Shown here: one piece after another, positions 1 through 64,000 of the stretch
Layout: the number at the start of each line of letters is the position of its first letter
How positions within the stretch are numbered: position 1 is the first letter of the stretch
NCBI GenBank assembly: GCA_043823745.1
Contig: JBDRAN010000028.1
Location: 3,116-67,115 of the forward strand
Source: Candidatus Omnitrophota bacterium
GTDB taxonomy: Bacteria > Omnitrophota > Gorgyraeia > Duberdicusellales > 4484-171
Length of the DNA stretch: 64,000 bases
Direction: 5' to 3'
The notes under the pieces: model-generated
Databases searched by the model: none
Told to the model about the DNA's origin: nothing
Seen by the model: only the letters and a program-made list of their open reading frames with translations
Position numbers and translations under genes: made by a program

Positions 1-576
1 CCGTAAGGTATCGGTAAAGAATTTGAATATATTGCGGGCAGATATTTTTTCTATCGGGCTGCCATGCGGGTGGGTGAGATAGAATTGGAGCATGTTTCTG
101 TAGTTACAGTATGCACGTGATACGCAGTCCAAAGCGAATTTTTCATTTCGGTGTTGATACCTTTCTTTCGGCAATGGATCGCCGTAGAGCGGTTTATACA
201 CAAAAGGAAGCTCGCATGCTCCCATGTCCCCGTAGGCAAGCCATCCCTGGATTGTTTGTCCAGTCGCTATGAGGTTGAATTCGTCAAAAAGAGGAATAAT
301 GTTTTTTAATAAGGAATGAAACTTAAAAAATCTCCGTATTCTTCGGAACTCTGTTGGCGCGTCGACATCATCGATTGTTATAATCATGTCGAGATCGCTG
401 AGGCCGGCTATAAAGTCCTTGTTGTCCAGCCCCCATTTGAGATAAATCGCCCGCGCCGGGAGCATTGCCTTGGCGAGACATAAAAATATATATAACGCCA
501 ATCGATAGATGAGCGCATAGAGCTTGTTATAAGGGAACACCAGGGCAGTTCTCTGTATAAATCTTTTAAGCACCAT
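1..576 (-). CDS. Hypothetical protein, N-terminal 192 codons only; the ORF runs off the window start. There is a possible nucleotidyltransferase-like GLSDLDMIITIDD motif.
   Basis: I translated the minus strand by hand. An ATG at 574-576 opens a frame that stays stop-free all the way to position 1. It is missing from the ORF track because it has no in-window stop codon. Confidence 0.4.
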   Translation of the reverse strand, partial: MVLKRFIQRTALVFPYNKLYALIYRLALYIFLCLAKAMLPARAIYLKWGLDNKDFIAGLSDLDMIITIDDVDAPTEFRRIRRFFKFHSLLKNIIPLFDEFNLIATGQTIQGWLAYGDMGACELPFVYKPLYGDPLPKERYQHRNEKFALDCVSRAYCNYRNMLQFYLTHPHGSPIEKISARNIFKFFTDTLR

Positions 577-811
577 TTTTTCACCAGATAATTCTTGTTT
601 ATAGTATGTCGATAGATGTAATTATACATTTTGAGTGCAAAAAGAAAAGCACTATCATGGATATCACTTAGGCGAAGGTATCAGGGGGGCCATGAGTTGA
701 TACATGAGATAGAACGAAAGATGCAGTAGAGCGCTGCTCTCGCACAGGCTTTCGGTAGGGTGAGGCTCTTTTCCTGAATTTTTATGGTGACCGTTGAACG
801 CCTGTCGTTTT

Positions 812-1831
812 TTAATCGTTATGAGGCTTGTATTGTTCGAGAAAGGAGAGTAGCGTTGAGGTATTTTCTTCTTTATCTTGCCCAAGATAGAAAACGAATG
901 TTTTTGATCCTTTGATGACTTTTAAAGAATTTCTCAGGCGTGAGAGCCCGAGTGGGATCTTCAATAATATCTCCCGGGGGCCTTTCTGAAAAATATATTC
1001 TATTCCCTGGTACAGGCCGACCCCGACAACGGAGTTTTTTATGAATTCACCAAGCGCGGCATACTTTGAAACAGGCTCTATGCTTGGGTTTCTCCCTAAA
1101 ACGCGCTTGCCGAGAATTATCAGGTGCGGCCGCGCGGGGACAGTAGAGATTTTTTCCTTAAAATACTCTACGTCGATGAGTGTTTTCGGCCAGAATTCCT
1201 GCCTTTGGAAACGGCGCAGGTATTCGTGTGGGATGCCGTCCGGTACTTCTTGTTCATTGACGCCTATTCGTAGAGGAAAGGGGAGTATATCTCCGTGAGG
1301 ATTTATGAGTGGAGAATCTTCAGAAAGTAACTTTATTGTATTGCTTAAGGAAAGTATCTTTAAAGCCATGGTAGTTTTTCCGCCGCCCATATCCATGAGC
1401 AGAAGAACAGCTTTTTGTCCAATTGTAAACCCCAGGGCGTGCACGCGGTGTAGACCCATTGCGTCGAGCTCGCTTGCGACCAGAGACATGATCGTCATGT
1501 AGCAGATTTCATGGAGGAGCGGGTAGTCGATGCTATGCATATCGCAGCGTAGTTTATCCTGGTTAAAAATAACTAAGGCTTTGCCGGAATAATCGATGTA
1601 TTTTATGTGGTTATTGTAATAGCAGATGTTGCGCGGTGAGACATAACGAGCCACCATAGGGGGAAGGCTCGCGTAAGGGGGGCGCACGAACGAGGCGCTG
1701 ATAATAATTTTTGTCGTATCTTCTTTTGATGCGAAAAAAGAAAAATCCCTTTGAATGTCGCGGGTTAGCTCTTGATTGTCGCTCTTAAAGCATACCCCAA
1801 CTCCATAAAAATTTAAATGAACGTGGTGCAT
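812..1831 (-). CDS. Hypothetical protein with a Gly-rich nucleotide-binding-like motif, possibly linked to polysaccharide biosynthesis.
   Basis: It is a 339-aa ORF carrying the motif VLLLMDMGGGKTTMAL. It sits next to the FAD oxidoreductase and the GT39-like glycosyltransferase. Confidence 0.45.
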   Translation of the reverse strand: MHHVHLNFYGVGVCFKSDNQELTRDIQRDFSFFASKEDTTKIIISASFVRPPYASLPPMVARYVSPRNICYYNNHIKYIDYSGKALVIFNQDKLRCDMHSIDYPLLHEICYMTIMSLVASELDAMGLHRVHALGFTIGQKAVLLLMDMGGGKTTMALKILSLSNTIKLLSEDSPLINPHGDILPFPLRIGVNEQEVPDGIPHEYLRRFQRQEFWPKTLIDVEYFKEKISTVPARPHLIILGKRVLGRNPSIEPVSKYAALGEFIKNSVVGVGLYQGIEYIFQKGPREILLKIPLGLSRLRNSLKVIKGSKTFVFYLGQDKEENTSTLLSFLEQYKPHND

Positions 1832-1999
1832 ATTTTTCTTTAATTAGAGTCCTTTTCGTCTATAATGATATCTAAAGTATATACAATAATAGAAGAAATG
1901 TATAGAATTTTTTCTTACGTTAAACTACTGTGGTGCACACCGTAGTGCGTCGGAATGATTCTGGACGTATAGGTACGCACAGGATGAGGTTATTGCCGC

Positions 2000-3409
2000 A
2001 TGGATAATCCTAAGATAGTTATTATTGGAGCCGGGCCCGCGGGTATGGGGTGCGCGTACACATTGGCTCACGGAGGCGTTCCTTCCGTGCTGGTAGAACA
2101 GGAGGCTGACGTTGGCGGGCTCTGCCGGACGATTGATCATTTAGGATATCTTTTTGACATCGGTGGGCACCGGTTTATTACAAAATCAGACGAAGTAAAA
2201 AAAATATGGGAAGAGGTTCTCGGAAGCGAGTTTCTTTTGGTCAAGCGCTTATCGAGAATTTATTATCGTCAAAGGTTTTTTAGCTACCCGCTTCAGTTTT
2301 TCGATGTTGTCTGGCATTTAGGCCCTCTAGAAAGCCTTTTCTGTCTTTTTAGTTATCTGCGTGCGCGGTTTTTTCCTTGTCAGAACAATGACAGTTTCGA
2401 GGGTTGGATTATCAATCATTTCGGCCGGCGACTCTATAATATTTTTTTTAAAAGTTATTCGGAAAAAGTCTGGGAAATACCGTGCAGCAGTCTTTCTTCT
2501 GATTGGGCGCGCCAGAGGATCAGAGGGCTCTCCTTACGGGTTGCGTTAAAGAATTCCATATTCGCAGGCTCGCGCGAAACGCCAAAAACGTTAATTACGC
2601 AATTCAGCTATCCTAAAAGAGGCCCCGGTCAATTCTATCAGAGTTTACGGGACGCCTGTGTTACCATGGGCGGTGATTTTTCTCTTAACACCACCGTGCG
2701 TGCGATACGCCACGATAACAATAAAATTACCGCGATCGAAACGATTTCAAAAAGCTCAGGGGAGAAAAGGGTGCAGGATGTTGAGTATCTCTTTTCCAGT
2801 ATTCCGCTTCCTGAATTGATACAGGCGTTGCAGCCCCGGCCGCCGGATGAAGTCATTGCTGCCGTTGCGTGCCTCCAGTTTAGAAGCCTGATTGTTGTTA
2901 ATATTATTCTGGACAAAGAAGATGTGTTTCCCGATCAGTGGCTATATATCCATGAACCGAACGTAAAATTAGGGCGCATCCAGAATTTTAAAAACTGGAG
3001 CCACTATATGGTTACCGATACCAAGAAAACATCACTTGGGTTGGAATATTTTTGTAATAAAGGTGATTATTTGTGGAGTATGGATGATATTGAACTCAGG
3101 AATTTTGCTTTGAAGGAATTGAGCAAAATAGGATTTACGTTACGTCACCACCTTCTCGATAGTTTCGTGGTGCGTTCCGCCAACGCGTACCCCCGCTATA
3201 CGCTCGACTATCGCGAGCATCTTTCCGTGTTGCGCGCGTACGTGGCGCAGTTTTCAAATATGCAGACCATAGGCCGCGCCGGTCTTTTTCGATACGATAA
3301 CTCTGACCGCGCGTTACTTTCGGGGGTCTATGCCGCTCGTAATTTTTTATACCAGGAAAAACATGATTTATGGCAATTTGATACGGATCGTGATTTTATG
3401 GAATCATAG
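2000..3409 (+). CDS. NAD(P)/FAD-dependent oxidoreductase (amine-oxidase/UDP-galactopyranose-mutase-like fold).
   Basis: The N-terminus has a dinucleotide-binding motif, IVIIGAGPAGMGCAY...VLVEQEADVGG, and the protein is 469 aa. Confidence 0.7.
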   Translation: MDNPKIVIIGAGPAGMGCAYTLAHGGVPSVLVEQEADVGGLCRTIDHLGYLFDIGGHRFITKSDEVKKIWEEVLGSEFLLVKRLSRIYYRQRFFSYPLQFFDVVWHLGPLESLFCLFSYLRARFFPCQNNDSFEGWIINHFGRRLYNIFFKSYSEKVWEIPCSSLSSDWARQRIRGLSLRVALKNSIFAGSRETPKTLITQFSYPKRGPGQFYQSLRDACVTMGGDFSLNTTVRAIRHDNNKITAIETISKSSGEKRVQDVEYLFSSIPLPELIQALQPRPPDEVIAAVACLQFRSLIVVNIILDKEDVFPDQWLYIHEPNVKLGRIQNFKNWSHYMVTDTKKTSLGLEYFCNKGDYLWSMDDIELRNFALKELSKIGFTLRHHLLDSFVVRSANAYPRYTLDYREHLSVLRAYVAQFSNMQTIGRAGLFRYDNSDRALLSGVYAARNFLYQEKHDLWQFDTDRDFMES

Positions 3410-3500
3410 CGCGTTCCCGGTATCGTGAAGGCTTTTTTGCGGCGGGCTTTCGAGGCCGGTATGCGGTGAGCCGCAGGATTGCGATCGTCCCCGAGGTATC

Positions 3501-5192
3501 ATGAATATCCTCAAAAGAAAAATTTCGAAACATAGTGTAGTCATCGGGCTTATCATCGCCGCTGGTTTTCTGTTGCGTTTTCGTCAATATTTCTATAACA
3601 AGTCGCTATGGCTTGATGAAGCTTCTTTGGCGCTCAACATCATACACAGGCCGTGGTGGCAACTTTTTAAACCTCTTGATTATCTTCAGGGTGCCCCTGT
3701 CGGATTTTTACTCATAGAAAAGTTCTTTATCTACCTCTTCGGTAGTGGCGAGTATGTGTTGCGGCTCTTCCCTTTCATAAGCGCTCTTGCAGCACTTTTT
3801 CTTTTTTTTAATGTTGCGCGTTTTCTGCTTGATCGCGATGCGCTTGTTCTCGCAATGACTTTAATGAGTTTTTCGGGTGTCCTCATTTATTATTCCTCCG
3901 AGTGTAAGCAGTATTCCTCAGATGTTTTTTTAGCTTTGATAGTCCTAAATATTTTTTTGCGCCCGTACCGGCCTATGATATCAGTCGTTCGCGCGTTAGC
4001 CTTGGGGCTTATGTGTGCGGTATTTATTTTCATTTCGCATCCGATATTTTTTGTTTTGCTTGGTATAGCGGTGGTTAACGTTGGTTCGTGCATACGAGAG
4101 AAAAAGTGGCTTACGATGGCCGGTTTGTTGTCTGTTTTTGTGTTTGGATTGATAAGTTTTGTGATCGCTTATTTTGTTTCGCTGCGTTCTTTGACGATGA
4201 CACAACCGCTCGTGGGCTGGAGCAGGGGGTTTGTGCCGCACCTTTCTTTTTCCCTACGTAGCTTACAATCGCTTACACAATGGTTTCAGGGTAATGACAG
4301 TCTTGGTTTTTTGATAGACGTTCGCCCCGCATGGGTGAGCCTGGGGCTTCTTGTAATCGGTAGTTACTCGATGTTCCGTGAGAGAAGACGAGATTTTTTA
4401 ATTCTCGGGCTGCCGGTGTTTTTTGTTTTCGTGGCATCAGTATTCCATAAATATCCGTTTTATCAGAGGATGCTCTTGTTCCTGATTCCATCAGTACTCA
4501 TTATATTATCAAAAGGTTTCTCAGAATTGCTTCGATTTCTTCCAAGTAACAAAGTAAAATCGATACTTATCATCTTATGCATGTGTTTTCTGCTCTTTGT
4601 TCCTGTTGTTAAGGCCATGATATCCGGTTTCTTTCCGTATGGGGCTGAGTCTCTGAAGCCGGTCCTTTCGTATGTTAGTTCGTATGCTCGCTCTTTTCCA
4701 AGGACTAATCCAACGGTCTATCTTTCGAACCGTGCGGTATCCGCGTTTCAATACTATGCCCCGCGCTATGGGCTTGATAAGAATAGATGTATTGTGATGC
4801 CGTATAAACCATCGCGCGCGGAATTTAAAAAGGATATGAATCGATTGGTAGGCACAAAAAAAGTTTGGGTGATTGCCTCGGGTATTTCTGAAGCTCGGCA
4901 GATAGAGGAAGAAAGCTTCTACCTCGGTTATCTGGATCGTAAGGGGCCGCGCCTGAGGGCTTTTAAATGTAATGATGCATCAGCCTACCTGTATGATTTA
5001 AGCCGTCCGCGTCGTGCGGGTACCAATTCTGTTCCAGCGAAAACCTTAAAAGTTGAGGGTAGCGGAAAGTATGTTCGGCGGGCGACACGGGCTCTTTGGT
5101 TCATCGAACGGGTGACCGGCTCGCGCTGTGTGCCGTGCCTTCTTATTCTTGAGCGATTTTTTAATGCGTTGCGCGCGTACGTATACAGTTAG
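3501..5192 (+). CDS. GT39 / ArnT-PMT-like polytopic membrane glycosyltransferase.
   Basis: It is 563 aa with many TM helices. An early loop carries WLDEA, and the C-terminal domain is soluble, which is typical of undecaprenyl/dolichyl-phosphate-sugar dependent glycosyltransferases. Confidence 0.55.
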   Translation: MNILKRKISKHSVVIGLIIAAGFLLRFRQYFYNKSLWLDEASLALNIIHRPWWQLFKPLDYLQGAPVGFLLIEKFFIYLFGSGEYVLRLFPFISALAALFLFFNVARFLLDRDALVLAMTLMSFSGVLIYYSSECKQYSSDVFLALIVLNIFLRPYRPMISVVRALALGLMCAVFIFISHPIFFVLLGIAVVNVGSCIREKKWLTMAGLLSVFVFGLISFVIAYFVSLRSLTMTQPLVGWSRGFVPHLSFSLRSLQSLTQWFQGNDSLGFLIDVRPAWVSLGLLVIGSYSMFRERRRDFLILGLPVFFVFVASVFHKYPFYQRMLLFLIPSVLIILSKGFSELLRFLPSNKVKSILIILCMCFLLFVPVVKAMISGFFPYGAESLKPVLSYVSSYARSFPRTNPTVYLSNRAVSAFQYYAPRYGLDKNRCIVMPYKPSRAEFKKDMNRLVGTKKVWVIASGISEARQIEEESFYLGYLDRKGPRLRAFKCNDASAYLYDLSRPRRAGTNSVPAKTLKVEGSGKYVRRATRALWFIERVTGSRCVPCLLILERFFNALRAYVYS

Positions 5193-5382
5193 AGGCTTGG
5201 GCATTTTTTATGCAGCACAAATAAGCACGCGCCCCCCATGCTGCTTTGGTATAGCCGTGATTTTACTTGCTAGTTCGAGATATAATTTGCTTGTTTCCAC
5301 CCGTACTTGGGCTATAATACAGTTTCGTATAGGGAATTTATTTATTTACGGAGCATAGGAGCGCTTGAGAGAATGAGGATTT

Positions 5383-6105
5383 ATGGCCAAAGATAAGATT
5401 TTCAGCAAAAAGCAGTCAGCGATTGACTTTAATTTTAAAAAGAAGACGGCAGCGGTCTTTGATGATATGCTTAACCGCTCGGTCCCGTTTTATCGGGAGA
5501 TCCAGCGCATGACGACCGAGATCGCCGCTGATTTTGCCTTACCCGGGACTAATGTGTATGATTTGGGTTGTTCGACAGGGACTACGCTGCTTGCGCTGGA
5601 TAAGAAATTACCGGAGGATGTTTCGTATATCGGGTTCGATTACTCTCAGGATATGCTCAATAAGGCAGAGGAGAAAATAAAAGCTCATAAGGTTAAGCGG
5701 CCGTATAAACTTTTCTGCCGCGATTTAAATAACGGGGTTCCGGTTGAGAACGCCTCAGTGGTGATTTTTACGCTTACGCTGCAGTTTGTGCGCCCCCTGG
5801 TGCGCCAGAAAGTTATCGAGGAGATCGCCCGGGGAATCAATAAGGGGGGATGCCTCATTTTGATTGAGAAAGTTTTGAGCCTTGATTCCAAGCTTAACAG
5901 GCTTTTTATTAACTATTACTATGAGTTTAAGAAGCGGCAGGGATACAGCCGGCTTGAGATCGCGCAGAAGCGCGAAGCGCTTGAGAACGTGTTGATTCCC
6001 TACCGGCCGGAGGAGAACCGCCAGCTGCTGCTTGAAAGCGGTTTTAAAGAATGCGATATGTTTTTTAAGTGGTATAACTTCTGCGGAATGCTCGCCTTAA
6101 AATAA
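5383..6105 (+). CDS. cmoA: Carboxy-S-adenosyl-L-methionine synthase CmoA.
   Basis: Similarity to E. coli CmoA is strong. Matching blocks are VFDDMLNRSVPFY, GTNVYDLGCSTG, NASVVIFTLTLQF, GYSRLEIAQKREALENV and YNFCGMLALK. Confidence 0.8.
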   Translation: MAKDKIFSKKQSAIDFNFKKKTAAVFDDMLNRSVPFYREIQRMTTEIAADFALPGTNVYDLGCSTGTTLLALDKKLPEDVSYIGFDYSQDMLNKAEEKIKAHKVKRPYKLFCRDLNNGVPVENASVVIFTLTLQFVRPLVRQKVIEEIARGINKGGCLILIEKVLSLDSKLNRLFINYYYEFKKRQGYSRLEIAQKREALENVLIPYRPEENRQLLLESGFKECDMFFKWYNFCGMLALK

Positions 6106-6106
6106 T

Positions 6107-6853
6107 ATGATAGTTGCCGCGTGGCGTACATTATTACTGACTACCGGAGCGTTTTTCTTCCGCTTCCGCAACTTTTTATTTCCCGCTTTTGTCATTATTC
6201 TGCTGGTGTTTACCAAGCCGGCGCTATTCCTGGGTCGGCGTGATCTTGATGCCATCATCGTTACGTTCGGGTTTCTTGTTGCTATGCTTGGCATATTCTT
6301 TCGGCTCTTTGTGATCGGGTTTGCCTATATTAAGCGCGGCGGCAAGGATGGCCGGGTGTATGCCGACAACCTTGTTATTGAAGGAGTGTACGCGCATGTG
6401 CGTAACCCGATGTATGTGGCTAATTTCTTTAATATCGTGGGTATCGCGTTGATTTACGGTTCGTTCTGGGTCTACGTGCTTGTCATCCCGTTTTTTACCT
6501 ATGTGTATCTCGCGATCGTTACCACGGAAGAAAATTATCTGCACAAGCGCTTTGGCGCGGAATTCGAAACATACTGCAAGGCGGTGAACCGTTTCATCCC
6601 CAATTTTTCCGGTATCAAACAAACCCTTGGGAAATTCTCCTATGATTGGACCAAGGCGCTGCGTAAAGAGTATGGAACGACCTTTGGGGTGCTCCTGGGA
6701 TGCTATGTCATGTGGCTGCGTAAGATGTATTCTTTTTACGGCGCCACCTTTAGCAGGCACACGGTATTTTTTGCGGTTGCACCCGTTGTTTTTCTCGTCC
6801 TCTTGTATTCCTTCGTGCGATACTTAAAGAAGAGCGGCCGACTTTCTTCGTAA
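6107..6853 (+). CDS. Membrane methyltransferase of the isoprenylcysteine carboxyl methyltransferase / phospholipid methyltransferase (ICMT/PEMT) family.
   Basis: It has multiple TM helices and the family motifs VRNPMYVANF and EENYLHKRFGAEFETY. It starts 1 nt after the cmoA stop. Confidence 0.65.
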   Translation: MIVAAWRTLLLTTGAFFFRFRNFLFPAFVIILLVFTKPALFLGRRDLDAIIVTFGFLVAMLGIFFRLFVIGFAYIKRGGKDGRVYADNLVIEGVYAHVRNPMYVANFFNIVGIALIYGSFWVYVLVIPFFTYVYLAIVTTEENYLHKRFGAEFETYCKAVNRFIPNFSGIKQTLGKFSYDWTKALRKEYGTTFGVLLGCYVMWLRKMYSFYGATFSRHTVFFAVAPVVFLVLLYSFVRYLKKSGRLSS

Positions 6854-7039
6854 AGAGCGAGAAGTTTCCCCGGCGCATGAACGCTTTCTTACCGGCATAT
6901 TGACAAAAAATGCTCATACAGTAAACTAACACAAAAGGAAGATCAGGTTTTTATACCGGGCCGGTCGGCAGCAGTAATACTGCGGGACTTCCAGGCAAGG
7001 GATTGACCGGGAACTATAAAAACATGGTTTTCCTTTTTT

Positions 7040-7118
7040 GTTTTGTGTAAACACAAAAAATGATTACACTGATTAGGAAATGATTACACAGATTATTAAA
7101 CACTGATTACACTGATTT
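7040..7118. promoter_or_regulatory. Perfect 8+8 palindrome TTTTGTGTaaACACAAAA at 7040-7057, followed by three direct repeats of TGATTACAC(T/A)GATT at 7061, 7081 and 7104. This is a candidate operator upstream of the P-type ATPase.
   Basis: The repeats can be read straight from the sequence. The copies are spaced 20 and 23 bp apart, and the ATPase start is 60 bp downstream. Confidence 0.4.
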
Positions 7119-7179
7119 GAATAAGATAATAAAGTCTTCACCAGTGATTTCAATCTTGTAATGTTCAAGAAGGAGACAA

Positions 7180-9729
7180 ATGCCTGTAGGTAAGAGCATC
7201 GCTAATATTCAAGGGCTCTCAGAGCGCCAGGCCCTTGAACGATTAAAAAAAGACGGCTATAACGAGCTCCCCGCTCAAAAGAAGAAGAATATTCTTTTAA
7301 TCTTATGGGGGATTCTCAGGGAGCCGATGCTGCTGCTTCTCGTCGGCAGCGGCCTGGTGTATTTATTCTTGGGTGAGGCGCAAGATGCGCTGATGCTTTT
7401 GTCGTTTGTCATTGTGGTGGTGGGTATCACGCTCTACCAGGAGCGTAAGACAGAGCGTGCCCTTGAGGCGTTACGTGATCTTTCCAGCCCCCGCGCGCTG
7501 GTTATCCGCGACGGGGAACAAAAGCGTATTGCCGGAAGATGTGTGGTACGCGATGATATTATTGTCCTATGTGAAGGCGATCGCGTTCCGGCTGATGCGA
7601 GGGTTATTTCGTGTGCTAATCTTTCGATTGATGAGTCTCTGTTGACCGGAGAATCCGCGCCGGTACGCAAAGCTGAAGGTAGCGATGCCGTGCCGGTTGC
7701 TCGGCCGGGAGGCGATGATCTGCCTTTTGTTTTCTCAGGAACCCTGGTTACCCAGGGCCATGGGTTTGCGTGTGTCTCGGCAATAGGTGTGCATACCGAG
7801 ATGGGTAAAATCGGCAAGGCTCTCGAGAATATCCGCGAAGAAGAAACGCTTCTAACAAAAGAAACCCGTCGTCTGGTCAGGAATTTTGCCGCGATCGGCC
7901 TTGTACTGTGCGTATGCGTGGTTGTTGTCTATGGCTTAAGCCGCGCCAGCTGGCTTGGAGGAATTCTTTCGGGTTTGACGCTTGGTATGGCCATGCTTCC
8001 CGAAGAGTTTCCGGTGGTACTCATGATTTTTATGGCGCTGGGGGCCTGGCGCATTTCAAAAAGTAAAGTTTTAACGCGCCGGGCTTATGCTATTGAAGCA
8101 TTGGGCGCTGCCACGGTGCTCTGCACGGATAAAACCGGGACGCTTACGGAAAATCGCATGCAATTATCAAGCTTGCATATTGCCGGGAAAGATTACGTAG
8201 TTGATGCCGCCACAATTGCCAGTTTGCCTGAGGAAACGCACGGTCTTATCGAATATGGTATTTTAGCCAGCCAGAAGGACCCGTTTGACCCTATTGAGAA
8301 AGGGATAAAAGAAATCGGAGAGTTTTATCTGGCGGCGACCGAGCACATCCATAAAAATTGGCAGATACTTAAAGAATACCCTTTGTCAAAGCAGCTTTTA
8401 GCGATTAGCCATGTCTGGGAATCTCCGGATAAGACACAGTATGTTATTGCGGCCAAGGGTTCTCCTGAAGCAATTGTTGACCTTTGTCATTTTAATGCAC
8501 AACAGCACCGGGAGCTTATCGATACCATTGAGCGTATGGCAAAGCAGGGGCTTCGCGTTCTGGGTGTGGCAAAAGCTCTATGGAAAAAAGAGAATCTTCC
8601 CGGCCTGCAGCATGATTTTGCGTTTGAGTTTGTGGGTTTGCTTGGCTTTCTTGACCCGATCAGGGAATCAGTGCCGGCATCAATTCGGGAGGCGCAAAAG
8701 GCCGGCGTTCGTGTGGTGATGATCACCGGAGATTATCCGGCAACCGCCGTGCATATTGCCCGGCAGATCGGAATTGAAAATCCTGCAGAATACATTACGG
8801 GGCCTGAAATAGAGAAGGTGGGGCATCAGGAGCTTCGAGTGCGATTGAAAATGGTGAATGTATTCGCCCGGGTTGTGCCGGAACAGAAGCTCGCGATCGT
8901 TAATGCGCTTAAGGCAAACGCTGAAGTTGTGGCGATGACCGGTGACGGGGTTAACGATGCACCGGCGCTGAAAGCCGCGCATATCGGCGTTGCCATGGGC
9001 CAGCATGGAACAGACGTGGCGCGTGAATCATCGGCGCTGGTGTTGCTTGGCGATGATTTTTCTTCAATTGTCGAGGCCGTGCGCCTGGGCAGGAGAATTT
9101 TTGATAATCTTAAAAAAGCGATCGCCTATATTTTTTCCGTGCATATCCCGATTGCGGGAATGTCTTTTTTGCCGGTCGTATTCGGGCTGCCGCTGGTGTT
9201 ACTTCCGGCGCATATCGCGTTCTTAGAATTAATCATCGACCCTGCCTGCTCAACGGTGTTTGAGTCGGTCCCGGAAGAACAAGGCATTATGAGCCGGCCC
9301 CCGCGGTCTTTGCGCGAATCGTTATTTAATAGGCGAGCGTTTATTATCAGTTTCTTGCAGGGGGTAAGCATTTTAGCGGTTGTGTTTGTTGTATATATCG
9401 TTTCGTTACGAATCCACCAGACAGAAGGTGAGTCGCGGACCTTGGCATTCGCGACACTGGTGTTCTCCAATATGATGCTTATTTTAACCAATCTTTCCTG
9501 GTCAAAGGGCCTGGTCTCGATTCTTAAAACAAAGAATAAGGCTTTATGGCTTGTCCTTTTAGGAACGCTCGCAGCCCTGGCGGCAGTCTTATATGTACCG
9601 TTTTTGCGCAGGCTATTCCATTTTTCAACGTTGTCGCTAGAGGATATCGGCATCGCGTTTGCCGCAGGCACGTTAAGCCTGGTGTGGTTTGAAGGGTTTA
9701 AGTTTATTGCGCGACGCGTCCACCGTTAA
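7180..9729 (+). CDS. Cation-transporting P-type ATPase (type II, Ca2+/Mg2+-like).
   Basis: The protein has the motifs TGES, DKTGTLT and TGDGVNDAPALKAAHIGVAMG, with 10 TM segments, and is 849 aa. Confidence 0.9.
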   Translation: MPVGKSIANIQGLSERQALERLKKDGYNELPAQKKKNILLILWGILREPMLLLLVGSGLVYLFLGEAQDALMLLSFVIVVVGITLYQERKTERALEALRDLSSPRALVIRDGEQKRIAGRCVVRDDIIVLCEGDRVPADARVISCANLSIDESLLTGESAPVRKAEGSDAVPVARPGGDDLPFVFSGTLVTQGHGFACVSAIGVHTEMGKIGKALENIREEETLLTKETRRLVRNFAAIGLVLCVCVVVVYGLSRASWLGGILSGLTLGMAMLPEEFPVVLMIFMALGAWRISKSKVLTRRAYAIEALGAATVLCTDKTGTLTENRMQLSSLHIAGKDYVVDAATIASLPEETHGLIEYGILASQKDPFDPIEKGIKEIGEFYLAATEHIHKNWQILKEYPLSKQLLAISHVWESPDKTQYVIAAKGSPEAIVDLCHFNAQQHRELIDTIERMAKQGLRVLGVAKALWKKENLPGLQHDFAFEFVGLLGFLDPIRESVPASIREAQKAGVRVVMITGDYPATAVHIARQIGIENPAEYITGPEIEKVGHQELRVRLKMVNVFARVVPEQKLAIVNALKANAEVVAMTGDGVNDAPALKAAHIGVAMGQHGTDVARESSALVLLGDDFSSIVEAVRLGRRIFDNLKKAIAYIFSVHIPIAGMSFLPVVFGLPLVLLPAHIAFLELIIDPACSTVFESVPEEQGIMSRPPRSLRESLFNRRAFIISFLQGVSILAVVFVVYIVSLRIHQTEGESRTLAFATLVFSNMMLILTNLSWSKGLVSILKTKNKALWLVLLGTLAALAAVLYVPFLRRLFHFSTLSLEDIGIAFAAGTLSLVWFEGFKFIARRVHR

Positions 9730-9936
9730 GCTTTATACGCGTTGAGCCCTCTGTGTGTTTGCGTAATTACCAGTTTCGTCTTACCGCATTGCGTTAATCG
9801 TCATCATCGTCTTTCTGCATTATCAGGATATCGCCCGATGTATACTCATCATATGCAACAGCGTATAAATTTGACAAAGTCTCCAGAAGCGATATCATAC
9901 TATTCATATATTTCATACAAACTGTAAGGAGGAAAC

Positions 9937-10179
9937 ATGCAAGCGATTTTTAGAGGTAAAACATACGGTGCCATATCGGTTGGCGAGCGAGGACAGATTG
10001 TGATTCCGGCCCAGTTGCGGAATGAGTTAAAGATAAGATCAGGGGATCGGCTCATGGTTTTTGCCAAGCCTGATCGAAGAGTAATTAGCCTTATGCCGGA
10101 GCGAGACTTCAGCCAATTTATAAAAAAAGCGGCTAAAGTAATCGATAAACTGGAAAAAGGCGTGTTAAAAAAACGATAA
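9937..10179 (+). CDS. AbrB/MazE (SpoVT-AbrB) family DNA-binding protein.
   Basis: It contains GQIVIPAQLRNELKIRSGDRL, typical of a swapped-hairpin beta-barrel. It is 80 aa and sits directly upstream of the efflux operon. Confidence 0.65.
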   Translation: MQAIFRGKTYGAISVGERGQIVIPAQLRNELKIRSGDRLMVFAKPDRRVISLMPERDFSQFIKKAAKVIDKLEKGVLKKR

Positions 10180-10189
10180 TCATATCGGT

Positions 10190-11479
10190 ATGCCTCGAAT
10201 TACGCGTTCTTCTTTATTATTTGTATTTTTGTGCGTCGGGATTCCTTTGACTGGGCATTGTGATGAGGCCATGACCTGGCAGGATTGCATTAAGGAAGCG
10301 CAGAAGTACCATCCTGATCTGATTTCCGCAGAAGAAAACGTCAAGCAATCGCAGGCAAATAAAAATATTGCCGCAAGCGGTCTTTTCCCGCAGGTTTCAA
10401 GCTCCATCAGCGCTACTATCAAAGATACCAATGCTTACTCGGCAGGCAATAAAACCCACACGGTGGCTGATACCTATAAATATGGCGGAACGGTAACGCA
10501 GCTTATTTTTGACAGTTTCAAAACCAGCTCTCATGTTAAGGCCGCCCGCGAAAATGTAAAAGCGGCTCGGTATAATTACCGTTTTACCTCATCGCAGGTG
10601 CGTTTTCGTTTACGTACCGCGTTTGTCGATCTTCTGAAAGCCCAGGAGGCAGTCACGATTGCCCAGGAAATCTATAAAATACGAAAGAGTAACCTGGACT
10701 TAATTTCTTTGCGTTACGACTCCGGTATTGAACATAAAGGAGCATTATTGACCGCCCAGGCGAATCTTGCCGAAGCAGAATTCGAAATTAGTCAAGCGCG
10801 CCGAGCGCTTGAAGTGGCACAGCGGGAGCTTCTTAAAGAAATCGGTAGAGAAAAGTTTTCAGCGCTTCGCGCAATTGGGGAATTGAGTGTTTCAAGCAAA
10901 GACTGCCAGAAGCCTGACTTTGAAGCTTTGGCGGACAATACGCCCACATTGCGAAAATTGATTGCCCAGCGTATTGCCGCTCGCTACGGAATACGAAGTG
11001 CGCAGGCAAATTTTTTACCCGAATTAAGCGCGCAAGGAGGCATCGCAAGGAGCGGCAACCGGTGGCCCACAACAAGCAGGGAATGGTCTGCGGGGCTTAC
11101 TTTGTCATTACCCTTATTTGAAGGAGGCCTGCGCCTTGCGGAACTTGCGGGCGCTCGAGCCGTTTTTAATCAGGCAAAAGCTGACGAACGAAGCGCAAAG
11201 GCAGGGATTATCCTTACGCTTGCGCAGCAATGGGCGGCGTTTCGGGATGCCGCCGAGACGGTAGAAGTGCAAAATAAATTTCTTGTTGCCGCCGAGGCAC
11301 GCGCTAAAATCGCCGAGGAACAATATTCGTTAGGATTGCTGCAATTTGATAACTGGACGATTATCGAGGATACTCTGGTCAGCGCCAAAAAGAGTTTTCT
11401 AAATGCCCAGACGAATGCCTTGTTGGCCCAGGCGAATTGGATCCAGGCGAAAGGAGAGACGTTGGAATATGTTGAATAA
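10190..11479 (+). CDS. TolC-family outer membrane efflux protein.
   Basis: It is 429 aa with a signal peptide, an internal tandem duplication and coiled-coil-rich segments, which fits the outer membrane factor (OMF) family. Confidence 0.75.
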   Translation: MPRITRSSLLFVFLCVGIPLTGHCDEAMTWQDCIKEAQKYHPDLISAEENVKQSQANKNIAASGLFPQVSSSISATIKDTNAYSAGNKTHTVADTYKYGGTVTQLIFDSFKTSSHVKAARENVKAARYNYRFTSSQVRFRLRTAFVDLLKAQEAVTIAQEIYKIRKSNLDLISLRYDSGIEHKGALLTAQANLAEAEFEISQARRALEVAQRELLKEIGREKFSALRAIGELSVSSKDCQKPDFEALADNTPTLRKLIAQRIAARYGIRSAQANFLPELSAQGGIARSGNRWPTTSREWSAGLTLSLPLFEGGLRLAELAGARAVFNQAKADERSAKAGIILTLAQQWAAFRDAAETVEVQNKFLVAAEARAKIAEEQYSLGLLQFDNWTIIEDTLVSAKKSFLNAQTNALLAQANWIQAKGETLEYVE

Positions 11480-12425
11480 AAAAATGCGGTTATTGTTTAT
11501 CATGGCGGTGGTGGTGATTATTGCGGTGGTATCGATAGCTAAGGCTATGCAGAAGAAAGCATCCGGTGACATTATTAAGGAAATACAACCGGTTATGAGT
11601 TCTATTAAAACGTTTATATCATGTACCGGGACCGTGTTGCCTAAGAATCGTTTGGAAATAAAACCACCGGTAAACGGAAGAATAGAACGTATTTTGGTTA
11701 AGGAAGGTGAGAAGGTAACCATAGGGCAGGTTCTTGTTTTGATGAGCTCGACTGAAAGGGCAGCGCTCCTGGATGCCGCGCGTGGTAAGGGCGAAGCTGC
11801 TTTTGCGTATTGGGAGGAGACGTATAAACCAATACCGTTGCCGGCACCTATTGACGGTGAAGTGATCGTAGCGACTACGCAACCAGGTCAAACCGTGACA
11901 ACCGCTGATGCGGCGGTGGTATTGTCTGATCATCTCATCGTCCGAGCGCAGGTTGATGAGACCGATATCGGAAAGATTGTATTGGGAATGAAGGCGATTA
12001 TCACGCTTGATGCCTATCCGGATGTAAAAATAAAAGCATCCGTTGAACATATGTATTACGAATCGAAAACAGTAAACAACGTAACTATGTATGAAGTGGA
12101 CCTGGTTCCGGAAAATGTACCTCAATTTTTCCGTTCGGGAATGAATGCTTCCGTTGATTTTGTACACCATGACAAAAAAAATATCTTAGTCATTCCGGTT
12201 GAGGCAGTGCATACGGATAATGGCGAATCGTATGTTTTATCAAAGCAGAAAAACAATACAGGGCCCGTAAAAACGAAGGTAGCATTAGGAGTCTCCGATG
12301 ATAAGAATGTAGAAGTAATCTCCGGAATTACTGAGGATAGCCGGATTATGGTTAAGTCGAAACGGTACGCGCTTCCTCAGAATGCTGCCGGAAAGAATCC
12401 GTTTATGCCTGGCCGGTCGCGATGA
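11469..12425 (+). CDS. macA: Periplasmic adaptor subunit (MacA/HlyD family).
   Basis: It has an N-terminal TM anchor and then a lipoyl/beta-barrel adaptor fold. The likely start, ATG 11469, overlaps the TolC stop. Confidence 0.7.
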   Translation: MLNKKMRLLFIMAVVVIIAVVSIAKAMQKKASGDIIKEIQPVMSSIKTFISCTGTVLPKNRLEIKPPVNGRIERILVKEGEKVTIGQVLVLMSSTERAALLDAARGKGEAAFAYWEETYKPIPLPAPIDGEVIVATTQPGQTVTTADAAVVLSDHLIVRAQVDETDIGKIVLGMKAIITLDAYPDVKIKASVEHMYYESKTVNNVTMYEVDLVPENVPQFFRSGMNASVDFVHHDKKNILVIPVEAVHTDNGESYVLSKQKNNTGPVKTKVALGVSDDKNVEVISGITEDSRIMVKSKRYALPQNAAGKNPFMPGRSR

Positions 12426-14395
12426 TGATTAAAGTAGATACGATACATAAAACATATCATATGGGGGTTGTCGAGGTCCGCGCCTTGCAGGGTGTGTCGC
12501 TTGAGATTGCAACCGGAGAATTTGTGGCGATCATGGGTCCTTCAGGGTCGGGGAAGTCGACATTAATGCATATTCTTGGTCTTCTTGATAGGCCTGACGC
12601 CGGTGAGTTCTATCTGGGACAAAGGAAGATTAACGATCTTTCTGATGAGGAATTATCCGCGATCCGCAATCGGCTGGTTGGGTTTGTCTTCCAGCAATTT
12701 CATTTATTACCCCGGATGACGGCTTTAGAGAACGCCGAGTTACCGCTTATTTATGCGGGTAAACGGCATTTAAAAGAAAAAGCAGAGCGGAGGATCCAAG
12801 AGGTCGGGCTCGCCACACGAATGGATCACCGGCCGAATGAGCTTTCCGGAGGCCAGCAGCAGCGGGTTGCGATCGCCCGGTCACTTGTCAATGACCCGTT
12901 AATTATTATGGCTGATGAGCCGACAGGAAACCTTGACTCAAAAAGCCAGGAAGAGATTATGGCCATCCTTGAAAATTTAAATCAAAAAGGAAAGACCATT
13001 ATTATGGTTACGCACGAAAAGGAAGTCGCGGCGCACGCGAGGCGCATCATACATATGCGCGATGGGCGTATTACTTCTGATGAGAAATCGTACACCTCTT
13101 CTCAATCGCCCGAAGAAAATCAGGCAGATGCGATCATCGATGTGGTTTTATCGAAGTCTGAAAGAAAGGCCAGGCAAACTGAGTTCTGGGATTATCTGCA
13201 CCAGGCAGCAGGCGCCATGGTATCGCATAAAATGCGTTCGTTTTTATCTATCCTGGGCATACTCATCGGGGTAGCTGCGGTTATCGCTATGCTTGCGGTC
13301 GGCCAGGGAGCGAAAGAATCGATCGAGAAACAGTTGGCGGGGCTTGGCTCTAATCTTTTAGTGGTCAGGCCCGGCTCTGCAAGGGTCCACGGGGTAGCCA
13401 TGGAGTCCGGGGCAGTAACACGTTTTACCTTACAGGATGTTGCGTCTATCGCTAAACTGAGCGATGTGGTAAAGAGGGCGAGCCCCTCGGTAGCCGGCAG
13501 AGGCCAGATGGTATATGGAAATAAAAACTGGAATACGCGGGTTGAGGGAGTAGGAGTTGATTATGCCCAGATGCGCGCCGCAAAGCCGGAAATAGGAAGA
13601 TTTTTTACCGACGACGAGGTTAAAACGAGGGAAAAGGTTATTTTGCTCGGGACCACGGTGGCTCGGGAGCTTTTTGGAGATGCGAATCCTCTGGGCGAAA
13701 CAATAAAATTGAACTTGGGTAATTTTAGGGTCATCGGGATACTGCCTTCAAAAGGAGCGAATACGTTTCACGACCAGGACGACACGGCAATCATCCCCAT
13801 CACGACCGCCATGTTCAGGGTTTTCGGTAAGGAATACGTTGACTCTATCAATGTAGAGGCAAAAAGTGCTGATCTCATTGATGCTGCGCAGGCCGCCATA
13901 TCCGGACTTATCATAAAAGAGCACCGTTTAAGCAGTAAGGACGCAGAAGATTCGTTCCAGATCCGTAACATGTCAGACATTAAAGATACGCTTGAGGCTA
14001 CCACTAAAACAATGTCGTTGCTCCTGGGGTCAATTGCCGCTATTTCGCTTTTAGTCGGAGGCATCGGCATTATGAATATCATGCTGGTATCGGTTACCGA
14101 ACGCACGCGCGAAATCGGTTTACGTAAGGCGATCGGCGCCACCAATAAAGATGTGATGGTGCAATTTCTTATTGAGGCGATTCTTATGTCGCTTATCGGC
14201 GGCGCCGGCGGCATCGTCTTGGGGACAGGGATATCGTTTCTTATAACTCTTTTTGCCGGCTGGACCGTGAGTGTTTCTTCGTCTTCAATTATTCTTGCCA
14301 CAACTTTTTCGTTAATGATTGGCGTAATTTTTGGCCTTATGCCGGCGCAAAAAGCCTCGCGGCTTGACCCTATAGAGGCTTTGCGGTATGAATAA
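12422..14395 (+). CDS. macB: MacB-type ABC transporter, with ATPase and FtsX-like permease domains fused.
   Basis: It has Walker [10 protein letters not shown], the signature [13 protein letters not shown] and Walker [15 protein letters not shown]-terminal 4-TM FtsX domain follows. The ATGA overlap with macA suggests coupling. Confidence 0.85.
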
Positions 14396-14615
14396 TACCC
14401 TTTTTATTCTTGTGGGTACTACGAGCGCTTGATGCGCGGTCGCGACAATTGCGTAACAGCCGTTCGTTATTGACGCAGTCACGATAAAGAAATTTTTGCC
14501 GGCTGATAGCGGTTTTACTTTCTATCGCGCGGGTGTTATTGTATGGTATACTGGTTTTCTTTGGGAGTACGAAAAGAGCCCTTATTGAAGAAATAATATA
14601 TACGGAGTACCTGAT

Positions 14616-15332
14616 ATGCGCAGCGTACTGAATGTTTTATTAGGTGTTATCTGCAGTATTGCGGTAGGATACTGCACCGGGCAACAGGTTTTTGCTTATG
14701 ACGGTACGGGTGAGAGAATTATTTACGTAATTTCTCCCTTTGGAACCGCTGAATATAACGATAAAGGGATCATAGAGCTTGAAGGTAAAGCGGTGCGCTT
14801 CACTACCTTTGAAACGCGCCTGACCGGATTCTCTGATTTAGAAAAGATCTATTCGGATGCGCAAAGCTTGTTGCCGTTGCGCGTAGAGCGGTTTGTTGCC
14901 TTTCCGATCGGAGCAGAATATCTGGTTGAGGAATATACCCCGGACGAAAACACGCTGGTTATAAACAAGTTTGTCGGAAAAAAGAAGGTCAAAGAATATC
15001 GTTATAAGGCCCAAGGACCGATGTATAACGCGATCATGCTCCCTTTTTATTTGCGCACGGTCCCGGATCTGGCTCTTGGGTGGTCGTTTCGCGCGCGGCT
15101 TCCCGTTCAATTCACGGTTACACTTTCCTCGATGGATGAGGTTATTGTCCCTGCCGGAACATTCCAGGCGTATCATTTTACGAGTGTACCGGCGAAATTT
15201 GAAATTTGGATCAGTGCCGATCAATATCGGATCCCTTTAAAAATAAAGGGATTAGGCGGGTATCGGTATACCTTATTTCTGAAAAAGTACTATCCTGCGA
15301 AAAAAAATACCCCACCGGCAGTTCCCGCTTAA
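14616..15332 (+). CDS. Hypothetical secreted protein (beta-rich, DUF3108-like).
   Basis: It has a signal peptide and an RBS (GGAG), and there are no competing ORFs. Confidence 0.5.
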   Translation: MRSVLNVLLGVICSIAVGYCTGQQVFAYDGTGERIIYVISPFGTAEYNDKGIIELEGKAVRFTTFETRLTGFSDLEKIYSDAQSLLPLRVERFVAFPIGAEYLVEEYTPDENTLVINKFVGKKKVKEYRYKAQGPMYNAIMLPFYLRTVPDLALGWSFRARLPVQFTVTLSSMDEVIVPAGTFQAYHFTSVPAKFEIWISADQYRIPLKIKGLGGYRYTLFLKKYYPAKKNTPPAVPA

Positions 15333-15417
15333 ATTTCCTTGCCTCTTGTGATATTGGGCTTATAATAAGTGAACGTGACCAGGTACGCATTACGCGTTGA
15401 AATGAAAAGGGGGGCGC

Positions 15418-15717
15418 TTGAAGAAGATTTTTTTTGTGTTTTTTTTATTAGCGGGAATTATCGGGTGCGCGCAGCCGGAACGCGCGGGTATTCACTCCGC
15501 GGCAGCTACGATCACGGGCAATTCCGCGAAAGAGGATCGAGCGGTTCGCGCAGCGCAGCGGCCCGCGGATACACCGGCCGTTACTGTTATTGTTTTGGAA
15601 AACGAACGGATCGCTGATGAGGGTAAGTGGGGACTTTCCGTTTATAATCCTTCAACGGGCGTTACCGAGTATTATACGAGCGGTGGCGTGTTTCTGGCAC
15701 GTAGGATGAGGAGTTAA
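15418..15717 (+). CDS. Hypothetical small lipoprotein.
   Basis: It has a signal peptide with the lipobox LLAGIIGC. Confidence 0.45.
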   Translation: MKKIFFVFFLLAGIIGCAQPERAGIHSAAATITGNSAKEDRAVRAAQRPADTPAVTVIVLENERIADEGKWGLSVYNPSTGVTEYYTSGGVFLARRMRS

Positions 15718-15735
15718 TTCAGAACGCTTTATGCT

Positions 15736-16548
15736 ATGCGTGTGTTAAAAGGAACAATTCAAACAGGACGATTCACTATACCGTACCGGCTTTATGACAA
15801 TGCCGGTCCGCGCATTATTTGCTTAAACGGTGTTCAACAATCGATGGCCATGTGGCAGACGTTTGTTCACCGGTTTGGCGACACATACGCAATCACCATT
15901 TTTGATTTTCCCAATCAAGGCAAGGGAGAGATTATTTCCGGTTCGCATTCGGTATCGCTCGATGAACAAATTGAAATTCTCGATGCCGTCATCAAGAAGA
16001 CGTTTCCTCACGGGCACCTGATTATGTGTTCCGCTTCCTGGGGCGGGGTGGTCGCAGCGGCCTATGCGGTGCGGCATCCGGCGCGCGTCAAAACATTGGT
16101 CCTGGCAAGCCTTGGAACGCGGCCCAACAAGAATATGGTTGAAACCATCAGGAGGGGAGCGCTGATTGCCGGTGAAAATCGCCGGGAAATGGCTGAAACC
16201 CTGATAAAAAGTTTCGGCGGAAATCTTCCTGATGCGATGAAAAACCGGATCATCGGCCAATTTGAGCGCATGAGCCAGGAATCATTGAGGGCGTTTTACG
16301 AACACGGTCTTTTTGTTATCTCGACGAAAGAGATAAACAAAGCGGTCAACGTGGGCGCTATCGCCTGCAGAACCATACTTTTAAACGGCGAAAAAGACAC
16401 CATTATTGATTTAGAGGACGTAAAATACCTCGCTGCCCAGATCCCTCATGCAGAATTAAGGATCATCAAAGACGTCGGGCATTTCCTGCATTTGGAAAAA
16501 GAGGAGATGCTGGATGTGTATGAGAATATTCTTGATTCATGTAAATAA
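15736..16548 (+). CDS. Alpha/beta-fold hydrolase.
   Basis: It has a nucleophile elbow, CSASWGG (GXSXG), and a C-terminal GHFLHLE histidine motif. Confidence 0.7.
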   Translation: MRVLKGTIQTGRFTIPYRLYDNAGPRIICLNGVQQSMAMWQTFVHRFGDTYAITIFDFPNQGKGEIISGSHSVSLDEQIEILDAVIKKTFPHGHLIMCSASWGGVVAAAYAVRHPARVKTLVLASLGTRPNKNMVETIRRGALIAGENRREMAETLIKSFGGNLPDAMKNRIIGQFERMSQESLRAFYEHGLFVISTKEINKAVNVGAIACRTILLNGEKDTIIDLEDVKYLAAQIPHAELRIIKDVGHFLHLEKEEMLDVYENILDSCK

Positions 16549-16607
16549 GAAATTGATTTGCTTCAAGCTACAGGCCGCAGCCCCGTTACTCATAATAATA
16601 TTATTAA

Positions 16608-16735
16608 GCTTCGGGGCGTCCCGCACCTAATTATATTACTATAGGAAACGGGACAGCACCCGTTTTCTTTAATTGTTTATCAAGGTTCGGGGCGTCCCGC
16701 ACCTAAATAAAATATTTAGGAAACGGGACAGGCTT
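16608..16735. repeat. Two tandem copies of a roughly 55-nt structured element, TTCGGGGCGTCCCGCACCTAA-N11-TAGGAAACGGGACAG, in the leader of the SMR pair.
   Basis: The copies lie at 16608-16665 and 16685-16735. Each has GTCCCG paired with CGGGAC, and the first ends in a hairpin followed by TTTTCTTT. Confidence 0.5.
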
Positions 16736-16761
16736 CAAGCCTCAGATTTGAATTCTATATA

Positions 16762-17169
16762 ATGAAAAAATTAACCTTTAAGATTTTTCTGCTTCTGATA
16801 CTGACAGATGTGCTTGAAACATCTTTGCAGTTTTGTTTCAAAAAGAGCGCCGTGTCTGCTCAAGGCGTAACGATTACCTCTAGCGGTGACCTCGCCGCCT
16901 TTATCGCAACGGTTATCGTTTCGCCTTTTTTGTGGCTGGCGCTAACCCTCGTGTTGGTTACTTTTCTTGTCTGGTCGTATGTCCTGACCAAGATTGATTT
17001 AAGCGTGGCAACTCCGGTGGCAAGCTTCAGCTATATCGGTGTACCTCTGGTGTCGATGGTATTTTTGCATGAGGTAATATCGCCGGTGCGCTGGGCAGGT
17101 ATTGTGCTTATACTGGTCGGCGTTGTGCTGGTTTCGGTAAGCGCCCGAAGTAAGAAGGTTTTGGCATGA
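16762..17169 (+). CDS. Small 4-TM transporter subunit of the SMR/EamA-like family (ArnE/Gdx-like).
   Basis: It is 135 aa with four TM helices. Its stop overlaps the start of the next gene (ATGA). Confidence 0.6.
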   Translation: MKKLTFKIFLLLILTDVLETSLQFCFKKSAVSAQGVTITSSGDLAAFIATVIVSPFLWLALTLVLVTFLVWSYVLTKIDLSVATPVASFSYIGVPLVSMVFLHEVISPVRWAGIVLILVGVVLVSVSARSKKVLA

Positions 17170-17546
17170 GCCACAATATTTTTTTAATAATCGGTCTTAT
17201 TTTTGCTACGGATCTTTTCGATACCACCTGTCAGTTGATCCTTAAATCAAGCATCAACAGGCTCGGTATTCATGTTAATAGTTTCAAATCTGCATGTATC
17301 TTTATCGGTAGGCTTATGTGTATCCCGCGGGTTTGGCTTGGGTTTTTATTCAGCACTATTTCGCTTATGCTCTGGCTCGTTGTTCTCTCCCGCGCAGACC
17401 TTAATCTTTCGTTTTCCCTTGACAGCATGCGCTATATTTTAATTGCCTTCGCTTCCGCCGCAATCCTTAGAGAAAGGATTGATCCCTTGCGCTGGGTCGG
17501 TATTTTTTGCGTTGTCTCGGGGATCACGCTTGTTGCTGTGGGGTAG
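17166..17546 (+). CDS. Small 4-TM transporter subunit, SMR/EamA-like, forming a heterodimer with the upstream gene.
   Basis: It is 126 aa with four TM helices and is translationally coupled to the gene before it. Confidence 0.6.
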   Translation: MSHNIFLIIGLIFATDLFDTTCQLILKSSINRLGIHVNSFKSACIFIGRLMCIPRVWLGFLFSTISLMLWLVVLSRADLNLSFSLDSMRYILIAFASAAILRERIDPLRWVGIFCVVSGITLVAVG

Positions 17547-17595
17547 CGATTGGGGACGTCCGCGTACGCTCGGATGTTGGACGATTACAGATAGA

Positions 17596-17680
17596 GAAGG
17601 CGTATTGAGTACAGAGTATTGAGTATTGTGCAGGGAATAGAAATAATATTTAGTAAACTCAATACCCAATACTCGATACT
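17596..17680. repeat. Palindromic repeat family A, copy A1 (AGTATTGAGTA arms, with the core AAACTCAATACCCAATACTC).
   Basis: The inverted arms GTATTGAGTA...GAGTATTGAGTATTG and CAATACCCAATACTCGATAC are visible directly. The same 20-mer occurs at about 36335 and about 42892. Confidence 0.6.
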
Positions 17681-17785
17681 TTTAATTAACTGTGGCGTAA
17701 GCTAATTCGCGGAAATTCGCGTTCCTCAATTAGCGGCAATTCGCGTTTAGCTACTTACTACTTAAAAATTGCACCAGGAGAGCCC

Positions 17786-18916
17786 TTGAATCTTCGCACC
17801 ATTGTTGTACGAAAAATTGAAGAAATTCCCCCCAAAGACTGGCTGGCTGTATTTCCGCACGTACTTGAAAATTATTATTTCTTTAAAACCCTCGATGAGT
17901 CAAGCATTGATCAGTTTTCTTTATCCTATATTATGGTTTATGACGGCGATACGCCGATAGGAGCCACCTCATGCTTCCTGATGCGTTTCCCCCTGCACAT
18001 AACGGTTACGGGCTTTCTACGAAAGTTCTATGAGGGCCTCAATAAAATTTTTCACGATCTTTTAACCCCGCGGGTATTGATGTGCGGGCTTCCGATGGGC
18101 CAAGGCAGGATCGGTGTCCGCGGCGAGCCGGCTCGCGTTATTGAGGTGATCCGTGTCGCCCTCGATGAGATTGCTTCGAGAGAAAAAGCTTCGTTGATCA
18201 TTTTTAAGGATTTTGTCGCCGCCTATGATTCTTTACTCGCACCTCTGACCAAGCGGGGTTTTTCAAAGATTGAGAGCCTTCCGTCAACGGGAATGAAGAT
18301 ATCCTGGAAGAGTTTTGATGAATATTTGAAGTCACTCAGTCGCGTCTCACGTGATGGCTTAAAAAGAAAATATAAGAAAACCGATGCCGCAGTAAAAATT
18401 GAGTGCGAAGAGCTTGGCGCGCTTGATGAGTCTACCGTCAGCGAAGTGTACGGCCTTTATATGCAAACGTTTATCAAGCTTGATATGGGGTTTGAGAAAT
18501 TGACGCCGGAATTTTTCAGACACGTTTCCGTGAATATGCCGCGCGAGGTAAAATATTTTCTTTGGAGGATAGACGGTAAGCTTGTGACCTTTGCGCTTGG
18601 TTTGGTTTCGGGAGATTATTTTATTGATTATTATCTTGGGTTTGATTACGGCGTGGCTCACGAATACAATTTGTATTTTATCCGGTTTCGTGACTTGCTT
18701 CGGTGGTGTATTCGAAACGGTATTGCTTATTATGAGATGGGCGTGACAACGTATGAGCCTAAGCGTCGCCTTGGTTTTGATTTTATCCGCCTGTATTTTT
18801 ACATGAAGCACCGCAACCGGTTCATCAATTTTTTCTTTGGCTTCTTCAGCCACTTCTTCAAGCCCGAGAACTTTGATTCTGTTTTTGACGATATGGAAGA
18901 AGAGAAGCCATCGTAG
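17786..18916 (+). CDS. GNAT-fold N-acyltransferase of the DUF482/FemAB-like type (COG3146).
   Basis: It is 376 aa, the right length and composition for that family. The start is a TTG. Confidence 0.45.
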   Translation: MNLRTIVVRKIEEIPPKDWLAVFPHVLENYYFFKTLDESSIDQFSLSYIMVYDGDTPIGATSCFLMRFPLHITVTGFLRKFYEGLNKIFHDLLTPRVLMCGLPMGQGRIGVRGEPARVIEVIRVALDEIASREKASLIIFKDFVAAYDSLLAPLTKRGFSKIESLPSTGMKISWKSFDEYLKSLSRVSRDGLKRKYKKTDAAVKIECEELGALDESTVSEVYGLYMQTFIKLDMGFEKLTPEFFRHVSVNMPREVKYFLWRIDGKLVTFALGLVSGDYFIDYYLGFDYGVAHEYNLYFIRFRDLLRWCIRNGIAYYEMGVTTYEPKRRLGFDFIRLYFYMKHRNRFINFFFGFFSHFFKPENFDSVFDDMEEEKPS

Positions 18917-19101
18917 AACGCCCGCCAGCAATAGTTGGCGAGGTCTCGCCCGAAGGCGGATGGGACTCAGCACTCAATACTCAATATGGTTTTTATACTA
19001 TGCGCTAAATCGGGGATACGGATGATAGATTCCTTTGACTTTTCCTGCCGGAGTGCTATAATTCTTTCGCTCGTCAGGTTATCTAACGATGCAATGTACC
19101 C

Positions 19102-20373
19102 ATGACCCATCACGTTACTCCACATAATCATCCTTCCGCGGCCTCCCCTCAGCCAACGGCAACGTTCTATGGCCTCGGTATCGCGCCTAAAATTCTTGAT
19201 ATTCTTGAACGTATCAAGTTTACGATCCCCACGCCTATTCAAACCAAAGCAATTCCTTTGGCAATTCAGGGGCAAGATATCGTTGGTATCGCGCAAACAG
19301 GTACTGGTAAGACCCATGCCTTCGCAATCCCTATGGTGCAGCACTTAGCACAGGGAAAAGGCAAGGGGCTTGTGCTTGCTCCTACGCGTGAGCTTGCGAT
19401 TCAAATTGATGAAGCGTTCAAGCCTCTGGCACAGGCATTTGGTATGTATACGGCCTGTCTCATCGGAGGAGCTCCCATGGAATCCCAAATTGCAGCGCTC
19501 CATAAAAAACCGCGTGTAATTATCGCGACGCCCGGAAGGCTTATTGATCATATTTGGCGGGGGAAGGTGTTGACAGATGATGTGGTAATGCTTGTGCTCG
19601 ATGAAGCGGATCGGATGCTTGATATGGGTTTTGCTCCTCAAATTGAACAGATTTTACGTTTTCTGCCGCGTGAGCGACAGACTATGCTTTTTTCCGCGAC
19701 GATCCCTAAGGAAATCATGATTATCGCGACGCAGCACATGAAGCTTCCCATAAGTGTTGAAGTAGCTCCCTCAGGAACTACCGCGGAGCGCGTTACCCAG
19801 GAGCTCTTTATCGTGCGTAGGGAAGCTAAGCTTAAATTGTTGCATAGCGTGTTGGCGCACTATCATGGTTCCGTTCTTTTATTTTCCCGCACCAAACACG
19901 GCGCCACTAAAATTGCCCGTAGTATCAGGGATATGCGCCACAGCGCCGCTGAAATACATTCCGACAGAACTCTGGGGCAGCGCAGACAGGCGCTTGAGGG
20001 TTTTAAGACAGGTAAATACCGGATACTGGTTGCTACCGATATCGCTGCCCGGGGCATTGATGTAACCGGGATTGAGCTGGTGATTAATTACGATCTCCCC
20101 GACGATGCGCAAAATTACGTGCATCGAATCGGACGCACCGGACGGGCAGGCTGTAAGGGGCATGCGATTTCTTTTGCTACACCTGAACAGAGCGATGAGG
20201 TGCGAGCGATAGAGAATGTTATCAGGGCAAACCTGCCTATTTCCCGTAATCCTGGATCTGCGCCCGAACAATTCAGCGAAGTACCACGCGTGCACCCTGC
20301 ACGGCGTTTTTCTTCCCACAACCGGAACCCACGTCAGAATTTCCACAGGCGTCCCGGTTCGTCGTCTCATTAA
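19102..20373 (+). CDS. DEAD-box ATP-dependent RNA helicase.
   Basis: It has the Q-motif, AQTGTGKT, VLDEADRMLDMGF, SAT and HRIGRTGRAG, plus a basic C-terminal tail. Confidence 0.85.
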   Translation: MTHHVTPHNHPSAASPQPTATFYGLGIAPKILDILERIKFTIPTPIQTKAIPLAIQGQDIVGIAQTGTGKTHAFAIPMVQHLAQGKGKGLVLAPTRELAIQIDEAFKPLAQAFGMYTACLIGGAPMESQIAALHKKPRVIIATPGRLIDHIWRGKVLTDDVVMLVLDEADRMLDMGFAPQIEQILRFLPRERQTMLFSATIPKEIMIIATQHMKLPISVEVAPSGTTAERVTQELFIVRREAKLKLLHSVLAHYHGSVLLFSRTKHGATKIARSIRDMRHSAAEIHSDRTLGQRRQALEGFKTGKYRILVATDIAARGIDVTGIELVINYDLPDDAQNYVHRIGRTGRAGCKGHAISFATPEQSDEVRAIENVIRANLPISRNPGSAPEQFSEVPRVHPARRFSSHNRNPRQNFHRRPGSSSH

Positions 20374-20538
20374 CAAATCGTTACTCCGAATCCCATCAGA
20401 AAAACCGCTTTTTTTAAGGGGTTGTGTCCAGCCCGTCAAAAAAATGGGTTGTGATTTTTTCTTCGGATGGTCCTTTATTTAAATAAAATAAATTGATTTG
20501 TAGTGATAAAAGGCTGGGTACGTAATTTTAATTAGACG

Positions 20539-21387
20539 TTAGGACGCTTTTGCGAATCGTCTGATGTGGTCGATAACTTCTTTGGTGGTAGCTTGGGGGG
20601 TGGAGGAGCCGGAGGTGATGCCGACGCTTGCGGCATGTGTAAACCACGCTTTGCGCAACTGGAGTTTTGAATTTACCCAGTAACTACGTTTATTTAAAGA
20701 TTTTGAGATCTCATGAAGGCGTCGGGTATTAGCGCTGGTTTTTGAGCCGATGATGATCATCACGTCGTTAGCCAGCGGCATGATTCGTATTTCTTCCTGC
20801 TTTAAACGTGTTGGGCGGCATATGGTGTTAATAAATTGCAGGTTTGGCATAAAGCGCTTGAGTGTTTCAATGAGCGCTAGTGTTTCTTTAAGGTTTTGTG
20901 TTGATTGTACTATCGCGCACGCTTTTTTTAAATTTTTAAGCGCGGCTACCGGTATGCGATCCGGGCCATCGAGGACAATAGCTTTACCTTTAAGTTGGCC
21001 GATGATCCCCCTAACTTCATCATGATTTTTGTCCCCGACGACAATGATATCATGACCCTTTTTTTCCATCGTTGCGGCTATGGTGTGTATTTCTTTAACC
21101 ATCGGGCAGGTCGCGTCGATAACGTCATAGTCCAACGTTTGCATGGTGGTGAGAGTTTTTTTGTCAATACCATGGGCGCGGATAAGGAGGGTTTTTCCTG
21201 TACCGACCCTGAGTTTTTTTACTTTTTTTATGCCGGCGTTACGGATTTGCGCGACCACATCTTCATTGTGGACGATATCACCGAGCATATAGATATTTTT
21301 TTTCTGACCGGCAGCTTTTAACGCGATATCAATCGCGCGCTGTACCCCGAAACAAAACCCGCTTGATTTGGCGATGTTTATTTTCAT
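20539..21387 (-). CDS. ispH: 4-hydroxy-3-methylbut-2-enyl diphosphate reductase.
   Basis: It has the SSGFCFGVQRAI N-terminus, DATCPMV and the conserved Cys triad for the 4Fe-4S cluster. Confidence 0.85.
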   Translation of the reverse strand: MKINIAKSSGFCFGVQRAIDIALKAAGQKKNIYMLGDIVHNEDVVAQIRNAGIKKVKKLRVGTGKTLLIRAHGIDKKTLTTMQTLDYDVIDATCPMVKEIHTIAATMEKKGHDIIVVGDKNHDEVRGIIGQLKGKAIVLDGPDRIPVAALKNLKKACAIVQSTQNLKETLALIETLKRFMPNLQFINTICRPTRLKQEEIRIMPLANDVMIIIGSKTSANTRRLHEISKSLNKRSYWVNSKLQLRKAWFTHAASVGITSGSSTPQATTKEVIDHIRRFAKAS

Positions 21388-21403
21388 AGTATAGTAGTTA
21401 ACG

Positions 21404-21600
21404 CTAATTAACGCTAATTGGAAACGCTAATTTACGCGAATCAAACGCGAATTCTCGCGAATAAATTGTCCTACGTCCAAGTGAGCCTGGCGCTCCTGCG
21501 CCGTGCGAACGAACGTCCCACGTCCTACGTCCCACATTCCCACACGTCCCAGCGTACGCTGACGTTCCACGCTTACATTTTATACTGGATATCCTAACAT
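21404..21600. repeat. Short direct-repeat region (AACGCTAATT x3, CGCGAAT x3, GTCCCACGTCC x2) in the divergent ispH/DUF134 promoter region. It is related to the repeats at 17690-17760.
   Basis: The repeats are visible in the sequence. Confidence 0.35.
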
Positions 21601-21694
21601 ACAAACCCGCCAAGCGCAAATGGGGCATGCGATGGGCTTGACAACGCCAGGGTGTCTGGTATTATGAACGCATGTTCATAACCAAGGAGCGTGC

Positions 21695-22006
21695 ATGAGG
21701 CCTAAAAAAACGCGTTGGATCAAATGCGTGCCGCAGGTTCGTTGTTTTAAGCCCCTGTGTAAGTCGTTGCGCCGCGCCGGCAAGGTATACGTAAGCCTTG
21801 ATGAGTTTGAAGCTTTGCGGCTTGCAGACTTAGAGGGCTTGGATCAGGTCAATGCGGCGGCCGCGATGCATGTTTCCCGACCGACTTTTTCCCGTATCGT
21901 TAGCGCGGCGCGTAAAAAAGTCGCCGATGGTTTAGTTAATATCAAAGTTATATGTATCGAGGGAGGCTGTTGCAAGATTAAGCGTAAGAGAAAAGACATA
22001 CGATGA
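21695..22006 (+). CDS. DUF134 (UPF0251) predicted DNA-binding protein.
   Basis: It contains the DUF134 signature LDEFEALRLADLEGLDQVNAAAAMHVSRPTFSRI and a Cys-rich C-terminus. Confidence 0.6.
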   Translation: MRPKKTRWIKCVPQVRCFKPLCKSLRRAGKVYVSLDEFEALRLADLEGLDQVNAAAAMHVSRPTFSRIVSAARKKVADGLVNIKVICIEGGCCKIKRKRKDIR

Positions 22007-22111
22007 AGGAGAGAAGGTTTTTTTGAATATTCGGGGAGTATTCTTAGCAGGTATCTATATAAAAAAAGGCAGGACTTAGGCCGCGATTACCTTAATTACA
22101 GGGGGGGGAAA

Positions 22112-22549
22112 TTGAAGAAACTATTTTTCGCTTTTCTGGTGTCTGTCGCACTAAGTAGCGGCGGCATACTATTTTCACCGTTAGCGCACGCAGCAGATGT
22201 TGCAGAAGGTACTCACGTGGTTGCGTATTATTTTCACGGGATATTTCGTTGTCCGACATGCCACAAGCTTGAGCAGTATTCAAAGGAAGCCATAGAATCT
22301 AACTTCAAAGATGCGCTTTCTTCCGGCACGTTGGAGTTTAAAGTCGTAAACATAGAAGATAAAGGCAATGAACACTACGGAAACGATTACCAGCTTTATA
22401 CTAAATCGCTCATTCTGTCATTATTTAAAGACGGTAGGGAAGTAAAGTGGAAAAACCTTAATAAGATTTGGGAATACGTCGGTAACAAACAAAGATTTAT
22501 TGATTATGTTAAGGGCGGAGTAACCGATTTCCTGAAGGAAGCTAAATGA
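22112..22549 (+). CDS. Secreted thioredoxin-like protein with a CxxC motif.
   Basis: It has a signal peptide and FRCPTCHKLE. The start is TTG. Confidence 0.5.
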   Translation: MKKLFFAFLVSVALSSGGILFSPLAHAADVAEGTHVVAYYFHGIFRCPTCHKLEQYSKEAIESNFKDALSSGTLEFKVVNIEDKGNEHYGNDYQLYTKSLILSLFKDGREVKWKNLNKIWEYVGNKQRFIDYVKGGVTDFLKEAK

Positions 22550-23235
22550 CAGAGATATTAATAGGTTTTGTATCAGCGTTATGGCTAGGAATTCTGACAT
22601 CCATTAGTCCGTGTCCTTTGGCCAGCAATGTGGCTGCAATTTCATTTCTCTCTAAGAAAATAACTCATCCGGCGCTTGTGTTTATTTCCGGTCTTGCCTA
22701 CACGCTCGGTAGAATGCTCTCGTATGCAGTTTTAGGATGGATTATTATCAATTCTTTTTTAAGTGTTCCCCTCATTGCCCAGTTTTTGCAGAAGTATATG
22801 GGGAAAGTCCTGGGGCCGCTTTTAATTCTTACCGGTTTCATTCTATTTGGGTTAATTACTATCCGTTTGCCGAAAGTGTCACTATCGCAGGGGCATCAGA
22901 ATAAACTTGCGGAGTCCGGCGCTTTGGGTGCCTTTTTACTCGGCTTTATTTTTGCTCTGGCTTTTTGTCCTATTTCTGCCGCGTTATACTTCGGGAGCAT
23001 TATCCCCTTAGCGATTAACTGTAAAGGCGGCATTGTTCTGCCGTTTATTTATGGGATAGGCACCGGGTTACCGGTTCTTGTATTTGCTGTTGCCATTGCC
23101 TTGGGGGTGACATCCTTGAGCCATTGGTTTAAAAAAATTGCACGGCTTGAATACTACACTCGTAAAATTACCGGAGCCATATTTATTATTGTGGGTTTGT
23201 ATTATATAGGAATGTATATAGTACGGTTATTTTAA
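22546..23235 (+). CDS. CcdA/DsbD-family transmembrane thiol-disulfide electron transporter.
   Basis: It has six TM helices, with Cys in TM1 (SISPCPLAS) and in TM4 (LAFCPISAA). Confidence 0.65.
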
Positions 23236-23248
23236 TGAGGAGGCACAC

Positions 23249-24457
23249 GTGGAGAGAGCTATGTATAAAAAAAGAAGCTTAAGTTTCTTTGAGAGATATC
23301 TTACGCTGTGGGTTTTTGTATGTATCGCGTTAGGTGTATTGATCGGTACGATTGCTCCGCCGGCGGCGAAATTTCTTGACGGTCTTTCGATTTATGTAAG
23401 TGGTGCGCCGGTTGTTTCTATCCCTATAGCTATTTGTCTTTTTTTTATGATGTATCCCATAATGGTAAAGATTGATTTTGCAGAAGTTATAAAAGCAGGA
23501 AAATCCCCCAAACCGGTATGGTTGACGCTTTTTGTAAATTGGGCAATAAAACCTTTTACCATGTACGGTATTGCGTTTCTGTTTTTGGGGGTCCTATTTA
23601 AAGGGTTCATCGGAGTAGAGGCGGTTGATTTTGTGAAGCTTCCTCCGGGAGCTGACTGGTTGTTGGGCTCCATACACGGCGCAGGAATGGTTGTTATGCA
23701 CGAAGGTTTAAAAATGCTTCAAGTGCCGCTCTGGCGCAGTTATTTTGCCGGGTGTATTCTGCTCGGTATTGCTCCCTGTACCGCTATGGTTTTGGTATGG
23801 GGGTTTCTTGCCAAAGGTAATGACGGCCACACGCTCATTATGGTTGCGATTAATTCGCTGACCATGCTTTTATTGTATGGAGTTTTGGGCGGATTCCTTT
23901 TAGGCGTTGGAAAAATGCCGGTTCCCTGGCAGGCGTTATTATTATCGATCGTTATCTATGTAGCGTTGCCCCTTGTGGCAGGATACTTTTCGCGCAAGCT
24001 GATAGTATCACGTAAAGGCATAGTGTGGTTTAACGAGAAGTTCCTTCATATATTGTCACCCGTTTCAATTATTGCACTTTTATTTACTCTGGTGTTGCTG
24101 TTTTCTTTTAAGGGAGAAATTATTCTTGTGCAGCCGTTAACGATTTTCTGGATAGCGATCCCGCTTTTTATCCAAACGTGTTTAATCTTCGCAATTACCT
24201 ACTGGACGGCAAAGAAATTAAAGTTACGCTACGAGGACGCGGCTCCATCGGCAATGATCGGCGCAAGCAATCACTTTGAAGTTGCTATTGCCACCGCGAC
24301 TATGCTTTTCGGGATTTCATCAGGAGCGGCGCTGGCTACCGTTGTCGGCGTTCTCATTGAAGTACCGGTTATGTTGATGCTTGTTAAATTCTGCTTACAA
24401 ACACAGAATTGGTTTACCCCGTTAGAAAGAAGGCCCCGCCCCCTGTGGGAGGGGTAA
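23249..24457 (+). CDS. acr3: ACR3-family arsenite efflux transporter.
   Basis: It has the [11 protein letters not shown]-terminus and 10 TM helices, which fits the ArsB/Acr3 family. Confidence 0.8.
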
Positions 24458-24466
24458 GATATTCAG

Positions 24467-24498
24467 AGCTCACACGGGGTTTAAAGCCCGTGTGAGCT
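24467..24498 (+). terminator. A 12-bp stem hairpin, AGCTCACACGGG-gtttaaag-CCCGTGTGAGCT, downstream of acr3.
   Basis: The inverted repeat is perfect, but the U-tract is weak (TTTC). Confidence 0.35.
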
Positions 24499-24558
24499 TT
24501 CTAACGGGGTTTACGCGCGAAAATACTTAAGAAAAGGAATAATTCGAAAGGAGGAGTC

Positions 24559-24714
24559 ATGGGAGAGAAAAAAAGTGAAAAGAGCGCCGGTAAGTGTAAA
24601 GGGTTTCTTGGACGCTTGATTGAAAAAATGGATAAAAAACTTCTCGAGAAAGCGAAAAAAAATTCCTGCTGTTGCGGGGATGACCGGACCGGAAAGGATT
24701 CATGCTGCAAGTAG
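24559..24714 (+). CDS. Small Cys-rich protein of 51 aa, [51 protein letters not shown].
   Basis: I translated it by hand. An AGGAGG RBS sits 4 nt upstream. It is below the ORF-track size cut-off. Its 3' end overlaps the start of the next gene. Confidence 0.4.
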
Positions 24715-25661
24715 CGGTTGACCGGCTGACCTATTCATTATTGGGGTTTAACCCGGCATCGCGCCTGGCGCAGGCGTTTAATTTTTTTATCTACGATTCG
24801 GTAAAAATCCTTGCGCTTCTTTTTGTGTTGATCGCAGTTATAGGATTTTTTCGCAGCTTTCTACCCGCGCGTGTTGTGAAAGCATGGCTGGTGCGCGGCA
24901 GGGGTGTTGCAAATTTTCTTGCGTCGGCTTTTGGCGCGGTAACGCCGTTTTGTTCCTGTTCCTCAATTCCTATTTTTCTAAGTTTCCTTGAGGCGGGGGT
25001 ACCCTTGGGTGTTTCCTTTTCGTTTTTGATAACCTCGCCGCTCATTAATGAGTACCTGGTGATTTTGATGGTGAGTTTTTTTGGCCGGAAGATCACCGCC
25101 GCCTATGTCGCAAGCGGTCTTCTCATGGGAACAATACTTGGGATTATTCTTGGAAAAATGAATCTTGAAAAATATCTGGTTGCCGATATCGCTGAATATG
25201 CACACGCCAACATTCGCGAAAGAGATTACCGTGGTTTTAGCGCGCGTGCGATTTTTGGTTTGAATGAAGCTATTTCAATTGTCAAAAAATTGTGGCTTTG
25301 GGTGCTTGCAGGGGTTGCGTTGGGCGCTTTTATTCATAACTATGTCCCTCAAGACGCCATTCAAGCTATTATTGCCAAGACAGGCTTGTTTTCCGTTCCA
25401 ATCGCAACCCTCCTGGGGGTACCGATGTACGCCAGCTGCGCCGCCATTGTTCCGGTCGCCGTAGTGCTCTTTTCCAAGGGTGTGCCTCTGGGCACCGCGC
25501 TTTCCTTTATGATGGCAACTGCCGCTCTTAGCCTTCCTGAAGCGGTCATGTTGCGCCGGGCGATGAAACTTACCCTTATCGCTATCTTTTTCGGGGTTAC
25601 CACGCTGGCGATTATTCTGACCGGTTATCTTTTTAATTTTCTGCAGCATATTTTATCCTAG
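24702..25661 (+). CDS. arsP: DUF318 permease, ArsP-like (organoarsenical efflux).
   Basis: It has 8-10 TM helices and the [10 protein letters not shown] motif characteristic of ArsP. Confidence 0.6.
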
Positions 25662-25761
25662 ACATTTCTTTATAACGGTATTTACTTATGTGTTCGTTCT
25701 GAGTACAATGCTCTCTTGAGTGCGTTGCGTACGTATACTTTTATAACGAAGTTTATGATGT

Positions 25762-27261
25762 ATGGAATATGATGCAATCGTAATCGGCGCCGGCGTTGGA
25801 GGATTAACGGCAGCGTTAAAGCTTGCAAAAGGAGGCAAGCGCGTTCTTGTGTTTGAGCGCCAAGCCGGCCCCGGCGGGGTCGCTACAAGTTTTAAAAGAA
25901 AAGGGTTTACCTTTGAGTCGGTTTTACACTACGTTGACTCGTTATCGGTAGGCCAGGAGGTAAGAACATTTCTTGATGAGCATGGTGTCAGTCCCGCCCT
26001 TACGTTTATCGATATTAAAGAATTCGGCCGTGTGGTGTATCCTGAACATGATTTTGTGATACGCTATGGTTTTGACGATTTAAAAAAATGGCTCATCGAA
26101 ACGTTTCCTCAAGAAAAAGATGGTCTTGAAGTCTTTTTTCACCAGATTAATAGATTTTACCGGCAATTAGATCATTTCAGTAACGCAAAGCTTCCTTTAT
26201 GGTTTAAGTTGGCTGTCTCTTTGGTTCTATATCCACAAATCGTAAAAACTTCATGCATGACGCTTGAGCAATACATGACGAAAAAAATCAAAGATAAAAA
26301 AGCGCGCGCCATTCTAGGCTCGATTTGGGGTTTTGTCGGCCTGCCGCCTCAGGAACTCTCATCGTTTTATTATTTAATTATTTTGCGGGGCTGCTGGTTT
26401 GAAAGCACCATGTTTGTCAAGGGCGGATACAGCAGGTTATTTAGCGCGATGGTAGAGCGGATACGCGAGTGTGGTTCGCAGGTCATATATAGCAGGACCG
26501 TTACCAAGATTATAACCGATTGCGGCAGGCGCGTTATCGGTGTTGTCACCGATAAGGGAGAAGAGGTTAAAGCACGCGTAATCATTTCAAACGCTAATAG
26601 TATCGATACCTTGACGAAACTTATTGATGATGACACAAGAAAAGCTGATTATGCGAAAAAATTGAAGCAAATGGAAAAATCCCTGTCAGCGGTCACGGTC
26701 TATCTAGGCTTGAGCGTGCCCGCAAAAGAAATCGGTATGCAGCAACCTTTGTTATCTATTCATCCGAGTTATGACCATACCGCAGGCTACCAGCATAGTC
26801 GTGCGGGCGATGCCGAAGAGCTTCCCATGGCGGTTGTTGATCATTCCCAGTTCGATCCTGATTTAGCGCCTGCCGGAAAATCAACGTTATGCGCAATGGT
26901 GTTTGCTGAATATAAGCAATGGGAAGGCCTTTCTCAAGAGGCGTACGACCGTAAAAAAAGCGAAGCTGCCAGACGTATCGTTAGGCAGCTTGAGCGCTAT
27001 TTGCCCGGCTTGAGTAATCATATAGAATGTATAGAGGTAGCAACACCTAAGACTATGGAGCGCTATCCGATGCTACCTGAGGGGGCGATATACGGATTTG
27101 CGGAAACGGTTCCGCAGTCAAGCATAAATCGTTTACCTCAAACCACCAAGATAAAAGGATTATTCCTCACGGGGGCCTGGACTACGCCGGGTTGTGGAGT
27201 ACATGGCTGTTTTGTGTCCGGATTCGATGCGGCGGATTTAGCTGAGCGTGATTTACGATAA
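25762..27261 (+). CDS. FAD-dependent oxidoreductase of the phytoene desaturase / amine oxidase family.
   Basis: The N-terminus reads YDAIVIGAGVGGLTAALKLAKGGKRVLVFE, and the protein is 499 aa. Confidence 0.7.
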   Translation: MEYDAIVIGAGVGGLTAALKLAKGGKRVLVFERQAGPGGVATSFKRKGFTFESVLHYVDSLSVGQEVRTFLDEHGVSPALTFIDIKEFGRVVYPEHDFVIRYGFDDLKKWLIETFPQEKDGLEVFFHQINRFYRQLDHFSNAKLPLWFKLAVSLVLYPQIVKTSCMTLEQYMTKKIKDKKARAILGSIWGFVGLPPQELSSFYYLIILRGCWFESTMFVKGGYSRLFSAMVERIRECGSQVIYSRTVTKIITDCGRRVIGVVTDKGEEVKARVIISNANSIDTLTKLIDDDTRKADYAKKLKQMEKSLSAVTVYLGLSVPAKEIGMQQPLLSIHPSYDHTAGYQHSRAGDAEELPMAVVDHSQFDPDLAPAGKSTLCAMVFAEYKQWEGLSQEAYDRKKSEAARRIVRQLERYLPGLSNHIECIEVATPKTMERYPMLPEGAIYGFAETVPQSSINRLPQTTKIKGLFLTGAWTTPGCGVHGCFVSGFDAADLAERDLR

Positions 27262-27356
27262 AACGATAGCGGGCAGGCGTGACGCTCTATTGTGCACCCG
27301 TTGTTTTTTTACATGATTTCTTTCATACATACTTTTTATCTATTCCAAGGAGGCCT

Positions 27357-28136
27357 ATGTCATTTACTCAATGGTTGATCGTTAATGTTCCGTCAGCGCT
27401 TCTTGGCGCGCTTGTGGTCGTGGTGTCGGTCGGGATATCAGCGGTAAGTTTATTTCTGGTACGCCGCTTCATTCCGCATAAAAAATTCAAGGTTCATAAT
27501 GATGTTGCCGGCGCGATGTTTGGTACAGTGGGCGTCGCCTACGCGGTGTTACTTGCGTTTGTGGCAGTCATTGTTTGGGGTGATTTTAATAAGGCAAGTG
27601 AAAACGTGGAGCGCGAGGCAAATTGCGTTGCCAGTCTTTACGCGTATACTGAAGCGTTTGCTCCTTCGTCGGCTGTGCCGATACGCGCGGCGTTAAAAAA
27701 ATATGCCCGACTGGTTACACATGAGGAGTGGCCGATGCTTGCAATAGCGCAAGAGAGCAATCGTGTGGCAGAATGCGTTCAGGAGATCGGAACGCTCTAT
27801 GCCGGCTATCTTCCGGCCGGGACGACCGATACTGTTTATTTCTCTCTTTCAGTTGAAAAATTTAACGAGCTTTGTCAATTGCGGCGCGAACGCCTGTATG
27901 CCGCGGGAAATGGTGTTCATCCGGTATTCTGGGTTGTGCTTATTGCCGGCGCCCTGGTGACCATCACCTTTACTGTTTTTTTCGGCTCGGAAAATACCGG
28001 CGCGCATCATATGATGGCATTGCTTCTCGCGACCCTTATCGGCCTTATCCTTTTTACGGTTCTGGTGTTTGATTATCCTTTTAGCGGCAGCGTGAGTATA
28101 CCTGCCCGGGCGTTTAACCGGATCCTCTCATATTAG
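27357..28136 (+). CDS. Hypothetical membrane protein (DUF4239-like: 2 TM, a soluble region, then 2 TM).
   Basis: The most plausible start is MSFTQWLIV, which has an AGGAGG RBS ahead of it. Confidence 0.45.
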   Translation: MSFTQWLIVNVPSALLGALVVVVSVGISAVSLFLVRRFIPHKKFKVHNDVAGAMFGTVGVAYAVLLAFVAVIVWGDFNKASENVEREANCVASLYAYTEAFAPSSAVPIRAALKKYARLVTHEEWPMLAIAQESNRVAECVQEIGTLYAGYLPAGTTDTVYFSLSVEKFNELCQLRRERLYAAGNGVHPVFWVVLIAGALVTITFTVFFGSENTGAHHMMALLLATLIGLILFTVLVFDYPFSGSVSIPARAFNRILSY

Positions 28137-28298
28137 TGCGCCTGCCGCCAACGAGTCAACTAAGAAATATTCTTTTGATGATGGAGGAGGCGCGTAGGTC
28201 GTCATCACTTAGCAGCGGGATAATATCTTGTCAGCGTTAAAGAAAAGCGTATAATAACGAATAGATTTATAGTGATACTAGCGGCCATATAAACACAT

Positions 28299-28844
28299 AT
28301 GTTTTCCGGGTTTGCCATTACCGCACGAGTTATTTCGTTCCTTGAGGGGGGAATTTCCCGGCGTTCGATCGCCTGGGGGGTTTGTCTTGCCATGTTCTTG
28401 GGTTTTGTTCCCCTGGCCGGGCCCATGACTATCCTGCTTACTATTGTATTCTTTATTTTTAAGTTTAACCGGATATCAACCATTATAACCTTGCCGCTTT
28501 TTAAAGTTTTGTATCTTAGCGGTATATATCGGGTGACCGAGGCCCTCGGCAGTTACCTGCTTATTAAAGCAGGCGTGCTGACCAATTTTTGGGAATGGTT
28601 CCTGGGCCTTCCGGTTATCGCACTTCTTGATATCAATAATACCTTGGTTGCCGGAGGGTTCGCGTTCTCTTTTTTGTTATGCGCGCCGGTGTATTGGCTG
28701 TCAAAAAGAGCTGCCGGATACCTGCAGGCCCGGTACGCCAAAAAAATTGCCGGTTCGCGTTTCGGTAAATGGGTTAATCGCTGTAAACTTCCGCTTCAGG
28801 TTATCGGTCGGGCCCAGCAGGTCAAAAATATCGCAGACAAATGA
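28299..28844 (+). CDS. DUF2062 membrane protein (TIGR03546-like).
   Basis: It has the block GGISRRSIAWGVCLAMFLGFVPLAGPMTILL. Confidence 0.55.
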   Translation: MFSGFAITARVISFLEGGISRRSIAWGVCLAMFLGFVPLAGPMTILLTIVFFIFKFNRISTIITLPLFKVLYLSGIYRVTEALGSYLLIKAGVLTNFWEWFLGLPVIALLDINNTLVAGGFAFSFLLCAPVYWLSKRAAGYLQARYAKKIAGSRFGKWVNRCKLPLQVIGRAQQVKNIADK

Positions 28845-30175
28845 AATATCTTAATACGAGAAATGCTATCATTGTTTTGATCATCGCTCTGTGCCTGCAT
28901 CTAGGCGTAGGATTTTTAGCCAGTCCCCTCGTAAGCCGTGTTGCGCTCAGCGCTCTCAACCAGCATACCAAGGCCAAGATAACGCTTGAAGGTTTTAACG
29001 TCTGGCCGCTTACCTTGTCTTTTTCAATGCGAGGTTTAAGTGTCTTTGACCCGCAGGATGTTTCAAAGCGCATCGTGCGTGTCAATAATGCTTCAGCGCG
29101 TCTTAGCTTTTTAGGTCTTCTTTCGCGTCGCGTGGCTATTGCCGGCGCCAACGTTGATGGCGTTGATGTAAATGTAGAAGGAGCTCCTGACGGAAGTTTC
29201 AATATTGAGAAGGTCATGAAACCGGCGAGTCCTTCTGAACCGTCCGGTCCCGTATCGGTGCCGCAAGGTCTCGATACATACAAGGATTGGTTCGGTAAAG
29301 CGCGAAGAGCGCTTGCGAAACGTTTTTCACAACAAACAACCGCACAAGAGGCGGCTCGGAAAAAAGAAGGCACCGCGGTCAAGCGCGAAGTGAGTCCGTT
29401 CCCTCGGGGTAAGCGCGTGTATTTTAAGAAATATCGTGATAGTTATATCTTTGAGGTCGGACGCCTGAATATAAAAAATGCCGTTGTCCACATTAAAACA
29501 AGTGACGGTGTCGCACTGGACGTCACCGGCATGACTTTACGTCTTTCCGGATTGGGTATTGACCCTGCCGATGGCATGCGGCTTACCCAAGCTGTACTGG
29601 AAGGCGCTGTTTCCCGGGAAAGCAAGCCCGTTGGAAACGTACGCGCGCATTTTGTAAAAAAAGCCGGCAAGGATATCAAGGAAACGTATGAGATCGCCAC
29701 GCGCGATCTTGACCTTTCGGCGATACGTTTTATCTATCAGGAATCGTTGCCGGTTAATCTGGTCAAGGGGTTCTTGACGCTTGATTCAAAAACTACCTTT
29801 GTGAACGAAAATATCAATTCACACAATAGTATCGTTCTGCGGGACCATGAGCTCGGCCCCAAAGCAGGGGTTGACGTGGGCGGATTCCTGCCCCCGGACG
29901 TTGTTTTTAAAGCCTTAAACGATGTAAATCCGCTTAATCTCGATTTTGTTATTACCGGCACGATTGATAAGCCTGAATTCAAGGGTTTTCAGCAGTCATT
30001 GATGCAGATTGTTGCGCCCTCGGCAAAAGCTATCGGTGAGGAGTTTAAGAAAAAAGGTTTAAGCATGGTCAATGATCTTCTTAAGAAAAATAGTGGTTCT
30101 TCCGGGTCTTCGAGCAATGATACGTCTTCGGACACCATCGATTCTTTCAAAAGTCTTTTCAAGAAGAAGAAATAA
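28841..30175 (+). CDS. AsmA-like/DUF748-family protein (TIGR03545-like) with an N-terminal membrane anchor.
   Basis: It is 444 aa, with an N-terminal TM helix and a C-terminal Ser-rich tail. Its ATGA overlap with the DUF2062 gene is the pairing usually seen for these two families. Confidence 0.5.
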   Translation: MKYLNTRNAIIVLIIALCLHLGVGFLASPLVSRVALSALNQHTKAKITLEGFNVWPLTLSFSMRGLSVFDPQDVSKRIVRVNNASARLSFLGLLSRRVAIAGANVDGVDVNVEGAPDGSFNIEKVMKPASPSEPSGPVSVPQGLDTYKDWFGKARRALAKRFSQQTTAQEAARKKEGTAVKREVSPFPRGKRVYFKKYRDSYIFEVGRLNIKNAVVHIKTSDGVALDVTGMTLRLSGLGIDPADGMRLTQAVLEGAVSRESKPVGNVRAHFVKKAGKDIKETYEIATRDLDLSAIRFIYQESLPVNLVKGFLTLDSKTTFVNENINSHNSIVLRDHELGPKAGVDVGGFLPPDVVFKALNDVNPLNLDFVITGTIDKPEFKGFQQSLMQIVAPSAKAIGEEFKKKGLSMVNDLLKKNSGSSGSSSNDTSSDTIDSFKSLFKKKK

Positions 30176-30185
30176 CACGTATATT

Positions 30186-30313
30186 TAGCGTGGAGCGTAG
30201 AGCGTTTGCTACAATTTAGCGTAGAGCGTGGAGCGTTTAGCGTAGAGCAAAAAATACTTAAAGTTCTACGTTCCCTCTTCCTATACGCTCTCCGCTATCC
30301 GCTCTACGCTTAT
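30186..30313. repeat. Palindromic repeat family B, copy B1 (TAGCGTAGAGCG / CGCTCTACGCT arms).
   Basis: The left arm is TTTAGCGTGGAGCGTAGAGCG...TTTAGCGTAGAGCGTGGAGCGTTTAGCGTAGAGC and the right arm is CGCTCTCCGCTATCCGCTCTACGCT. Confidence 0.6.
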
Positions 30314-30485
30314 TCCCCTCGGGGCGGTGTGGTAAAAAGTCAGAAGAAAGTAGAAAACAGCCATTGGCGGGAAAGACCCCGAAGAGTACACTGACGAGTG
30401 TAAGGGTGTGCGTGAAGATGTATGGTGGGCTCGCCGGCTCGAACGTTTTATTGTTCGCCCTCTCCTTTGGCGGCGATGAGGGAAG

Positions 30486-33446
30486 ATGTCAAATCTCATT
30501 CGTGTGCTCATTGTTGAAGATTCTGAAGATGATGCCTTACTGATTGTGCGCCATCTTAAAGCCGGCGGCTACGAGCCCCAGTGGCAGCGCGTGGACACCG
30601 TGTATGCGATGAGCGCCGCACTCGCCCAAGCCTGGGATGTGGCGATTATTGATTATTCTCTCCCGCAGTTAAACGGTATTGATGCGCTTGGCTTAATTAA
30701 GGAAACCGGCATCGACCTTCCGGCCATTATCGTTTCGGGTGTTTATGGCGAAGAGATAGCGGTTGAGGTAATGAAAGCAGGCGCTGCCGATTATGTTTTA
30801 AAAGAAAAACTTTCCCGCCTGGTTCCTGCCCTTAGCCGCGAATTGCAGCAAGCCAAAATACGAAAAGAACGTATTCATGCCCAAGAGAACTTCAACCGCG
30901 AAAAGCTTTTAAGTGAAAGTATTATCAATAATATTCCGGCCGGGGTTGCCTTTCTTGACAATAATTTTGTGCTGCGCCGCCATAACGTTGCCTACGCAAG
31001 CTTTCTGCGCCGCTATGCTCTCTATGCTCCGGAGCAGGCCATGGGGATGGCTTATTTTGATTATATGCCCGGCAGCAGGCCGCAGGTCGAAGAGTGGTTT
31101 GTCCGCGTCAGAGATTCGGGGTGCCCTGAAGTACGCTATAATTTTGAACTTTCCGTCGAGAAGAACGGAAAGAAGCAATTAACCTGGTGGGATACCAGTA
31201 TTGCGCCGGTGTTTGACGCCTATGGGGCGACTGAGGGCATTTTGCTTTTGACGCAGGATGTAACCGAGCGGGTGCAGATAACGCGGGATCGCGACCGGCT
31301 TTTTAATTTTTCCATCGATATGTTTTCTATTACCGGCTTCGACGGCTATTTCAAGGAAGTTAATCCCGCCTGGCAAAAGACTCTCGGTTTTACAAAAAAA
31401 GAATTATTAGCGAAACCCCTGATCCATTTTGTGTATCCGCTTGATCGGGCGGCAACGAAACTTGCCCTGGCGCAACTGCGCCAAGGGAGAGAAGTTGTTG
31501 GTTTTGATAGCCGGTTTTGTTGCAAAGACGGTACGTTTAAATGGATTTCCTGGAATGCGTTTCCTTTACCGGAGGAAAACGTTATTTTTTCTGTCGCGCG
31601 TGATATCTTGGTCCAGAAACTCGCGCATGAGTTATTGCAGCGCAGCGAAGCTCGCTACCGCACGTTGATTGAGCGGGCTACTGACGCCATATTCATGTAT
31701 ACTCGGCAAGGGAAAATCGTTGACGTTAACCCGGCCGCGCTTAAGAGTTTGGGGTATAGCCGTAAAGAATTGTTATCGATGTCTCTTTTTGATATTGAGG
31801 TTGATCGTAATCATACAACCATCCAAAGAATCATACGTAAGGCGTTGTCAGGGGCGCCGGTAATTTTTGAGGGGTGGTATCGGCGTAAAGATGGTTCGCG
31901 ATTTCCCGTTGAAATCAACATCGGTAGTTTTGAGGGTGACTGTGTTGGCGGCAAGGGGCTGATTGCTGTTGTTCGTGATGCGAGCGAGCGTAACCGTACG
32001 CAGGAAGCGCTTGCAGAGGCTCAACGTAAGCTTGTAACGTTGATGAGCAACCTCCCCGGTATGGCGTATCGTTGTCGTAACGATAAAAATTGGACCATGG
32101 AATTTGTCAGCCGGGGTTGCAAGGCGCTGACCGGATATAGCCCCGAGGCAATACTGGGAAATAGTGTTCTTTCCTATGCGGATATTATAGCGCCCCAATA
32201 CCGGGATTATGTGTGGAGTACGGTTCAGGAAGCTTTAAAGCTTCGAAAACCGTTCCAGCTTATTTACCGCATTAAAATCTCAAACGGAAAGATAAAATGG
32301 GTATGGGAGCAGGGTAGTGGTGTGTATGGCGAGAAAGGAGAACTTCAGGCATTAGAGGGTTTTATTACCGACATTTCTGATCGTAAGAACATGGAAGAAT
32401 CTTTACGTATTTCTGAGGAGCAGTACCGTCTTCTTTTTGAAAATAACCCGCATCCAATGTGGGTGGCCGATGCGAAGAGTTTCAGGTTTCTCGCGGTTAA
32501 TGACGCGGCCTTGCGTCACTATGGATATTCACGCCAGGAATTTCTTCGTATGGGCGCTGCGGATATCCGTCCCAAGGAAGATGTTTCCCGGTTTAACGAG
32601 TATCTAAAGGCAAAAAAGAACGATGCTGTTCGCACGTCAAGCCAGTGGCGCCACCGGAAACAAGACGGTACGGTTATTGATGTTGATGTGGCCTCGCATG
32701 CCATCGTATTTGCCGGGAAAAAAGCCCGTCTGGTGCTGGCCCAAGACATTACTGAGCGCAAACGGGTAGAAGTGATGCGTGAAGCGCTTATCCGTAATGT
32801 CTCTCATGAGCTGAAAACCCCTGTCGCGATGCTTTCGATGGTGCATGATATGGCTACGCGCGCAATAGCCGCCGGCGACATCGAACAGATTAAAAAAAGC
32901 TACAGCATTATGCATGAGTGTATTGTTCGTCTTAAAAAAGATATTTCTAATATTTTGCAAATCTCGGCTCTTGAGAAAATGAAAAAGAGTAAAACGCGCG
33001 CGTTATCGTTTGTGCGCATTGAATTACGCCGAATTATTGATAGAATGCCGTTGACGAAAAAGGGTATTTCTTTTTCCTGCACGATCCCTCCCGCAGCGGA
33101 TAAAATAGGTATTTCGGCGCATCACCTGCATACCCTTCTGTACAATCTTCTTGATAACGCGGTTAAATTTAGCACGGCAGGGAGTATAAAAATTCGGGGG
33201 CGGGGTGCCGGCAACAAGGTCATTCTTTACGTGCGGGATGCCGGTTGCGGCATGACGCGTGAGCAGCAGGGTAATGTATTCACCCGGTTTTTCAAGGCAC
33301 ATCCTTCCTTTTCGGGGACAGGATTGGGGCTTGCGATTTGCAAGGACATCGTAGATCTTTACGGTGGAAGCATTGCGGTTTCCTCAGCAGGGAAAAATAA
33401 GGGTACAACAGTGACGCTCGTGCTGCCACGGGCCCGGGGTCATTAA
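30486..33446 (+). CDS. Hybrid sensor histidine kinase: N-terminal REC, multiple PAS domains, then HisKA and HATPase_c.
   Basis: The REC domain has IVEDSEDDALL..D..IIDYSLP. There are 4-5 PAS repeats. The H-box is VSHELKTPVAM and the G-box is GTGLGLAICKDIV. Confidence 0.85.
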   Translation: MSNLIRVLIVEDSEDDALLIVRHLKAGGYEPQWQRVDTVYAMSAALAQAWDVAIIDYSLPQLNGIDALGLIKETGIDLPAIIVSGVYGEEIAVEVMKAGAADYVLKEKLSRLVPALSRELQQAKIRKERIHAQENFNREKLLSESIINNIPAGVAFLDNNFVLRRHNVAYASFLRRYALYAPEQAMGMAYFDYMPGSRPQVEEWFVRVRDSGCPEVRYNFELSVEKNGKKQLTWWDTSIAPVFDAYGATEGILLLTQDVTERVQITRDRDRLFNFSIDMFSITGFDGYFKEVNPAWQKTLGFTKKELLAKPLIHFVYPLDRAATKLALAQLRQGREVVGFDSRFCCKDGTFKWISWNAFPLPEENVIFSVARDILVQKLAHELLQRSEARYRTLIERATDAIFMYTRQGKIVDVNPAALKSLGYSRKELLSMSLFDIEVDRNHTTIQRIIRKALSGAPVIFEGWYRRKDGSRFPVEINIGSFEGDCVGGKGLIAVVRDASERNRTQEALAEAQRKLVTLMSNLPGMAYRCRNDKNWTMEFVSRGCKALTGYSPEAILGNSVLSYADIIAPQYRDYVWSTVQEALKLRKPFQLIYRIKISNGKIKWVWEQGSGVYGEKGELQALEGFITDISDRKNMEESLRISEEQYRLLFENNPHPMWVADAKSFRFLAVNDAALRHYGYSRQEFLRMGAADIRPKEDVSRFNEYLKAKKNDAVRTSSQWRHRKQDGTVIDVDVASHAIVFAGKKARLVLAQDITERKRVEVMREALIRNVSHELKTPVAMLSMVHDMATRAIAAGDIEQIKKSYSIMHECIVRLKKDISNILQISALEKMKKSKTRALSFVRIELRRIIDRMPLTKKGISFSCTIPPAADKIGISAHHLHTLLYNLLDNAVKFSTAGSIKIRGRGAGNKVILYVRDAGCGMTREQQGNVFTRFFKAHPSFSGTGLGLAICKDIVDLYGGSIAVSSAGKNKGTTVTLVLPRARGH

Positions 33447-33454
33447 GGAGCGTT

Positions 33455-33820
33455 ATGAAGAATATTCTAATTGTTGATGACGAGCCGGCGATGCATGAGT
33501 TGTATCGGGACATGTTTTCGTTGGCCCAAGATCGGTATGATATCGAGATCCAGTTTGATGCAGCTGAGGCGCTGGTCCGCGCGCATCAGAAAAAGTTTGA
33601 CCTTATCATTCTTGATATTATCATGGAGCCGATGGCGGGAGATTCTCTGCTTGTGTACTTAAGAAAAGACAGCCAGACTAAAGATATACCGGTCCTTATC
33701 GCCAGCGCCTTAAACCCGGCAATATTGCGAACGTTGCAGACGATCAATCACCTTACAATTATCCAGAAGCCTTTTAAGGCGAAAGACCTTTTTGAGAATC
33801 TTGATAGAATATTGAATTAA
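33455..33820 (+). CDS. Stand-alone single-domain response regulator (CheY-like REC).
   Basis: It has ILIVDDEPAMHELY...LIILDIIMEP and is 121 aa. Confidence 0.8.
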   Translation: MKNILIVDDEPAMHELYRDMFSLAQDRYDIEIQFDAAEALVRAHQKKFDLIILDIIMEPMAGDSLLVYLRKDSQTKDIPVLIASALNPAILRTLQTINHLTIIQKPFKAKDLFENLDRILN

Positions 33821-33877
33821 TGGGGAGAGATGGGCATCCGCATGCTTCGCAAGCTTAAGGCGCTCGTCGCAAGCAGG

Positions 33878-33950
33878 AAAATTACTAATGACTGAGCATA
33901 AATTACTAAATAAAAATATTTCGTAATTATAATTTAGTAATTAGTAATTT
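33878..33950. repeat. Inverted-repeat family C, copy C1 (AAATTACTAAT ... TTAGTAATTAGTAATT).
   Basis: It is visible in the sequence, and a second copy lies at 39425-39495. Confidence 0.45.
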
Positions 33951-34018
33951 GTTTGGCGCCTTGACGCTTGACACAATGCGTAATGCGTTTTAGGCTATAG
34001 GTATACAGGAGGGCCGAG

Positions 34019-34747
34019 GTGTCGTATACGATCCTTTTGGTTGATGATGATAAAGAGTTCAGGTCGGTGTTTAAAAAATACCTGGAGGGGTACCGGATTA
34101 TTGAAACCGATAGCGGCGCTGCGGCGCTTGCTATCTTAAAGAAACCCAACGATATTGATTTGGTGATACTTGATGTGGTAATGCCCGGCCTGCAGGGGAT
34201 CGATGTGTTGCGGGAAATTCGCAAGGTAAACGAAAAGTTGAGCGTTATCATGCTGACCGCATATGGTTCTAAAGATGTAGCGGTCGAGGCGCTGCGCAGC
34301 CACGCCGACGATTTTATCGAGAAGGGTATGTCCATCAGTGAGATAGAGAGGGTTATCACCAGGGTTATGGAGGCTCATGGCATTTCCGCGGGCATTCATG
34401 GCAACGGCCTCGCTGCGAAAATCGAAAAAGCAAAACGGTATGCCGAAATAAACTGTTATAAAAAATTTTCTTTACGGGATGCTGCCGAGAGCGTATGTTT
34501 GAGCCCGAAATATTTAAGCCGCGTGTTTAAGGAGTATGCAGGTACCGGATTTAGCGCGTATCGCCTGGCTATAAAGATAAAGGAAGCTCGCCGCCTTCTT
34601 GCGCATGCGACTTGTAACGTGAGTCAGATTGCCGATAAGCTAGGATATAAAAATGTAGAATCTTTTATTCGTCAGTTCAAGAAAATGACCGGTACCACCC
34701 CTTCGGTGTTCCGCAAGAGTAAAATCAAAAAAACTAAGCGCTCATGA
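34019..34747 (+). CDS. Response regulator with an AraC-type HTH output (REC + HTH_AraC).
   Basis: It has ILLVDDDKEFRSVF...LVILDVVMPG, and the C-terminus carries the AraC signature IADKLGYKNVESFIRQFKKMTG. Confidence 0.8.
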   Translation: MSYTILLVDDDKEFRSVFKKYLEGYRIIETDSGAAALAILKKPNDIDLVILDVVMPGLQGIDVLREIRKVNEKLSVIMLTAYGSKDVAVEALRSHADDFIEKGMSISEIERVITRVMEAHGISAGIHGNGLAAKIEKAKRYAEINCYKKFSLRDAAESVCLSPKYLSRVFKEYAGTGFSAYRLAIKIKEARRLLAHATCNVSQIADKLGYKNVESFIRQFKKMTGTTPSVFRKSKIKKTKRS

Positions 34748-35270
34748 CCGCGAACACAGGGACACGAACGAAAATAAAAAATCCCAAATCTCAAACTCAA
34801 AACAAATTCCAATTATCAAAACTATCCGCCGAAGGCGAGACCTCGCCAGCTATCGCTGACGGGCAATGTTCTAAACGGGATCATTTTTTGTCAGGCCCTT
34901 CCTTTAGTCGGAACAGGGAAGCCTACCCTTTAGGGTTATTGGATAATTGGAGTTTGGAACTTATTTATGTTTTTCCGCCCCTTTGGGCGAGATCTCGCCT
35001 ATATACACTAATTAATGTGGCGGAGGTGCTTGCCATTTGGAATTTTTTACACCCCTCGTCCGAGCGTATGCGGCCGCACGTCGTCGGATAACGAGCTTGT
35101 ATCCTGACGTTTTGGTGTCTACCGCCTCACGCTCCCCAAAAGCTCGCTGCTGAGTGCTTAGAGATAGTAGAAAAAAGTCAATAAAAAGTGGAAAACCCCT
35201 CTTTACCGGTTATGGGTAAGTTAGTAATATTTATATACTTAATTATAGTAGCGGATAGTGGTTACTGGAG

Positions 35271-35352
35271 AAAGTATTGAGTATCGAGTACAGAGCATTA
35301 AGTACGTAGTTCTAAAGCGCAACACTCAATACGCAATGCTCAATACGAAAGC
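35271..35352. repeat. Family A-related partial copy A4 (AGTATTGAGTATCGAGTACAGAGC ... ACTCAATACGCAATGCTCAATACG).
   Basis: It is visible in the sequence. Confidence 0.45.
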
Positions 35353-35505
35353 GGAATAGTTTGTGGCGTAAGGCTAACGTGGCGCGCAAGGCGCCATGTA
35401 TTCCAAAAAAATCCGTGGCTTGGGCTTTACGCCACCTGTCTTTATATAGAGATTCCAGAGATCAGGAAAAGATTACCTGTAATCATTTTTTTAATCGCTG
35501 TAATC

Positions 35506-35712
35506 TTGAGCAATATTCATTATACTAAAATGGTACAAGTTCAATGTAAAAAATGTGGCGAGATACGCTTTACTGCCTATCCGCAGATATCGGTATGCGT
35601 TTGTGGCGGGAGATTTAAAGCTATTGATTTCGACCGCCAGGACAAGGAATGCCCTGCGGAGAAAAAATGCCAACACTTGATTGATTCCTTAGAGTACCTA
35701 CGGGAAACGTAA
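35506..35712 (+). CDS. Putative small zinc-ribbon protein (CKKCG...CVCGG).
   Basis: It is a 68-aa ORF with two CxxC/CxC pairs. The RBS is weak, and it is the only ORF in a 1.1 kb gap. Confidence 0.3.
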   Translation: MSNIHYTKMVQVQCKKCGEIRFTAYPQISVCVCGGRFKAIDFDRQDKECPAEKKCQHLIDSLEYLRET

Positions 35713-35884
35713 CACGTAGCCAACCGCTCCCGCGAGTGCAAAAATTCGCTTTCTTTTTGACGCAAGCGTGTATACAATAGAAATATTATATGACTCATGC
35801 GTGGCCGATGATGCGGTTCTTGAGGCAATTCTTTTCCTGTAGGGAGGGGTTGCCTTTTTTTATTGATGGATATGTAATTGCGCA

Positions 35885-36262
35885 ATGAAGAAAACGATCC
35901 TCATAGTCGATGATGATCCGGCGATGCATGAAGTATATGGTGATATGTTTCGGCAATCAGACCGGTACCAGCTTGCGCGCGCCTATAGCGTCGAGGAGGC
36001 TTTGAAGGGATTGAAAACTCGGCGCATTGACCTGATACTGCTTGATATCATCATGGAACCGATACCGGGCTCCTATCTGTATCTTAAAGTAGCGCGGGAT
36101 AAAAAAATACAAAACGAGAAAATACCTATCATCGTCGTCAGCGTTCTTAAAGAACATGAGCTTGGCTCTTTGGGAAAACTCGACAACCTTATATTTTTTG
36201 CCAAGCCCTTTAAGAAAGAGGCGTTGATGGGGAAGATTGAGGAATTGTTGGGAAGCGATTAG
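35885..36262 (+). CDS. Stand-alone single-domain response regulator, paralogous to the one at 33455.
   Basis: It has ILIVDDDPAMHEVYGDMF...LILLDIIMEP. Confidence 0.8.
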   Translation: MKKTILIVDDDPAMHEVYGDMFRQSDRYQLARAYSVEEALKGLKTRRIDLILLDIIMEPIPGSYLYLKVARDKKIQNEKIPIIVVSVLKEHELGSLGKLDNLIFFAKPFKKEALMGKIEELLGSD

Positions 36263-36264
36263 CA

Positions 36265-36368
36265 AAAAGTATTGAGTATCGAGTATAGAGCATCGAGCAT
36301 TGAACAGGGAATAAAAAATGAGTATTTAATAAACTCAATACCCAATACTCACTGCACAATACGTAATA
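36265..36368. repeat. Repeat family A, copy A2.
   Basis: The sequence reads AAAAGTATTGAGTATCGAGTATAGAGCATCGAGC...AAACTCAATACCCAATACTCACTGCACAATACG. Confidence 0.6.
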
Positions 36369-36379
36369 AGGGGGGGAAT

Positions 36380-36745
36380 ATGCTTAAGAAAAAAATATTA
36401 GTTGTTGATGATGAACGTGATTTTCTTAATTTAATACGCATACGGCTTGAGTCAAGCAAATACGAAGTTATTACTGCTTGCGACGGCGTCGATGCGCTCT
36501 TAAAATTTGATGAATGCCCGCCGGACGCAGTCATGCTCGATATTCTCATGCCCAACATGGACGGCCTGGAAGTTTTAAAGAAAATAAGAGCCAAGGACAA
36601 AAATATCCCTATCTTCATCATTACCGCGTTTTCTAATGAGGAGCGACTGAAGCTTGCCAAGGAATTAAATGTTAACGGTTTCATGGATAAAACCGCCGAT
36701 TTAAAAACCGAAATAGAGCATGTGGCGGAAGCGCTCGGGAAATAG
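36380..36745 (+). CDS. Stand-alone single-domain response regulator.
   Basis: It has ILVVDDERDFLNLI...AVMLDILMPNMDG. Its stop codon TAG is the first TAG of the family-B repeat. Confidence 0.8.
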   Translation: MLKKKILVVDDERDFLNLIRIRLESSKYEVITACDGVDALLKFDECPPDAVMLDILMPNMDGLEVLKKIRAKDKNIPIFIITAFSNEERLKLAKELNVNGFMDKTADLKTEIEHVAEALGK

Positions 36746-36774
36746 CGTAGAGCGGATAGCGTAGAGCGTAGAGG
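36742..36774. repeat. Family B left-arm copy, B2 (ATAGCGTAGAGCGGATAGCGTAGAGCGTAGAGG).
   Basis: It is visible in the sequence. Confidence 0.5.
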
Positions 36775-36811
36775 AAGAAAAATATACAGGAATAGCGCAA
36801 AAGGAAAGAAA

Positions 36812-37162
36812 ATGGTAACAAAGAGCTTCAAAGATCTGATAGTTTGGCAGAAAGCATATGCTTTAACTATAGAGATTTATAAGGTGGCTAGTCATTTCCC
36901 TGCTGTTGAGTTGTATGGCTTGCGGCAACAGATGTGTCGTGCCGCAATATCCATACCGTCCAATATCGCTGAAGGATATGGCCGTTCGTATCGTAAGGAA
37001 TATTCACAATTTCTCTCTATAGCCTATGGGTCCTTGTGCGAGCTGGAAACGCAGTATTTATTAGCACTTGAATTTGGTTATCTCAAAAAAACCGAAACGA
37101 TTGAACTTTTAATAAAAGAAGTGGGAAGTATGCTTTATTGTATGATAAATCCCAGAAAATAG
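36812..37162 (+). CDS. Four-helix-bundle protein of the TIGR02436 / 23S rRNA intervening-sequence protein type.
   Basis: It has WQKAYALTIEIYKVASHFP...ISIPSNIAEGYGR...ELETQ, and the RBS is AAAGGAAAG. Confidence 0.75.
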   Translation: MVTKSFKDLIVWQKAYALTIEIYKVASHFPAVELYGLRQQMCRAAISIPSNIAEGYGRSYRKEYSQFLSIAYGSLCELETQYLLALEFGYLKKTETIELLIKEVGSMLYCMINPRK

Positions 37163-37165
37163 GAG

Positions 37166-37252
37166 AAAGCGGAGAGCGTAGAGAAAGAAGGAGCGTAGAA
37201 TTTTACATTATTTATTTTCCCCTCTACGCTATCCGCTCCACGCTCTACGCTA
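37166..37252. repeat. Family B, copy B3: a complete hairpin element directly downstream of the four-helix-bundle gene.
   Basis: The left arm is GCGGAGAGCGTAGAGAAAGAAGGAGCGTAGAA. The loop is TTTTACATTATTTATTTTC. The right arm is CCCTCTACGCTATCCGCTCCACGCTCTACGCTAG. Confidence 0.6.
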
Positions 37253-37268
37253 GAAAAAAGGAGGATCA

Positions 37269-37658
37269 ATGGATGCCAAGAAAAAAGTTTTGATTATTGA
37301 CGATGAAGAAAATTTTACCAAAATCATCAAACTGAACCTTGAGGCAACGGGAAAATACGATGTCTTTGTCGAGAACGATTCAATCCGGGGCTTGAGCAGT
37401 GCAAAAAAAAATATGCCTGACGTGATACTACTCGATATTCTTATGCCTAAGATTGACGGGTTTGAGCTTTTGCGTGCACTTAAGAAAGATATGCCTACAA
37501 TCGCGATCCCGGTAATTATGCTTACCGCGGTAATGGCCGATGAAGCAAAGGCTATGGCCGCCCGGTTGTATGATGAGTCGTATATGGTGAAGCCGGTTGC
37601 CGCCGAGGTGCTTGAGAAAGAAATAGAGAGAGTGTTGGCGCGCCACAGTGGTAATTAG
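37269..37658 (+). CDS. Stand-alone single-domain response regulator.
   Basis: It has VLIIDDEENFTKII...VILLDILMPKIDG. Confidence 0.8.
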   Translation: MDAKKKVLIIDDEENFTKIIKLNLEATGKYDVFVENDSIRGLSSAKKNMPDVILLDILMPKIDGFELLRALKKDMPTIAIPVIMLTAVMADEAKAMAARLYDESYMVKPVAAEVLEKEIERVLARHSGN

Positions 37659-37843
37659 GTCCTTTCATCGTCTATTCTTCGTAGTCCGTTCCCTTCGGGG
37701 ATCCCCTGACGGGGAGGCTTCGCACGGCTCCGCACTCGTTAGTCGTCCGTGACGGAATACGAACGAGTGCATAGCCTGCCGCAGGGCACGGGATACGGAA
37801 GACGGTCGACGAGATAATTATTTATTAAAGAAAGGAGCCTGCT

Positions 37844-39349
37844 ATGTTTGATTCCCAAAGTCTAAGCGCGCAACCCGAAATAATACATGTTTTACTTATT
37901 GAAGATAATCCCGGAGACGTGCGGTTGTTCAAAGAGTTGTTATCGGAGATTCCCGAGACCCCGTTTACCGTAGAATGCGTCAGCCGGCTCGGCGAGGCTT
38001 TAGCGCGCCTTGAAAAAAGGGGTATTGACGTCATTGTCGTTGATCTCGGCCTTCCTGATAGCAAGGGTATTGACACATTTAGGAGTATTTATACTACCGC
38101 GCCTCGCGTGCCGATCGTGGTTGTTACGGGAATGCATGGTCAAGCTTTGAGCGTTTTGGCTCAGGGCGCCCAGGATTATCTTATCAAAGGAAACGTCGAC
38201 GCTGCCATTATATCGCGGACATTGCGATATGCGATTGAGCGTAACAAGCTTAAAACCGCGTATGAGGATTTAGTGAATACGATCACGCATGAGTTGCGCA
38301 TCCCCCTTGGTATTGTACGGGAGGGGGTTTCCCAGATTTGCGATGGCCTGCACGGGGAGATATCCGAAAAAAGCAAAGAATTTCTGGTGCTGGCAATCCA
38401 CAATATCGACAGGCTCAAGCGGCTTATCGATAATCTTTTAGGTGTCGCCAAGCTCGATGCGGGAAAGGTGAAGTTACATAAGTCCATTTTTGATATAACC
38501 GAGCTGGCGCGCGAAATGAGCGCTATTTTTTCAACTCGTGTACAGGGGCGTGACGTGGAGTTGCGTTGTCGTTTTCCCGGCAGCGTCATTAACGTGTATG
38601 CCGATCGGGATAAGATCGTGGAAGTGTTTACCAACCTGATCGGAAACGCGCTTAAGTTTACCGAACGGGGCCTCATCGAGATTGTGCTTCTTGAGAAAGA
38701 GGATTATGTCGCCTGCGCGGTGCGTGATACCGGTTACGGTATTCCTGCGGAACACCTGCCGCATATCTTCGATAAATTTCAGCAATTCTCGCGTAAAGTA
38801 GCTTTCGGGGAAAAAGGTACCGGCCTTGGCCTTGCGATCGTGAAGGGTATTCTTGAGTTGCACGATGAAGCAATCGACGTAGAAAGCGCGATTGGAGCCG
38901 GCACAACGTTTACGTTTACGCTCCATAAGCATCTGGCGCAGCCGCCCTGCAAGGAGCACATTGATGCGTGCATTGCGCAGGCTGGGCTCAAAAACGTGTC
39001 TTTTTCTTTGATCGCGGTCTCGGGCATTAATCTGGAGACATTAAAACACGTTGCGACGCCGGAATCGGCAACGCAAATCATGACGCAGGTACACGCAATA
39101 TTTAAAAGTAGCCTGCGTCGTGCCGAGGATAGCGTTTTTGATTTAACGAGTGAGATACTCGTGCTTTTGATTGACTGTGACAAAGAGGGTGTTGGGGTGG
39201 TTAAGTCCCGGCTTGCCCAACAATTATTCAATTATCTGGCGAGCAACGGATTTTCTGATAGAATATATCTTAAATTTGGCTGTGTCACCTATCCCGATGA
39301 TGCGACCAGCCGGGAAGGGTTACTCGCTGCGGTAATATCGCAACTGTAG
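37844..39349 (+). CDS. Hybrid histidine kinase: REC, HisKA, HATPase_c, and a C-terminal degenerate GGDEF-like domain.
   Basis: The REC domain has VLLIEDNPGDVRLF..VIVVDLGLPD. The H-box is ITHELRIPLG and the G-box is GTGLGLAIVKGI. In the C-terminal roughly 150 aa the GG(D/E)EF motif is replaced by DLTSE, while the RAED (RxxD) I-site is kept. Confidence 0.8.
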   Translation: MFDSQSLSAQPEIIHVLLIEDNPGDVRLFKELLSEIPETPFTVECVSRLGEALARLEKRGIDVIVVDLGLPDSKGIDTFRSIYTTAPRVPIVVVTGMHGQALSVLAQGAQDYLIKGNVDAAIISRTLRYAIERNKLKTAYEDLVNTITHELRIPLGIVREGVSQICDGLHGEISEKSKEFLVLAIHNIDRLKRLIDNLLGVAKLDAGKVKLHKSIFDITELAREMSAIFSTRVQGRDVELRCRFPGSVINVYADRDKIVEVFTNLIGNALKFTERGLIEIVLLEKEDYVACAVRDTGYGIPAEHLPHIFDKFQQFSRKVAFGEKGTGLGLAIVKGILELHDEAIDVESAIGAGTTFTFTLHKHLAQPPCKEHIDACIAQAGLKNVSFSLIAVSGINLETLKHVATPESATQIMTQVHAIFKSSLRRAEDSVFDLTSEILVLLIDCDKEGVGVVKSRLAQQLFNYLASNGFSDRIYLKFGCVTYPDDATSREGLLAAVISQL

Positions 39350-39424
39350 TAACGCAGGGTCGTAGGGTTCAATACGTGACAATGTGCCAAGGCATCAAAG
39401 TGTCAAAGCATCAACGCGTCAGAG

Positions 39425-39495
39425 TAAATTACTAATTGCTAAATTCTAATGACGAACCATTTCCTTTTAGTAATTCGTGCTTAGTAATTAGTGAT
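39425..39495. repeat. Inverted-repeat family C, copy C2.
   Basis: It has AAATTACTAATTGCTAAATTC...TTTTAGTAATTCGTGCTTAGTAATTAGTGATT. Confidence 0.45.
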
Positions 39496-39562
39496 TTTTC
39501 TGCTCTACGTTAGACTTGATACCCTGACACTTTTCCATTGATGTTTTTCAACCAATACCTGA

Positions 39563-40552
39563 ATGGTTAATTTCTTCTACTCCATAAGCGGCTATATCTT
39601 TTTTTCCATCTTTCTTGTTTCTGTATTCTGCCTTTTATGTATCACCCTTTTTATAATTCTGAGACAGCGTAAAAAATTACAAAGTCAGTCGTTGCGCCTT
39701 TTAGCGGTGACCGAAGAAGAGCGTTTTACGCTCGAGCGGGCGCGTCATTTTGTTTACCGCCTCGATACGCGGGGGATTGCGCGCTATGTTTCTGCCTCGA
39801 TTGAAAGGATTACCGGCCGCCTGCCACAGGAGTGGCGTGCGCACTACGCTACCTTTCTTACTGATAATATCTGTAATCAGAAAGCGATCGAATATATTGA
39901 GAAGGCGCTGCGCGCCGGCGAGAAGCCCCCGGTTTTTGAGCTGGAGATGTTTCATAAAAACGGCAGGCGTATTTATCTTGAGATGAGCCTGCAGCCGACG
40001 CGTGAAGTCGGGAACGTAACCGGCATTGCGGGTATCGCGCGGGATATCAGCGAGCGCAAAGAAATGGAGAGGGAGCTGGCGAAAGCTCACGAACTTAGCC
40101 TTTCAATCATCAAAGCGCTTCCTTTCGGGATGGATATTGTAGATTATAACGGTAATATCCTGTATGCGAGCGAAAAGTTTATTGCAGCATTTGGGCATGA
40201 TATTATCGGTAAGAAGTGCTGGATTCTTTATCGGGACGATAAAAAGCAGTGCACCAGCTGTCCCCTGATAAAAGGTGTGGCGGTCGGACAGGTCCTGGTT
40301 TCAGAGGTGGGCGGTGTTTTGGACGGAAAAATATTTGAGATAACGCACGTCGGTCTTGTTTTTAACGGGGCACCCGCGGTACTTGAATTTTTTAACGATA
40401 TTACCGAGCACAAGCGTATTCAAGATGATCTTAATACAAAGGTCCAGGCGCTCCAGCGTTTCCAGAGCGTGACGATTGACCGTGAGTTAAAAATGAAAGA
40501 GCTTAAAGCGCGGATTGCCGAGCTTGAGGAGAAACTAGAAAAATATACATAG
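39563..40552 (+). CDS. Membrane-anchored tandem-PAS protein with a C-terminal coiled coil and no output domain.
   Basis: It has an N-terminal TM helix, two PAS-like segments and a final heptad-rich tail. Its stop TAG lies inside a family-B repeat. Confidence 0.65.
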   Translation: MVNFFYSISGYIFFSIFLVSVFCLLCITLFIILRQRKKLQSQSLRLLAVTEEERFTLERARHFVYRLDTRGIARYVSASIERITGRLPQEWRAHYATFLTDNICNQKAIEYIEKALRAGEKPPVFELEMFHKNGRRIYLEMSLQPTREVGNVTGIAGIARDISERKEMERELAKAHELSLSIIKALPFGMDIVDYNGNILYASEKFIAAFGHDIIGKKCWILYRDDKKQCTSCPLIKGVAVGQVLVSEVGGVLDGKIFEITHVGLVFNGAPAVLEFFNDITEHKRIQDDLNTKVQALQRFQSVTIDRELKMKELKARIAELEEKLEKYT

Positions 40553-40722
40553 CGTAGAGTCCCCTTTGGGGGAGGCTTCGCACCGTATAGCGTAGAGCGT
40601 AGAGGAAGAGAGGGTAAGTGTGAGAGGCGTAGTTTTAGAAATTTTTCTTTATTTTCTACTCTACGCTAAACGCTCCACGCTCTACGCTAAATCGTAGCAA
40701 ACGTTCTACGCTCCACGCTAGG
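40550..40722. repeat. Family B, copy B4: a long hairpin element that includes the 34-mer GTCCCCTTTGGGGGAGGCTTCGCACCGTATAGCG.
   Basis: The left arm is TAGCGTAGAGCGTAGAGGAAG. The loop is AT-rich. The right arm is ACTCTACGCTAAACGCTCCACGCTCTACGCTAAATCGTAGCAAACGTTCTACGCTCCACGCTA. Confidence 0.6.
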
Positions 40723-40739
40723 ATATGGATAACTAAATT

Positions 40740-42818
40740 ATGCTTAACCTAAAATTCGGAATCAGGCAGAAAGTAATCGTGATGATTTTTATTTCTGTTT
40801 TTGCCGCGGTTATCCTGACGGCAGGATTTTATTACTTTCTTGGGTACCGGTTCCAGGAGAAGGTTATGAGCGCGCAGTATTACCGTAGCGCCCAGATTCT
40901 TTCGCAAGCGTTAGGGAAAATGTTTAACGACCAGATGCAGTTTATACGAGTACAGGTGGCTACGTACCCATGGAACGACGACTTGGTTCGGGTCAATGCG
41001 CAGTATCAGGGTCGCGCGCAGGAATCGATTGTTGCCGAGCTTATGGAGAAAGATCAACATTGGATAGCGGATCAAGGCCAGGATGGAATCATCCGGCAAT
41101 ATTTGCAAAATCCCGCAAGCGAAAAGCTTGTGCGCCTGGTAGCTGCCGACCCTAAAATTGCGGAAATCTTTATTACCGATGCGTACGGTGGCCTAGTGGC
41201 TGCCTCGGGAAGAACTTCAGATTTTTATCAGGCGGACGAACAGTGGTGGCAGGACGGCTATGCCGGAGGAGCCGGGCGCGATTGCGTCGGTGACGTCGAG
41301 TATGACGCGTCCGCGAAGACCTTGAGTATTCCGTTTATAACGCCGGTGCGCGATGAAAAGGGGAACGTCTCAGGGGTTTGCAAGGCAGTGCTTAACCTTG
41401 AGGCGTTCCTTGAACCCCTCTCAAGCCTTTCGATCGGAAAAACCGGTCACGCCGCGTTGCTCAACGCAAACGGGCAGATCATTTTTCATCAGGGTATTAC
41501 CCCGTTAAGCCGGTTATTTTCCGACCGGAAAGATTTCAGCGTTTTCCTTGCGGAGCAACAAAAGTTCTCAATAGCGCCCTTGTCTCACGAGCAGAACGAA
41601 CGAAGGTTTTTCGTTAGCGTGCCTTTTATCTCGTCGTTATTCGCGGACAAACAAATGCGGTGGTATGTAGTGATTGAGCAGGCCGCGTCTGAGGTATTTG
41701 CACCGCTTGTTGAGCTGAACATCAAGCTTATGGCTGTTGCCGGGGTTACGCTTATTCTGATGCTGCCTTTGGGGTTTTTATTGGGGGGTGTTTTTTCCCG
41801 GCCTATCCTCGCTCTCCATAAGGCGATCACTAAAATTACCGAAGGTGTATGGGATTATGCGGTTGAGATTAAAAGCGGAGACGAGGTTGAACAATTTGCC
41901 GAAGCGTTTAAGAAAATGATTTTAACGACACGTAATAAACAGCGGGAGCTGATTGCCGCAAAAAATGAGCTTGAAGCGTTGGCAAAAAGCCTTGAAGATA
42001 AGGTCCGGGAGCGTACGGGGGAGCTTGAGCGTGTTAATAAGGCGAGCCTTAATATTCTTGAAGATCTGACCGAAGCGAAAAGAAATTTAAGCAAGTATTC
42101 CAAGGATCTTAAGGAAGCGATCATTGTTAAGTCAGACTTTACGTCTATGGTTTCTCATGAGTTACGCACGCCCCTGACCGCGATCAAAGAAGGTATTTCG
42201 ATCGTGCTTGACGGCACAACCGGGCAGCTCAACAAAGACCAGGAGAACTTTCTTTCGATAGCCAAAAGCAATGTTGACCGCCTCACGCGGCTCATTAACG
42301 ACATTCTTGATTTTCAGAAGCTCGAGGCGGGTAAATTAGAGTTTACGATGAAGGTGTATGACATAACCGAAGTTCTTTGGGAAGTTCAGAATACGATGGA
42401 ATCGGCGATTAAGGCGAAAAAGCTTACCTTTGCCTCTGAATTCCCCGGGAATCTGCCTGAATTGACCTTCGATCGCGATAGAATCATTCAGGTGATCATG
42501 AACCTTATTACCAACGCATGTAAGTTTACCGAACGCGGCGGCATTATCTTGCGCGCAGAACTGTTGGGTGAGTATGTTCGGGTATGCGTCGAGGATACCG
42601 GTTGTGGTGTTTCCGAGGGGGATATCCCTAAGCTTTTTCAGAAATTTACTCAACTGGAGACCGGTGTCAGCAGAAAAGTCGGCGGCACCGGGCTTGGCCT
42701 TGCGATCTCAAAACAAATTATCGACGCGCACGGCGGAAAAATTTGGCTTGAATCGGTAGCCGGCAAAGGCTCGAAGTTTTATTTTACCTTACCGATTAAG
42801 AAAGCGGATAGCGTATAG
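40740..42818 (+). CDS. Sensor histidine kinase with a periplasmic Cache-like domain, then HAMP, HisKA and HATPase_c.
   Basis: It has two TM helices flanking a periplasmic domain of about 280 aa. The H-box is VSHELRTPLTAIKEG and the G-box is GTGLGLAISKQII. It ends in KADSV, which is encoded by the repeat. Confidence 0.85.
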   Translation: MLNLKFGIRQKVIVMIFISVFAAVILTAGFYYFLGYRFQEKVMSAQYYRSAQILSQALGKMFNDQMQFIRVQVATYPWNDDLVRVNAQYQGRAQESIVAELMEKDQHWIADQGQDGIIRQYLQNPASEKLVRLVAADPKIAEIFITDAYGGLVAASGRTSDFYQADEQWWQDGYAGGAGRDCVGDVEYDASAKTLSIPFITPVRDEKGNVSGVCKAVLNLEAFLEPLSSLSIGKTGHAALLNANGQIIFHQGITPLSRLFSDRKDFSVFLAEQQKFSIAPLSHEQNERRFFVSVPFISSLFADKQMRWYVVIEQAASEVFAPLVELNIKLMAVAGVTLILMLPLGFLLGGVFSRPILALHKAITKITEGVWDYAVEIKSGDEVEQFAEAFKKMILTTRNKQRELIAAKNELEALAKSLEDKVRERTGELERVNKASLNILEDLTEAKRNLSKYSKDLKEAIIVKSDFTSMVSHELRTPLTAIKEGISIVLDGTTGQLNKDQENFLSIAKSNVDRLTRLINDILDFQKLEAGKLEFTMKVYDITEVLWEVQNTMESAIKAKKLTFASEFPGNLPELTFDRDRIIQVIMNLITNACKFTERGGIILRAELLGEYVRVCVEDTGCGVSEGDIPKLFQKFTQLETGVSRKVGGTGLGLAISKQIIDAHGGKIWLESVAGKGSKFYFTLPIKKADSV

Positions 42819-42834
42819 CGATTAGCGGATAGCA

Positions 42835-42928
42835 GGAAGTATTGGGTATAGAGTACAGAGTATTGAGTAGAGAATGAAAAATAAGGATTTATAAACTCAA
42901 TACCCAATACTCGTACACAATACGAACG
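42835..42928. repeat. Repeat family A, copy A3.
   Basis: It has GGAAGTATTGGGTATAGAGTACAGAGTATTGAGTAGAG...AAACTCAATACCCAATACTCGTACACAATACG. Confidence 0.6.
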
Positions 42929-42984
42929 CAAAAAACATCGTGATAATTGAGAGAAAGAGTGTATAATAACTCAATATTACAAGA

Positions 42985-43102
42985 AAGCGTTTAGCGGTTA
43001 GTCCCCTTTGGGGGAGGCTTCGCACCGTATAGCGAGAGAAAAAAGGAGTATAGAATTTCACATTCTTTATTTTCCGCCTCTATGCTACCCACTCTACGCT
43101 AG
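42985..43102. repeat. Family B, copy B5, which shares the 34-mer with B4.
   Basis: It has GCGTTTAGCGGTTAGTCCCCTTTGGGGGAGGCTTCGCACCGTATAGCG...CCTCTATGCTACCCACTCTACGCTAG. Confidence 0.6.
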
Positions 43103-43122
43103 ATCCCGGATGATGATAGTAA

Positions 43123-43539
43123 ATGCTTAACAATATGCCAAAATTAACTATATTGCTGGCTGATGATGAAAAAGATTTCCTGACTATGTTGGCTATGCGC
43201 CTTAAGGCGTGGGGGTATGAGGTCATCGTAGCGGAGGAAGGAGCAGAGGCAGTTAGGTTGGTACGCGATAAAAAACCCGATGTCGTTATCATTGACTATA
43301 TGATGCCTGAAATGGACGGTGTTGCGGCCTTGCGGGAGATTCGAAAAACCAATGCGGATGTGCCCGTTATTATGCTTACCGCGTATCCCGATAAACATTC
43401 TATCAAGGGGGCTGAAACGTTGGATGTTCTCGCGTATATACCTAAAGTGAGCGCTCATTCCGACACACAAGCGCTCCTGCGATCAGCGCTGCGTATGGCA
43501 GAGAGGGCGATCGGCAAAGGGAAAGCGGATAGCGTTTAG
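43123..43539 (+). CDS. Stand-alone single-domain response regulator.
   Basis: It has ILLADDEKDFLTML...VVIIDYMMPEMDG. It ends in KADSV plus a TAG supplied by a family-B repeat. Confidence 0.8.
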   Translation: MLNNMPKLTILLADDEKDFLTMLAMRLKAWGYEVIVAEEGAEAVRLVRDKKPDVVIIDYMMPEMDGVAALREIRKTNADVPVIMLTAYPDKHSIKGAETLDVLAYIPKVSAHSDTQALLRSALRMAERAIGKGKADSV

Positions 43540-43633
43540 CGGATAGCGCAGAGCGTAGAGGAAACGGAGAGTTTAGAAAATACTGTTCTTTTTATTCTCC
43601 ACTCTACGCTAAACGCTCCACGCTCTACGCTAG
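43524..43633. repeat. Family B, copy B6, which shares a 31-mer, ACTCTACGCTAAACGCTCCACGCTCTACGCTA, with B4.
   Basis: It has AAAGCGGATAGCGTTTAGCGGATAGCGCAGAGCGTAGAGGAAACGG...loop...ACTCTACGCTAAACGCTCCACGCTCTACGCTAG. Confidence 0.6.
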
Positions 43634-43641
43634 AATTAACA

Positions 43642-44967
43642 TTGAGGAAAATGGACGAAACAATCAGCCCCGCACAATTAGGTTCTATCAGAAGCGAAGA
43701 GGTAAGAAGGTTGTTTGAAGACATCGGCGGCCGCACCAAGCCGGTTCTGCAAAAACATGTTCTTGATCTATTGTCCGCCTATGGTGCTGGCAAAGAAGTG
43801 GCGGCTACGTTTGAGTTTAAGCGCTGCCTTGATATCCTTGTTGAAAAAATAGCGAATCTTCTTTCTGTTGAGATCGTTTCCCTGATGCTTAAGGAAAAAG
43901 GGACTGATGAGCTGGTGATGGAGATTTCCCGCGGTATAGAAAATGACGCGGCAAAAAGCGCCAAAGTAAAGATTGGCGATGGCATTGCCGGCTGGATCGC
44001 CTCAAGCGGCGAAGCGCTGCTGGTTGAGGATATAACGAAAGATGAGCGTTTCAGTTCTTGCGGCGGAAAGTATTATACTAATTCGTTATTGAGCGTGCCG
44101 CTTACCGTGAACAACGAAGTTATCGGTGTTATCAACGTTAACAATAAAACCTCAAAAACGGTTTTCTCAAGCGACGACCTCGACATATTAAGGATCGTCG
44201 CTGATCTTGCCGCGGTGGCTATTGAGAACGCTCGTTTTCGCAGGGATGCGGCCGCGCGCGAGCAGTTTAAATCAGATTTTATTTCCAACGTCTCGCATGA
44301 GCTGCGTACCCCGCTTACGGCTATCAAGGAAGCGGTGGGCATGACGTTAGACGGTATTACCGGAGAGGTGAACGATGACCAGAAGCGTTTCTTGCGCATG
44401 GCGCAGCAGAATATTGATCGTCTAAGCCGCCTGATCAGCGAGATGCTTGCGCTTGCCGCGTGTGAGTCAAGGCACACGGTACGCCGGCAGCTCTTTGACG
44501 TTGTCGAAGTCGTCAAGGATGCCGCTTTGTTTCTAAAGCCGCTGGCAAAAGAGCGAATGATTACATTCCTGGAGATGCTTCCCTCCAGTGTCATCGGAGT
44601 TTGGGCTGACCGGGATAAGATCAGCCAGGTTTTTATTAATCTTATCGGCAATGCGATCAAATATAATCGTGAACACGGACGGGTGGAGGTAGCGGTCGAG
44701 GACTCCGGCGATTTTGTTAAGATTGTAGTCTCCGATAACGGCATCGGTATCCCGGCGCAGGATCTGGAGCGTATTTTTGAGCGTTTTTACCGGGTTCAGC
44801 AGCGTGCCGAGCATAAGAACCGGGAAGGTTCCGGATTGGGCCTTGCCATTACCAAAGAAATTATCGACGCTTCAGGCGGAGAGATTTTTGTCAGCTCCCA
44901 GGTCGGGCGCGGCAGCGCGTTCACGGTAGCATTACCTAAAGATATGAGGAAGAGCGGCCATGGATAA
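43642..44967 (+). CDS. GAF-domain sensor histidine kinase (GAF, HisKA, HATPase_c).
   Basis: It has a GAF segment (IAGWIASSGEALLVEDI...VPLTVNNEVIGVINV). The H-box is VSHELRTPLTAIKEA and the G-box is GSGLGLAITKEII. Confidence 0.85.
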   Translation: MRKMDETISPAQLGSIRSEEVRRLFEDIGGRTKPVLQKHVLDLLSAYGAGKEVAATFEFKRCLDILVEKIANLLSVEIVSLMLKEKGTDELVMEISRGIENDAAKSAKVKIGDGIAGWIASSGEALLVEDITKDERFSSCGGKYYTNSLLSVPLTVNNEVIGVINVNNKTSKTVFSSDDLDILRIVADLAAVAIENARFRRDAAAREQFKSDFISNVSHELRTPLTAIKEAVGMTLDGITGEVNDDQKRFLRMAQQNIDRLSRLISEMLALAACESRHTVRRQLFDVVEVVKDAALFLKPLAKERMITFLEMLPSSVIGVWADRDKISQVFINLIGNAIKYNREHGRVEVAVEDSGDFVKIVVSDNGIGIPAQDLERIFERFYRVQQRAEHKNREGSGLGLAITKEIIDASGGEIFVSSQVGRGSAFTVALPKDMRKSGHG

Positions 44968-45334
44968 AAAAAGAATTTTGCTGGTTGATGATGAAAAAGA
45001 CCTTTCGGATACCGTACGCTTTCGTCTCCAGCATGCCGGTTACGATGTTTTGTGCGCGTATGACGGCTTAGAGGCAATTGAGTGCGCGCGTAAAGAAAAA
45101 CCCGACCTTATTATTCTTGATTTAATGCTGCCTAAGCTCGACGGCTATAAAGTGTGCCGCATGCTTAAGTTTGACGAGCAGTATAAAAAAATTCCGATAA
45201 TCCTTTTTAGCGCCAAAGCGCAAGAATCCGATAAGCAGCTGGGTAAGGAGGTAGGCGCCGATTCCTATATTACAAAACCATTTGAGCCCAGCGTACTTCT
45301 TGATAAGATTAAAGAACTGCTCGCATTACAATAG
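44960..45334 (+). CDS. Stand-alone single-domain response regulator (PilH/CheY-like) directly upstream of pilB.
   Basis: It has ILLVDDEKDLSDTV...LIILDLMLPKLDG. It overlaps the kinase stop by 8 nt. Confidence 0.8.
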   Translation: MDKKRILLVDDEKDLSDTVRFRLQHAGYDVLCAYDGLEAIECARKEKPDLIILDLMLPKLDGYKVCRMLKFDEQYKKIPIILFSAKAQESDKQLGKEVGADSYITKPFEPSVLLDKIKELLALQ

Positions 45335-45508
45335 GTGCCCGTCCGCGCGTGGCTATTGCAGCGTCTGTATAGAACGTTTTCCTCTGTTTTTGGTTTTGGT
45401 ACTATACCGTACGTATTACGGTTTTTGTCCGTATAACGGCAGCCTTTCGTCTGGTGTGCCGTATGATGTTCGTTCCCGGTGATGCCGGCGGCAGGAATCT
45501 GTGGAGGA

Positions 45509-47167
45509 ATGATGTGGCAGAAAGTCGATATTATTCAGTTATTGCTGAAACAGGGGATTATCAGCGCTGAGCAGCTTGCCAAAGCAAACGATGAAGTAAA
45601 GCGTACGGGCCTCTCGCTTGAGCGGGCACTGGAGAAGCTCGGGTTTATAAAAGAAGAAGATCTCACGAAAACAAAAGCTAATGCCCTGGGCCTTCCGTAT
45701 ATCAATTTAGAGAATTATATCGTGGATGCTGAGCTTATGAAGGTTATCCCCGAACCGGTCGCGCGCAAATACAATGCGGTCCCGCTCTTTAAGATCGGCG
45801 ATACGCTTACGGTCGGCATGATTAATCCGCAGGATATCGTAGCGCGGGATACGCTGCGCGCGCTCGCGAAGATCGAAACGATCGAGGCGGTGCTTGTATC
45901 CGAGCGGGGAATGCATACCGTTTTTGATTCTTATTATGGAGTTGTCGGTTCGATCGACGAGATCGTAAAGCTTATCGATAACGAAAAAAATCTGGGTGCC
46001 GGCGAGACGGCCGAGGCGCCCATCATTAAACTTGTTAACATGATGGTGCTGCAGGCGGTGAAGGAACGGGCTTCGGATATTCATGTAGAACCCGAAGAAG
46101 CAAGCGTGCGGATACGGTACCGTGTTGACGGCCTTCTGCATGAGATAAGCCTCCTGCCCAAGAAACTTCAAAATTCGGTTATTTCGCGCATTAAGATACT
46201 TTCGAATATGGATATCGCCGAGAGCAGAAAGCCGCAAGACGGGAGGATCCGTTTAGTCATGGAAGGGAAAGATCTCGACATACGAGTTTCTACGTTCCCG
46301 GTGGTTCATGGCGAGAACGTGGTTATGCGTCTGCTTAATAAATCGTCGGTTGTGTTGGGTCTTGAGCAGGTAGGATTCCTTGAGCGCGATGGCGCGGCTT
46401 TCGCTAAAATCATCCGCAGGCCTAACGGTATCGTGCTGATCGCAGGGCCGACCGGAAGCGGTAAAACGACTACGTTATACGCCGCATTGACGACGATCAG
46501 CACCATGGAAAAAAATATCATTACCATAGAGGATCCGGTAGAGTATGAATTACCGCTCATCCGGCAGACACAGGTTAACGTAAAGGCGGGGTTAACGTTT
46601 GCCAACGGCTTACGTAGTATCCTGCGCCAAGACCCCGATATTATTATGGTAGGAGAAATTCGCGATAAAGAAACCGCTGAGATCGCGATACAGGCCGCGT
46701 TGACCGGCCATTTGGTTTTCTCAACATTGCATACCAATGACGCTCCCAGCGCCGTAACGCGCTTGATCGATATGGGAGTCGAGCCATTTCTTATTTCAAG
46801 CTCTCTGGTCGGAATCCTGGCGCAGCGGTTGGTTCGCGTTGTGTGCCCGAAGTGTAAAGAAAAGCGCGTTGTGGCGGATGATGCGCTGCGGTCTTTAGGG
46901 ATCGCGCGCGATACGGAGCTCTATTACGGTAAAGGGTGTAGTTTTTGTAAGAATACCGGTTTTTTGGGGCGGACCGGCATTTTTGAACTATGTATTATCA
47001 CCGAAGAGGTCAAAAAATTAATCGACAGGAAAGCTTCGGCTGACGAGATAAAGGGAAAAGCTATGGAGCAGGGAATGCAAACGTTATGTGTTGACGGCGC
47101 CGTTAAGATAACGCGGGGCATCACAACGCCGGAAGAAGTCCTGCAGGTTGTTGAGACAAGCGGATGA
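45509..47167 (+). CDS. pilB: Type IV pilus assembly ATPase PilB (GspE family), with an N-terminal T2SSE_N domain.
   Basis: It has Walker A GPTGSGKTT and the Asp box, plus the His box and a tetracysteine CPKC...CSFC. An RBS GGAGGA precedes the ATG at 45509. Confidence 0.85.
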   Translation: MMWQKVDIIQLLLKQGIISAEQLAKANDEVKRTGLSLERALEKLGFIKEEDLTKTKANALGLPYINLENYIVDAELMKVIPEPVARKYNAVPLFKIGDTLTVGMINPQDIVARDTLRALAKIETIEAVLVSERGMHTVFDSYYGVVGSIDEIVKLIDNEKNLGAGETAEAPIIKLVNMMVLQAVKERASDIHVEPEEASVRIRYRVDGLLHEISLLPKKLQNSVISRIKILSNMDIAESRKPQDGRIRLVMEGKDLDIRVSTFPVVHGENVVMRLLNKSSVVLGLEQVGFLERDGAAFAKIIRRPNGIVLIAGPTGSGKTTTLYAALTTISTMEKNIITIEDPVEYELPLIRQTQVNVKAGLTFANGLRSILRQDPDIIMVGEIRDKETAEIAIQAALTGHLVFSTLHTNDAPSAVTRLIDMGVEPFLISSSLVGILAQRLVRVVCPKCKEKRVVADDALRSLGIARDTELYYGKGCSFCKNTGFLGRTGIFELCIITEEVKKLIDRKASADEIKGKAMEQGMQTLCVDGAVKITRGITTPEEVLQVVETSG

Positions 47168-47171
47168 CGGT

Positions 47172-48386
47172 ATGATTTCATTTCATTATCGTGCGCGGGA
47201 TAAATTTGGGAAGGTTGCGCGGGGAGTTATTACCGCTTCCTCGGAAGAGGACGTCGTAACGCAACTGAAGCAGGCCGGATATACCCCTGTCATTATCCTA
47301 AAAATCAAGCCGGCGGGCAGTTTCCAGAAGTTCATCAAAAGGTTCTCCGGAGTGCGTTTCGTTGATCTCAACATTTTTACGCGTCAGCTTTTTACGTTGC
47401 AGCGCGCGGGCATACCTCTTTTAAGCGCACTTCTTGCGCTCCAGGAACAGGCGACGAACGTGGTCTTAAAAGACGTTATCAGCCGCGTGGTCAAGGATAT
47501 TGAGGCTGGTACGAGTTTGTCGGGAGCCTTTGCGGCTCACCCTAAGGTTTTTAGCATTTTGTATATCAATATGATTAAAGCAGGTGAGGCCTCCGGAAGG
47601 CTCGAGGAGATATTGGAGCGCCTGGCTTTTTTAGGCGAACACGAAGAGAAAGTTCGCCAGCGTATAAGAGCGGCCATACGATACCCGATTATGGTCGTTG
47701 TCGCTATTTGCATCGCGTTTCTGACCCTTATTACCTTTGTCATTCCGCGATTCGCCAGTATTTATAGTCAATTTACCGTCGAGCTTCCGCTTCCGACCCG
47801 TATCCTTTTATTGATCAATCATATTGTCGTCTATTACTGGTGGCTGGTAGTATCGTGTGGAATCGCGGTTATTGTGTTTTTTTGGAGATTTTTCAAAACC
47901 AAAAAAGGGCGTTTGTGGCGGGATGATCTTATTCTCAAAATTCCTATCTTCGGCCCGCTTTTGCTTAAAATTATTCTTTCTCGTTTTGCGCGTATTACCG
48001 GGATCCTGTTACGCAGCGGCGTCAGACTTCTTGAAATTCTTGAGCTTACGCAGGAGGGCGTAGGCAATGTAGTCGTCGCGCGGGTTATTGACAATGTTCA
48101 TGATAGCGTTAACGCGGGGCGCGGGATGTCAGAGCCGATCCGGATCAGCGGAATGTTTCCCGCCGTCGTTGTCCAGATGATTACCGTTGGCGAAAATAGC
48201 GGTAAGCTCGACGAACTCTTATTATATATTTCCGACTACTATGATTCCGAGGTCGATTATATCATTGATAATCTTGTTTCATTGATCGAACCGATACTGG
48301 TTATTTTTTTAGGGTGCGCCGTGCTCTTTATGGCGCTGGGCATATTCTTGCCGATGTGGAATCTGATGAGCTTGTTTAAGCAGTAG
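47172..48386 (+). CDS. pilC: Type IV pilus inner-membrane platform protein PilC (GspF family).
   Basis: It has two GspF-type repeats and about 3-4 TM helices. Confidence 0.8.
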   Translation: MISFHYRARDKFGKVARGVITASSEEDVVTQLKQAGYTPVIILKIKPAGSFQKFIKRFSGVRFVDLNIFTRQLFTLQRAGIPLLSALLALQEQATNVVLKDVISRVVKDIEAGTSLSGAFAAHPKVFSILYINMIKAGEASGRLEEILERLAFLGEHEEKVRQRIRAAIRYPIMVVVAICIAFLTLITFVIPRFASIYSQFTVELPLPTRILLLINHIVVYYWWLVVSCGIAVIVFFWRFFKTKKGRLWRDDLILKIPIFGPLLLKIILSRFARITGILLRSGVRLLEILELTQEGVGNVVVARVIDNVHDSVNAGRGMSEPIRISGMFPAVVVQMITVGENSGKLDELLLYISDYYDSEVDYIIDNLVSLIEPILVIFLGCAVLFMALGIFLPMWNLMSLFKQ

Positions 48387-48389
48387 CGT

Positions 48390-48782
48390 ATGCGAAGCTT
48401 TCTGCGCGACCATAGTTCGCTCTTTGAGATTGTCGTTGCCATAACGATTATTATATTGTTAATCGGAACTTTTCTTTCATATAGTAATCGGGTCACGCGG
48501 GTGGCGAAAGAAGTCAGACTTGTGTATGAGCTGAAAGACTTTCGTCTCTGCGTAACATTATTTAAGGCGTTACGCGGTAACAATCCCGGAGATTTAAAAA
48601 TACTCATGGAGACGTCGCGCAATGCGGTGGATGCGCGCAAAGGGAATTTTCGTGAAAATTTCTTATTAACGCTCGCGCGGGATTCTGACGGCTATCCGCT
48701 TGATCCTTTCGGTAAACGGTATGGCTACAATGCGCGTACTGGGATAGTTTCCTGCCAGTCGTCGGGGTATGAAGCCTGGTGA
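48390..48782 (+). CDS. Pseudopilin-like protein with a GspG-type C-terminal motif and a non-canonical prepilin leader.
   Basis: It has a hydrophobic N-terminal helix SLFEIVVAITIIILLIG and LDPFGKRYGY, which resembles the GspG DPWGxxYxY motif. There is no Gly at -1. Confidence 0.45.
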   Translation: MRSFLRDHSSLFEIVVAITIIILLIGTFLSYSNRVTRVAKEVRLVYELKDFRLCVTLFKALRGNNPGDLKILMETSRNAVDARKGNFRENFLLTLARDSDGYPLDPFGKRYGYNARTGIVSCQSSGYEAW

Positions 48783-48791
48783 AAATGCGTT

Positions 48792-48808
48792 TGGGGTTAG
48801 GGTTTGCG
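48792..48808 (+). promoter_or_regulatory. Possible sigma-54 (-24/-12) promoter, TGGGGTTAGGGTTTGCG, upstream of pilA.
   Basis: It has GG-N10-GC spacing with a TTGC -12 element, about 35 nt upstream of the pilA start. No NtrC-type activator is present in the window. Confidence 0.25.
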
Positions 48809-48840
48809 TAAGGAGGGAGTATATAAAAAAAGGAGGGTGT

Positions 48841-49203
48841 ATGAGGAAGAAAGGGTTTACGCTCATTGAGCTTATCATGATCATTGTGATACTCGGCATT
48901 CTTGCTGCGGTGGCTATTCCTAAGTATTATGATTTATCAAGCGATGCAAAGAATGCCACCGAAAAAGGCGTCGTCGGCGGCGTGCGCGCCGGTATCTCCA
49001 CTTTTTTTGCCAACAATAAGACGTTTCCTTCGACGCTTGATAACGCTTCAAGCGCAGCCTGCACCAAGGCAAATCCTTGCTTTACCAATGTGCTTGGTCA
49101 GGGGGGGGTTACTGATGATTGGAGCAAAACTTCAGGGACCACCTATACCGGGCCGGCGAGTAACACCTATACCTACAACAGCACCGGCGGTGAGTTTAGT
49201 TGA
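48841..49203 (+). CDS. pilA: Type IV major pilin (prepilin with an N-terminal cleavage/methylation domain).
   Basis: It starts MRKKG|FTLIELIMIIVILGILAAVAIP, so it has Glu5. A C-terminal Cys pair, CTKANPC, is present. The RBS is AAGGAGGG. Confidence 0.75.
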   Translation: MRKKGFTLIELIMIIVILGILAAVAIPKYYDLSSDAKNATEKGVVGGVRAGISTFFANNKTFPSTLDNASSAACTKANPCFTNVLGQGGVTDDWSKTSGTTYTGPASNTYTYNSTGGEFS

Positions 49204-49353
49204 TAGTAGGTACCGGTTTTCCCGCGACATGAATGCTTCCTGATGCGCAAGGCGCCGCGAACGCGGATGACTCTTGTGCGCGTGCGCGTCTTTTGCCGGC
49301 AGCATACTCGTTACTGTAATCAAAACGCGTAGCTTGCCGGAATAAGGAGGAGC

Positions 49354-50148
49354 GCTCTGAAGAGAAAAGGTATCACCTTTATTGCTTCGTTGATGCTCAT
49401 TGTGTTTGTTTCGATCGCTGTTCTGGGGGTAACGGTTTTTATCGTTCAGCGCCTCCAGGGGGTAGCGTCTGAACGCAACCGCATTGCCAGTCTCTATTGC
49501 GCTCAGGCAGGCATGCATAACGTTATTTATGCGTTTCGCTATAACGATACAATTTCAAACGGTAACTTCAGCACAGGTCAGACTGCCATCGATGCCAACA
49601 ATTCTTTTGTCATCGGCCCCAACAGCACCGAGGGCCGTGACGCCTACCTGCTTGTGGTAGATAGCAACGCCACCTATCAGCCCGCTAACGAAAGAAGTCT
49701 TCTTGATCTTAGGGTCCAGGATGCGGCTCGTTCGCGTAATATTAGGCTTGCCTTTATGAATCTTAGCTGGTCAGGCTCTCCGAATAACAGAAGGTTACGA
49801 ACCATCACAATCGGCGATACTGAGGTTTGGAGCGGTAACGTGGGGTCTCCCGTCGACGCCGATATCTCTGATTTTACGCTTGATAAAGACTCAACGATCT
49901 ACCCGGTTAACGTAACATTTAATAGCCAGGTGACGCTTACTGCTTTTAACGCGACGTTTGGTATGAATGATACTTCGCGCACGGATGCTTATAAGGTTTA
50001 TCCCGCATCGAACAATAATACGTTTTTTACTTTTGAGTCAACGGGCCGAAGCGGTAACGCGTGGCGCACGATCATCGCCCGGTACAATGCGGCAACCGGT
50101 AATGTCAGTGTTATGCGCGAGAATCAGACGGTGCAGGTTTTTCCGTAA
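49354..50148 (+). CDS. PilX-like minor pilin with an atypical leader.
   Basis: It has the hydrophobic N-terminal helix ITFIASLMLIVFVSIAVLGVTVF, as in PilX_N. The in-frame start is uncertain: either CTG at 49354 after the RBS AAGGAGGA, or ATG at 49390. The remainder is Asn/Thr/Ser-rich. Confidence 0.5.
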   Translation, partial: ALKRKGITFIASLMLIVFVSIAVLGVTVFIVQRLQGVASERNRIASLYCAQAGMHNVIYAFRYNDTISNGNFSTGQTAIDANNSFVIGPNSTEGRDAYLLVVDSNATYQPANERSLLDLRVQDAARSRNIRLAFMNLSWSGSPNNRRLRTITIGDTEVWSGNVGSPVDADISDFTLDKDSTIYPVNVTFNSQVTLTAFNATFGMNDTSRTDAYKVYPASNNNTFFTFESTGRSGNAWRTIIARYNAATGNVSVMRENQTVQVFP

Positions 50149-50318
50149 TGGCTCGACAGAAGCGGTGTGACATGTATGGTATGAATTTTCAGGGCGCAAC
50201 CAGGCGCGCGTTTACCCCGTTAGAGAAAGCCACCGACAAAGTCGGTGGTGACTACCCAACAGGGTGTCCTGTTGGACTATCTAGAGCTTGCCCCGTTAGA
50301 AACTTTATTTCTAACGGG

Positions 50319-50720
50319 GTGAAAGAACGAGGTTCTCTAACGGGGTTTACCTTAATTGAGCTGATCATGACGATCGTGGTGGTGGCGATTATTGCGTTGC
50401 CGCTTTCGGTCATGCTTAGTCAGCAGGTGCAGAGTACATTTCGGTCGTCCGATTATTCGAGCGCGCTTAACTTGGCGCGCCTTGAAATGGAAAAAGTTAA
50501 TAATCTGGCGTACGACAGTATCGCCAGCGGAACGTTCGCAAGTTATGAAGGGTATCCTTTTGACGTAACGCGCACCGTAAATTTCGCTCCAGGGAGCGGT
50601 GTAATACTGTCGGAGAGCTTAAAACAGATAAAGGTCGAGGTACGCAAGGCCGGTGATGTCACCGTCTTGGCCGAATTAGTTACGTATATTGCTAGAAATG
50701 TGAATTACGGATCCCCATGA
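50319..50720 (+). CDS. Minor pilin (prepilin N-terminal domain).
   Basis: It starts at GTG 50319, giving KERGSLTG|FTLIELIMTIVVVAIIALP. The longer ORF-track extension upstream contains two strong hairpins and is unlikely to be coding. Confidence 0.65.
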   Translation: MKERGSLTGFTLIELIMTIVVVAIIALPLSVMLSQQVQSTFRSSDYSSALNLARLEMEKVNNLAYDSIASGTFASYEGYPFDVTRTVNFAPGSGVILSESLKQIKVEVRKAGDVTVLAELVTYIARNVNYGSP

Positions 50721-51256
50721 AAAAAGCATTTACTTTTATTGAATTAGTGATGGTTATCCTTATTATCGGGATCATTGCCGCCGCCGGAGCGTGGCTCCTG
50801 ATGTATGTCGTTCAAAACGCGGTGTTTATCCCCAACCGGCTTACCACCGATATGCTTGCGCAAAATGCGTTAAATGTGATCATCGAAGGAGACACCGTTG
50901 CCCGGGGCCTTCGTTTTAGCGCGAACATTACGACAAGCCAGCCCAATACATTGATCTTTACCAACCAAGACAATCAGCTGGTTAACTATACCGTGACTGG
51001 CAATAAGCTCTACCGGCAGATCAACGCGAGCGCGCCGGCGCTGTCTCCGGCGTATCAGGTGGGCGCGATCGGTGTCAGTGGCCGCAACGGTACGTTGTTT
51101 ACCTATTACGATGCTAATGATGTTGCGACAGCGACTGCTGCGAGTGTGCGGCGCGTAAGGATCGATGTTACGGTTTTGACCGGAACCGGCTCCTACGCCG
51201 ATTGGCAAAGCAGCTCGAATCAGAGTTCGTCGGTTTCAGTCAAGCGGCTTTCGTAG
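50717..51256 (+). CDS. Minor pilin (PilW/FimT-like, prepilin N-terminal domain).
   Basis: It starts MKKA|FTFIELVMVILIIGIIAAA. Confidence 0.65.
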   Translation: MKKAFTFIELVMVILIIGIIAAAGAWLLMYVVQNAVFIPNRLTTDMLAQNALNVIIEGDTVARGLRFSANITTSQPNTLIFTNQDNQLVNYTVTGNKLYRQINASAPALSPAYQVGAIGVSGRNGTLFTYYDANDVATATAASVRRVRIDVTVLTGTGSYADWQSSSNQSSSVSVKRLS

Positions 51257-51327
51257 CGAAAACCTTGTAGGGGGAGATGCTCATATATCGAGTGCGCAGT
51301 ATCTGCGCGCCAGGGGGGGGGAGGTGG

Positions 51328-51567
51328 ATGATGCTATTTTTGATTTTTTCTGGTATAATTGCGTTGGTATTCGGGATATTATTTTTATGCGCTCCGCGCA
51401 CGCTGCGCGCGTTAAGCGAAAAGACGAACAGGGCGATCCTTCTTTTGGATGAGAAATTTTTCCGTTTGCGGATCGGTATCGGCGTATCTTTAGTACTATC
51501 CTCGGTGCTTGTGTTATTTGTAGCGTATTATCTGTTTAAGAAATACGGAGTAACGATTGCAGTCTGA
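51328..51567 (+). CDS. Hypothetical small 2-TM membrane protein.
   Basis: It is an internal start (MMLFLIFSG) of the ORF at 51277, and the region is hydrophobic. Confidence 0.3.
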   Translation: MMLFLIFSGIIALVFGILFLCAPRTLRALSEKTNRAILLLDEKFFRLRIGIGVSLVLSSVLVLFVAYYLFKKYGVTIAV

Positions 51568-51592
51568 GAACCCGCAGGGAGTAATTTCCTTA

Positions 51593-53182
51593 ATGCGCGC
51601 GAAAAAAAATTTTTTAGCGTTGGAATTCGGGGAAAGCACCGCTAAGCTTGTCTGGTGCGAAAAGCAGAGAAATACGCTTATCGTACGGGCCTACGCTCTT
51701 AAAACACTGCCCTCACTGCCTGCCGAGCGGGAATCATTCCTTGCAGGCTTTGTTAAGGATTTTGTAAATCTGCACGCTCACCCGACGCATGAAGTCTATC
51801 TGGTTATTCCTGAAACGAACAATTTATTTCTCCGCAGCCTGTCCTTGCCGGTCATGCCGTCTGCGGAGATCGCGCAGGCGGCCGGTTGGCAGCTTAAGGA
51901 TGAGATCCCGTTTGCGTTACGCGATGCGGTATGTAGCTGGTATCTGATCCGTGCCTACGGTGATGCTGATGGCGCAAAAAAGAACGAAATTTTGTTCGCG
52001 GCGGCAGAGCGAAGCAGCATCGACCGTTACTGCGCCCTCGCGAGCCGTTGCGGGCTCTCGGTCGCAGGTATTACGTGCGCAAGCGTAAGCTACGCCAGTC
52101 TTTTGGGCGTCTCGGCGGCGCCGTCGTCCTGTGCCGTGATCGACATCGGGTATACCGCAACGACGTTGAGCATCTATGCGCACGATAAATTGCGCTTTAC
52201 GCGTAAACTTGTTTTTTCTTCCTCAGGCCTCACCAGCGTGCTGATGGGGACTCTTGGTTCAGACAAAGGACCCGTTACTCTTTCTCTTGTCCAGACCGAG
52301 GAGGTGAAGAATACCATTGGTATTCCGCGCGACGGATCGGCCATGATCAACGATTCGATTTCCGCCACGCACGTAATCGCCCTTATGCGGCCTTCTCTTG
52401 AGGCCCTGGTGCGCGAGCTGAAGCTTTCATTTGATTATTTTATCTCGACGCTTGAAGGCGAAAAGCCCCAGGTGTTGTACCTGGCGGGTGGCGGTGTGAA
52501 CCTTAAAAATCTTGATACCTATCTTACCGAGGAGCTTGCCGTGCCGACGGATTTTTTTCCATTGCCTGCGTGTGTTGATACCCGCGGCGTAGACGCCGAT
52601 GATTTTAGGGCGCGGCGTAACCAGCTGTGTGCGCTCCTGGGTGCGGGATTACAGGGTAAACATACGATTGACTTTTTACCTGGCGATGTAAAGTCAAGGA
52701 GAGCCGAATCGGTGCAGAAAATCTCCTTGCGCCTTATTTCATTTGTTCTCGCGGCAGTTTTTGTTGTTTTGTTCTCTTTCGTAAGACTTGAGATCGGGAA
52801 TTACCGTAACAGGCTTGGTGCGTTACGGCTTCATCTGCAGGCTACGACTTCAGTCGCAGACCTGTATCAGAAAATAGTAGCCCGCGAGCGTCTTATCGAA
52901 ACAATAGAACAAGGAAGGACTCCCTTTGAGGGAATTCTGAAGCTGGTTACCGTGCTGCAGCCGCGGGAAATAACATTGGGTGAAATGTCAATGAACCAGA
53001 ACAGCCATACGCTCTTTTTACGCGGCATCGTTGCCGCCGGAGAAGGGGAAGCGGAACGCATCGTAACCGAGTTCATACAGAAGCTTGAATCAACTCATTT
53101 TGTTGTTGAAGCGCGGCTGGTATCGATAGAAAAAGGCGACGGGAACCAACAGTTTCAGATACAAGGCGACCTCGCCCATTAG
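51593..53182 (+). CDS. pilM: PilM (actin-like ATPase) fused to PilN.
   Basis: It starts FLALEFGESTAKLVW, like PilM, and has an actin-fold region of about 370 aa. That is followed by a TM helix, ISLRLISFVLAAVFVVLF, and a PilN-like periplasmic domain. Confidence 0.7.
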   Translation: MRAKKNFLALEFGESTAKLVWCEKQRNTLIVRAYALKTLPSLPAERESFLAGFVKDFVNLHAHPTHEVYLVIPETNNLFLRSLSLPVMPSAEIAQAAGWQLKDEIPFALRDAVCSWYLIRAYGDADGAKKNEILFAAAERSSIDRYCALASRCGLSVAGITCASVSYASLLGVSAAPSSCAVIDIGYTATTLSIYAHDKLRFTRKLVFSSSGLTSVLMGTLGSDKGPVTLSLVQTEEVKNTIGIPRDGSAMINDSISATHVIALMRPSLEALVRELKLSFDYFISTLEGEKPQVLYLAGGGVNLKNLDTYLTEELAVPTDFFPLPACVDTRGVDADDFRARRNQLCALLGAGLQGKHTIDFLPGDVKSRRAESVQKISLRLISFVLAAVFVVLFSFVRLEIGNYRNRLGALRLHLQATTSVADLYQKIVARERLIETIEQGRTPFEGILKLVTVLQPREITLGEMSMNQNSHTLFLRGIVAAGEGEAERIVTEFIQKLESTHFVVEARLVSIEKGDGNQQFQIQGDLAH

Positions 53183-53195
53183 GAAGGCTATAGCT

Positions 53196-53756
53196 ATGTC
53201 ATCGGCGCAAAAAAACATACTGATTGCATTCGCGGGAATCATAGGGGTATTTACGTGCTTTTGGTTTTTTGTGTATGCGCCAAGCCGTATGCAGCTTGCA
53301 GGAATTCAGGAAGAAATTACGGTCATCGAACATAAGCTGGCGCAGGTCGCGGCAATTACCCGGGAGGCAAAAAATCTCAATGAAGGCATGCAGATGCTTG
53401 AGAAACAGTACCAGGCATTAGGGGGGATGTTTCCTACCAAGGAAGAAGAAGCGTTGCGCGTAGTATCCTCGCTGGCAAAAGAGGCAAACATTGCCGTTTT
53501 GTCGTTGCGGCCGCAATCGCGGGAAGCTTTTATCGGCATGAATGGGGAAGCATGCGGGCTTGAGGGAAAAACGTGTCAGAAAATGTCTGTTTCATTAGCA
53601 ATGACCTGCACGTATCAGGAGTTGCTGAATTTTGTAAGTGCTCTCGGAGCCCAAATCTCGGCATACACGACCATCGAAGGCTTGCGTATCACCAGGCCCC
53701 CTGAAGGTAAACGGCTTGATATCGCAATGGAGCTTAATGTGTATTTGTTGGCATAG
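53196..53756 (+). CDS. pilO: PilO-like pilus assembly protein.
   Basis: It has an N-terminal TM helix, a coiled coil and a C-terminal periplasmic domain. Its position after pilMN supports the call. Confidence 0.55.
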   Translation: MSSAQKNILIAFAGIIGVFTCFWFFVYAPSRMQLAGIQEEITVIEHKLAQVAAITREAKNLNEGMQMLEKQYQALGGMFPTKEEEALRVVSSLAKEANIAVLSLRPQSREAFIGMNGEACGLEGKTCQKMSVSLAMTCTYQELLNFVSALGAQISAYTTIEGLRITRPPEGKRLDIAMELNVYLLA

Positions 53757-53759
53757 ATT

Positions 53760-54203
53760 ATGATACAGAGTGAAAAGGTAAAACTTGGCGTAACCATTAT
53801 TCTGGTAGGCGTTTTTTTATATATGGCTGCGGGCGCGCTTAAGCGGATTCGCCTTGAATCAGCACGCCCTACGCCTTCCGCAGGAAACGTTTCGGTTAAG
53901 CCTCTCGCGGATGCCGCGGCCCGGTCCGCGCCTGCGCTGGCGTTATATAAGCGATTAGAGCAACAAACAGCGGGGATGGCGCTGGGGAGTGACCCGTTTA
54001 CGCATATGCCTCTGGGGGCCTATACGGTTAAGACGGTTAAGCTTACGGGAATCTTGTGGGATGCGCACGCCCCCAGAGCCATTGTTGCCGGAAAGTTTCT
54101 TAAAACCGGCGATCGTGTCGGCGCTATCACAATCGTTTCGATACAGCAAGACAAAGTTATCGTTAGCGACGGAAACCGTGAAATGGAATTGCGTCTTGAA
54201 TAG
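53760..54203 (+). CDS. PilP-like protein.
   Basis: It has an N-terminal TM helix or signal, and DPF...VKLTGIL...VIVSDGNREMELRL, which looks like a beta-sandwich. Confidence 0.5.
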   Translation: MIQSEKVKLGVTIILVGVFLYMAAGALKRIRLESARPTPSAGNVSVKPLADAAARSAPALALYKRLEQQTAGMALGSDPFTHMPLGAYTVKTVKLTGILWDAHAPRAIVAGKFLKTGDRVGAITIVSIQQDKVIVSDGNREMELRLE

Positions 54204-54285
54204 TTGTATAGTCCGTAGCAGGCGCCGTGCCATGTTCCTTCCTTAAGTATATCAATCGAACAAATTTTTTTGTGTAGGGAGGCCG

Positions 54286-54639
54286 ATGAGAAAAATTCTA
54301 GCGTTATCAGGAATTATTTTTATTGTTATGGGAGCCTTCCTGAGCCCGGCGGCTACGCACTTTTCAGTTTCGGGCCTTGAGATTCCTATGATCGAGGCTG
54401 TTTCTCCGGTTACCCGTGCCCATCACGTGGGCTCCAGTGAGGTGGCAACGTATCAAACGCAGGCTTCATTCGCCGAGGCGGTGCGTTTTTATAGTTCTTT
54501 TTTTTCGCAAAATAATTTTATGGTGCTGGGGAACGAGGAAGCCGGTGAATATAACGTTGCCGTAAAAAAAGAAGATGTTATGTTTACGATGCGTATCTAT
54601 CGAAACCAAGGAAAAATCTACGTGCAATGTATATGGTAA
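54286..54639 (+). CDS. Hypothetical secreted protein.
   Basis: It has a signal peptide, and the RBS is GGGAGG. Confidence 0.4.
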   Translation: MRKILALSGIIFIVMGAFLSPAATHFSVSGLEIPMIEAVSPVTRAHHVGSSEVATYQTQASFAEAVRFYSSFFSQNNFMVLGNEEAGEYNVAVKKEDVMFTMRIYRNQGKIYVQCIW

Positions 54640-55400
54640 AAAAAATTCGTTTTTTCCCGTACCTGTGCGCGCTAAGCCTGTGTCTTGGCGGTTGCGCAAC
54701 GCTTCACAATCCGGCGACAGGAAGGAATGAATTTATTCTTATTAATAGTGCCACCGAATCGGCATTGGGCAAAACGGCGGATGCCCAGATGCGTAAAGAA
54801 CATCCGGCCAGTAGCGATCGCATCGTACACGCGCGCCTTGAAAACATTGGAAAGCGCGTCGCCGCGGTCTCTGACCGCATGGACATCTCTTATAGTTTTA
54901 CGGTGCTTGCTGATCGCGAACTTAATGCGGTGACCCTCCCCGGCGGCCGCATTTATGTGAACCAAGGATTGATGAACGCGCTCGGTGACGATGAGCTTGC
55001 GTATGTCGTAGCGCACGAAACAGGCCATGTTGCGGCCCGGCACATTGCCAAAAAAATTCAGGCAAATATGGGGTATCAATTGTTGCTCAGTCTTGCGTTT
55101 GCGGCGTACGGTGAGAAGGTAGGCGATAACGCGCAGGATATCGCGCGGGGTGCGACAACCGTGTATACTATCGTCGGACTTGCGTACAGTCGAAGTGACG
55201 AATACGAGGCGGATCGGCTGGCGGTAAAATACGCTCGAGCCGCTGGTTTTGATCATTACGCGTCAATGGGGGCATTAGCTAAGCTTAAAAAATACGAAGG
55301 CCCCAATTCTAAGATCGCGGGGTATTTTCGTACTCATCCCTATGTGGATGATCGTATTGCGGCGCTGAAGAAAGAGTTAAGTGGCGTTCAGCAAAAATAG
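54627..55400 (+). CDS. M48-family zinc metallopeptidase lipoprotein.
   Basis: It has the lipobox LCLGGCA, the HEXXH motif VAHETGHV, and a downstream EADRLAV. Confidence 0.7.
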   Translation: MYMVKKIRFFPYLCALSLCLGGCATLHNPATGRNEFILINSATESALGKTADAQMRKEHPASSDRIVHARLENIGKRVAAVSDRMDISYSFTVLADRELNAVTLPGGRIYVNQGLMNALGDDELAYVVAHETGHVAARHIAKKIQANMGYQLLLSLAFAAYGEKVGDNAQDIARGATTVYTIVGLAYSRSDEYEADRLAVKYARAAGFDHYASMGALAKLKKYEGPNSKIAGYFRTHPYVDDRIAALKKELSGVQQK

Positions 55401-55488
55401 TCCACCGTCCATAGTCCACGGTTTAGAGGAGTTTATAATTGATAGCTTTTTGCGCAATACCCGATACGCATAACGCAATACGTCTTTT

Positions 55489-55689
55489 ATGTTTGGCATA
55501 GGCACTGAAGAATTAGCTTTCATTTTTTTTATCGCCTTTATTGTTTTTGGGCCAAAGCGGTTGCCTGAAATAAGCAGGTATCTGGCGCGGCTGGCCCGTC
55601 AGTATAAGCAGACAGTCAGTGCCGCGGGCTTGAGCGGTGAGGATGAGAACGTCTCGGGGAATGGGTATTCTGAGGCAAAACTTCCGTGA
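55489..55689 (+). CDS. tatA: Twin-arginine translocase subunit TatA/E.
   Basis: It has the TatA signature LAFIFFIAFIVFGPKRLPEISRYLAR. Confidence 0.7.
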   Translation: MFGIGTEELAFIFFIAFIVFGPKRLPEISRYLARLARQYKQTVSAAGLSGEDENVSGNGYSEAKLP

Positions 55690-55835
55690 GATGTGGGATA
55701 AAGGGAAGATCACAGATGATAGATCTCAGATTGCAGATAGGGGAATGAGAGACGAGGGATGACCGCTCACTTCGTTCGCTGGGACGATGGACGATAGATT
55801 CGTGTGAACTCGTGTTTCCCGATTTGTGTTAATTC

Positions 55836-56573
55836 GTGATTATGTACGAAAAAAGCCTGCCTCTTATTGTTCATTTGGCCGAATTACGCAAACGGATCAT
55901 CATTGCCTGTATCTCGGTGGTCATTGCCTCTTTTCTCGCTATGCCTTTTTCTTCCGCGTTGCTCGGTGTGCTTACCGCACCGGCTCAAAGCCTTCTGGGT
56001 AAGCTCGCTGTCTTCAGCCCCCAAGAGGCTTTGGCGGTCTATGTGCGTATTGGTATCGTAAGCGGTATTGTTGCGAGCGTCCCGGTAATTCTGTACCAGG
56101 CCTGGTTGTTTATCGTGCCGGCTCTTGGCTTGCGCACCAGGCGTTATGCGTTTTGGTTTATTGCCACAGCCGCGCTTGCGTTTTTTGCGGGTTGTATGTT
56201 CGCATATTTTATTTTAATCCCGCCGGCGCTGCGGTTTTTGCTGAGCATAGGTACGAATGATTTTATGCCGCTTATTTCGGCTTCAAAATATATCTCATTT
56301 ATCACTACGCTTATCCTTGCCTGTGGCGCGATGTTTCTGATGCCGATTATCATCTTTTTTTTGGCAAAGATCAGGATCGTCACCGCGCGGGCCTTGTGCA
56401 GGTATTTTTCCATTGCGGTAGTTGGAATGCTTATTATTGCCGCTGTTATTACGCCAACCACCGATATTTTTAATATGATGGCTCTGGCAGTGCCGATGAT
56501 AGCGTTGTATAGCGTAAGCATTGGGCTTGCCTGGTTCGCCGGCCGGGGCGAGGCGCGTAAGGAGGGTGCATGA
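55836..56573 (+). CDS. tatC: Twin-arginine translocase subunit TatC.
   Basis: It has PLIVHLAELRKRII and six TM helices. The start is GTG 55836 or ATG 55842. Confidence 0.8.
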   Translation: MIMYEKSLPLIVHLAELRKRIIIACISVVIASFLAMPFSSALLGVLTAPAQSLLGKLAVFSPQEALAVYVRIGIVSGIVASVPVILYQAWLFIVPALGLRTRRYAFWFIATAALAFFAGCMFAYFILIPPALRFLLSIGTNDFMPLISASKYISFITTLILACGAMFLMPIIIFFLAKIRIVTARALCRYFSIAVVGMLIIAAVITPTTDIFNMMALAVPMIALYSVSIGLAWFAGRGEARKEGA

Positions 56574-56694
56574 AAAAAATAATGTGTGGCTATGGCGGGT
56601 TTTTTCAAGAATTTTCTCGCGTCGTCCAGTTCTTCATGATTTTAGGCGTACGTTGTGCCGTCATGATGCTGGTTTAAGCGAGAATACATACTTC

Positions 56695-57402
56695 ATGAGG
56701 ATAACACAAAAGATTAAACAGGAATTACGAAGTTACGCGCGGCCAGAAAAAGCGCGGATTCTGGCGCGGTTTTTTAAAACCGGCCCCGGTGAATATGCCG
56801 AAGGTGACGTTTTTATCGGGGTGATGGTGCCCCAGATTCGTATGGTCGTCAACGAGTATTGCGACGTACCTCTTGAGAGCGTAAAAAGGCTGCTTACGTC
56901 AAAAATTCATGAGGAGCGTTTGTGTGCCCTTCTTATTCTGGTTAAACAATATAAGAACGCCGGCGAGCAGGGTAAAAAAGATGTCTATGAATTATATTGT
57001 ACGCATACCCGTTTTATTAATAATTGGGATTTGATTGATTTGACCGCGAAGCATATTGTGGGTGCGTTTCTTTTTGATAAGGATAAAAAACCTCTCTATG
57101 TTTTGGCGCGCTCTAAAATGCTTTGGGAGCGCCGGATCGCTATACTCGCGACCTTTCATTGTATCGAGCGCAAAGAATTTGATGATGCGTTTGCTCTTGC
57201 TCTGCTGCTGCTTTCCGATACGCACGATCTAATCCAAAAGGCAGTCGGTTGGATGCTGCGTGAGATCGGAAAACGCGACATGCGGGCAGAGGAAGTTTTC
57301 TTAAAAAAATATTATCGTATCATGCCCCGCACCATGTTGCGCTATGCGATTGAACGTTTTCCCGAGAGAAAGCGGCAGGCGTACCTTAAGGGGAGAGCGT
57401 AG
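56695..57402 (+). CDS. DNA alkylation repair protein (AlkD/AlkC-like HEAT-repeat glycosylase family).
   Basis: It has ARILARFFKTGPGEYAEGDVFIGVMVPQIR and WDLIDL, which are typical of this family. Confidence 0.6.
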   Translation: MRITQKIKQELRSYARPEKARILARFFKTGPGEYAEGDVFIGVMVPQIRMVVNEYCDVPLESVKRLLTSKIHEERLCALLILVKQYKNAGEQGKKDVYELYCTHTRFINNWDLIDLTAKHIVGAFLFDKDKKPLYVLARSKMLWERRIAILATFHCIERKEFDDAFALALLLLSDTHDLIQKAVGWMLREIGKRDMRAEEVFLKKYYRIMPRTMLRYAIERFPERKRQAYLKGRA

Positions 57403-57419
57403 AAAAAAGCTCATAGCTC

Positions 57420-57665
57420 ATAAGCTCATGAGTGCATGGAAGCGATTTACGTCTATCGGTTGGGGTTGCGAGGCTCGTTTCGGTTACGTTAAACGTCAAT
57501 CGGCTTTATTGGTAAGATATTTTTTACGCAACCTTTTACTTACGTATGACGTAACGAGCTGCACACCAGTGCGTCCCGGTGAGGGGCTGCACACCAGTGC
57601 GTTCCGTAAGGGGCTTTGCACCCCCCTTCGGGGAGGCTACGCACGGCTTCGCACCGGTTAGCGTA
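57420..57665. repeat. Composite intergenic repeat region: GCTCATAGCTCATAAGCTCATGAG, two copies of GCTGCACACCAGTGCGT, and CCCCTTCGGGGAGGCTACGCAC.
   Basis: It is visible in the sequence. The CCCCTT(C/T)GGGG-GAGGCTTCGCAC motif recurs at about 37688, 40560 and 43003. Confidence 0.4.
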
Positions 57666-57929
57666 GAGGGTTCTGCCTGGTTTGGCCAATGGTTTTCGTG
57701 ATAGTGTTGACAAGTTTCCCGGGTATGCTAAACTATAATACTATTATTAGGAATTGTAGAGGAGGGTTCGGAAATGCAGATGCATTTTCGGAGGTTATGG
57801 TGATGGTCGGGCCGCCATCGTGCATAGCGCTATGCATGGTGACGGCTTTTTGTTTCGAAACCCGTTACCGCACGGTACGTACGTAAAAAGTTTATGCGAT
57901 ATAATGATGTGATAGGGAGTGTTTCGTCT

Positions 57930-59402
57930 ATGATGCTTCACTATATTTCAATTTTTTTGAGGAGCGTGAAGATCGTTGATATCGTTGATATCGCGATCAT
58001 TTCGTTGTTGATTTATATTTTGCTGATTTGGTTTACACGCGCCCGCGCGAAATTTATGTTTATCGGCATGGCAATTGTGGGCGGTATTTATTTTGTAGCG
58101 CGCTATTTCGGTCTCTATTTGACCACCATGGCGCTCCAGGGTTTTTTTGCGTTTACCCTTATTATGATTGTGGTGATATTCCAGGATGATTTTCGCCATT
58201 TCTTTGAAAGTATTGCTATGGTGGGCGTTCAGCCTAAGCGACGTCTGTCAGCCTCGTTCAGCCAGAACATCATGAGCGTAAGTAACTCCTTTACCAATTT
58301 TTCACGAAAAAGAATAGGAGCGCTCGTTATCATACGGGGGATTGATCCTCTTGACCGGCATCTTGAGGCGGGGAATGCCCTTGACGGTATGATAAGCCAA
58401 CCGTTGCTTGAAAGCATTTTTGATCGTCATACACCGACTCACGACGGCGCGGTCATCATCGAGGGAGATCGGATCGCTCGCTTTGGATGCTATCTGCCGC
58501 TTTCTACCAATAGTGAGGCTATCGGTCGCGCCGGAACGCGTCATGCGGCCGCATTAGGGCTTGCTGAGCGCGTGGACGCATTGTGCCTCGTTGTTTCAGA
58601 AGAGGATGGCAGCATCTCCGTAGCGCAAGAAGGACGGATGAGGCATTTGCGCGATGCCGCGCATCTTGATGCGATACTTGAGGCTTTTTATCAGAGAAAA
58701 TTCCCGCGTAAAAAGGGAAACATCATTGTCAGCTTTCTTACCAGGCATATCGCAGAAAAAATTATAGCCGTTATTCTCGCCTGTGGTTTCTGGTTTACGT
58801 TTGCCCATCACACCGAGCTTATTCGTCGCGATTTTGTCGTGCCCCTTGAGTATCGCAACCTCGCGCCGGCCGCAGTCATTAAAGAGCCTAAGCCGAAAGA
58901 AGCGACCGTTACCTTAAGCGGCACGCAGCAGGAGTTTAATCTTCTTAAGCCTCAGGAGTTAAAAATATCACTTAACATGGAAAACGTCGGCGACGGTGAG
59001 CACACGATCGAGCTCACCAGGGACTCGTTGGGACCTCTTGCGGGGCTTTCGGTGGTTAACATTGAACCTGCCGCGGTTACGCTTGATGTGTATAGAATTC
59101 TTACAGTGATGGTTCCGGTAGAACTTAAGACAAAAGGCAAGGCGCCTTCAGGCGTTACGATTGCCACGATACGCCTGGAGCCTGAGGAATTGACTGCGCT
59201 CATTTCAAGCACCCTCGCCCAGAAGGCGTTTACTATTGTCACCGAGCCCATTGATCTTAAGCTGATAACGGCGGATACGACACTTACGCCCGGATTCGTG
59301 GTTCCCCCGGATATCCGTTTTCCGGATAATAAACGACCGGAAGTTAAAGTGATTGTTGATGTTGTTGAGCGTGATCAAAGCCAAACATCCGGTACCCCGT
59401 AA
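57930..59402 (+). CDS. cdaA: Diadenylate cyclase CdaA fused to a CdaR-like regulator with YbbR-type repeats.
   Basis: It has three N-terminal TM helices. The DAC domain has DGAVIIEGDRIA and GTRHAAALG (RHR-like). A C-terminal beta-rich region of about 230 aa follows. An RBS AGGGAG sits 10 nt upstream of ATG 57930. Confidence 0.75.
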   Translation: MMLHYISIFLRSVKIVDIVDIAIISLLIYILLIWFTRARAKFMFIGMAIVGGIYFVARYFGLYLTTMALQGFFAFTLIMIVVIFQDDFRHFFESIAMVGVQPKRRLSASFSQNIMSVSNSFTNFSRKRIGALVIIRGIDPLDRHLEAGNALDGMISQPLLESIFDRHTPTHDGAVIIEGDRIARFGCYLPLSTNSEAIGRAGTRHAAALGLAERVDALCLVVSEEDGSISVAQEGRMRHLRDAAHLDAILEAFYQRKFPRKKGNIIVSFLTRHIAEKIIAVILACGFWFTFAHHTELIRRDFVVPLEYRNLAPAAVIKEPKPKEATVTLSGTQQEFNLLKPQELKISLNMENVGDGEHTIELTRDSLGPLAGLSVVNIEPAAVTLDVYRILTVMVPVELKTKGKAPSGVTIATIRLEPEELTALISSTLAQKAFTIVTEPIDLKLITADTTLTPGFVVPPDIRFPDNKRPEVKVIVDVVERDQSQTSGTP

Positions 59403-59440
59403 ACGCCAACCTAAACTGATGGTTAGAGGAGGACAGCGCT

Positions 59441-60490
59441 ATGTTTGAAAGATTCTCTAAAATCATAATTTTAAATAATTCTTTACTGAGCTACGGCGTG
59501 AGCCTGCTTATTTTTTTAGCAATCGTGGTGGTTGTTGTCCTGTTTAAGAAAATTATTCTCAAGAAACTAAAACGATGGTCTGAGAAAACAACGACGACGC
59601 TCGATGATTTTTTAATTTCCCTTATGCAACGCTATCTGCACCCGGTATCATATCTGGCAGCTTTTTACGTAAGCGCGCATTATCTCGTGTTGCCCGTATC
59701 GGTCGACAAGGCGATTGGTATTATTGTAACTATCGTATTGAGTTTCTCGATAATCCGCATTGTCATCGTGACCGTCGACTATATTTTCCAAAGCTATGTG
59801 TCGGCAAAAGAAAGTTTTGGCGCGGCTGCGCGTAGTTATAAAGGTATGCTTTCGGCAATTCAGGTTATCGTCTGGGGAATTGGAATAATTTTTCTTCTTG
59901 ATAATTTAGGTTTTAAGATATCGACGATCATCGCGGGCCTTGGTATCGGCGGTGTGGCGGTTGCCCTGGCCGCCCAGGCAATTTTAGGGGACCTTTTTAG
60001 CTATGTCGCGATATTAATGGACAGGCCTTTCGAGATTGGTGATTTTATCGTCGTGGGTGATTTTATGGGCACCATTGAGAACATTGGGATCAAGACGACA
60101 AGGATTCGCAGCCTGGGTGGTGAACAAATCGTTTTTTCTAATAGTGATCTTACCGGTTCGCGCATGCGTAATTATAAGCGCATGGATAAGCGCCGCATTG
60201 TCTTTCGGCTTGGTGTTACCTATCAGACTACCAGCGCGCAGGTAAAGGAAATCCCCCTGGTGATCAGGACGATCATCGCCAACGTTAAGAATGCTCTCGT
60301 TGACCGCGTGCATTTTTTTTCTTTCGGCGATTCCAGTTTAGTCTTTGAAGTTGTTTATTATGTCCTTAGCCAGGATTACAATATCTATATGGACGTTCAA
60401 CAGGAAATTAATTTTGCCATCAAAGAAGCGCTCGAGCAGCGGAATATCGAATTTGCATACCCAACACAAACCATTCATGTCAGCAAGTAA
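59441..60490 (+). CDS. MscS-family mechanosensitive channel.
   Basis: It has three TM helices, the pore helix LGIGGVAVALAAQAILGDLFS, and a beta domain. The RBS is AGAGGAGG. Confidence 0.8.
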   Translation: MFERFSKIIILNNSLLSYGVSLLIFLAIVVVVVLFKKIILKKLKRWSEKTTTTLDDFLISLMQRYLHPVSYLAAFYVSAHYLVLPVSVDKAIGIIVTIVLSFSIIRIVIVTVDYIFQSYVSAKESFGAAARSYKGMLSAIQVIVWGIGIIFLLDNLGFKISTIIAGLGIGGVAVALAAQAILGDLFSYVAILMDRPFEIGDFIVVGDFMGTIENIGIKTTRIRSLGGEQIVFSNSDLTGSRMRNYKRMDKRRIVFRLGVTYQTTSAQVKEIPLVIRTIIANVKNALVDRVHFFSFGDSSLVFEVVYYVLSQDYNIYMDVQQEINFAIKEALEQRNIEFAYPTQTIHVSK

Positions 60491-60762
60491 CACGCAGGGT
60501 TAGAGGTGGCTTTCCGGATAGGCATAGATACAAGAGGATATTGCCCATAAAAAGAATTCTGCTCTTTCTGTTGCCAATTTTAATTATCGCGACGATCATC
60601 TCCATGCTTTTTGGAATGCTGCAGCATCGTTTAAGAGGAAGAGAAACGTATGGATCTTCATAGGAAAGCCCCGTACCTCGTACGCTCAGTATTATTTGAA
60701 AAGCCCGCGGGAAGTGGTAAAATTGTTAATACCTATCGCTGTCATGGGGAGTGACCAACAAT

Positions 60763-61446
60763 ATGCCAAAGTTCGTTAAAGCTCAAGAGCCCTTCAGATT
60801 CTATACACGGTTGCACCTATCCGAGGTAACCGGTTTTCGGGCAGCTACGCTGGAGCAGCTGGTAAGCCTTATCAAGGGAGTGCCGGGCGCCTCGATTTAT
60901 CATCATACGCATCGTTTCTTGCAGCAACATCAGTATCTTTCTCCGGAACCACCCAATGATTTTGCGTATTGGATCAGCCATGGGTTAGGGGAAGAGGAGT
61001 TGGCAGAGAGGCTTGCGAGTATTGATACGGTTCAATTCTCCACGATCCGCGCCCTGCGGAATAAAATCGCCCGCACGATTGACGACTACTTGGAAGAATA
61101 TCCTTCGGCGAAGCTTAAGTTTACGCGTTCGGATGAAGAATTTTATTTCATAAAATCAATAAGTTTCGCCCTACCCACCAAATACAACGCTACCGACCTG
61201 GGAGAATTCTTGGATATTTTAAAAAAAGTAACGATCGATTCGATATATTTTCATGTTTTCGAGTCCCGGTTACGTCTTGAAAAAGAAACAAATGACTTTT
61301 CGTATTGGATGGAGACCTCATTGGGCAAGAAAGCATGCGCCGATGAAATTGCCCGGCTGGACCCGTACACCTATACGCTTGAGGATTTGCGGAAGGCAAT
61401 TATAAAGATTATTGAGAAAAAAGGTAGCGTTTATGTCGATCATTGA
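60763..61446 (+). CDS. Hypothetical protein with an internal tandem duplication.
   Basis: The repeats are FAYWISHGLGEEELAERLASIDTV...IRALRNKIARTID and FSYWMETSLGKKACADEIARLDPY...LEDLRKAIIKIIE. The RBS GGGGAG suggests a start at 60763. Confidence 0.5.
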   Translation: MPKFVKAQEPFRFYTRLHLSEVTGFRAATLEQLVSLIKGVPGASIYHHTHRFLQQHQYLSPEPPNDFAYWISHGLGEEELAERLASIDTVQFSTIRALRNKIARTIDDYLEEYPSAKLKFTRSDEEFYFIKSISFALPTKYNATDLGEFLDILKKVTIDSIYFHVFESRLRLEKETNDFSYWMETSLGKKACADEIARLDPYTYTLEDLRKAIIKIIEKKGSVYVDH

Positions 61447-62644
61447 ACAGTATGTACCTATCGTAGGGCAAGCCATCATCGATGATCTGCAGCTATTGGG
61501 TGAGAAGCTGCAAGGGAAAATCGTTCAGAATATTAATTCTACCGCGGTCGGCGGCGGGGTTGCGGAAATTTTAACCCGCATGGTTCCGCTTCTTAAAGAA
61601 CTTGGTGTTGACGCGCGCTGGGATGTTATCAAGGGTGGAGAGCATTTTTTTGAAGTGACCAAAAAGTTCCACAACGCATTGCATGGAAAAGCCGAAGAAA
61701 TTAATAAGGGTGATTTTGATGTTTTTCTTGAAACGAGTCGGCAGAATATTGAGGCAGTAGATACCTACGGGGATATTGTTTTTGTGCACGACCCCCAGCC
61801 TATCGCGCTTATCGAGAAGAGAGCTGCCAATAAATGGATATGGCGCTGCCATATTGATGTTTCCAAGCCCAGCCGGCAGGTTTGGAAATTTTTAATGAAT
61901 TATATCGTGAAATATGACTCTGCGGTATTTTCCGCTCCCAGTTTCTGCCAAAAGCTGCCGATACGGCAATTTTTAATTTCTCCCTCGATAGACCCTTTAA
62001 GCGATAAGAATAAGGAATTGCCCCAAGCAGTCATCGATGCGGTGTTGGAAAAATATCATATTTCTGTCGACAAGCCGATCGTAACCCAGATATCGCGTTT
62101 TGACCGGCTCAAAGACCCGCTTGGAGTAATCGAGGCGTACCGGCAGGTCAAGAGGTATATTGATTGCCAGCTTATCCTGGCCGGGGGAGGGGCTACCGAT
62201 GACCCCGAAGGCATGCAGGTTTTTGAGGAAGTGAAGGAAAAGGCGCGCGCCGATCGTGATATCCATATTTTATTATTGCCGCAGAATGATATCGAGGTTA
62301 ATGCGCTACAGCGGGCATCAACGGTCATCATCCAGAAATCGTTGAAGGAGGGTTTTGGGCTTACTGTCGCCGAGGCTCTCTGGAAATCAAAGCCGGTGGT
62401 TGCCTCGAATGTCGGAGGGATACCGTTGCAGATAAAACACAAATATTCTGGTTTGCTTTGTCATTCTATTGATGGTGCCGCGTTTGCGTTAAAACAGCTT
62501 TTAAACAGCCCTGCGTACGCCACCAAGCTCGGCGAATGCGGAAAAGAACATATACGGAATAATTTCCTGCTGACCCGCCACTTACGAGAGTATATGCTGC
62601 TATTTCTGTCTCTCTATCACCAAAACGATGTTGTCTATTTGTAG
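61433..62644 (+). CDS. treT: Trehalose glycosyltransferring synthase TreT (GT4).
   Basis: It has the TreT-like blocks INSTAVGGGVAEIL, DARWDVI, FFEVTKKFHNALHG, VHDPQPIALIE and WIWRCHIDVSKPS. It overlaps the end of the upstream gene by 14 nt. Confidence 0.65.
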   Translation: MSIIEQYVPIVGQAIIDDLQLLGEKLQGKIVQNINSTAVGGGVAEILTRMVPLLKELGVDARWDVIKGGEHFFEVTKKFHNALHGKAEEINKGDFDVFLETSRQNIEAVDTYGDIVFVHDPQPIALIEKRAANKWIWRCHIDVSKPSRQVWKFLMNYIVKYDSAVFSAPSFCQKLPIRQFLISPSIDPLSDKNKELPQAVIDAVLEKYHISVDKPIVTQISRFDRLKDPLGVIEAYRQVKRYIDCQLILAGGGATDDPEGMQVFEEVKEKARADRDIHILLLPQNDIEVNALQRASTVIIQKSLKEGFGLTVAEALWKSKPVVASNVGGIPLQIKHKYSGLLCHSIDGAAFALKQLLNSPAYATKLGECGKEHIRNNFLLTRHLREYMLLFLSLYHQNDVVYL

Positions 62645-62722
62645 TACAGAGGGGCGCACGGGAATTCATTGCGTTGGTCCGCATCGCGTTTTTATGTGCG
62701 CAGAATAAAAGAAAGGAGCATC

Positions 62723-62878
62723 ATGACGCCAAGCGGTTGGATATTCTTGATATTGTCTTGGGGAAGTATTTTGAGCCTCGCGATATTTTGTTTTAGCCGC
62801 ATTCTGCGAAAAGGCCTTGGAGACAATGGCGCAGGCAAGATATCACCGCGATCAAAACGCGGGCAAGGCAAAGAGTGA
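62723..62878 (+). CDS. Hypothetical small single-TM protein of 51 aa.
   Basis: An RBS AAAGGAG sits 5 nt before ATG 62723. The hydrophobic core is WIFLILSWGSILSLAIFCF. Confidence 0.3.
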   Translation: MTPSGWIFLILSWGSILSLAIFCFSRILRKGLGDNGAGKISPRSKRGQGKE

Positions 62879-63312
62879 ACAGGACTATCGCTTCGGACTG
62901 GGGGGTTTTACTGCTCTTGGGAGCTTTTTTTGTCTTTTCCGTCCACGTCTTCACTGAAAGCAAAAAAAACTACAGAAATAATAAAACGCATAAAAAGAAA
63001 AAGTAGTGCGGGCGGCCCATTTGATTCTAAGCGATATTTTTTACACTTGTTCCCTTTACGTGGGTATTAGCTTTACATTTCAAGGCAGCAACGGGGTTTA
63101 TAAGCCGCTTTTTTCTCACGCGCGCGCCGCCGACGCGTTTTTTACCCTGTCGGTTCTTTCTAAGCCGGAGCATTACGGTTATTATTTCTCTGTCTAGTGA
63201 TATCTGCCCGCGTCTTTCTCGTTTGGAAATATCTTGAATATCGTGAGCTTTTATAGTAAGATTTACCTTGTATTTACAGGGTCTTATTCTGTCCTCAGCC
63301 TTCTGTAATGTT

Positions 63313-64000
63313 ATGTCATCTTTAACGATTGTTTATATTATCACGGGAGTTTTGAGCGTTGTCGTTGCGTTACTTCTTGTCTACTTGGGAGGGTTATCTT
63401 CCCAGAATAAATCCCGTTTCGAACACAACCTTCCGTTAGGTCACGTCACGTCTCTTTCTTCAGAGGCATCTCTTGCAGATCAAATATTGGGCGAAATCGA
63501 AAATCTGGTTGGGTCGAAGCAGCAGGGTAAAGAGATTAGCCAGCGGGTTACGGCAGTTTTGGACAAAGAGCTCCAGAAGCGTGTTGCGCGCCAGGCGCAG
63601 GAACTGGCAAAACAATACGAAACTACTATCGAGCAGAAAGAAAAATCGGAGGAAATTGCCTGGGAGAAATATAAAAAGGTTATGATTGATAAAAAACAGA
63701 CTGAGGCGGTAATACGCAGTATCGCCGATGGTCTTGTCGTGGTTGATGCAGACGGGAATGTAATTATGATGAATCCTGCGGCGGAGAAACTTCTCGGTGT
63801 TTCAAAGAAAGATAAGATCGGTAAGCCAATAACCGGTGGAGTTAAGGATGAGCAGTTGGTTTCGTTTGCTCAAGGGGGGGCTGACCAGGAGGATAAGGAT
63901 ATTGAGCTCTCCAGCGGCCAGTCCGAAACTAAAAAAATCGTGCGGGCCTCAACCGCCGTTATTGAGAACGAAAACGGAAAAACCGTCGGTATGGTTTCGG
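63313..64000 (+). CDS. Membrane-anchored PAS sensor protein, N-terminal 229 codons only; the gene runs off the window end.
   Basis: I translated it by hand from ATG 63313 and found no stop before 64000. It has a TM helix IVYIITGVLSVVVALLLVYLGG, a coiled coil, and a PAS segment SIADGLVVVDADGNVIMMNPAAEKLLG. Confidence 0.55.
   Translation, partial: MSSLTIVYIITGVLSVVVALLLVYLGGLSSQNKSRFEHNLPLGHVTSLSSEASLADQILGEIENLVGSKQQGKEISQRVTAVLDKELQKRVARQAQELAKQYETTIEQKEKSEEIAWEKYKKVMIDKKQTEAVIRSIADGLVVVDADGNVIMMNPAAEKLLGVSKKDKIGKPITGGVKDEQLVSFAQGGADQEDKDIELSSGQSETKKIVRASTAVIENENGKTVGMVS

Follow-up and report, generated by a model that had tools for sequence, protein, structure and literature searches.

The question raised by this locus is what the long hairpins at the 3' ends of several signalling genes are, and why these genes share stop codons and C-terminal tails with them. 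In the window, which is the whole 64,000-nucleotide stretch of DNA that was analysed, the 12-mer TAGCGTAGAGCG is found 20 times on both strands when one mismatch at most is allowed, against 0.32 expected (100 shuffles, maximum 2). Seventeen of these 20 matches lie inside the copies of repeat family B that had been reported, and the three others are at 39840 (in the PAS gene), 37220 (a second match within a reported copy) and 57659. All copies listed in the original prediction are present where it placed them. The sequences that it gave as shared between copies are indeed identical, but they are a 32-mer (40658/43601) and a 33-mer (40560/43002), not a 31-mer and a 34-mer. The left arm of the element consists of tandem degenerate 7-nt units NNNAGCG, or in fuller form (T/G)(A/G/T)(G/T)AGCG, and the right arm of the complementary units CGCTNNN, with the termini 5'-TAGCG...CGCTA-3'. 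The conserved core of the unit is the 4 nt AGCG, the other three bases being variable, and GTAG is present within the unit (GCGTAGAGCG). Self-similarity in the window is found at 25 positions for lag 7, at four for lag 9 and at none for other lags. The copies are 90-173 nt long, with arms of 17-44 nt that are 74-96% complementary, and five to six of them lie within 14 kb. Their hairpins fold with -30 to -53 kcal/mol (z -2.4 to -5.9), and many stems are 4-bp helices interrupted by 3 × 3 internal loops. Family B probably represents inserted inverted-repeat hairpin elements of the bacterial MITE or IVS kind, of which one copy bears a gene and the others are gene-less derivatives.

All copies are described on the + strand. 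The first, a gene-less hairpin at 30186-30311 (left heptamer arrays 30186-30250, right array 30278-30311; -52.7 kcal/mol, z -5.9), begins 11 nt past the TAA of a DUF748/AsmA gene (28841-30175). The segments 36742-36774 and 37166-37252, previously counted as separate copies, are parts of a single cassette around ORF 36812-37162. The 44-nt arms of this cassette are 77% complementary and 422 nt apart, and its outer left arm (36743-36786) contains a block 96% identical to 40584-40609. The loop holds a gene of 116 aa, the IVP gene (36812-37162), which is followed by an inner left arm (37163-37200), a T-rich loop and the right arm (37209-37252). The region 37163-37252 contains a block 85% identical to 40643-40689, and the right arm ends 16 nt upstream of the ATG of the next REC gene (37269), just 5' of the AGGAGG ribosome-binding site. 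The copy at 40550-40722 contains a nested 29-nt insert (40559-40587), and has right arms at 40657-40689 and 40703-40722, with 17 nt left between its end and the ATG of the kinase gene (40740). The segment 42802-42835, described earlier as a half-copy, is present but is not an independent copy, because it folds with 42985-43102 as one nested composite element. It is the outer left arm of this element and pairs with 43090-43102. The nested content (42836-42984; z -4.7) is a heptamer hairpin of a different family (AGTATTG type, 42836-42913) plus a spacer, and the inner family B hairpin (42985-43102), which has a block 93% identical with 40550-40592, again contains a nested 29-nt insert (43001-43029). 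The terminal right arm (43070-43102) closes the composite element, which ends 20 nt before the ATG at 43123 and 32 nt before the called start at 43135; the whole (42798-43106) folds with -81.6 kcal/mol (z -4.7). The copy at 43523-43632 (left arm 43523-43560, right arm 43596-43632; -44.4 kcal/mol, z -4.95) has a block 91% identical to other copies and ends 18 nt before the ATG of the GAF-kinase gene at 43651. A possible left-arm remnant (GGCTTCGCACCGGTTAGCGTAGAGGGT, 57645-57671, 89% identity) contains the TAG that closes ORF 57305-57661.

Family B elements supply the stop codons and the final few residues of several signalling genes. In four genes the stop codon is a TAG that belongs to an element, at 36745, 40552, 42818 and 43539, as had been predicted and as was checked against independent gene calls as well. 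The further claim that this is always the first TAG of the element holds for the REC gene (TAG 36743-36745, in the cassette outer left arm; ORF 36272-36745, which probably begins in fact at ATG 36380) and the PAS gene (TAG 40550-40552). The kinase starting at 40740 (TAG 42816-42818, in the outer left arm of the composite element) and the REC gene starting at 43123 (TAG 43537-43539, in the left arm 43523-43560), however, use the second TAG, the first one of the array (GA-TAG-C) being out of frame. Both of these proteins end in KADSV, which is coded by AAAGCGGATAGCGT(A/T)TAG in either gene. The IVP gene likewise stops at a TAG (37160-37162) that abuts the inner arm.

Syntenic PAS-HK-REC operons of other Omnitrophota (L121, L123 and L124) have no hairpin element, and their junctions are 1-40 nt long. 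The kinase of these operons ends in LPI(K/I)ERR(A/V/T), followed by TGA or TAA, in codons that are not those of the repeat. The tail motif [ED]R[RK] is found in 40 of 52 kinase homologs among the matches listed (ERR in 35), directly after the domain-final LP(I/V). In the window kinase, LPIK is kept and then the element-coded KADSV and TAG stand in place of the ortholog tail. Similarly, the REC ortholog ends in EKQKEG, whereas the window REC protein extends to GKGKADSV. No element-free ortholog ending in KADSV was found, which is consistent with an element-derived tail; the only similar tail, TADSI in P0050 (L120), has a decayed hairpin behind it. Thus, the proposal that the elements invade or define 3' gene ends is borne out. 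No high-identity pair of empty and filled sites was found when it was sought, and because the closest element-free kinase ortholog is only ~46-47% identical, we infer insertion, with any target-site duplication, from distant relatives. A TA target-site duplication would be inseparable from the inverted repeat, since the termini are TAGCG...CGCTA. The same comparison gives no support to the suggestion that the elements drive the expansion of REC paralogs, because the same REC genes are found in the element-free orthologous operons; moreover, nothing ties duplication junctions to the elements.

The supply of stops and tails is explained by the structure of the arm. TAG recurs every 7 nt in the left arm, so that all three frames are closed within ~21 nt and an upstream ORF hit at its 3' end would be re-terminated after ~7 element codons at most, which would account for the TAG stops and for the KADSV tail common to two genes. 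Stop codons would thus come automatically with an insertion at the 3' end of a gene. In the signalling operon, which is probably co-transcribed, the elements occupy the short junctions, reaching from the stop codon of the upstream gene to within 16-32 nt of the following start codon. A similar pattern is seen in other metagenome-assembled genomes. Among the matches listed, the strict arm pattern occurs at more than 118 loci, several per genome, which belong to at least 10 phyla; ~4 loci would be expected by chance (2 × 596 Gb / 4^19). Of 89 arrays into which a long ORF reads, 35 contain the stop of this ORF, which is TAG in 28 of the 35 and most frequently the first TAG, where ORFs of at least 100 codons, some of them spurious, served as proxies for genes.

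The cassette at 36743-37252 indicates what kind of element family B is. The product of its gene is a four-helix bundle, annotated as '23S rRNA intervening sequence protein' (PF05635, Pfam E 2.3e-36; TIGR02436, E 2.8e-34; PDB 2GSC, XCC0516, E 1e-19). Like the 23S rRNA IVSs with an S23p/IVP ORF (Leptospira, Coxiella and Xanthomonas type), the cassette has a terminal inverted-repeat stem around a PF05635 ORF. The Coxiella 23S IVS has such a stem with tandem GACAGAT heptamers, the copy number of which varies between strains (PMC4990558). Unlike these IVSs, the cassette lies between protein-coding genes, here two REC genes instead of a 23S rRNA helix, supplies their stops and has gene-less copies. 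None of 80 metagenomic IVP loci overlaps an rRNA model. Most of these 80 genes lie between heptamer arrays in inverted orientation, whose TAG/CTA polarity is that of the cassette. At 67 loci, the upstream flank scores ~35 (median) against the reverse complement of the downstream flank, as compared with ~17 in direct orientation and ~16.5 for shuffles, and flanking inverted arrays with z > 5 are found at ~50 of the 67. The lag-7 periodicity is limited to ~150 nt on each side of the gene. The upstream arrays contain 162 TAG and 23 CTA, the downstream arrays 16 TAG and 131 CTA, and the cassettes are co-oriented with their two neighbours in 46 of 54 and 46 of 53 cases. The closest IVP relatives likewise have arms TAGCG...CGCTA, and in their host genes (trpG, pabB, yajC and others) the stop lies within the arm, preceded by tails such as ISV, TSV and KKIA.

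The sequence of the unit is entirely different from one IVP locus to the next, yet the 7-nt period, the arm complementarity and the TAG/CTA polarity are retained, and the arm sequence co-varies with IVP identity. These results, together with the conserved AGCG core of the family B unit, may also be explained if the arrays are a phased platform, on which a toroidal pentameric IVP or another protein reads (U)AG/AGCG spaced by 7 nt on RNA or DNA. In that case, a system acting in trans would use the hairpins as its cis-sites to control processing, translation or mobility, and stop supply would be a side effect of the TAG in the recognised motif. Phased recognition of such motifs exists, as HutP binds UAG-N4 repeats. 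IVP homologs form a five-chain toroid (2GSC; PMC4990558) and are homologs of Avd, the nucleic-acid-binding protein of DGRs. However, arm and IVP would co-vary just as well if the gene and its flanks were inherited together, gene-less arrays exceed IVP-adjacent ones ~30 to 1 in the cross-phylum set, and the Coxiella protein is apparently not made (PMC4990558). A platform of this type is therefore considered unlikely.

Family B is related to IVP cassettes not only by the layout of its arms but also by sequence. Between the cassette and the gene-less copies, right-arm and loop blocks of 47 nt are 85-91% identical and left-arm blocks of 26 nt are up to 96% identical. Among the gene-less copies, 30186-30256 and the reverse complement of 40650-40720 are 94% identical over 71 nt, non-periodic bases included, and the nested 29-nt insert is common to the copies at 40550 and 42985. 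Since the heptamer arms are shared and one copy encloses an IVP gene, family B is best interpreted as a hairpin element resembling an IVS or a MITE. The cassette would be the copy that still holds the gene in its loop, and the gene-less copies would be derivatives that share the arms and the arm-proximal sequence. Growth of heptanucleotide simple sequence repeats in place by replication slippage, in which the copies are alike by convergence and not by movement, is very improbable. It is true that heptamers are the commonest long class of such repeats in prokaryotes and are widespread (Mrazek 2007, in the summary given by PMC4679880), that the unit number differs between Coxiella strains, and that long pure (CGCTCTA)n tracts occur in some genomes (L010, L038). 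But slippage does not produce a second, matching array in inverted orientation at a distance of 40-450 nt, and it leaves the shared non-periodic loop and flank sequence, the insert found twice, the constant TAG/CTA polarity and the association with one gene family unexplained. Slippage as the sole explanation is thus largely refuted, and we infer that family B arose by insertion or duplication, not by local growth.

Known heptanucleotide families, namely the STRR of cyanobacteria, the TAACTGA repeats of Beggiatoaceae, Cyanobacteria and Bacteroidetes and the sites of Geobacter metallireducens, resemble family B in their 7-nt period, tandem direct units and intergenic location. These families are patchy over distant phyla, with function unknown (PMC4679880, PMC2700814), and the Geobacter sites include some drawn as strand-switching pairs of five MTYCTGA heptamers (PMC2700814). 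Unlike family B, in which the arrays are additionally paired in inverted orientation, these families consist for the most part of direct arrays a short way 5' of start codons, and a link to stop codons, hairpin cassettes or IVP genes is not described for them. Bacterial MITEs (Correia/NEMIS of Neisseria, ERIC/IRU, RUP and YPAL) are closer in size (~90-170 nt) and have terminal inverted repeats. They share with family B the 5'-TA...TA-3' termini, long stem-loops in the transcript, intergenic sites within operons and several dispersed copies, and some of them carry stops in all frames and keep to intergenic locations (PMC2229807, PMC2649163). Family B differs from them in that its arms are degenerate heptamer arrays instead of a unique terminal inverted repeat, in that it has no known IHF site or cognate IS transposase, and in that its only gene-bearing, 'full-length' relative codes for the four-helix-bundle IVP and not for a transposase; a mobilising enzyme of any other type was not identified either. 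Rickettsia palindromic elements and other MITE-ORF fusions likewise contribute repeat-derived coding sequence to host proteins (PMC10969869, PMC2229807), but the Rickettsia elements lie in frame within genes and are read through, whereas family B closes all frames and replaces only the last 0-7 codons. REP/BIME elements are, like family B, extragenic palindromes at gene 3' ends within operons with GTAG in the unit. REPs are, however, single palindromes of 20-40 nt mobilised by RAYT, while family B stems are far longer and heptamer-phased, with arms of up to 44 nt. Liang, Rudd and Deutscher reportedly found in 2015 that REPs a few nucleotides from the stop codon lower translation by ribosome stalling.

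The very stable stems exactly between co-directional genes raise the possibility that the hairpins are cis-regulatory RNAs of the host that adjust the relative amounts of the signalling proteins, whether they work as intrinsic terminators, as attenuators or as REP-like barriers to 3' exonucleases. REP and ERIC elements behave in this way in enterobacteria (PMC2229807). A terminator or attenuator role, which the original prediction had also offered, is not supported by the sequence: the stems of all copies lack a T/U tract behind them, a scan for terminators picked out none of them, and the window holds no excess of terminator-like sites (24 against 18.7 ± 4.4). Hairpins without U-tracts are not classical terminators. 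Furthermore, no Rfam family matches, the same type of element is found in unrelated operons of other phyla (trp, pab, yajC-secD and rpsA), and the orthologous signalling operons function without it. Arm mismatches are not G:U in excess over A:C (62 against 80, p = 0.15), so that there is no sequence signature of selection for an RNA stem in the sense strand. Regulation by the host is therefore improbable as the reason for these hairpins.

For an inserted hairpin element, the fate of the stem in the polycistronic RNA may be deduced from its relatives. Correia elements are RNase III substrates (PMC2649163, PMC2229807), and the Coxiella IVS is cleaved by RNase III at the first repeat (PMC4990558). 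By analogy with these, the family B stem is most likely a site of RNase III processing or of RNA stability and not a terminator, although the many stems with 3 × 3 loops would be poorer RNase III substrates than the Coxiella stem. With its stop codon at the foot of a strong stem, the upstream gene may be expressed less, and its translational coupling with the downstream gene would be broken.

When up to one mismatch is allowed, the 12-mer TAGCGTAGAGCG has 20 matches on both strands of the window; 0.32 would be expected, and none of 100 dinucleotide shuffles yields more than 2. Of these 20 matches, 17 lie inside the copies that the original prediction assigned to family B, the TAG-rich hairpin elements in the junctions of the signalling operon. 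Direct reading and a repeat finder locate family B hairpins at 30186-30311 (copy 1), 40550-40722 (copy 3), 42985-43102 and 43523-43632, a single arm at 42802-42835, and the arms of a cassette at 36743-36786, paired with 37209-37252. Hairpins or arms are therefore present where they were predicted, but some of the entries counted as copies are parts of larger units. The long words predicted to be shared are exact, but their lengths are corrected by one base to a 32-mer (copies at 40658 and 43601) and a 33-mer (copies at 40560 and 43002). A 71-nt stretch is 94% identical, in inverted orientation, between copies 1 and 3, and as RNA, the copies have folding energies between -30 and -53 kcal/mol (z-scores between -2.4 and -5.9). 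The 29-nt element GTCCCCTTTGGGGGAGGCTTCGCACCGTA, which consists of a GGGGA mini-hairpin and GGCTTCGCAC, is nested at the same place of the left arm in two copies (40559-40587 and 43001-43029) and is solitary elsewhere in the window, with related sequences at 37700-37725 and 57621-57644. It resembles very small nested repeats known from cyanobacteria. At 57560-57671, tandem copies of about 27 nt (GGGGCTGCACACCAGTGCGT(C/T)CCG...) precede the mini-hairpin motif and the arm remnant TAGCGTAGAGGG, the TAG of which closes the ORF 57305-57661. The sole other assembly covering this region (JAHJZK010000317) is 100% identical, so that no strain polymorphism is seen.

The arms of family B are built from tandem degenerate 7-nt units, NNNAGCG in the left arm (including TAGAGCG, TGGAGCG, GATAGCG and TTTAGCG) and CGCTNNN in the right arm. 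Self-similarity in the whole 64 kb is likewise dominated by a period of 7: lag 7 accounts for 25 positions and lag 9 for 4, and the other lags from 3 to 12 have none. TAG sits at positions 1-3 or 3-5 of the left-arm unit. Because the period is 7, successive TAGs fall in successive frames, and about 21 nt of left arm is enough to shut all three. In the right arm, the same reading direction gives CTA in place of TAG. These features can be read straight from the sequence. The elements fill their junctions nearly exactly: the left arm begins at the upstream stop codon or a few codons before it, and the right arm ends 16-32 nt upstream of the next start codon, just 5' of the ribosome-binding site. 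The 305-nt spacer between the kinase and REC genes forms one composite fold (-81.6 kcal/mol, z -4.7), in which the outer B arms 42802-42835 and 43070-43102 enclose a heptamer hairpin of another family, a small GGGGA hairpin and an inner B hairpin.

A number of host ORFs have their stop codons in these elements, whose left arms close all frames. According to domain content and independent gene calls, a TAG within an element is the stop codon of the REC gene at 36745, the PAS gene at 40552, the dCache-HAMP kinase gene at 42818 and the REC gene at 43539. All four genes were predicted to end on the first TAG of the element; they do end on a TAG of the element, but the in-frame stop of the kinase and of the REC gene at 43539 is the second TAG. 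The prediction that KADSV tails are encoded by the repeat holds for two genes, because both the kinase (42818) and the REC (43539) end in KADSV, coded by AAAGCGGATAGCGT(A/T)TAG. TAG is the stop codon of all five genes adjoining a B arm. The stop codons of the window ORFs of at least 110 codons (n=60) are TAA in 24, TAG in 23 and TGA in 13, and TAG is unusually common among them. TAG is followed by CG at 8 of the 23 listed TAG stops (for example at 3409, 17546, 48386 and 51256), or at nine when the REC stop at 36745, dropped by the ORF filter, is counted. These TAGCG stops may be what is left of decayed arms. Of the 10 listed plus-strand ORFs between 35.8 and 45.3 kb, 8 end in TAG.

A true empty site for family B was not found; the best homolog of the window kinase is only 47% identical, and is not a close ortholog. 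The PAS-kinase-REC synteny is nevertheless kept in other Omnitrophota, and three such loci (L121, L123 and L124) lack the hairpin and have junctions of 1-40 nt. Their kinases end in LPI(K/I)ERR(A/V/T), followed by TGA or TAA, in codons that are not heptamer repeats. The possibility that the conserved tail KERRx is itself heptamer-encoded (GAGCGTAGAGCGTAG read as ERRA*) is ruled out by these codons and stops. An [ED]R[RK] motif occurs just past the domain-final LP(I/V) in 40 of the 52 listed kinase homologs of similar length, as ERR in 35. The window kinase retains LPIK and continues with KADSV-TAG read from the arm. This result indicates that the element replaced the last four codons or so. 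Likewise, a REC ortholog (54% identical) ends in ...EKQKEG*, and the window REC extends to ...GKGKADSV*. None of these element-free orthologs ends in KADSV. The only kinase homolog with a similar tail, P0050 (...TADSI*), itself has a decayed hairpin of this type downstream, and the comparison with element-free orthologs therefore does not refute the supply of tails by the element. At the locus of P0050 (L120, GCA_964612915.1; 1-208 and 3560-3640), this ADS-type tail has the decayed hairpin past its stop, and some 3 kb upstream, within that operon region, lies a gene for an IVP, the '23S rRNA intervening sequence protein' (PF05635/TIGR02436). The proposal that the elements drive expansion of REC paralogs is unsupported, as RECs are also present in element-free operons. 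The gap between stop and start is 110-320 nt of structure in the window versus 1-2 nt in the orthologs, so that translational coupling is probably lost at the window junctions as a side effect. Insertion or duplication would have brought the elements into these narrow junctions between operon genes, in some cases at the cost of the final codons; with their 5'-TA...TA-3' termini and their size, they match bacterial MITEs (PMC2229807).

One family B copy encloses a gene. The 44-nt arms 36743-36786 and 37209-37252 are 422 nt apart, the outer 11 bp close the entire cassette in the minimum-energy fold, and the gene at 36812-37162 encodes an IVP, a 116-aa four-helix-bundle protein (E 2e-36 and 3e-34 for PF05635/TIGR02436), with 2GSC XCC0516 as the nearest solved structure. 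Proteins of this family are very abundant and are homologs of the DGR protein Avd. The gene-less copies share with the cassette not only the periodic arms but also the non-periodic sequence next to them, with 96% identity over the left 26 nt and 85-91% over the right 47 nt. Such sharing, together with the inverted 71-nt match and the nested insert, is what would be expected between a gene-bearing element and its internally deleted derivatives. The shared non-periodic sequence, the inverted 71-nt match and the common nested insert argue against independent local slippage. IVP genes are also reported within cas operons, for example between cmr3 and cmr2, where they are read as possibly having Cas-associated functions (PMC3936711); sense-oriented insertion of a cassette between operon genes would be a simpler explanation.

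Family B is not the only heptamer-hairpin family in the window. A second family, with AGTATTG/AGTATCG/AGTACAG units and the right arm ACTCAATACCCAATACT, is present at 17599-17679, 35271-35298, 36266-36351 and 42836-42913. The copy at 36266-36351 begins 4 nt past the TAG of the REC gene 35885-36262 and overlaps the TTG mechanically assigned as the start of ORF 36272; the real start of this REC is therefore probably ATG 36380. A third family, with AATTACT/AGTAATT units, forms hairpins at 33879-33950 and 39427-39489 (within the listed stretch 39375-39545). The latter is nested in an outer hairpin of a further heptamer type (GCATCAA/GTGTCAA ... TTGATAC/CTGACAC), which fills the junction 39350-39562.

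The strict arm pattern CGCTNNNCGCTNNNCGCTCTACGCT, with 19 fixed bases, is expected by our own calculation to occur about 4 times by chance in 596 Gb on both strands, and matches more than 118 loci. These are from Atribacterota, Omnitrophota, Planctomycetota, Bacteroidota, Chloroflexota, Cloacimonadota, Calditrichota, Acidobacteriota, Elusimicrobiota and some Proteobacteria, and several genomes have 3-8 matches each. When ORFs of at least 100 codons are used as gene proxies, a long ORF reads into 89 left-oriented arrays. Its stop lies within the array in 35 of them (TAG in 28 of these 35, most often the first TAG) and no more than 30 nt upstream in 48. Stop supply is thus a general property of such arrays and no local accident. 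Three loci (L010, L038 and L016) have near-pure direct tracts of (CGCTCTA)n or (CGCTCCA CGCTTTT CGCTCTA ...)n, of more than 10 units, with no obvious inverted partner, and the CGCTCTA-type unit therefore exists as a plain tandem array too.

An IVP gene lies between left and right AGCG-type arrays in three cross-phylum loci, in Cloacimonas (L037), Calditrichota (L056) and Anaerolineae (L062). A metagenome scan with an IVP alignment gives 80 loci, none of them in an rRNA gene, and 67 with enough flank. When the 220-nt upstream flank is compared with the reverse complement of the downstream flank, the median score at these 67 loci is about 35, against about 17 for the direct comparison and 16.5 for shuffles, and z exceeds 5 in about 50 of the 67. 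The arm heptamer differs between loci (AGGAGTC, AGGGACC, AGTTTCG, TTAGGTG, AGTACCC, TAGCGTA and others). Arm 6-mers are shared by 88% of the pairs with at least 80% IVP identity and by 1% of those below 50%. The lag-7 signal stays within about 150 nt of the gene on each side (7-8% of sequence windows); it falls to a few tenths of a percent farther away and to zero within the gene, with lags 6 and 8 near zero. The arrays are polar, with TAG 162 vs CTA 23 upstream and TAG 16 vs CTA 131 downstream; 31 of 65 upstream arrays close all three frames, and the cassettes share the orientation of their two neighbours in 46 of 54 cases and in 46 of 53. In-situ slippage as the origin of the arrays cannot explain why they are polar and come with inverted partners, why copies share non-periodic sequence and nested inserts, or why a gene is associated with them. 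The closest relatives of the window IVP (61-72% identity) have the same TAGCG...CGCTA arms and lie between trpG/trpD, pabB/pabC or yajC/secD, or upstream of rpsA, and the tails with which their host genes end inside the arm include ...TSV*, ...ISV*, ...KKIA* and ...NSVQRVAWSE*. The same arms cross phyla with an IVP 67% identical to that of the window in Atribacterota (L011, 290-800). At this locus and three others (L125, L126 and L128), the stop of the IVP gene, a TAA, falls within the first units of the right arm (...CCTATACGCTAAACGCT, read as P-I-R-stop), so that the cassette gene, too, takes its stop from the arm.

The hairpins were also predicted to act as terminators or attenuators. Host regulation of this kind is disfavoured and intrinsic termination is ruled out, because no copy has a U-tract (T tract) and none is called as a terminator. 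Rfam gives no family, only chance-level miRNA-hairpin matches below threshold. We prefer, tentatively and at less than even confidence, the reading that the hairpins may be RNase III processing sites or affect mRNA stability. The best precedent is the Coxiella 23S intervening sequence (IVS), in which an S23p/IVP ORF lies in a stem-loop of terminal inverted repeats with tandem GACAGAT heptamers of strain-variable number, the first of which is the site of RNase III cleavage (PMC4990558). Correia elements are RNase III substrates as well (PMC2649163). This reading is weakened, however, because the arm mismatches (G:U 62 vs A:C 80) show no G:U excess in a test for selection on the sense RNA that is uninformative or negative, and because many family B stems are 4-bp helices broken by 3 × 3 loops. 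A rival and less likely reading is that the arrays would form a phased protein-binding platform for the toroidal IVP; it is attractive in that the unit sequence varies, but not the period, the polarity or the complementarity. It is possible, if doubtful as a whole, that heptamer hairpins and the IVP gene form an unrecognised cross-phylum selfish cassette, which would invade operons by sense insertion between co-transcribed genes, with TAG-phased arms that would insulate it by shutting every reading frame from both sides. It would give rise to gene-less MITE-like copies such as family B, the classical 23S rRNA IVS would be a special case, and the toroidal pentameric protein would read the 7-nt-phased motif for mobility or RNA processing.

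It is well established that repeats can lie across the ends of genes or contribute coding sequence (REP/BIME, ERIC, Correia and RPE; PMC2229807, PMC10969869). Heptanucleotide repeats with a patchy cross-phylum distribution are known as well (PMC4679880, PMC2700814), and heptamers were already noted in one IVS (PMC4990558). In the searchable literature, we found neither IVP genes as general cargo of polar 7-nt-phased operon hairpins, beyond Coxiella, nor gene-less hairpin copies that write host stop codons and tails as a rule. For annotation, a repeat element writes a considerable fraction of the 3' ends of genes in Omnitrophota, Atribacterota, Planctomycetota, Bacteroidota, Chloroflexota and other phyla (in this sample, the stop of the adjoining ORF lies within the array in 35 of 89 cases), and short common C-terminal tails (...DSV*, ...ISV*) are not to be taken as functional motifs. 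PF05635/TIGR02436 proteins gain a concrete context as cargo of polar 7-nt-phased hairpins in host operons. By way of the published Coxiella description, the heptamer arms may be tied to the classical 23S IVSs, which would link 23S rRNA intervening sequences to a far larger population of elements in protein-coding operons. Heptamer cassettes are also a possible source of the patchy cross-phylum heptanucleotide repeats, so far without explanation.

Follow-up and report, generated by a model that had tools for sequence, protein, structure and literature searches.

Does a run of about 15 kb of two-component genes that directly precedes a type IV pilus cluster work as one pilus-control network, as an earlier note on this DNA proposed, or does it consist of separable units? 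We addressed this question in a 64,000-nt stretch of a Candidatus Omnitrophota MAG (GCA_043823745.1, contig JBDRAN010000028.1, positions 3,116–67,115, forward strand), hereafter referred to as the window, and compared its signalling island (30486–45334) with 160 related loci. We lean slightly towards the view that the 15 kb comprise two separately conserved two-component modules, and that the pilus-proximal one (module B) is a phylum-wide control unit of a type IVa-like pilus with the receiver REC6 as its output.

Gene content of the signalling island and the pilus cluster

Pfam domain calls agreed with the inventory given in the earlier note: four HisKA kinases, six stand-alone receivers, one REC-AraC regulator and a TM-PAS protein lie directly 5′ of pilB/pilC, every gene of the island being on the plus strand (Table 1). 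Its title had counted eight receiver proteins; the actual number is seven (six single REC proteins and REC-AraC), and the REC domains total nine once the N-terminal REC input domains of the two hybrid kinases, HK1 and HK2, are added. All six stand-alone receivers align with the acidic pair, phospho-acceptor Asp and Lys unchanged; HK1, HK2 and REC-AraC, whose REC domains were read directly from the translations, have these residues too.

The claim that NtrC-type, OmpR-type, CheA and MCP genes are absent holds for the island and for about 40 larger ORFs scanned elsewhere in the window. Among these ORFs we found no CheA-type domain (Hpt, H-kinase_dim, CheW), no CheW, CheR, CheB or MCP gene, and no sigma-54 AAA+ domain of an NtrC-type regulator. 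As no Hpt domain or protein was matched among the scanned window proteins, a His-Asp-His-Asp phosphorelay is not evident.

The downstream cluster contains parts of a type IVa machinery (PilB, PilC, prepilins and PilM/N/O) in a gene order that is conserved across Omnitrophota loci. PilB scored 594 bits against TIGR02538, under the 675 cut-off, and both PilB and PilC fell under the equivalog cut-offs of the T4P as well as the T2SS models. The ORFs scanned across the 64-kb window yielded no PilT, secretin PilQ or prepilin peptidase; these may lie elsewhere in the genome.

Table 1. Features of the island and the adjacent pilus cluster (window coordinates)
Feature	Position	Strand	Domains or content	Basis or remark
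Intergenic hairpin	30186..30311	.	arms (AGCGTAG)n / (CTACGCT)n	fold z-score -5.9
HK1	30486..33446	+	REC, ~5 PAS, HisKA, HATPase	Pfam; module A
REC1	33455..33820	+	stand-alone receiver	Pfam; starts 9 nt past HK1 stop
REC-AraC	34019..34747	+	DNA-binding response regulator (YesN-like)	Pfam
Zn-ribbon	35530..35712	+	small protein (CxxC...CxCGG)	conserved module A member
REC2	35885..36262	+	stand-alone receiver	Pfam
REC3	36380..36745	+	stand-alone receiver	Pfam
Inserted element	36743..37252	+	23S_rRNA_IVP-family gene in loop of tandem-heptamer hairpin	gene 36812-37162
REC4	37269..37658	+	stand-alone receiver	Pfam
HK2	37844..39349	+	REC, HisKA, HATPase, degenerate GGDEF (A-site LTSEI, I-site RAED)	Pfam and profile search
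TM-PAS-PAS	39563..40552	+	C-terminal coiled coil, no output domain	Pfam; paired with HK3
Similar hairpin	40581-40720			fold z-score -3.2
HK3	40740..42818	+	dCache, HAMP, HisKA, HATPase	Pfam; extracytoplasmic signal sensor
REC5	43135..43539	+	second recurrent stand-alone receiver	Pfam
Similar hairpin	43537-43632			fold z-score -4.8
HK4	43651..44967	+	GAF, HisKA, HATPase	Pfam
REC6	44960..45334	+	conserved pilus-linked stand-alone receiver	orthologue synteny
PilB	45512..47167	+	PilB/GspE-type assembly ATPase, N-terminal MshEN-like domain	Pfam T2SSE 464 bits and MshEN
Rest of pilus cluster	47172..54203	+	PilC; conserved 130-aa protein; conserved 147-aa protein
Prepilins	48769, 50148, 50717	+		in 47172..54203
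PilM-PilN	51557-53182	+	fusion
PilO/GspM-like	53196-53756	+

REC6 accompanies pilB across Omnitrophota

The last gene of the island, rec6, overlaps the HK4 stop codon by 8 nt (ATGGATAA), so that HK4 and REC6 may be translationally coupled. The overlap had been pointed out before; the gap of 175 nt to pilB reported with it proved to be 177 nt to the ATG at 45512, the start annotated by NCBI on the identical contig, or 144 nt to a GTG at 45479. REC6 orthologues are 60–76% identical, with a mean column identity of 74% in the family alignment and invariant phospho-acceptor residues. REC6 is thus conserved as much as PilB (54–66%) and more than PilC or PilMN.

To quantify the linkage, we searched in both directions. 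In the forward test, a REC6 orthologue (≥60% identity) was located upstream of pilB on the same strand in 26 of 41 Omnitrophota loci and in 0 of 29 more distant PilB loci; Fisher p-values for such counts overstate independence, the loci being phylogenetically related. All but one of these orthologues (25 of the 26) lie within 1.3 kb of pilB, many of them 0–35 nt away or overlapping. Some receiver gene, of whatever family, preceded pilB in 31/41 Omnitrophota loci as against 2/29 of the more distant ones. The association is frequent, not obligatory, since in 10 of the 41 Omnitrophota loci the 10 kb preceding pilB contain no receiver gene. In the reverse test, which started from REC6-like genes in metagenomes, pilB/pilC followed within 1.5 kb downstream for 11 of 15 genes with ≥58% identity, 4 of 17 with 50–58% and none of 35 below 50%. 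REC6-like genes not followed by pilus genes occur in L078, L079, L086 and perhaps L093, where only 921 nt of downstream sequence exist.

Orthologues of REC5 (44–56% identity) accompany REC6 in nine loci (L006, L010, L013, L016, L018, L022, L030, L032 and L073); one more in this range is found in L036, and another (57%) in the pilus-free L158. In L006 and L010, the REC6 family member follows a complete CheR-CheW-CheW-MCP-CheA-CheB cluster and lies 5′ of pilB, and REC6 thereby takes the position of PilG/PilH.

Kinases of module B share a DHp class

HK2 has a kinase core with HisKA (32.5 bits), HATPase (91.6 bits) and the H-box THELRIP, which retains the conserved His. Its type is the commonest kinase adjoining REC6 and pilB, and full-length homologues lie directly 5′ of a REC6-like gene and pilC in L082, L087, L091 and L092. 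Full-length HK3 orthologues (42–43%) are encoded upstream of REC5/REC6 and pilB in L016, L018 and L036, in each case preceded by a PAS protein. HK4 orthologues adjoin REC6 and pilB in L036 (52%) and L073 (49%), and one lies in the pilus-free L158 (55%).

Nearly all HisKA kinases of REC6-bearing loci, whatever their sensor, conform to one DHp pattern, SHELRTPL..KEG.S..LDG..G.IN..Q....L.....N.DRL; the single exception is the dCache kinase L007:3585-5636. HK2, HK3 and HK4 match this pattern and HK1 does not. The common class suggests that HK2, HK3 and HK4 probably phosphorylate the same stand-alone receivers, although it does not prove shared partners, because the class is broad and resembles HK853-type kinases.

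Only the pilus-proximal half, REC6 with its adjacent kinases, consistently adjoins pilus genes across Omnitrophota. The proposed tie of a receiver/kinase network to the pilus is therefore upheld for REC6 and the neighbouring HisKA kinases (26/41 and 11/15 in the two tests) and not for the whole 15-kb island.

Putative c-di-GMP receptor domains on pilus-linked kinases

HK2 had been described as a REC hybrid with a degenerate GGDEF domain, and a profile search against the PDB confirmed this, its C-terminal part matching diguanylate cyclases with E=5e-13. The Pfam GGDEF model was matched by 10 of 11 HK2 orthologues, the window copy scoring below the Pfam threshold. In place of GGDEF, HK2 has LTSEI and its orthologues follow a D-T-x-E-I/F pattern. 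In all 19 aligned members of the HK2 type the A-site is lost and the (R/K)xxD I-site is kept, with an invariant Asp; the RxxD of HK2 (RAED) is intact and lies five residues upstream of the A-site.

Two further, independent lines of evidence point to c-di-GMP. Kinases near REC6 in L021, L032, L039 and L047 end in a PilZ domain whose RxxxR and DxSxxG motifs are both intact, and in L078 and L079 this domain is encoded immediately 5′ of the REC6-like gene; REC-EAL proteins directly 5′ of pilB were found in L028 and L029. Many pilus-linked kinases thus terminate in a domain of a c-di-GMP-receptor type (degenerate GGDEF or PilZ) and look able to sense c-di-GMP. The MshEN-like N-terminal domain of PilB scored 36.3 bits with the NCBIfam c-di-GMP motif model, just below the 38-bit cut-off, and both of its 24-residue motifs lack what we take to be the RLG and terminal Q positions. 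For these reasons, c-di-GMP is more likely to be sensed at the kinase than at the ATPase.

The distal half is conserved apart from pili

In L159–L161, orthologues of REC-AraC, HK1, REC2, REC3 and REC4 form a module of their own whose neighbours are groES and further housekeeping genes and no pilus genes. The members of these loci include an HK1-like hybrid (31% over 637 aa) followed immediately by a REC2-like gene, REC2 orthologues with 50–52% identity and, at L159:11312-11488, a 58-aa homologue of the Zn-ribbon protein. REC1, a paralogue of REC2, is a probable partner of HK1, whose DHp (SHELKTPVAMLSMVHDM...) is unlike the pilus-linked kinase class. REC-AraC orthologues (60–65% identity) sit in pilus-free contexts. 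In the pilus-free L158, the order is REC-AraC, REC4 (70%), REC5 and HK4, and then directly a DNA-alkylation-repair gene, which in the window lies past the pilus cluster.

The borders of the modules are blurred, as shown by the HK4 and REC5 orthologues of L158 and by REC3-like genes, which occur in pilus-free modules (58–59%) and also beside REC6 in L007, L039 and L070 (50–60%); L070 has a REC4 orthologue (51%) as well. Synteny with unrelated loci, the finding that the earlier note had named as contrary to a single network, thus holds for the distal half and, in part, for HK4/REC5. Nor are the outputs solely protein contacts, as had been proposed, since REC-AraC provides a DNA-binding one.

The Zn-ribbon gene, which encodes about 60 aa, had been overlooked earlier, as had the lack of any supported gene in 34748–35529. 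The ORF 34744–35091 had no support as a gene, and a 157-aa ORF starting at 36272 is an artefact of repeats upstream of the true REC3 gene. Contiguity of 34.9–38.3 kb depends on a single assembly.

A model for module B and its relation to known systems

Module B (37844–45334; HK2, TM-PAS, HK3, REC5, HK4 and REC6), we propose, represents in this genome a pilus control unit that is phylum-wide. Different sensors would feed one DHp class: an extracytoplasmic dCache domain in HK3, a cytoplasmic GAF domain in HK4, and, in HK2, an N-terminal REC with a catalytically dead GGDEF that would make the kinase, not the ATPase, the entry point for c-di-GMP. We infer that REC6, once phosphorylated, controls the pilus motor through direct contact with PilB, PilC or PilM-N, in the manner of PilG and PixG. 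A second receiver, REC5, may oppose this action or serve as a phosphate sink, like PilH/PixH. Module A (30486–37658; HK1, REC1, REC-AraC, Zn-ribbon and REC2–4) would be an independent unit with transcriptional output that is adjacent here.

The nearest precedents are Pil-Chp of Pseudomonas (PilG/PilH, ChpA, PilJ) and the cyanobacterial Tax1 system (PixG/PixH, PixL, PixJ), which also have stand-alone or CheY-like receivers, usually two or more, by pilus genes; the CheY-like stand-alone receivers in this place are REC5 and REC6. PilB1 is bound by phosphorylated PixG only, and PixH antagonises PixG (PMC11181946). Unlike both systems, the window has no CheA, CheW, MCP, CheR, CheB or Hpt among its scanned ORFs, and its inputs are classical HisKA kinases with dCache, GAF, PAS and REC sensors. 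REC6 lacks a PATAN domain, and its profile had no particular affinity to PilG/PilH, resembling instead generic receivers such as those of PhoP, VicR, PleD-REC1 and RR468. One may regard the HisKA kinases as a different route of input to REC6, and to this extent the suggested alternative to Pil-Chp stands; the two are not strict alternatives, because L010 has inputs of both the HisKA and the CheA type.

In SgmT, a kinase that affects type IV pilus-dependent motility, a degenerate GGDEF binds c-di-GMP via its I-site (PMC3509222). Like this Myxococcus xanthus protein, HK2 joins a HisKA/HATPase core to a dead GGDEF with a kept RxxD, and is predicted to bind c-di-GMP. The domain order is different, however, and the GGDEF of the HK2 type is more divergent; moreover, SgmT is encoded by an orphan gene and signals to the DNA-binding DigR, which controls the extracellular matrix, whereas HK2-type genes adjoin a stand-alone receiver and pilB/pilC. 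PilS/PilR are similarly a two-component pair encoded beside pilus genes, but PilR, an NtrC-type protein, activates pilin transcription with sigma-54, and no AAA+/sigma-54 or HTH output was found in module B or in the ORFs scanned elsewhere in the window. With c-di-GMP-binding ATPases of the MshE/PilB type, the present PilB shares the MshEN-like domain, with the motif model below its cut-off.

A more far-reaching version is possible, if doubtful: module B might be a CheA-independent, phylum-specific switch in which interchangeable HisKA kinases, each with a c-di-GMP receptor domain (PilZ, or a dead GGDEF with an I-site), merge environmental and second-messenger signals at the kinase instead of the ATPase and act by phosphorylating REC6, which would gate PilB/PilC directly and control attachment to host cells. 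Omnitrophota are uncultured and mostly ultra-small, and a role in attaching to hosts or prey is ascribed to their type IVa pili (PMC10066038). That paper makes no mention of response regulators or two-component systems, and our literature search found no paper linking them with Omnitrophota pili. Pilus control by stand-alone receivers is of a known kind, the Omnitrophota variant, as deduced here, being new. REC6, conserved like the motor ATPase, and the recurring c-di-GMP receptor domains on neighbouring kinases offer testable handles on when these bacteria deploy pili. That the partner of one receiver family is a Che-type kinase in some genomes and HisKA kinases in others gives insight into how pilus circuits are rewired.

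Alternative explanations

Could all four kinases and all receivers of 30486–45334 nevertheless form one network for pilus extension and retraction? The genes are contiguous on one strand, the nine REC domains all look phosphorylatable, REC3-like and REC4-like genes share loci with REC6 as described above, and the REC of HK2 shares 43% identity with its N-terminal counterpart in the HK1-like kinase of L159, which would allow cross-talk. We nevertheless consider this quite improbable, given the module of REC-AraC, HK1, REC2 and REC3 kept beside housekeeping genes, the gene order of L158, the other DHp class of HK1 and the transcriptional output that REC-AraC gives to the distal part. Dense runs of signalling genes need comparative evidence before they are called one network. 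At the other extreme, adjacency might be meaningless, with paralogous two-component genes piling up in repeat-rich hot spots of Omnitrophota and one falling near pilB by chance. Receiver and kinase paralogues do shuffle among loci, repeated hairpins crowd the intergenic gaps, which also hold an inserted IVP gene, and assembly breaks occur in the region. Such an accident is very improbable and is disfavoured for REC6, whose place beside pilB/pilC is conserved by orthologue, strand and position in both search directions, with one DHp class and c-di-GMP receptor domains co-conserved in the neighbouring kinases.

It is also conceivable, though unlikely, that REC6 and its kinases, for all their link to the pilus, leave the motor untouched, REC6 being a phosphate sink or an intermediate that serves pil expression, adhesion, secretion or host attachment through another partner. 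REC6 lacks an output domain and looks like a generic receiver, and single-domain receivers of the DivK type, which act through other signalling proteins, set a precedent. The gene order is T2SS-like, and neither PilT nor a secretin was found in the window ORFs scanned. Against this stand the tight, often overlapping placement of REC6 5′ of pilB/pilC, its CheY-like position behind the Che cluster of L006 and L010, and the precedents of PixG and PilG for direct action on the motor.

Tandem-heptamer hairpins and an inserted gene

Several intergenic gaps of the region contain long hairpins of tandem heptamers, which had not been noticed earlier (Table 1). One of them, with inverted arms at 36743–36786 and 37209–37252, encloses a likewise overlooked gene of the 23S_rRNA_IVP family (Pfam, 124.6 bits), which is not a signalling gene. 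L022 and L082 contain three IVP genes arranged in the same way.

Gene content of the island and of the pilus cluster

All of the supported genes between the AsmA/DUF748 gene and pilB lie on the + strand. The earlier note listed the genes of this island correctly; its count of eight receivers gives way to seven receiver proteins with nine REC domains, and some features had been missed. The six stand-alone receivers (REC1 to REC6) share, in an alignment, an invariant acidic pair, phospho-acceptor Asp and Lys, and the same phosphorylation-site residues were read directly from the translations of the REC domains of the kinases HK1 and HK2 and of REC-AraC, a receiver with an AraC HTH. HK4 and REC6 share 8 nt at the HK4 stop, and 177 nt separate the end of REC6 from the pilB ATG. 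On the 3′ side of the island follow PilB/GspE, which is MshEN-like at its N-terminus, PilC/GspF, three prepilins, a fused PilM-PilN and a PilO/GspM-like protein, together with several conserved unknowns. None of the window ORFs scanned was recognised as PilT, secretin, CheA, MCP or Hpt, or as a regulator of the NtrC or OmpR type.

The order pilB-pilC-pilins-pilMN-pilO resembles gspE-F-G..K-L-M, and the PilM-PilN fusion, a single protein of 541 aa, weakly resembles the Akkermansia Amuc_1101 family. The ORF at 34744-35091 had no family match and was treated as non-coding. About 0.8 kb (34748-35529) contains neither a supported gene nor an Rfam match, and Rfam at permissive thresholds returned nothing in 34700-35900. 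Promoter and terminator scanning of 30000-46000 gave counts not above those of shuffles, and therefore no transcription units could be drawn.

Features of the island, of its surroundings and of related loci (L numbers, fetched from genomes or metagenomes)
Feature	Position	Strand	Domains or remarks
AsmA/DUF748 gene	28841-30175		
HK1	30486-33446	+	REC, about 5 PAS, HisKA, HATPase
REC1	33455-33820	+	REC
REC-AraC	34019-34747	+	REC, AraC HTH
Zn-ribbon gene, ~60 aa	35530-35712	+	CxxC...CxCGG
REC2	35885-36262	+	REC
REC3	36380-36745	+	REC
IVP gene	36812-37162	+	23S_rRNA_IVP family
REC4	37269-37658	+	REC
HK2	37844-39349	+	REC, HisKA, HATPase, C-terminal domain
TM-PAS-PAS	39563-40552	+	TM, two PAS
HK3	40740-42818	+	dCache, HAMP, HisKA, HATPase
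REC5	43135-43539	+	REC
HK4	43651-44967	+	GAF, HisKA, HATPase
REC6	44960-45334	+	REC
pilB	45512 (ATG)		
PilM-PilN fusion gene	51557-53182		
DNA-alkylation-repair gene	56521		beyond pilus cluster
nhaA-I riboswitch	57764-57820		55.8 bits
CdaA(DAC)-YbbR fusion gene	57894-59402		
MscS channel gene	59441-60490		
IVP hairpin, window	36743-37252		
IVP hairpin	L022:6723-7146		
IVP hairpin	L082:3671-4183		
IVP hairpin	L082:8251-8745		
Empty hairpin	30186-30311		AGCGTAG/CTACGCT
Empty hairpin	33879-33950		AGCGTAG/CTACGCT
Empty hairpin	35269-35350		AGCGTAG/CTACGCT
Empty hairpin	40581-40720		AGCGTAG/CTACGCT
Empty hairpin	43537-43632		AGCGTAG/CTACGCT
Similar hairpin	17602-17680		TAATTAC, GAGTATC
CCCCTTTGGGGG element	34978-34998		
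CCCCTTTGGGGG element	37702-37725		
CCCCTTTGGGGG element	40550-40592		
CCCCTTTGGGGG element	42992-43034		
Zn-ribbon homologue	L159:11312-11488		
GGDEF-like segment	within PilZ kinase, L021:7681-9621		by eye
GGDEF-like segment	within PilZ kinase, L032:6580-8541		by eye
GGDEF-like segment	within PilZ kinase, L039:3234-5174		by eye
GGDEF-like segment	within PilZ kinase, L047:1465-3444		by eye

REC6 accompanies pilB and pilC

As a forward test of the linkage, we located receivers and kinases by HMMs and BLAST in 75 PilB-encoding loci with 10-kb flanks; the HMMs were home-made from the window's own domains and may have missed very divergent receivers or kinases. The Omnitrophota clade was represented by 41 loci (PilB identity of 54% or more, with over 400 nt of upstream sequence), and all of the close PilB relatives came from Omnitrophota MAGs. 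A REC6 orthologue of about 122-129 aa, 60-76% identical, was found upstream of pilB on the same strand in 26 of the 41; it was at most 1.3 kb from pilB in 25 of these 26, many being 0-35 nt away or overlapping. Any REC-domain gene was present upstream of pilB in 31/41 and absent in 10/41. The loci with more distant PilB (n = 29) had an upstream receiver in two cases and a REC6 orthologue in none, a difference from the Omnitrophota-clade loci (Fisher p about 5e-9) that can serve only as a guide, since the loci are related. REC6 equals PilB in conservation and surpasses PilC and PilMN.

For the reverse test, metagenomes were scanned with the REC6-family alignment and pilB or pilC within 1.5 kb downstream was counted. 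One or other gene was seen in 11 of the 15 hits with at least 58% identity to REC6, in 4 of 17 at 50-58% and in 0 of 35 below 50%. Four loci (L082, L087, L091 and L092) have a full-length HK2-like kinase (REC, HisKA, HATPase, dead GGDEF) followed by a REC6-like gene and then pilC, pilins and pilMN, with pilO at the end where the contig is long enough. Three or four REC6-like genes had no pili downstream. A PDB profile search for PilG/PilH affinity of the REC6 family returned generic receivers only (PhoP, VicR, PleD, RR468 and CheY). A gene identical to REC6 is also present on contig JAHJZK010000317 of GCA_018827245.1.

The distal half as a separate module

The earlier note had read the whole island as one multi-kinase network that plausibly controls the pilus. 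This reading stands where it concerns the synteny of REC6 with pilB and pilC, but it fails for the distal half (module A, HK1 to REC4), for which L158-L161 display conserved synteny of the kind that its author had named as counter-evidence. Relatives of REC-AraC are abundant at 50-65% identity. The order in L159-L161 is groES, REC-AraC, REC, a gene for a 58-aa Zn-ribbon protein, an HK1-like REC-PAS kinase gene, REC2-like, REC3-like and then unrelated genes, with no pilus genes in the surroundings of the module. In L158, REC-AraC (64%), REC4 (70%), REC5 (57%) and HK4 (55%) are directly followed by a DNA-alkylation-repair gene (64%). Thus, HK4 and REC5 can exist without adjacent pili. The module borders are blurred, because REC3, REC5 and HK4 are found in either context. 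In addition, contigs of the short-read MAG break at about 34.9 kb, within 34748-35529, and at about 38.3 kb; therefore, the join across REC2-REC4 rests on one assembly.

In other Omnitrophota, the REC-AraC module likewise includes a conserved Zn-ribbon homologue.

Variable inputs and putative c-di-GMP domains beside REC6

Nearly all of the HisKA kinases of REC6-bearing loci, whatever their sensor domain, have in common the DHp pattern SHELRTPL[ST][IA][TI]KEG[IV]SL.LDG..G.IN..Q...L.....NIDRL, the sole exception being the dCache kinase of L007, 3 kb from REC6. The pattern is present in HK2, HK3 and HK4, but HK1 departs from it. In L006 and L010, a complete CheR-CheW-CheW-MCP-CheA-CheB cluster precedes REC6-like receivers and pilB, and in L028 and L029 a REC-EAL protein is encoded directly upstream of pilB. 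The varied kinases, the REC-EAL proteins and the Che clusters beside REC6 and pilB show that REC6 is the constant element and that the input side is modular.

A profile covering the last 140 residues of HK2, together with ten orthologues, matched diguanylate cyclase structures (E=5e-13), and 10 of the 11 members individually matched Pfam GGDEF. The active-site motif is absent in 19/19 aligned members (LTSEI in the window, D-T-x-E-I/F elsewhere), whereas all 19 retain the inhibitory-site (R/K)xxD, five residues upstream, with an invariant Asp (RAED in the window). A dead GGDEF with a kept inhibitory site is the pattern of SgmT, a c-di-GMP receptor kinase (PMC3509222). Many kinases in REC6-bearing loci end in such a dead GGDEF, and those of four genome loci (L021, L032, L039 and L047) carry a C-terminal PilZ domain with RxxxR and DxSxxG intact; in two metagenome loci (L078 and L079) such a PilZ domain immediately precedes the REC6-like gene. 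Judged from these sequences, the putative c-di-GMP link around REC6 and pilB takes three independent forms. PilB was also considered as a c-di-GMP binder and rejected: the NCBIfam motif model fell just below threshold and, by our reading, key motif residues are absent from the MshEN-like domain, which fits c-di-GMP sensing at the kinase.

In the four PilZ kinases, a GGDEF-like segment apparently lies between HATPase and PilZ.

Proposed mechanism

From gene content, motifs and synteny, all directly observed, we infer that REC5 and REC6 are the common targets of HK2, HK3 and HK4. Phosphorylated REC6 would touch PilB, PilC or PilM-N, by analogy with PixG, whose binding to PilB1 requires phosphorylation (PMC11181946), and REC5 may be a sink or an antagonist. 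HK2 would combine c-di-GMP with an upstream phosphoryl input. Module A (HK1 with REC1 and REC2, and REC-AraC) would form a separate circuit with a transcriptional output.

Seymour et al. described type IVa pilus clusters as near-universal in Omnitrophota and linked to F-type ATPases, and made no mention of receivers and kinases (PMC10066038). Literature searches combining Omnitrophota with response regulator and Velamenicoccus with kinase gave nothing relevant, and in the library searched we found no paper on receivers or kinases with Omnitrophota pili. Pilus control by stand-alone receivers is of a known kind, as are kinases that carry c-di-GMP receptor domains; the combination of receivers with c-di-GMP-type kinases, and its phylum-wide conservation, appear to be undescribed.

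RNA elements and repeats

At gathering thresholds, Rfam detected in the whole window only an nhaA-I riboswitch (gathering score 37), unrelated to the island. A CdaA(DAC)-YbbR fusion gene lies just 3′ of it, followed by an MscS channel gene; from this arrangement, the element would be an RNA that senses ions and precedes a c-di-AMP synthase gene.

The IVP gene, of a four-helix family, sits in the loop of a long hairpin with arms of tandem 7-nt repeats in all four copies examined, and the heptamers differ among copies (AGCGTAG/AGCGGAT, GGGAGAT and GTTCGGA). The arrangement is reminiscent of rRNA intervening sequences with such a gene (Coxiella IVS, PMC4990558), but the window copy lies between protein genes. 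'Empty' hairpins of AGCGTAG/CTACGCT heptamers also occur, with fold z-scores of -3.2 to -5.9; an 18-mer of these heptamers (at most 3 mismatches) gave 17 matches, all within 30186-43632, versus 0.02 expected. The heptamer hairpins could be sites of RNA processing, RNA stability or recombination. Hairpins of this kind made of TAATTAC and GAGTATC heptamers occur in other gaps. A second intergenic repeat contains the hairpin CCCCTTTGGGGG; two 43-nt copies of it are 93% identical.

Follow-up and report, generated by a model that had tools for sequence, protein, structure and literature searches.

We found that genes encoding four-helix-bundle (4HB) proteins are bracketed, in bacteria of several phyla, by inverted arrays of short tandem units, and that this association is specific to a period of 7 nt. 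One such gene lies in the 64,000-nt stretch of Candidatus Omnitrophota DNA analysed here (the window). Its locus is probably a copy of a widespread, conserved and co-transcribed cassette that resembles the intervening sequences (IVSs) of rRNA, with arms that form a stem of the RNase III type. The S23p/4HB family comprises thousands of members, counts the DGR protein Avd among its relatives, and was first met in rRNA IVSs.

Heptamer arrays flank a 4HB gene in the window

A first-pass annotation of the window had placed a 4HB gene between a left arm of repeat family B, defined as tandem heptamers (AGCGNNN) plus their complement, and a complete family-B hairpin at 37166-37252. Profile searches, tandem-repeat detection (TRF) and an inverted-repeat finder confirmed this arrangement (Table 1). 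In profile HMM searches the product matched PF05635 (E 2.3e-36; 124.6 bits versus a cutoff of 33.8) and TIGR02436 (E 2.8e-34; 117.6 bits versus a cutoff of 24). PF05635 and bAvd were its sole profile matches, with none to a Y1/HUH (TnpA_REP) transposase. The AlphaFold2 monomer model has four helices (pLDDT 92); the top Foldseek structures were 2GSC (XCC0516, TM 0.85) and 2RLD (TM 0.83), followed by DGR Avd, and phmmer matched the protein to 2gsc_A with an E value of 1e-19. The window holds a single 4HB copy, which ends in NPRK-TAG where its relatives end in NPIR-TAA.

Table 1. Features of the 4HB locus and dispersed family-B copies, in window coordinates.
Feature	Position	Strand	Basis or remark
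Upstream host gene, single-domain response regulator	36380..36745	+	ORF list and sequence; start MLKKKILVVDD inferred from translation
Distal left arm, four family-B heptamer units (TAGCGTA, GAGCGGA, TAGCGTA, GAGCGTA, then GAGG)	36743..36774	+	Sequence, inverted-repeat finder, TRF
Leader, purine-rich, 37 nt	36775..36811	+	SD-like AAGGA about 8 nt ahead of ATG
4HB protein gene (PF05635/TIGR02436)	36812..37162	+	116 aa; profile searches, AlphaFold2, Foldseek
Proximal partial left arm L' (GAGAAAGCGGAGAGCGTAGAGAAAGAAGGAGCGTAGAA)	37166..37200	+	Two heptamer units plus purine-rich inner stem
T-rich loop module	37201..37219	+	Common to gene-less family-B hairpins of this genome (alignment A1)
Right arm (CCTCTACGCTATCCGCTCCACGCTCTACGCTAG)	37220..37252	+	Sequence, inverted-repeat finder, TRF
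Downstream host gene, single-domain response regulator	37269..37658	+	ORF list and sequence
Gene-less family-B hairpin	30187..30310	+	Inverted repeats, TRF, alignment A1, fold energy
Gene-less family-B hairpin	40584..40718	+	Inverted repeats, TRF, alignment A1, fold energy
Solitary family-B left arm	42803..42833	+	Overlaps end of gene 40740-42818
Gene-less family-B hairpin	42985..43103	+	Alignment A1
Gene-less family-B hairpin	43520..43632	+	Inverted repeats, TRF, alignment A1, fold energy

The neighbours of the 4HB gene within 2 kb are response regulators. The distal left arm, TAGCGTAGAGCGGATAGCGTAGAGCGTAGAGG, begins within the upstream regulator, whose TAG stop (36743-36745) doubles as its three opening bases, and the SD of the downstream regulator (AAGGAGG) lies within the 16 nt that separate the right arm from its ATG. 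TRF reported period-7 arrays at 36744-36773 and 37222-37251. The inverted-repeat finder paired 36743-36786 with 37209-37252 (44 nt, 77% complementary) and, within these, 36744-36766 with 37222-37244 (23 nt, 96% complementary); the distal left arm opens with 12 nt whose exact reverse complement closes the right arm. A 16-nt direct repeat, GAGCGTAGAG[G/A]AAGAA, found on both sides of the gene, consists of arm sequence. The motif GCGTAGAGCG, with at most one mismatch, occurs 33 times in the window versus 3.6 expected, an approximately 9-fold enrichment. Across 35800-38000 we saw no promoter- or terminator-like excess, and Rfam returned nothing except chance miRNA-like matches on hairpins.

Local juxtaposition alone is weak evidence, as most longer spacers here hold heptamer arrays: between 30 and 44 kb of the window, about three quarters of the longer intergenic spacers do. 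The gene could be an ordinary small gene with family-B material in both of its spacers simply because hairpins punctuate the region, and it fits this idea that the downstream hairpin is self-sufficient and that the solitary left arm at 42803-42833 has no gene. We regard such a coincidence as very improbable. The outer 12-nt ends of the distal left and right arms are perfect inverted repeats, and comparison with relatives contradicts it, as follows.

The same package recurs around related genes

We applied a family-specific test to 48 relatives from other genomes (at least 61% identity), with 2000 random positions as controls. AGCG/AGGG heptamers were present upstream of 41 relatives and their complement downstream of 39, with both in 35 of the 48; the corresponding control counts were 19, 13 and 1 of 2000. 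Within ±200 nt of 4HB genes we counted 133 period-7 arrays, versus 2-8 for periods 5, 6 and 8-11. Chance is contradicted both by this specificity for period 7 and by the contrast between relatives and controls. With a strict detector, 55 of 78 4HB genes had arrays upstream, 49 had them downstream and 39 on both sides. For comparison with the period-7 counts, loci of distant paralogues of a 501-aa regulator-kinase, reused as a control set, contained 0.74 arrays per 10 kb. The arrays are mostly 3-5 units long (52/61). Cyanobacterial plasmid loci had arrays on both sides in 5/6 by eye (L081, L083-L086), the sixth (L082) having a clear array downstream only. In Xanthomonas campestris, an array of four GGGAATC units extends over the start codon of XCC0516, whose crystal structure is 2GSC. 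Since complete genomes of cultured cyanobacteria and Xanthomonas show arrays, an assembly artefact is unlikely.

In more distant relatives, among them the cultured cyanobacteria and Xanthomonas XCC0516, the heptamer core differs, but in every case the period is 7 and the arrays are inverted. The cores found on both arms include AGCG/CGCT, AGGG/CCCT, AAGAC/GTCTT, AGTGGTT, AACAGGG, ACAGGTG and AGAGTCG, among others, and whatever the core of the subfamily, the downstream arm is the complement of the upstream arm. The arms of relatives abut the ORF. The left arm stops 1-8 nt before the start codon, with no counterpart of the 37-nt leader of the window copy, and the last codons (PIR-stop) double as the first right-arm units. 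The C-terminus shifts from PIR-stop to PKP-stop along with the heptamer core, a joint change that also speaks against coincidence. In 41 cassettes, the array starts a median of 1 nt after the upstream stop and ends a median of 7 nt before the downstream start, so that cassettes fill the intercistronic gap, co-oriented with the host genes.

That the window gene lies outside any rRNA operon had been singled out as a feature of this locus. The observation holds, as blastn with the E. coli rrn operon revealed no rRNA similarity in the window; the location is not unusual, however, as none of the 80 4HB loci lies in rRNA (0/80, the same search over the window and all loci). The gene had further been read as the cargo of a mobile or selfish hairpin. 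This reading is a possible one, but it overstates the case, because gene and arms behave as one unit. In four same-site groups dN/dS was 0.02-0.25, with dS often saturated, and cassettes persist at the same host sites (yajC-secD, dnaK-dnaJ and a Pirellulales site) while synonymous sites saturate. Arms that abut the ORF, PIR-stop codons that serve as arm units, purifying selection and site persistence together argue for one long-lived unit and against a gene carried along by a transposing hairpin. The earlier interpretation is thus partly supported, and it generalises beyond this locus.

Predicted pairing across the gene

As the first-pass annotation had anticipated, long-range pairing is predicted across the gene: the MFE fold of 36730-37265 brings the two outer arms, left and right, together in a duplex, at a modest z of -2.4. 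The right arm forms its most stable duplex with the distal left arm (-49.2 kcal/mol, versus -33.7 kcal/mol for the proximal arm L'). The proximal hairpin alone folds at -30.6 kcal/mol, and it would form first during transcription. Among non-Watson-Crick positions in the arm alignments, G-U (45) was barely more frequent than A-C (36) and purine-purine clashes were common; these alignments give no clear RNA-specific signature. The order of variable triplets was as mirror-symmetric between the arms as in shuffled units (0.66 vs 0.66, p = 0.49). We therefore dropped a strict palindrome as the description of the arms, and selection may act on the inverted arrays themselves and not on a specific stem. 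The modest z, the self-folding proximal hairpin, the weak G-U excess and the null result for mirror symmetry all weigh against the cassette explanation.

Relation to known elements

IVSs with an S23p ORF are known from the 23S rRNA of Coxiella burnetii, Leptospira, Brucella and Xanthomonas (PMC4990558). In the Coxiella IVS the terminal stem is 28 bp long and its RNase III cleavage sites have been mapped; a tandem run of GACAGAT heptamers, whose copy number varies, immediately precedes the S23p ORF (PMC4990558). The window element has the same protein family in its loop, terminal inverted repeats with a stem of at least 20 bp around the ORF, and tandem heptamers directly before the start codon, again with varying copy number; as in the IVS, it probably lacks a promoter of its own, so that expression would rely on host transcription. 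It differs in (i) its position between protein-coding genes, as opposed to helix 25 or 45 of 23S rRNA; (ii) its arms, which are almost wholly heptamer units and of which the right one belongs to a separate complete hairpin; and (iii) RNase III cleavage, which is mapped in Coxiella and predicted for the window element. An ORF between complementary arms, the IVS-like layout proposed at first reading, is upheld by the relatives and by the Coxiella heptamers. With heptamers upstream of the S23p ORF inside a stem cut by RNase III, the Coxiella element makes the IVS analogy a real one. The Coxiella S23p protein is apparently not produced and its gene is decaying (PMC4990558), an observation that counts against the cassette explanation.

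Heptamer tandem repeats have been described as cyanobacterial STRR sequences, as (GGGANTN)n arrays in Xanthomonas (PMC4692102) and as TAACTGA repeats in Beggiatoaceae (PMC4679880). Like these, the window arms are intergenic and consist of tandem 7-nt units in which a core is conserved and other positions vary; the known arrays have 2-10 units and are frequently arranged in convergent, inverted pairs that could fold into stem-loops. The window family is distinguished by its AGCGNNN unit and by the fact that it brackets a gene. Those papers treat the arrays as G-quadruplex or regulatory elements, with no link to 4HB genes (PMC4692102, PMC4679880), and yet in the data of PMC4692102 one of the Xanthomonas arrays covers the start codon of XCC0516. 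We found no paper linking the 4HB family to heptamer repeats; our literature coverage is incomplete, and an earlier description is possible.

The arrangement also recalls REPIN-RAYT systems, in which a single gene flanked by inverted short repeats, which are dispersed as gene-less intergenic hairpins as well, persists vertically for long periods under purifying selection (PMC3116915). RAYT, however, is an HUH/Y1 transposase with known DNA-cleaving chemistry (PMC3116915), while the 4HB protein is without a known catalytic motif. The window repeats are tandem heptamers and not REP palindromes, and dispersal by the 4HB protein is conjectural. Avd (PDB 4DWL, 8UB7) shares the four-helix-bundle fold (TM 0.72-0.77) and is a basic, RNA-contacting pentamer. 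In contrast to Avd, the window protein scores 27.2 bits with DivGenRetAVD, below the cutoff of 80, and response regulators adjoin its gene, with no RT or TR/VR pair evident there.

Arrays beyond the cassettes

Cassette loci also contain arrays away from the cassette, at 3 times the density seen in control loci, and these tend to belong to the family of the cassette: distant arrays in the same locus share it in 36% of cases, versus 13% across loci. Xanthomonas carries 186 heptamer arrays, including the one over the start codon of XCC0516. These observations would suit a resident regulatory system in which a 4HB pentamer binds heptamer units in RNA or DNA, the spacer arrays form its regulon, its own arms mediate autoregulation, and any mobility is long past or of no importance. 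This picture agrees with the strong purifying selection on the gene and with its vertical persistence over long times, and arrays of mostly 3-5 units fit a pentamer. XCC0516 and Avd are known as homopentameric toroids, and within the DGR ribonucleoprotein the Avd pentamer makes contact with a defined RNA element. Each 7-nt unit joins a 4-nt core that is conserved to a 3-nt spacer that varies, much like the RNA sites recognised by TRAP, HutP and similar ring proteins. Against this reading, RNA contact is known from the DGR member Avd alone. The right arm presents a different single-stranded motif, leaving the inverted symmetry unexplained unless the target is a duplex. Insertion into rRNA makes no obvious regulatory sense, and S23p in Coxiella is apparently unexpressed. 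Nor would divergent 4HB paralogues be expected to share one heptamer family, as those of L065 do. On balance we judge such a system improbable.

At locus L065, two highly diverged 4HB paralogues, whose identity to related copies is just 31%, share the core AGTGGTT. In other genomes, different 4HB paralogues are paired with different cores. We rejected a strict rule of one heptamer per protein as a general statement, given L065; the shared family also counts against the cassette explanation.

Proposed mechanism and significance

We propose that the cassette consists of a 4HB (S23p/Avd-like) gene with an array of 3-5 heptanucleotide units on each side, the two arrays being inverted relative to each other; the same kind of element within 23S rRNA goes by the name of intervening sequence. 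The window copy fills the entire space that separates two response-regulator genes of like orientation. It would have no promoter and would be expressed by read-through of the host operon; once transcribed, its 5' arm, rich in purines, and its 3' arm, rich in pyrimidines, could form a long imperfect duplex in several registers. By analogy with the Coxiella IVS, RNase III would cleave this duplex, releasing the 4HB mRNA and separating the flanking cistrons. The window copy appears to have lost the usual tight right arm, with a full family-B hairpin in its place, so that the stem would now be a composite one with the gene in an asymmetric bulge. Binding of the heptamer arrays by a pentameric 4HB protein is the most speculative step.

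Beyond this locus, we tentatively suggest that 4HB proteins may be the cognate partners of bacterial heptamer arrays of the STRR type, in a gene-plus-repeat system like REPIN-RAYT that would rely on another kind of protein. The pentamer would recognise 7-nt units in RNA or DNA and would maintain or seed inverted arrays and gene-less hairpins across many phyla, a cassette in 23S rRNA being what is called an IVS. If true, this would explain the over-representation of heptamers in bacterial genomes and give PF05635 a function.

The S23p/4HB family, heptamer repeats and ORF-bearing 23S IVSs have long been known without a function or a mutual link. In the architecture described here, which is conserved, polar and specific to period 7, the first two are joined physically; the third appears to be the same kind of cassette at another host site. 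Three old puzzles are thereby joined into one testable unit with culturable hosts (Nostoc, Anabaena and Xanthomonas). For annotation, "intergenic repeats" adjoining 4HB genes are part of the element.

Mobility and gene-less copies

MAGs that bear the labels of several phyla contain, at differing host sites, cassettes whose proteins are 61-73% identical; the closest relative among the genome contigs scanned is 73% identical. One cassette lies within a cas operon and others are beside transposases on plasmids, and a decayed cassette and pseudogenes exist among the relatives. In the window, the hairpin downstream of the 4HB gene is one of five dispersed family-B copies, all within 14 kb; their right arms are nearly identical and they have the loop in common (alignment A1). 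All of this could reflect an element mobile at the DNA level, whose arrays are terminal or subterminal binding sites for a recombinase acting in trans or for the 4HB protein as an architectural factor, whose gene-less hairpins are MITE-like, and whose RNA stem is incidental. Inverted ends with several short binding-site-like units resemble transposon ends, and such an element would also fit the lack of a clear G-U over A-C bias and the independence of pairing from register. Other observations make it unlikely in our view. The cassettes have no transposase or integrase associated with them, and by eye we recognised no target-site duplication at the family-B hairpins. We found no empty site (a metagenome scan with the adjacent 501-aa regulator-kinase gave only paralogues of at most 54% identity), and a scan of viral contigs found no relatives there. 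Retention of the same host sites as synonymous sites saturate likewise tells against it, and neither strict co-orientation nor exact filling of intercistronic gaps is expected of a purely DNA-level element.

Under the cassette explanation, the gene-less family-B hairpins may be derivative, non-autonomous copies. They have terminal inverted repeats, occur as several dispersed copies and are without coding capacity, as MITE-like elements are. The T-rich loop module occurs 4 times in the window and in 0 of 167 other loci. The solitary left arm at 42803 is followed by a nested family-A hairpin (42838-42915) and then by the complete hairpin at 42985; we detected no 4HB remnant between arm and hairpin, which repeat the layout of a distal arm followed by a complete hairpin in gene-less form. 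Heptamer families A and C have the units AGTATYG and AGTAATT, respectively. The gene-less family-B hairpins fold at -44 to -53 kcal/mol.

Structure of the 4HB cassette

The window contains a single PF05635-type four-helix-bundle (4HB) gene. In profile searches its product matches PF05635 (23S_rRNA_IVP; E = 2.3e-36) and TIGR02436 (E = 2.8e-34), and it scores 27 bits, below the cutoff of 80, against the model for Avd, the accessory protein of diversity-generating retroelements (DGRs). An AlphaFold2 model has four helices (pLDDT 92); the closest structure is XCC0516 (2GSC; TM 0.85, 42% identity), followed by BT_0352 (2RLD) and then DGR Avd (8UB7, 4DWL).

Family-B repeats are tandem heptamers with a fixed AGCG core and three variable bases (variants include AGCGTAG, AGCGGAT and AGCGTGG), together with the reverse complement. 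The first-pass annotation placed the 4HB gene between a family-B left arm and a complete family-B hairpin (37166-37252), and the sequence, a repeat finder and motif counts all confirm this. The 12 nt that open the distal left arm and the 12 nt that close the right arm form a perfect inverted repeat, complementarity reported by the repeat finder spans the gene (44 nt at 77%, 23 nt at 96%), and the window contains 33 instances of the 10-mer GCGTAGAGCG with at most one mismatch, versus 3.6 expected. The long-range pairing that the annotation had proposed was likewise recovered when we folded 36730-37265 (-149.3 kcal/mol, z = -2.4): the outer left arm pairs with the outer right arm, the proximal arm pairs with the inner right arm, and the gene lies within a large internal loop. 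As a bimolecular duplex with the right arm, the distal arm is the stronger partner (-49.2 versus -33.7 kcal/mol for the proximal arm).

Features of the window cassette and of related loci (L-numbers, loci fetched from other genomes)
Feature	Locus	Position	Details
4HB ORF	window	36812-37162	+ strand; 116 aa
Distal left arm	window	36743-36774	Opens with the TAG stop codon (3 nt) of the response-regulator gene upstream
Proximal left arm (short, partial)	window	37166-37200	3' of the 4HB gene; T-rich loop follows
Right arm	window	37220-37252	Stops 16 nt short of the next response-regulator gene
Other four family-B hairpins	window	starts near 30187, 40584, 42985, 43520	
Family-A hairpins in spacers	window	17602-17680, 35273-35344, 36268-36300, 42838-42915	AGTATYG
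Family-C hairpins in spacers	window	33879-33950, 39427-39493	AGTAATT
Tandem repeat	window	57551-57615	28-nt unit x2.4 (GTAAGGGGCTGCACACCAGTGCGTCCCG)
Tandem repeat	window	21398-21462	21-nt unit x2.9 (AACGCTAATTAACGCGAATGCA)
Core pair			AGCG/CGCT
Core pair	L019, L021, L022, L033		AGGG/CCCT
Core pair	second genes of L034, L036		AAGAC/GTCTT
Core pair	second gene of L035		GTCAGAA/TCTGATT
Further subfamily cores			AGTGGTT, AGGTNTN, AACAGGG, ACAGGTG, AGAGTCG, TAGAATC
Nostoc edaphicum arms			GGGAACA/TGTTCCC
Anabaena sp. 90 arms	L084		CAGGTGA/TCACCTG
Geminocystis arms			AAGGGAA/TTCCCTT
N. punctiforme arms			GTCAGGA/TCCTGAC
Stanieria arms	L083		GGCAGAAGG-type units upstream, CTTCTGC array downstream
Paired 4HB genes	L065	7045-7410, 9992-10360	
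Paired 4HB genes	L035	6874-7260, 10001-10348	
4HB pseudogene	L003		In-frame stop
4HB pseudogene	L076		Broken into two pieces
4HB pseudogene	L088 (control locus)	4489-4818	TGG-to-TAG inside YWLELL motif
4HB relic	L017		C-terminal 17 aa only, adjoining right arm

Heptamer arrays flank 4HB genes in other genomes

We found no promoter- or terminator-like excess around the window 4HB gene. Because local evidence alone left room for chance juxtaposition, we examined relatives. Scanning one genome per species yielded 401 relatives, and we fetched the best 80 of these loci, all from genomes other than the source genome; the metagenome-assembled genomes carrying them are labelled Omnitrophota, Planctomycetota, Atribacterota, Endomicrobiales, Patescibacteria, Bacteroidota, Acidobacteriota and others. 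None of the 80 fetched loci has rRNA in or beside the 4HB gene, so a non-rRNA position is the family norm. The window copy does lie outside any rRNA operon, as first annotated, but is not exceptional in this.

We locally aligned the 200 nt upstream of each gene with the reverse-complemented 200-nt downstream flank; in most loci the score clearly exceeded that of same-locus controls, and the alignments stopped at the start and stop codons. Close relatives carry the same heptamer family on both sides: [TAGCGNN]n stops 1-8 nt short of the start codon, and the ORF end (...CCT ATA CGC TAA) passes directly into [ACGCTNN]n. Among 48 relatives with at least 61% identity and enough flank, an AGCG/AGGG array lies upstream in 41, a CGCT/CCCT array downstream in 39, and both in 35, versus 19, 13 and 1 of 2000 random positions in control loci. 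A family-blind detector (identical 4-mer at i, i+7 and i+14) applied to 78 genes found arrays upstream of 55, downstream of 49 and on both sides of 39. Within 200 nt on either side of 4HB genes there are 133 period-7 arrays versus 2-8 for periods 5, 6, 8, 9, 10 and 11, and control loci have 0.74 period-7 arrays per 10 kb. The association is specific to period 7. Given this specificity and the two-armed relatives, chance juxtaposition is highly improbable.

We also examined, by eye, six plasmid-borne 4HB genes from cultured cyanobacteria. Five have arrays on both sides, and the Nostoc PCC 7120 plasmid locus has a clear array downstream only (CTTCTGC). The arms of these plasmid cassettes are STRR-type repeats. 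On Anabaena sp. 90 plasmid pANA02 the cassette (1501-1869) lies within a type I-D CRISPR-cas operon, separating cas6 from cas4, and shares the operon's orientation.

Xanthomonas campestris has 186 (GGGANTN)n arrays, 70 of which are arranged in convergent inverted pairs (Rehm et al., PMC4692102). A four-unit array in the supplementary table of that study lies 6 nt from bccP and overlaps the start codon of XCC0516, whose 4HB protein has been crystallised; the authors leave this overlap uncommented, so that their data hold the 4HB-heptamer link unremarked. The Coxiella 23S rRNA intervening sequence (IVS) has a 28-bp terminal stem with RNase III cuts mapped within it and tandem GACAGAT heptamers, varying in copy number, shortly 5' of its S23p ORF; these heptamers were noted only as a local curiosity (Warrier et al., PMC4990558). 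By that description, rRNA IVSs and intercistronic cassettes share the same anatomy.

Core variation, polarity and pairing of the arms

The heptamer core varies by subfamily, and the downstream array is the complement of the upstream one in every case. The protein C-terminus varies with the core, PIR* (CCTATACGCTAA) in AGCG cassettes and PKP* (CCTAAACCCTAA) in AGGG cassettes, because the ORF end falls within the first right-arm units. Purines predominate in the 5' arm and pyrimidines in the 3' arm of 46 of 49 cassettes, and arrays have 3-5 units in 52 of 61. We note that unit length is 7 in all cassettes. Mismatches between the arms are skewed in direction (G opposite A, 52 versus 14 for A opposite G; T opposite C, 36 versus 7 for C opposite T), which indicates extra purines on the coding strand in both arms.

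A strict palindrome was rejected, as mirror symmetry in the succession of variable triplets does not exceed that of shuffled units (0.66 versus 0.66, p = 0.49, n = 38). The arms can pair at about 85% in any register, since core always matches core and only a small set of variable triplets is used. At non-Watson-Crick positions purine-purine clashes predominate, and G-U (45) barely exceeds A-C (36), so the arms lack an RNA-specific covariation signature. As sequences, they are compatible with either an RNA stem or inverted DNA sites. That they are the DNA-level ends of a mobile element is unlikely in our estimate.

Host sites, selection and decay

By heuristic gene calls, the array start in 41 two-armed cassettes is a median of 1 nt from the end of a co-oriented upstream ORF, and the array end is a median of 7 nt before a co-oriented downstream ORF (at most 30 nt in 35 of 41). 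Clear host sites are dnaK-[cassette]-dnaJ (L001) and yajC-[cassette]-secD (L019-L022, L033, L040). Between same-site cassettes of different genomes dN/dS is 0.02-0.25, with dS often saturated, which argues that the protein is functional and the cassette old at those sites; that arm cores remain perfect despite saturated dS implies selection or homogenisation of the arms. At yajC-secD the core is AGGG/CCCT in L019, L021, L022 and L033 versus AGCG/CGCT in L040; all units of both arms and the last codons have changed jointly, which points to concerted evolution or whole-cassette replacement.

Decayed copies also occur (table). The L088 pseudogene, in a control locus retrieved with the regulator-kinase of the window as query, has TTGCGGA-type heptamers upstream and AATCCCC heptamers downstream, and it lies immediately 5' of a homologue of that kinase gene. 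Several cassettes can share 10 kb, with two genes each in L034, L035, L036 and L065: the paralogues of the first three have different heptamer cores, and the two very divergent paralogues of L065 have one common core, AGTGGTT. In L008 (11432-12083), an apparently frameshifted ORF6N-domain gene (PF10543, E = 7.6e-23) lies between TAGCGTG and CGCTATC arrays, a single example of a possible second cargo type in the same heptamer family. Between TAGCGTA and ATACGCA arrays in L026 (2650-2790) there is no ORF but a GC-rich, structured-looking segment (GGGATCGAGCTCTAAATGTGG...CCCTCCATCGGAGGAAAGGC).

Arrays elsewhere in 4HB loci are about 3 times as dense as in control loci, and distant arrays match the family of the local cassette in 36% of cases within a locus versus 13% across loci. 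The single characterised relative, Avd, forms a basic pentamer and, within the DGR ribonucleoprotein, touches a defined RNA element, which makes direct binding of heptamer arrays by a 4HB pentamer plausible by analogy. A resident regulator binding its heptamer sites across the genome is a doubtful explanation, marginally more so than DNA-level ends.

What we observe directly is the anatomy of the cassettes, their conservation, polarity and placement between cistrons, the specificity for period 7, and selection on the protein. The best-supported account is an IVS-type cassette riding on host-operon transcription, and we consider it probable. The cassette would be transcribed together with the host operon, its arms would pair into a long imperfect duplex, RNase III would likely cut this duplex by analogy with Coxiella, and gene-less hairpins would be derivative copies. 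The 4HB family, ORF-bearing IVSs and heptamer repeats were each already known. We found no literature linking the family to heptamer arrays as a general cross-phylum architecture, although our coverage was incomplete and an earlier description may exist; the interest lies in this generalisation, beyond the window element. No Rfam family covers the hairpins.

The window copy and its neighbouring repeats

Homology of the window protein with its relatives stops at ...INP. At the position of their tight right arm, the window reads AGA AAA TAG and continues with sequence of the left-arm type, then a loop, then the right arm. A purine-rich 37-nt leader with an SD-like AAGGA separates the distal left arm from the ATG, and a 16-nt direct repeat, GAGCGTAGAG[G/A]AAGAA, lies on either side of the gene. 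The most economical interpretation is an exchange of the cassette's right side with a resident family-B hairpin, or its interruption by one, with the true outer terminus retained in the distal left arm. This hairpin is one of five family-B copies in the window with common arms and a common non-heptamer loop module (alignment A1). The module has no match in 167 other fetched loci, which suggests a genome-specific, MITE-like dispersed repeat.

Nearly all genes of the window are on the + strand, and about three quarters of the longer intergenic spacers at 30-44 kb carry heptamer arrays, of families A, B, C and others. At least two hairpin families besides B lie between genes of this mostly + strand cluster; if the cassette model is general, families A and C are each expected to own a 4HB gene elsewhere in the genome. 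At 42803-43103, a solitary family-B left arm overlapping the end of gene 40740-42818 is followed by a complete family-A hairpin, about 70 nt and a complete family-B hairpin. We detected no 4HB remnant there; the arrangement is a geneless repeat of the layout of solitary left arm and complete hairpin, with a nested family-A hairpin, and shares the prefix GGGAGGCTTCGCACCGTATAGCG with the copy at 40570. The tandem repeats at 57551-57615 and 21398-21462 are unrelated to the heptamer families. The response-regulator run at 34019-39349 comprises a gene with an AraC-type HTH, three genes for single-domain receivers and one for a receiver-histidine kinase, separated by heptamer hairpins, with the 4HB cassette mid-run.
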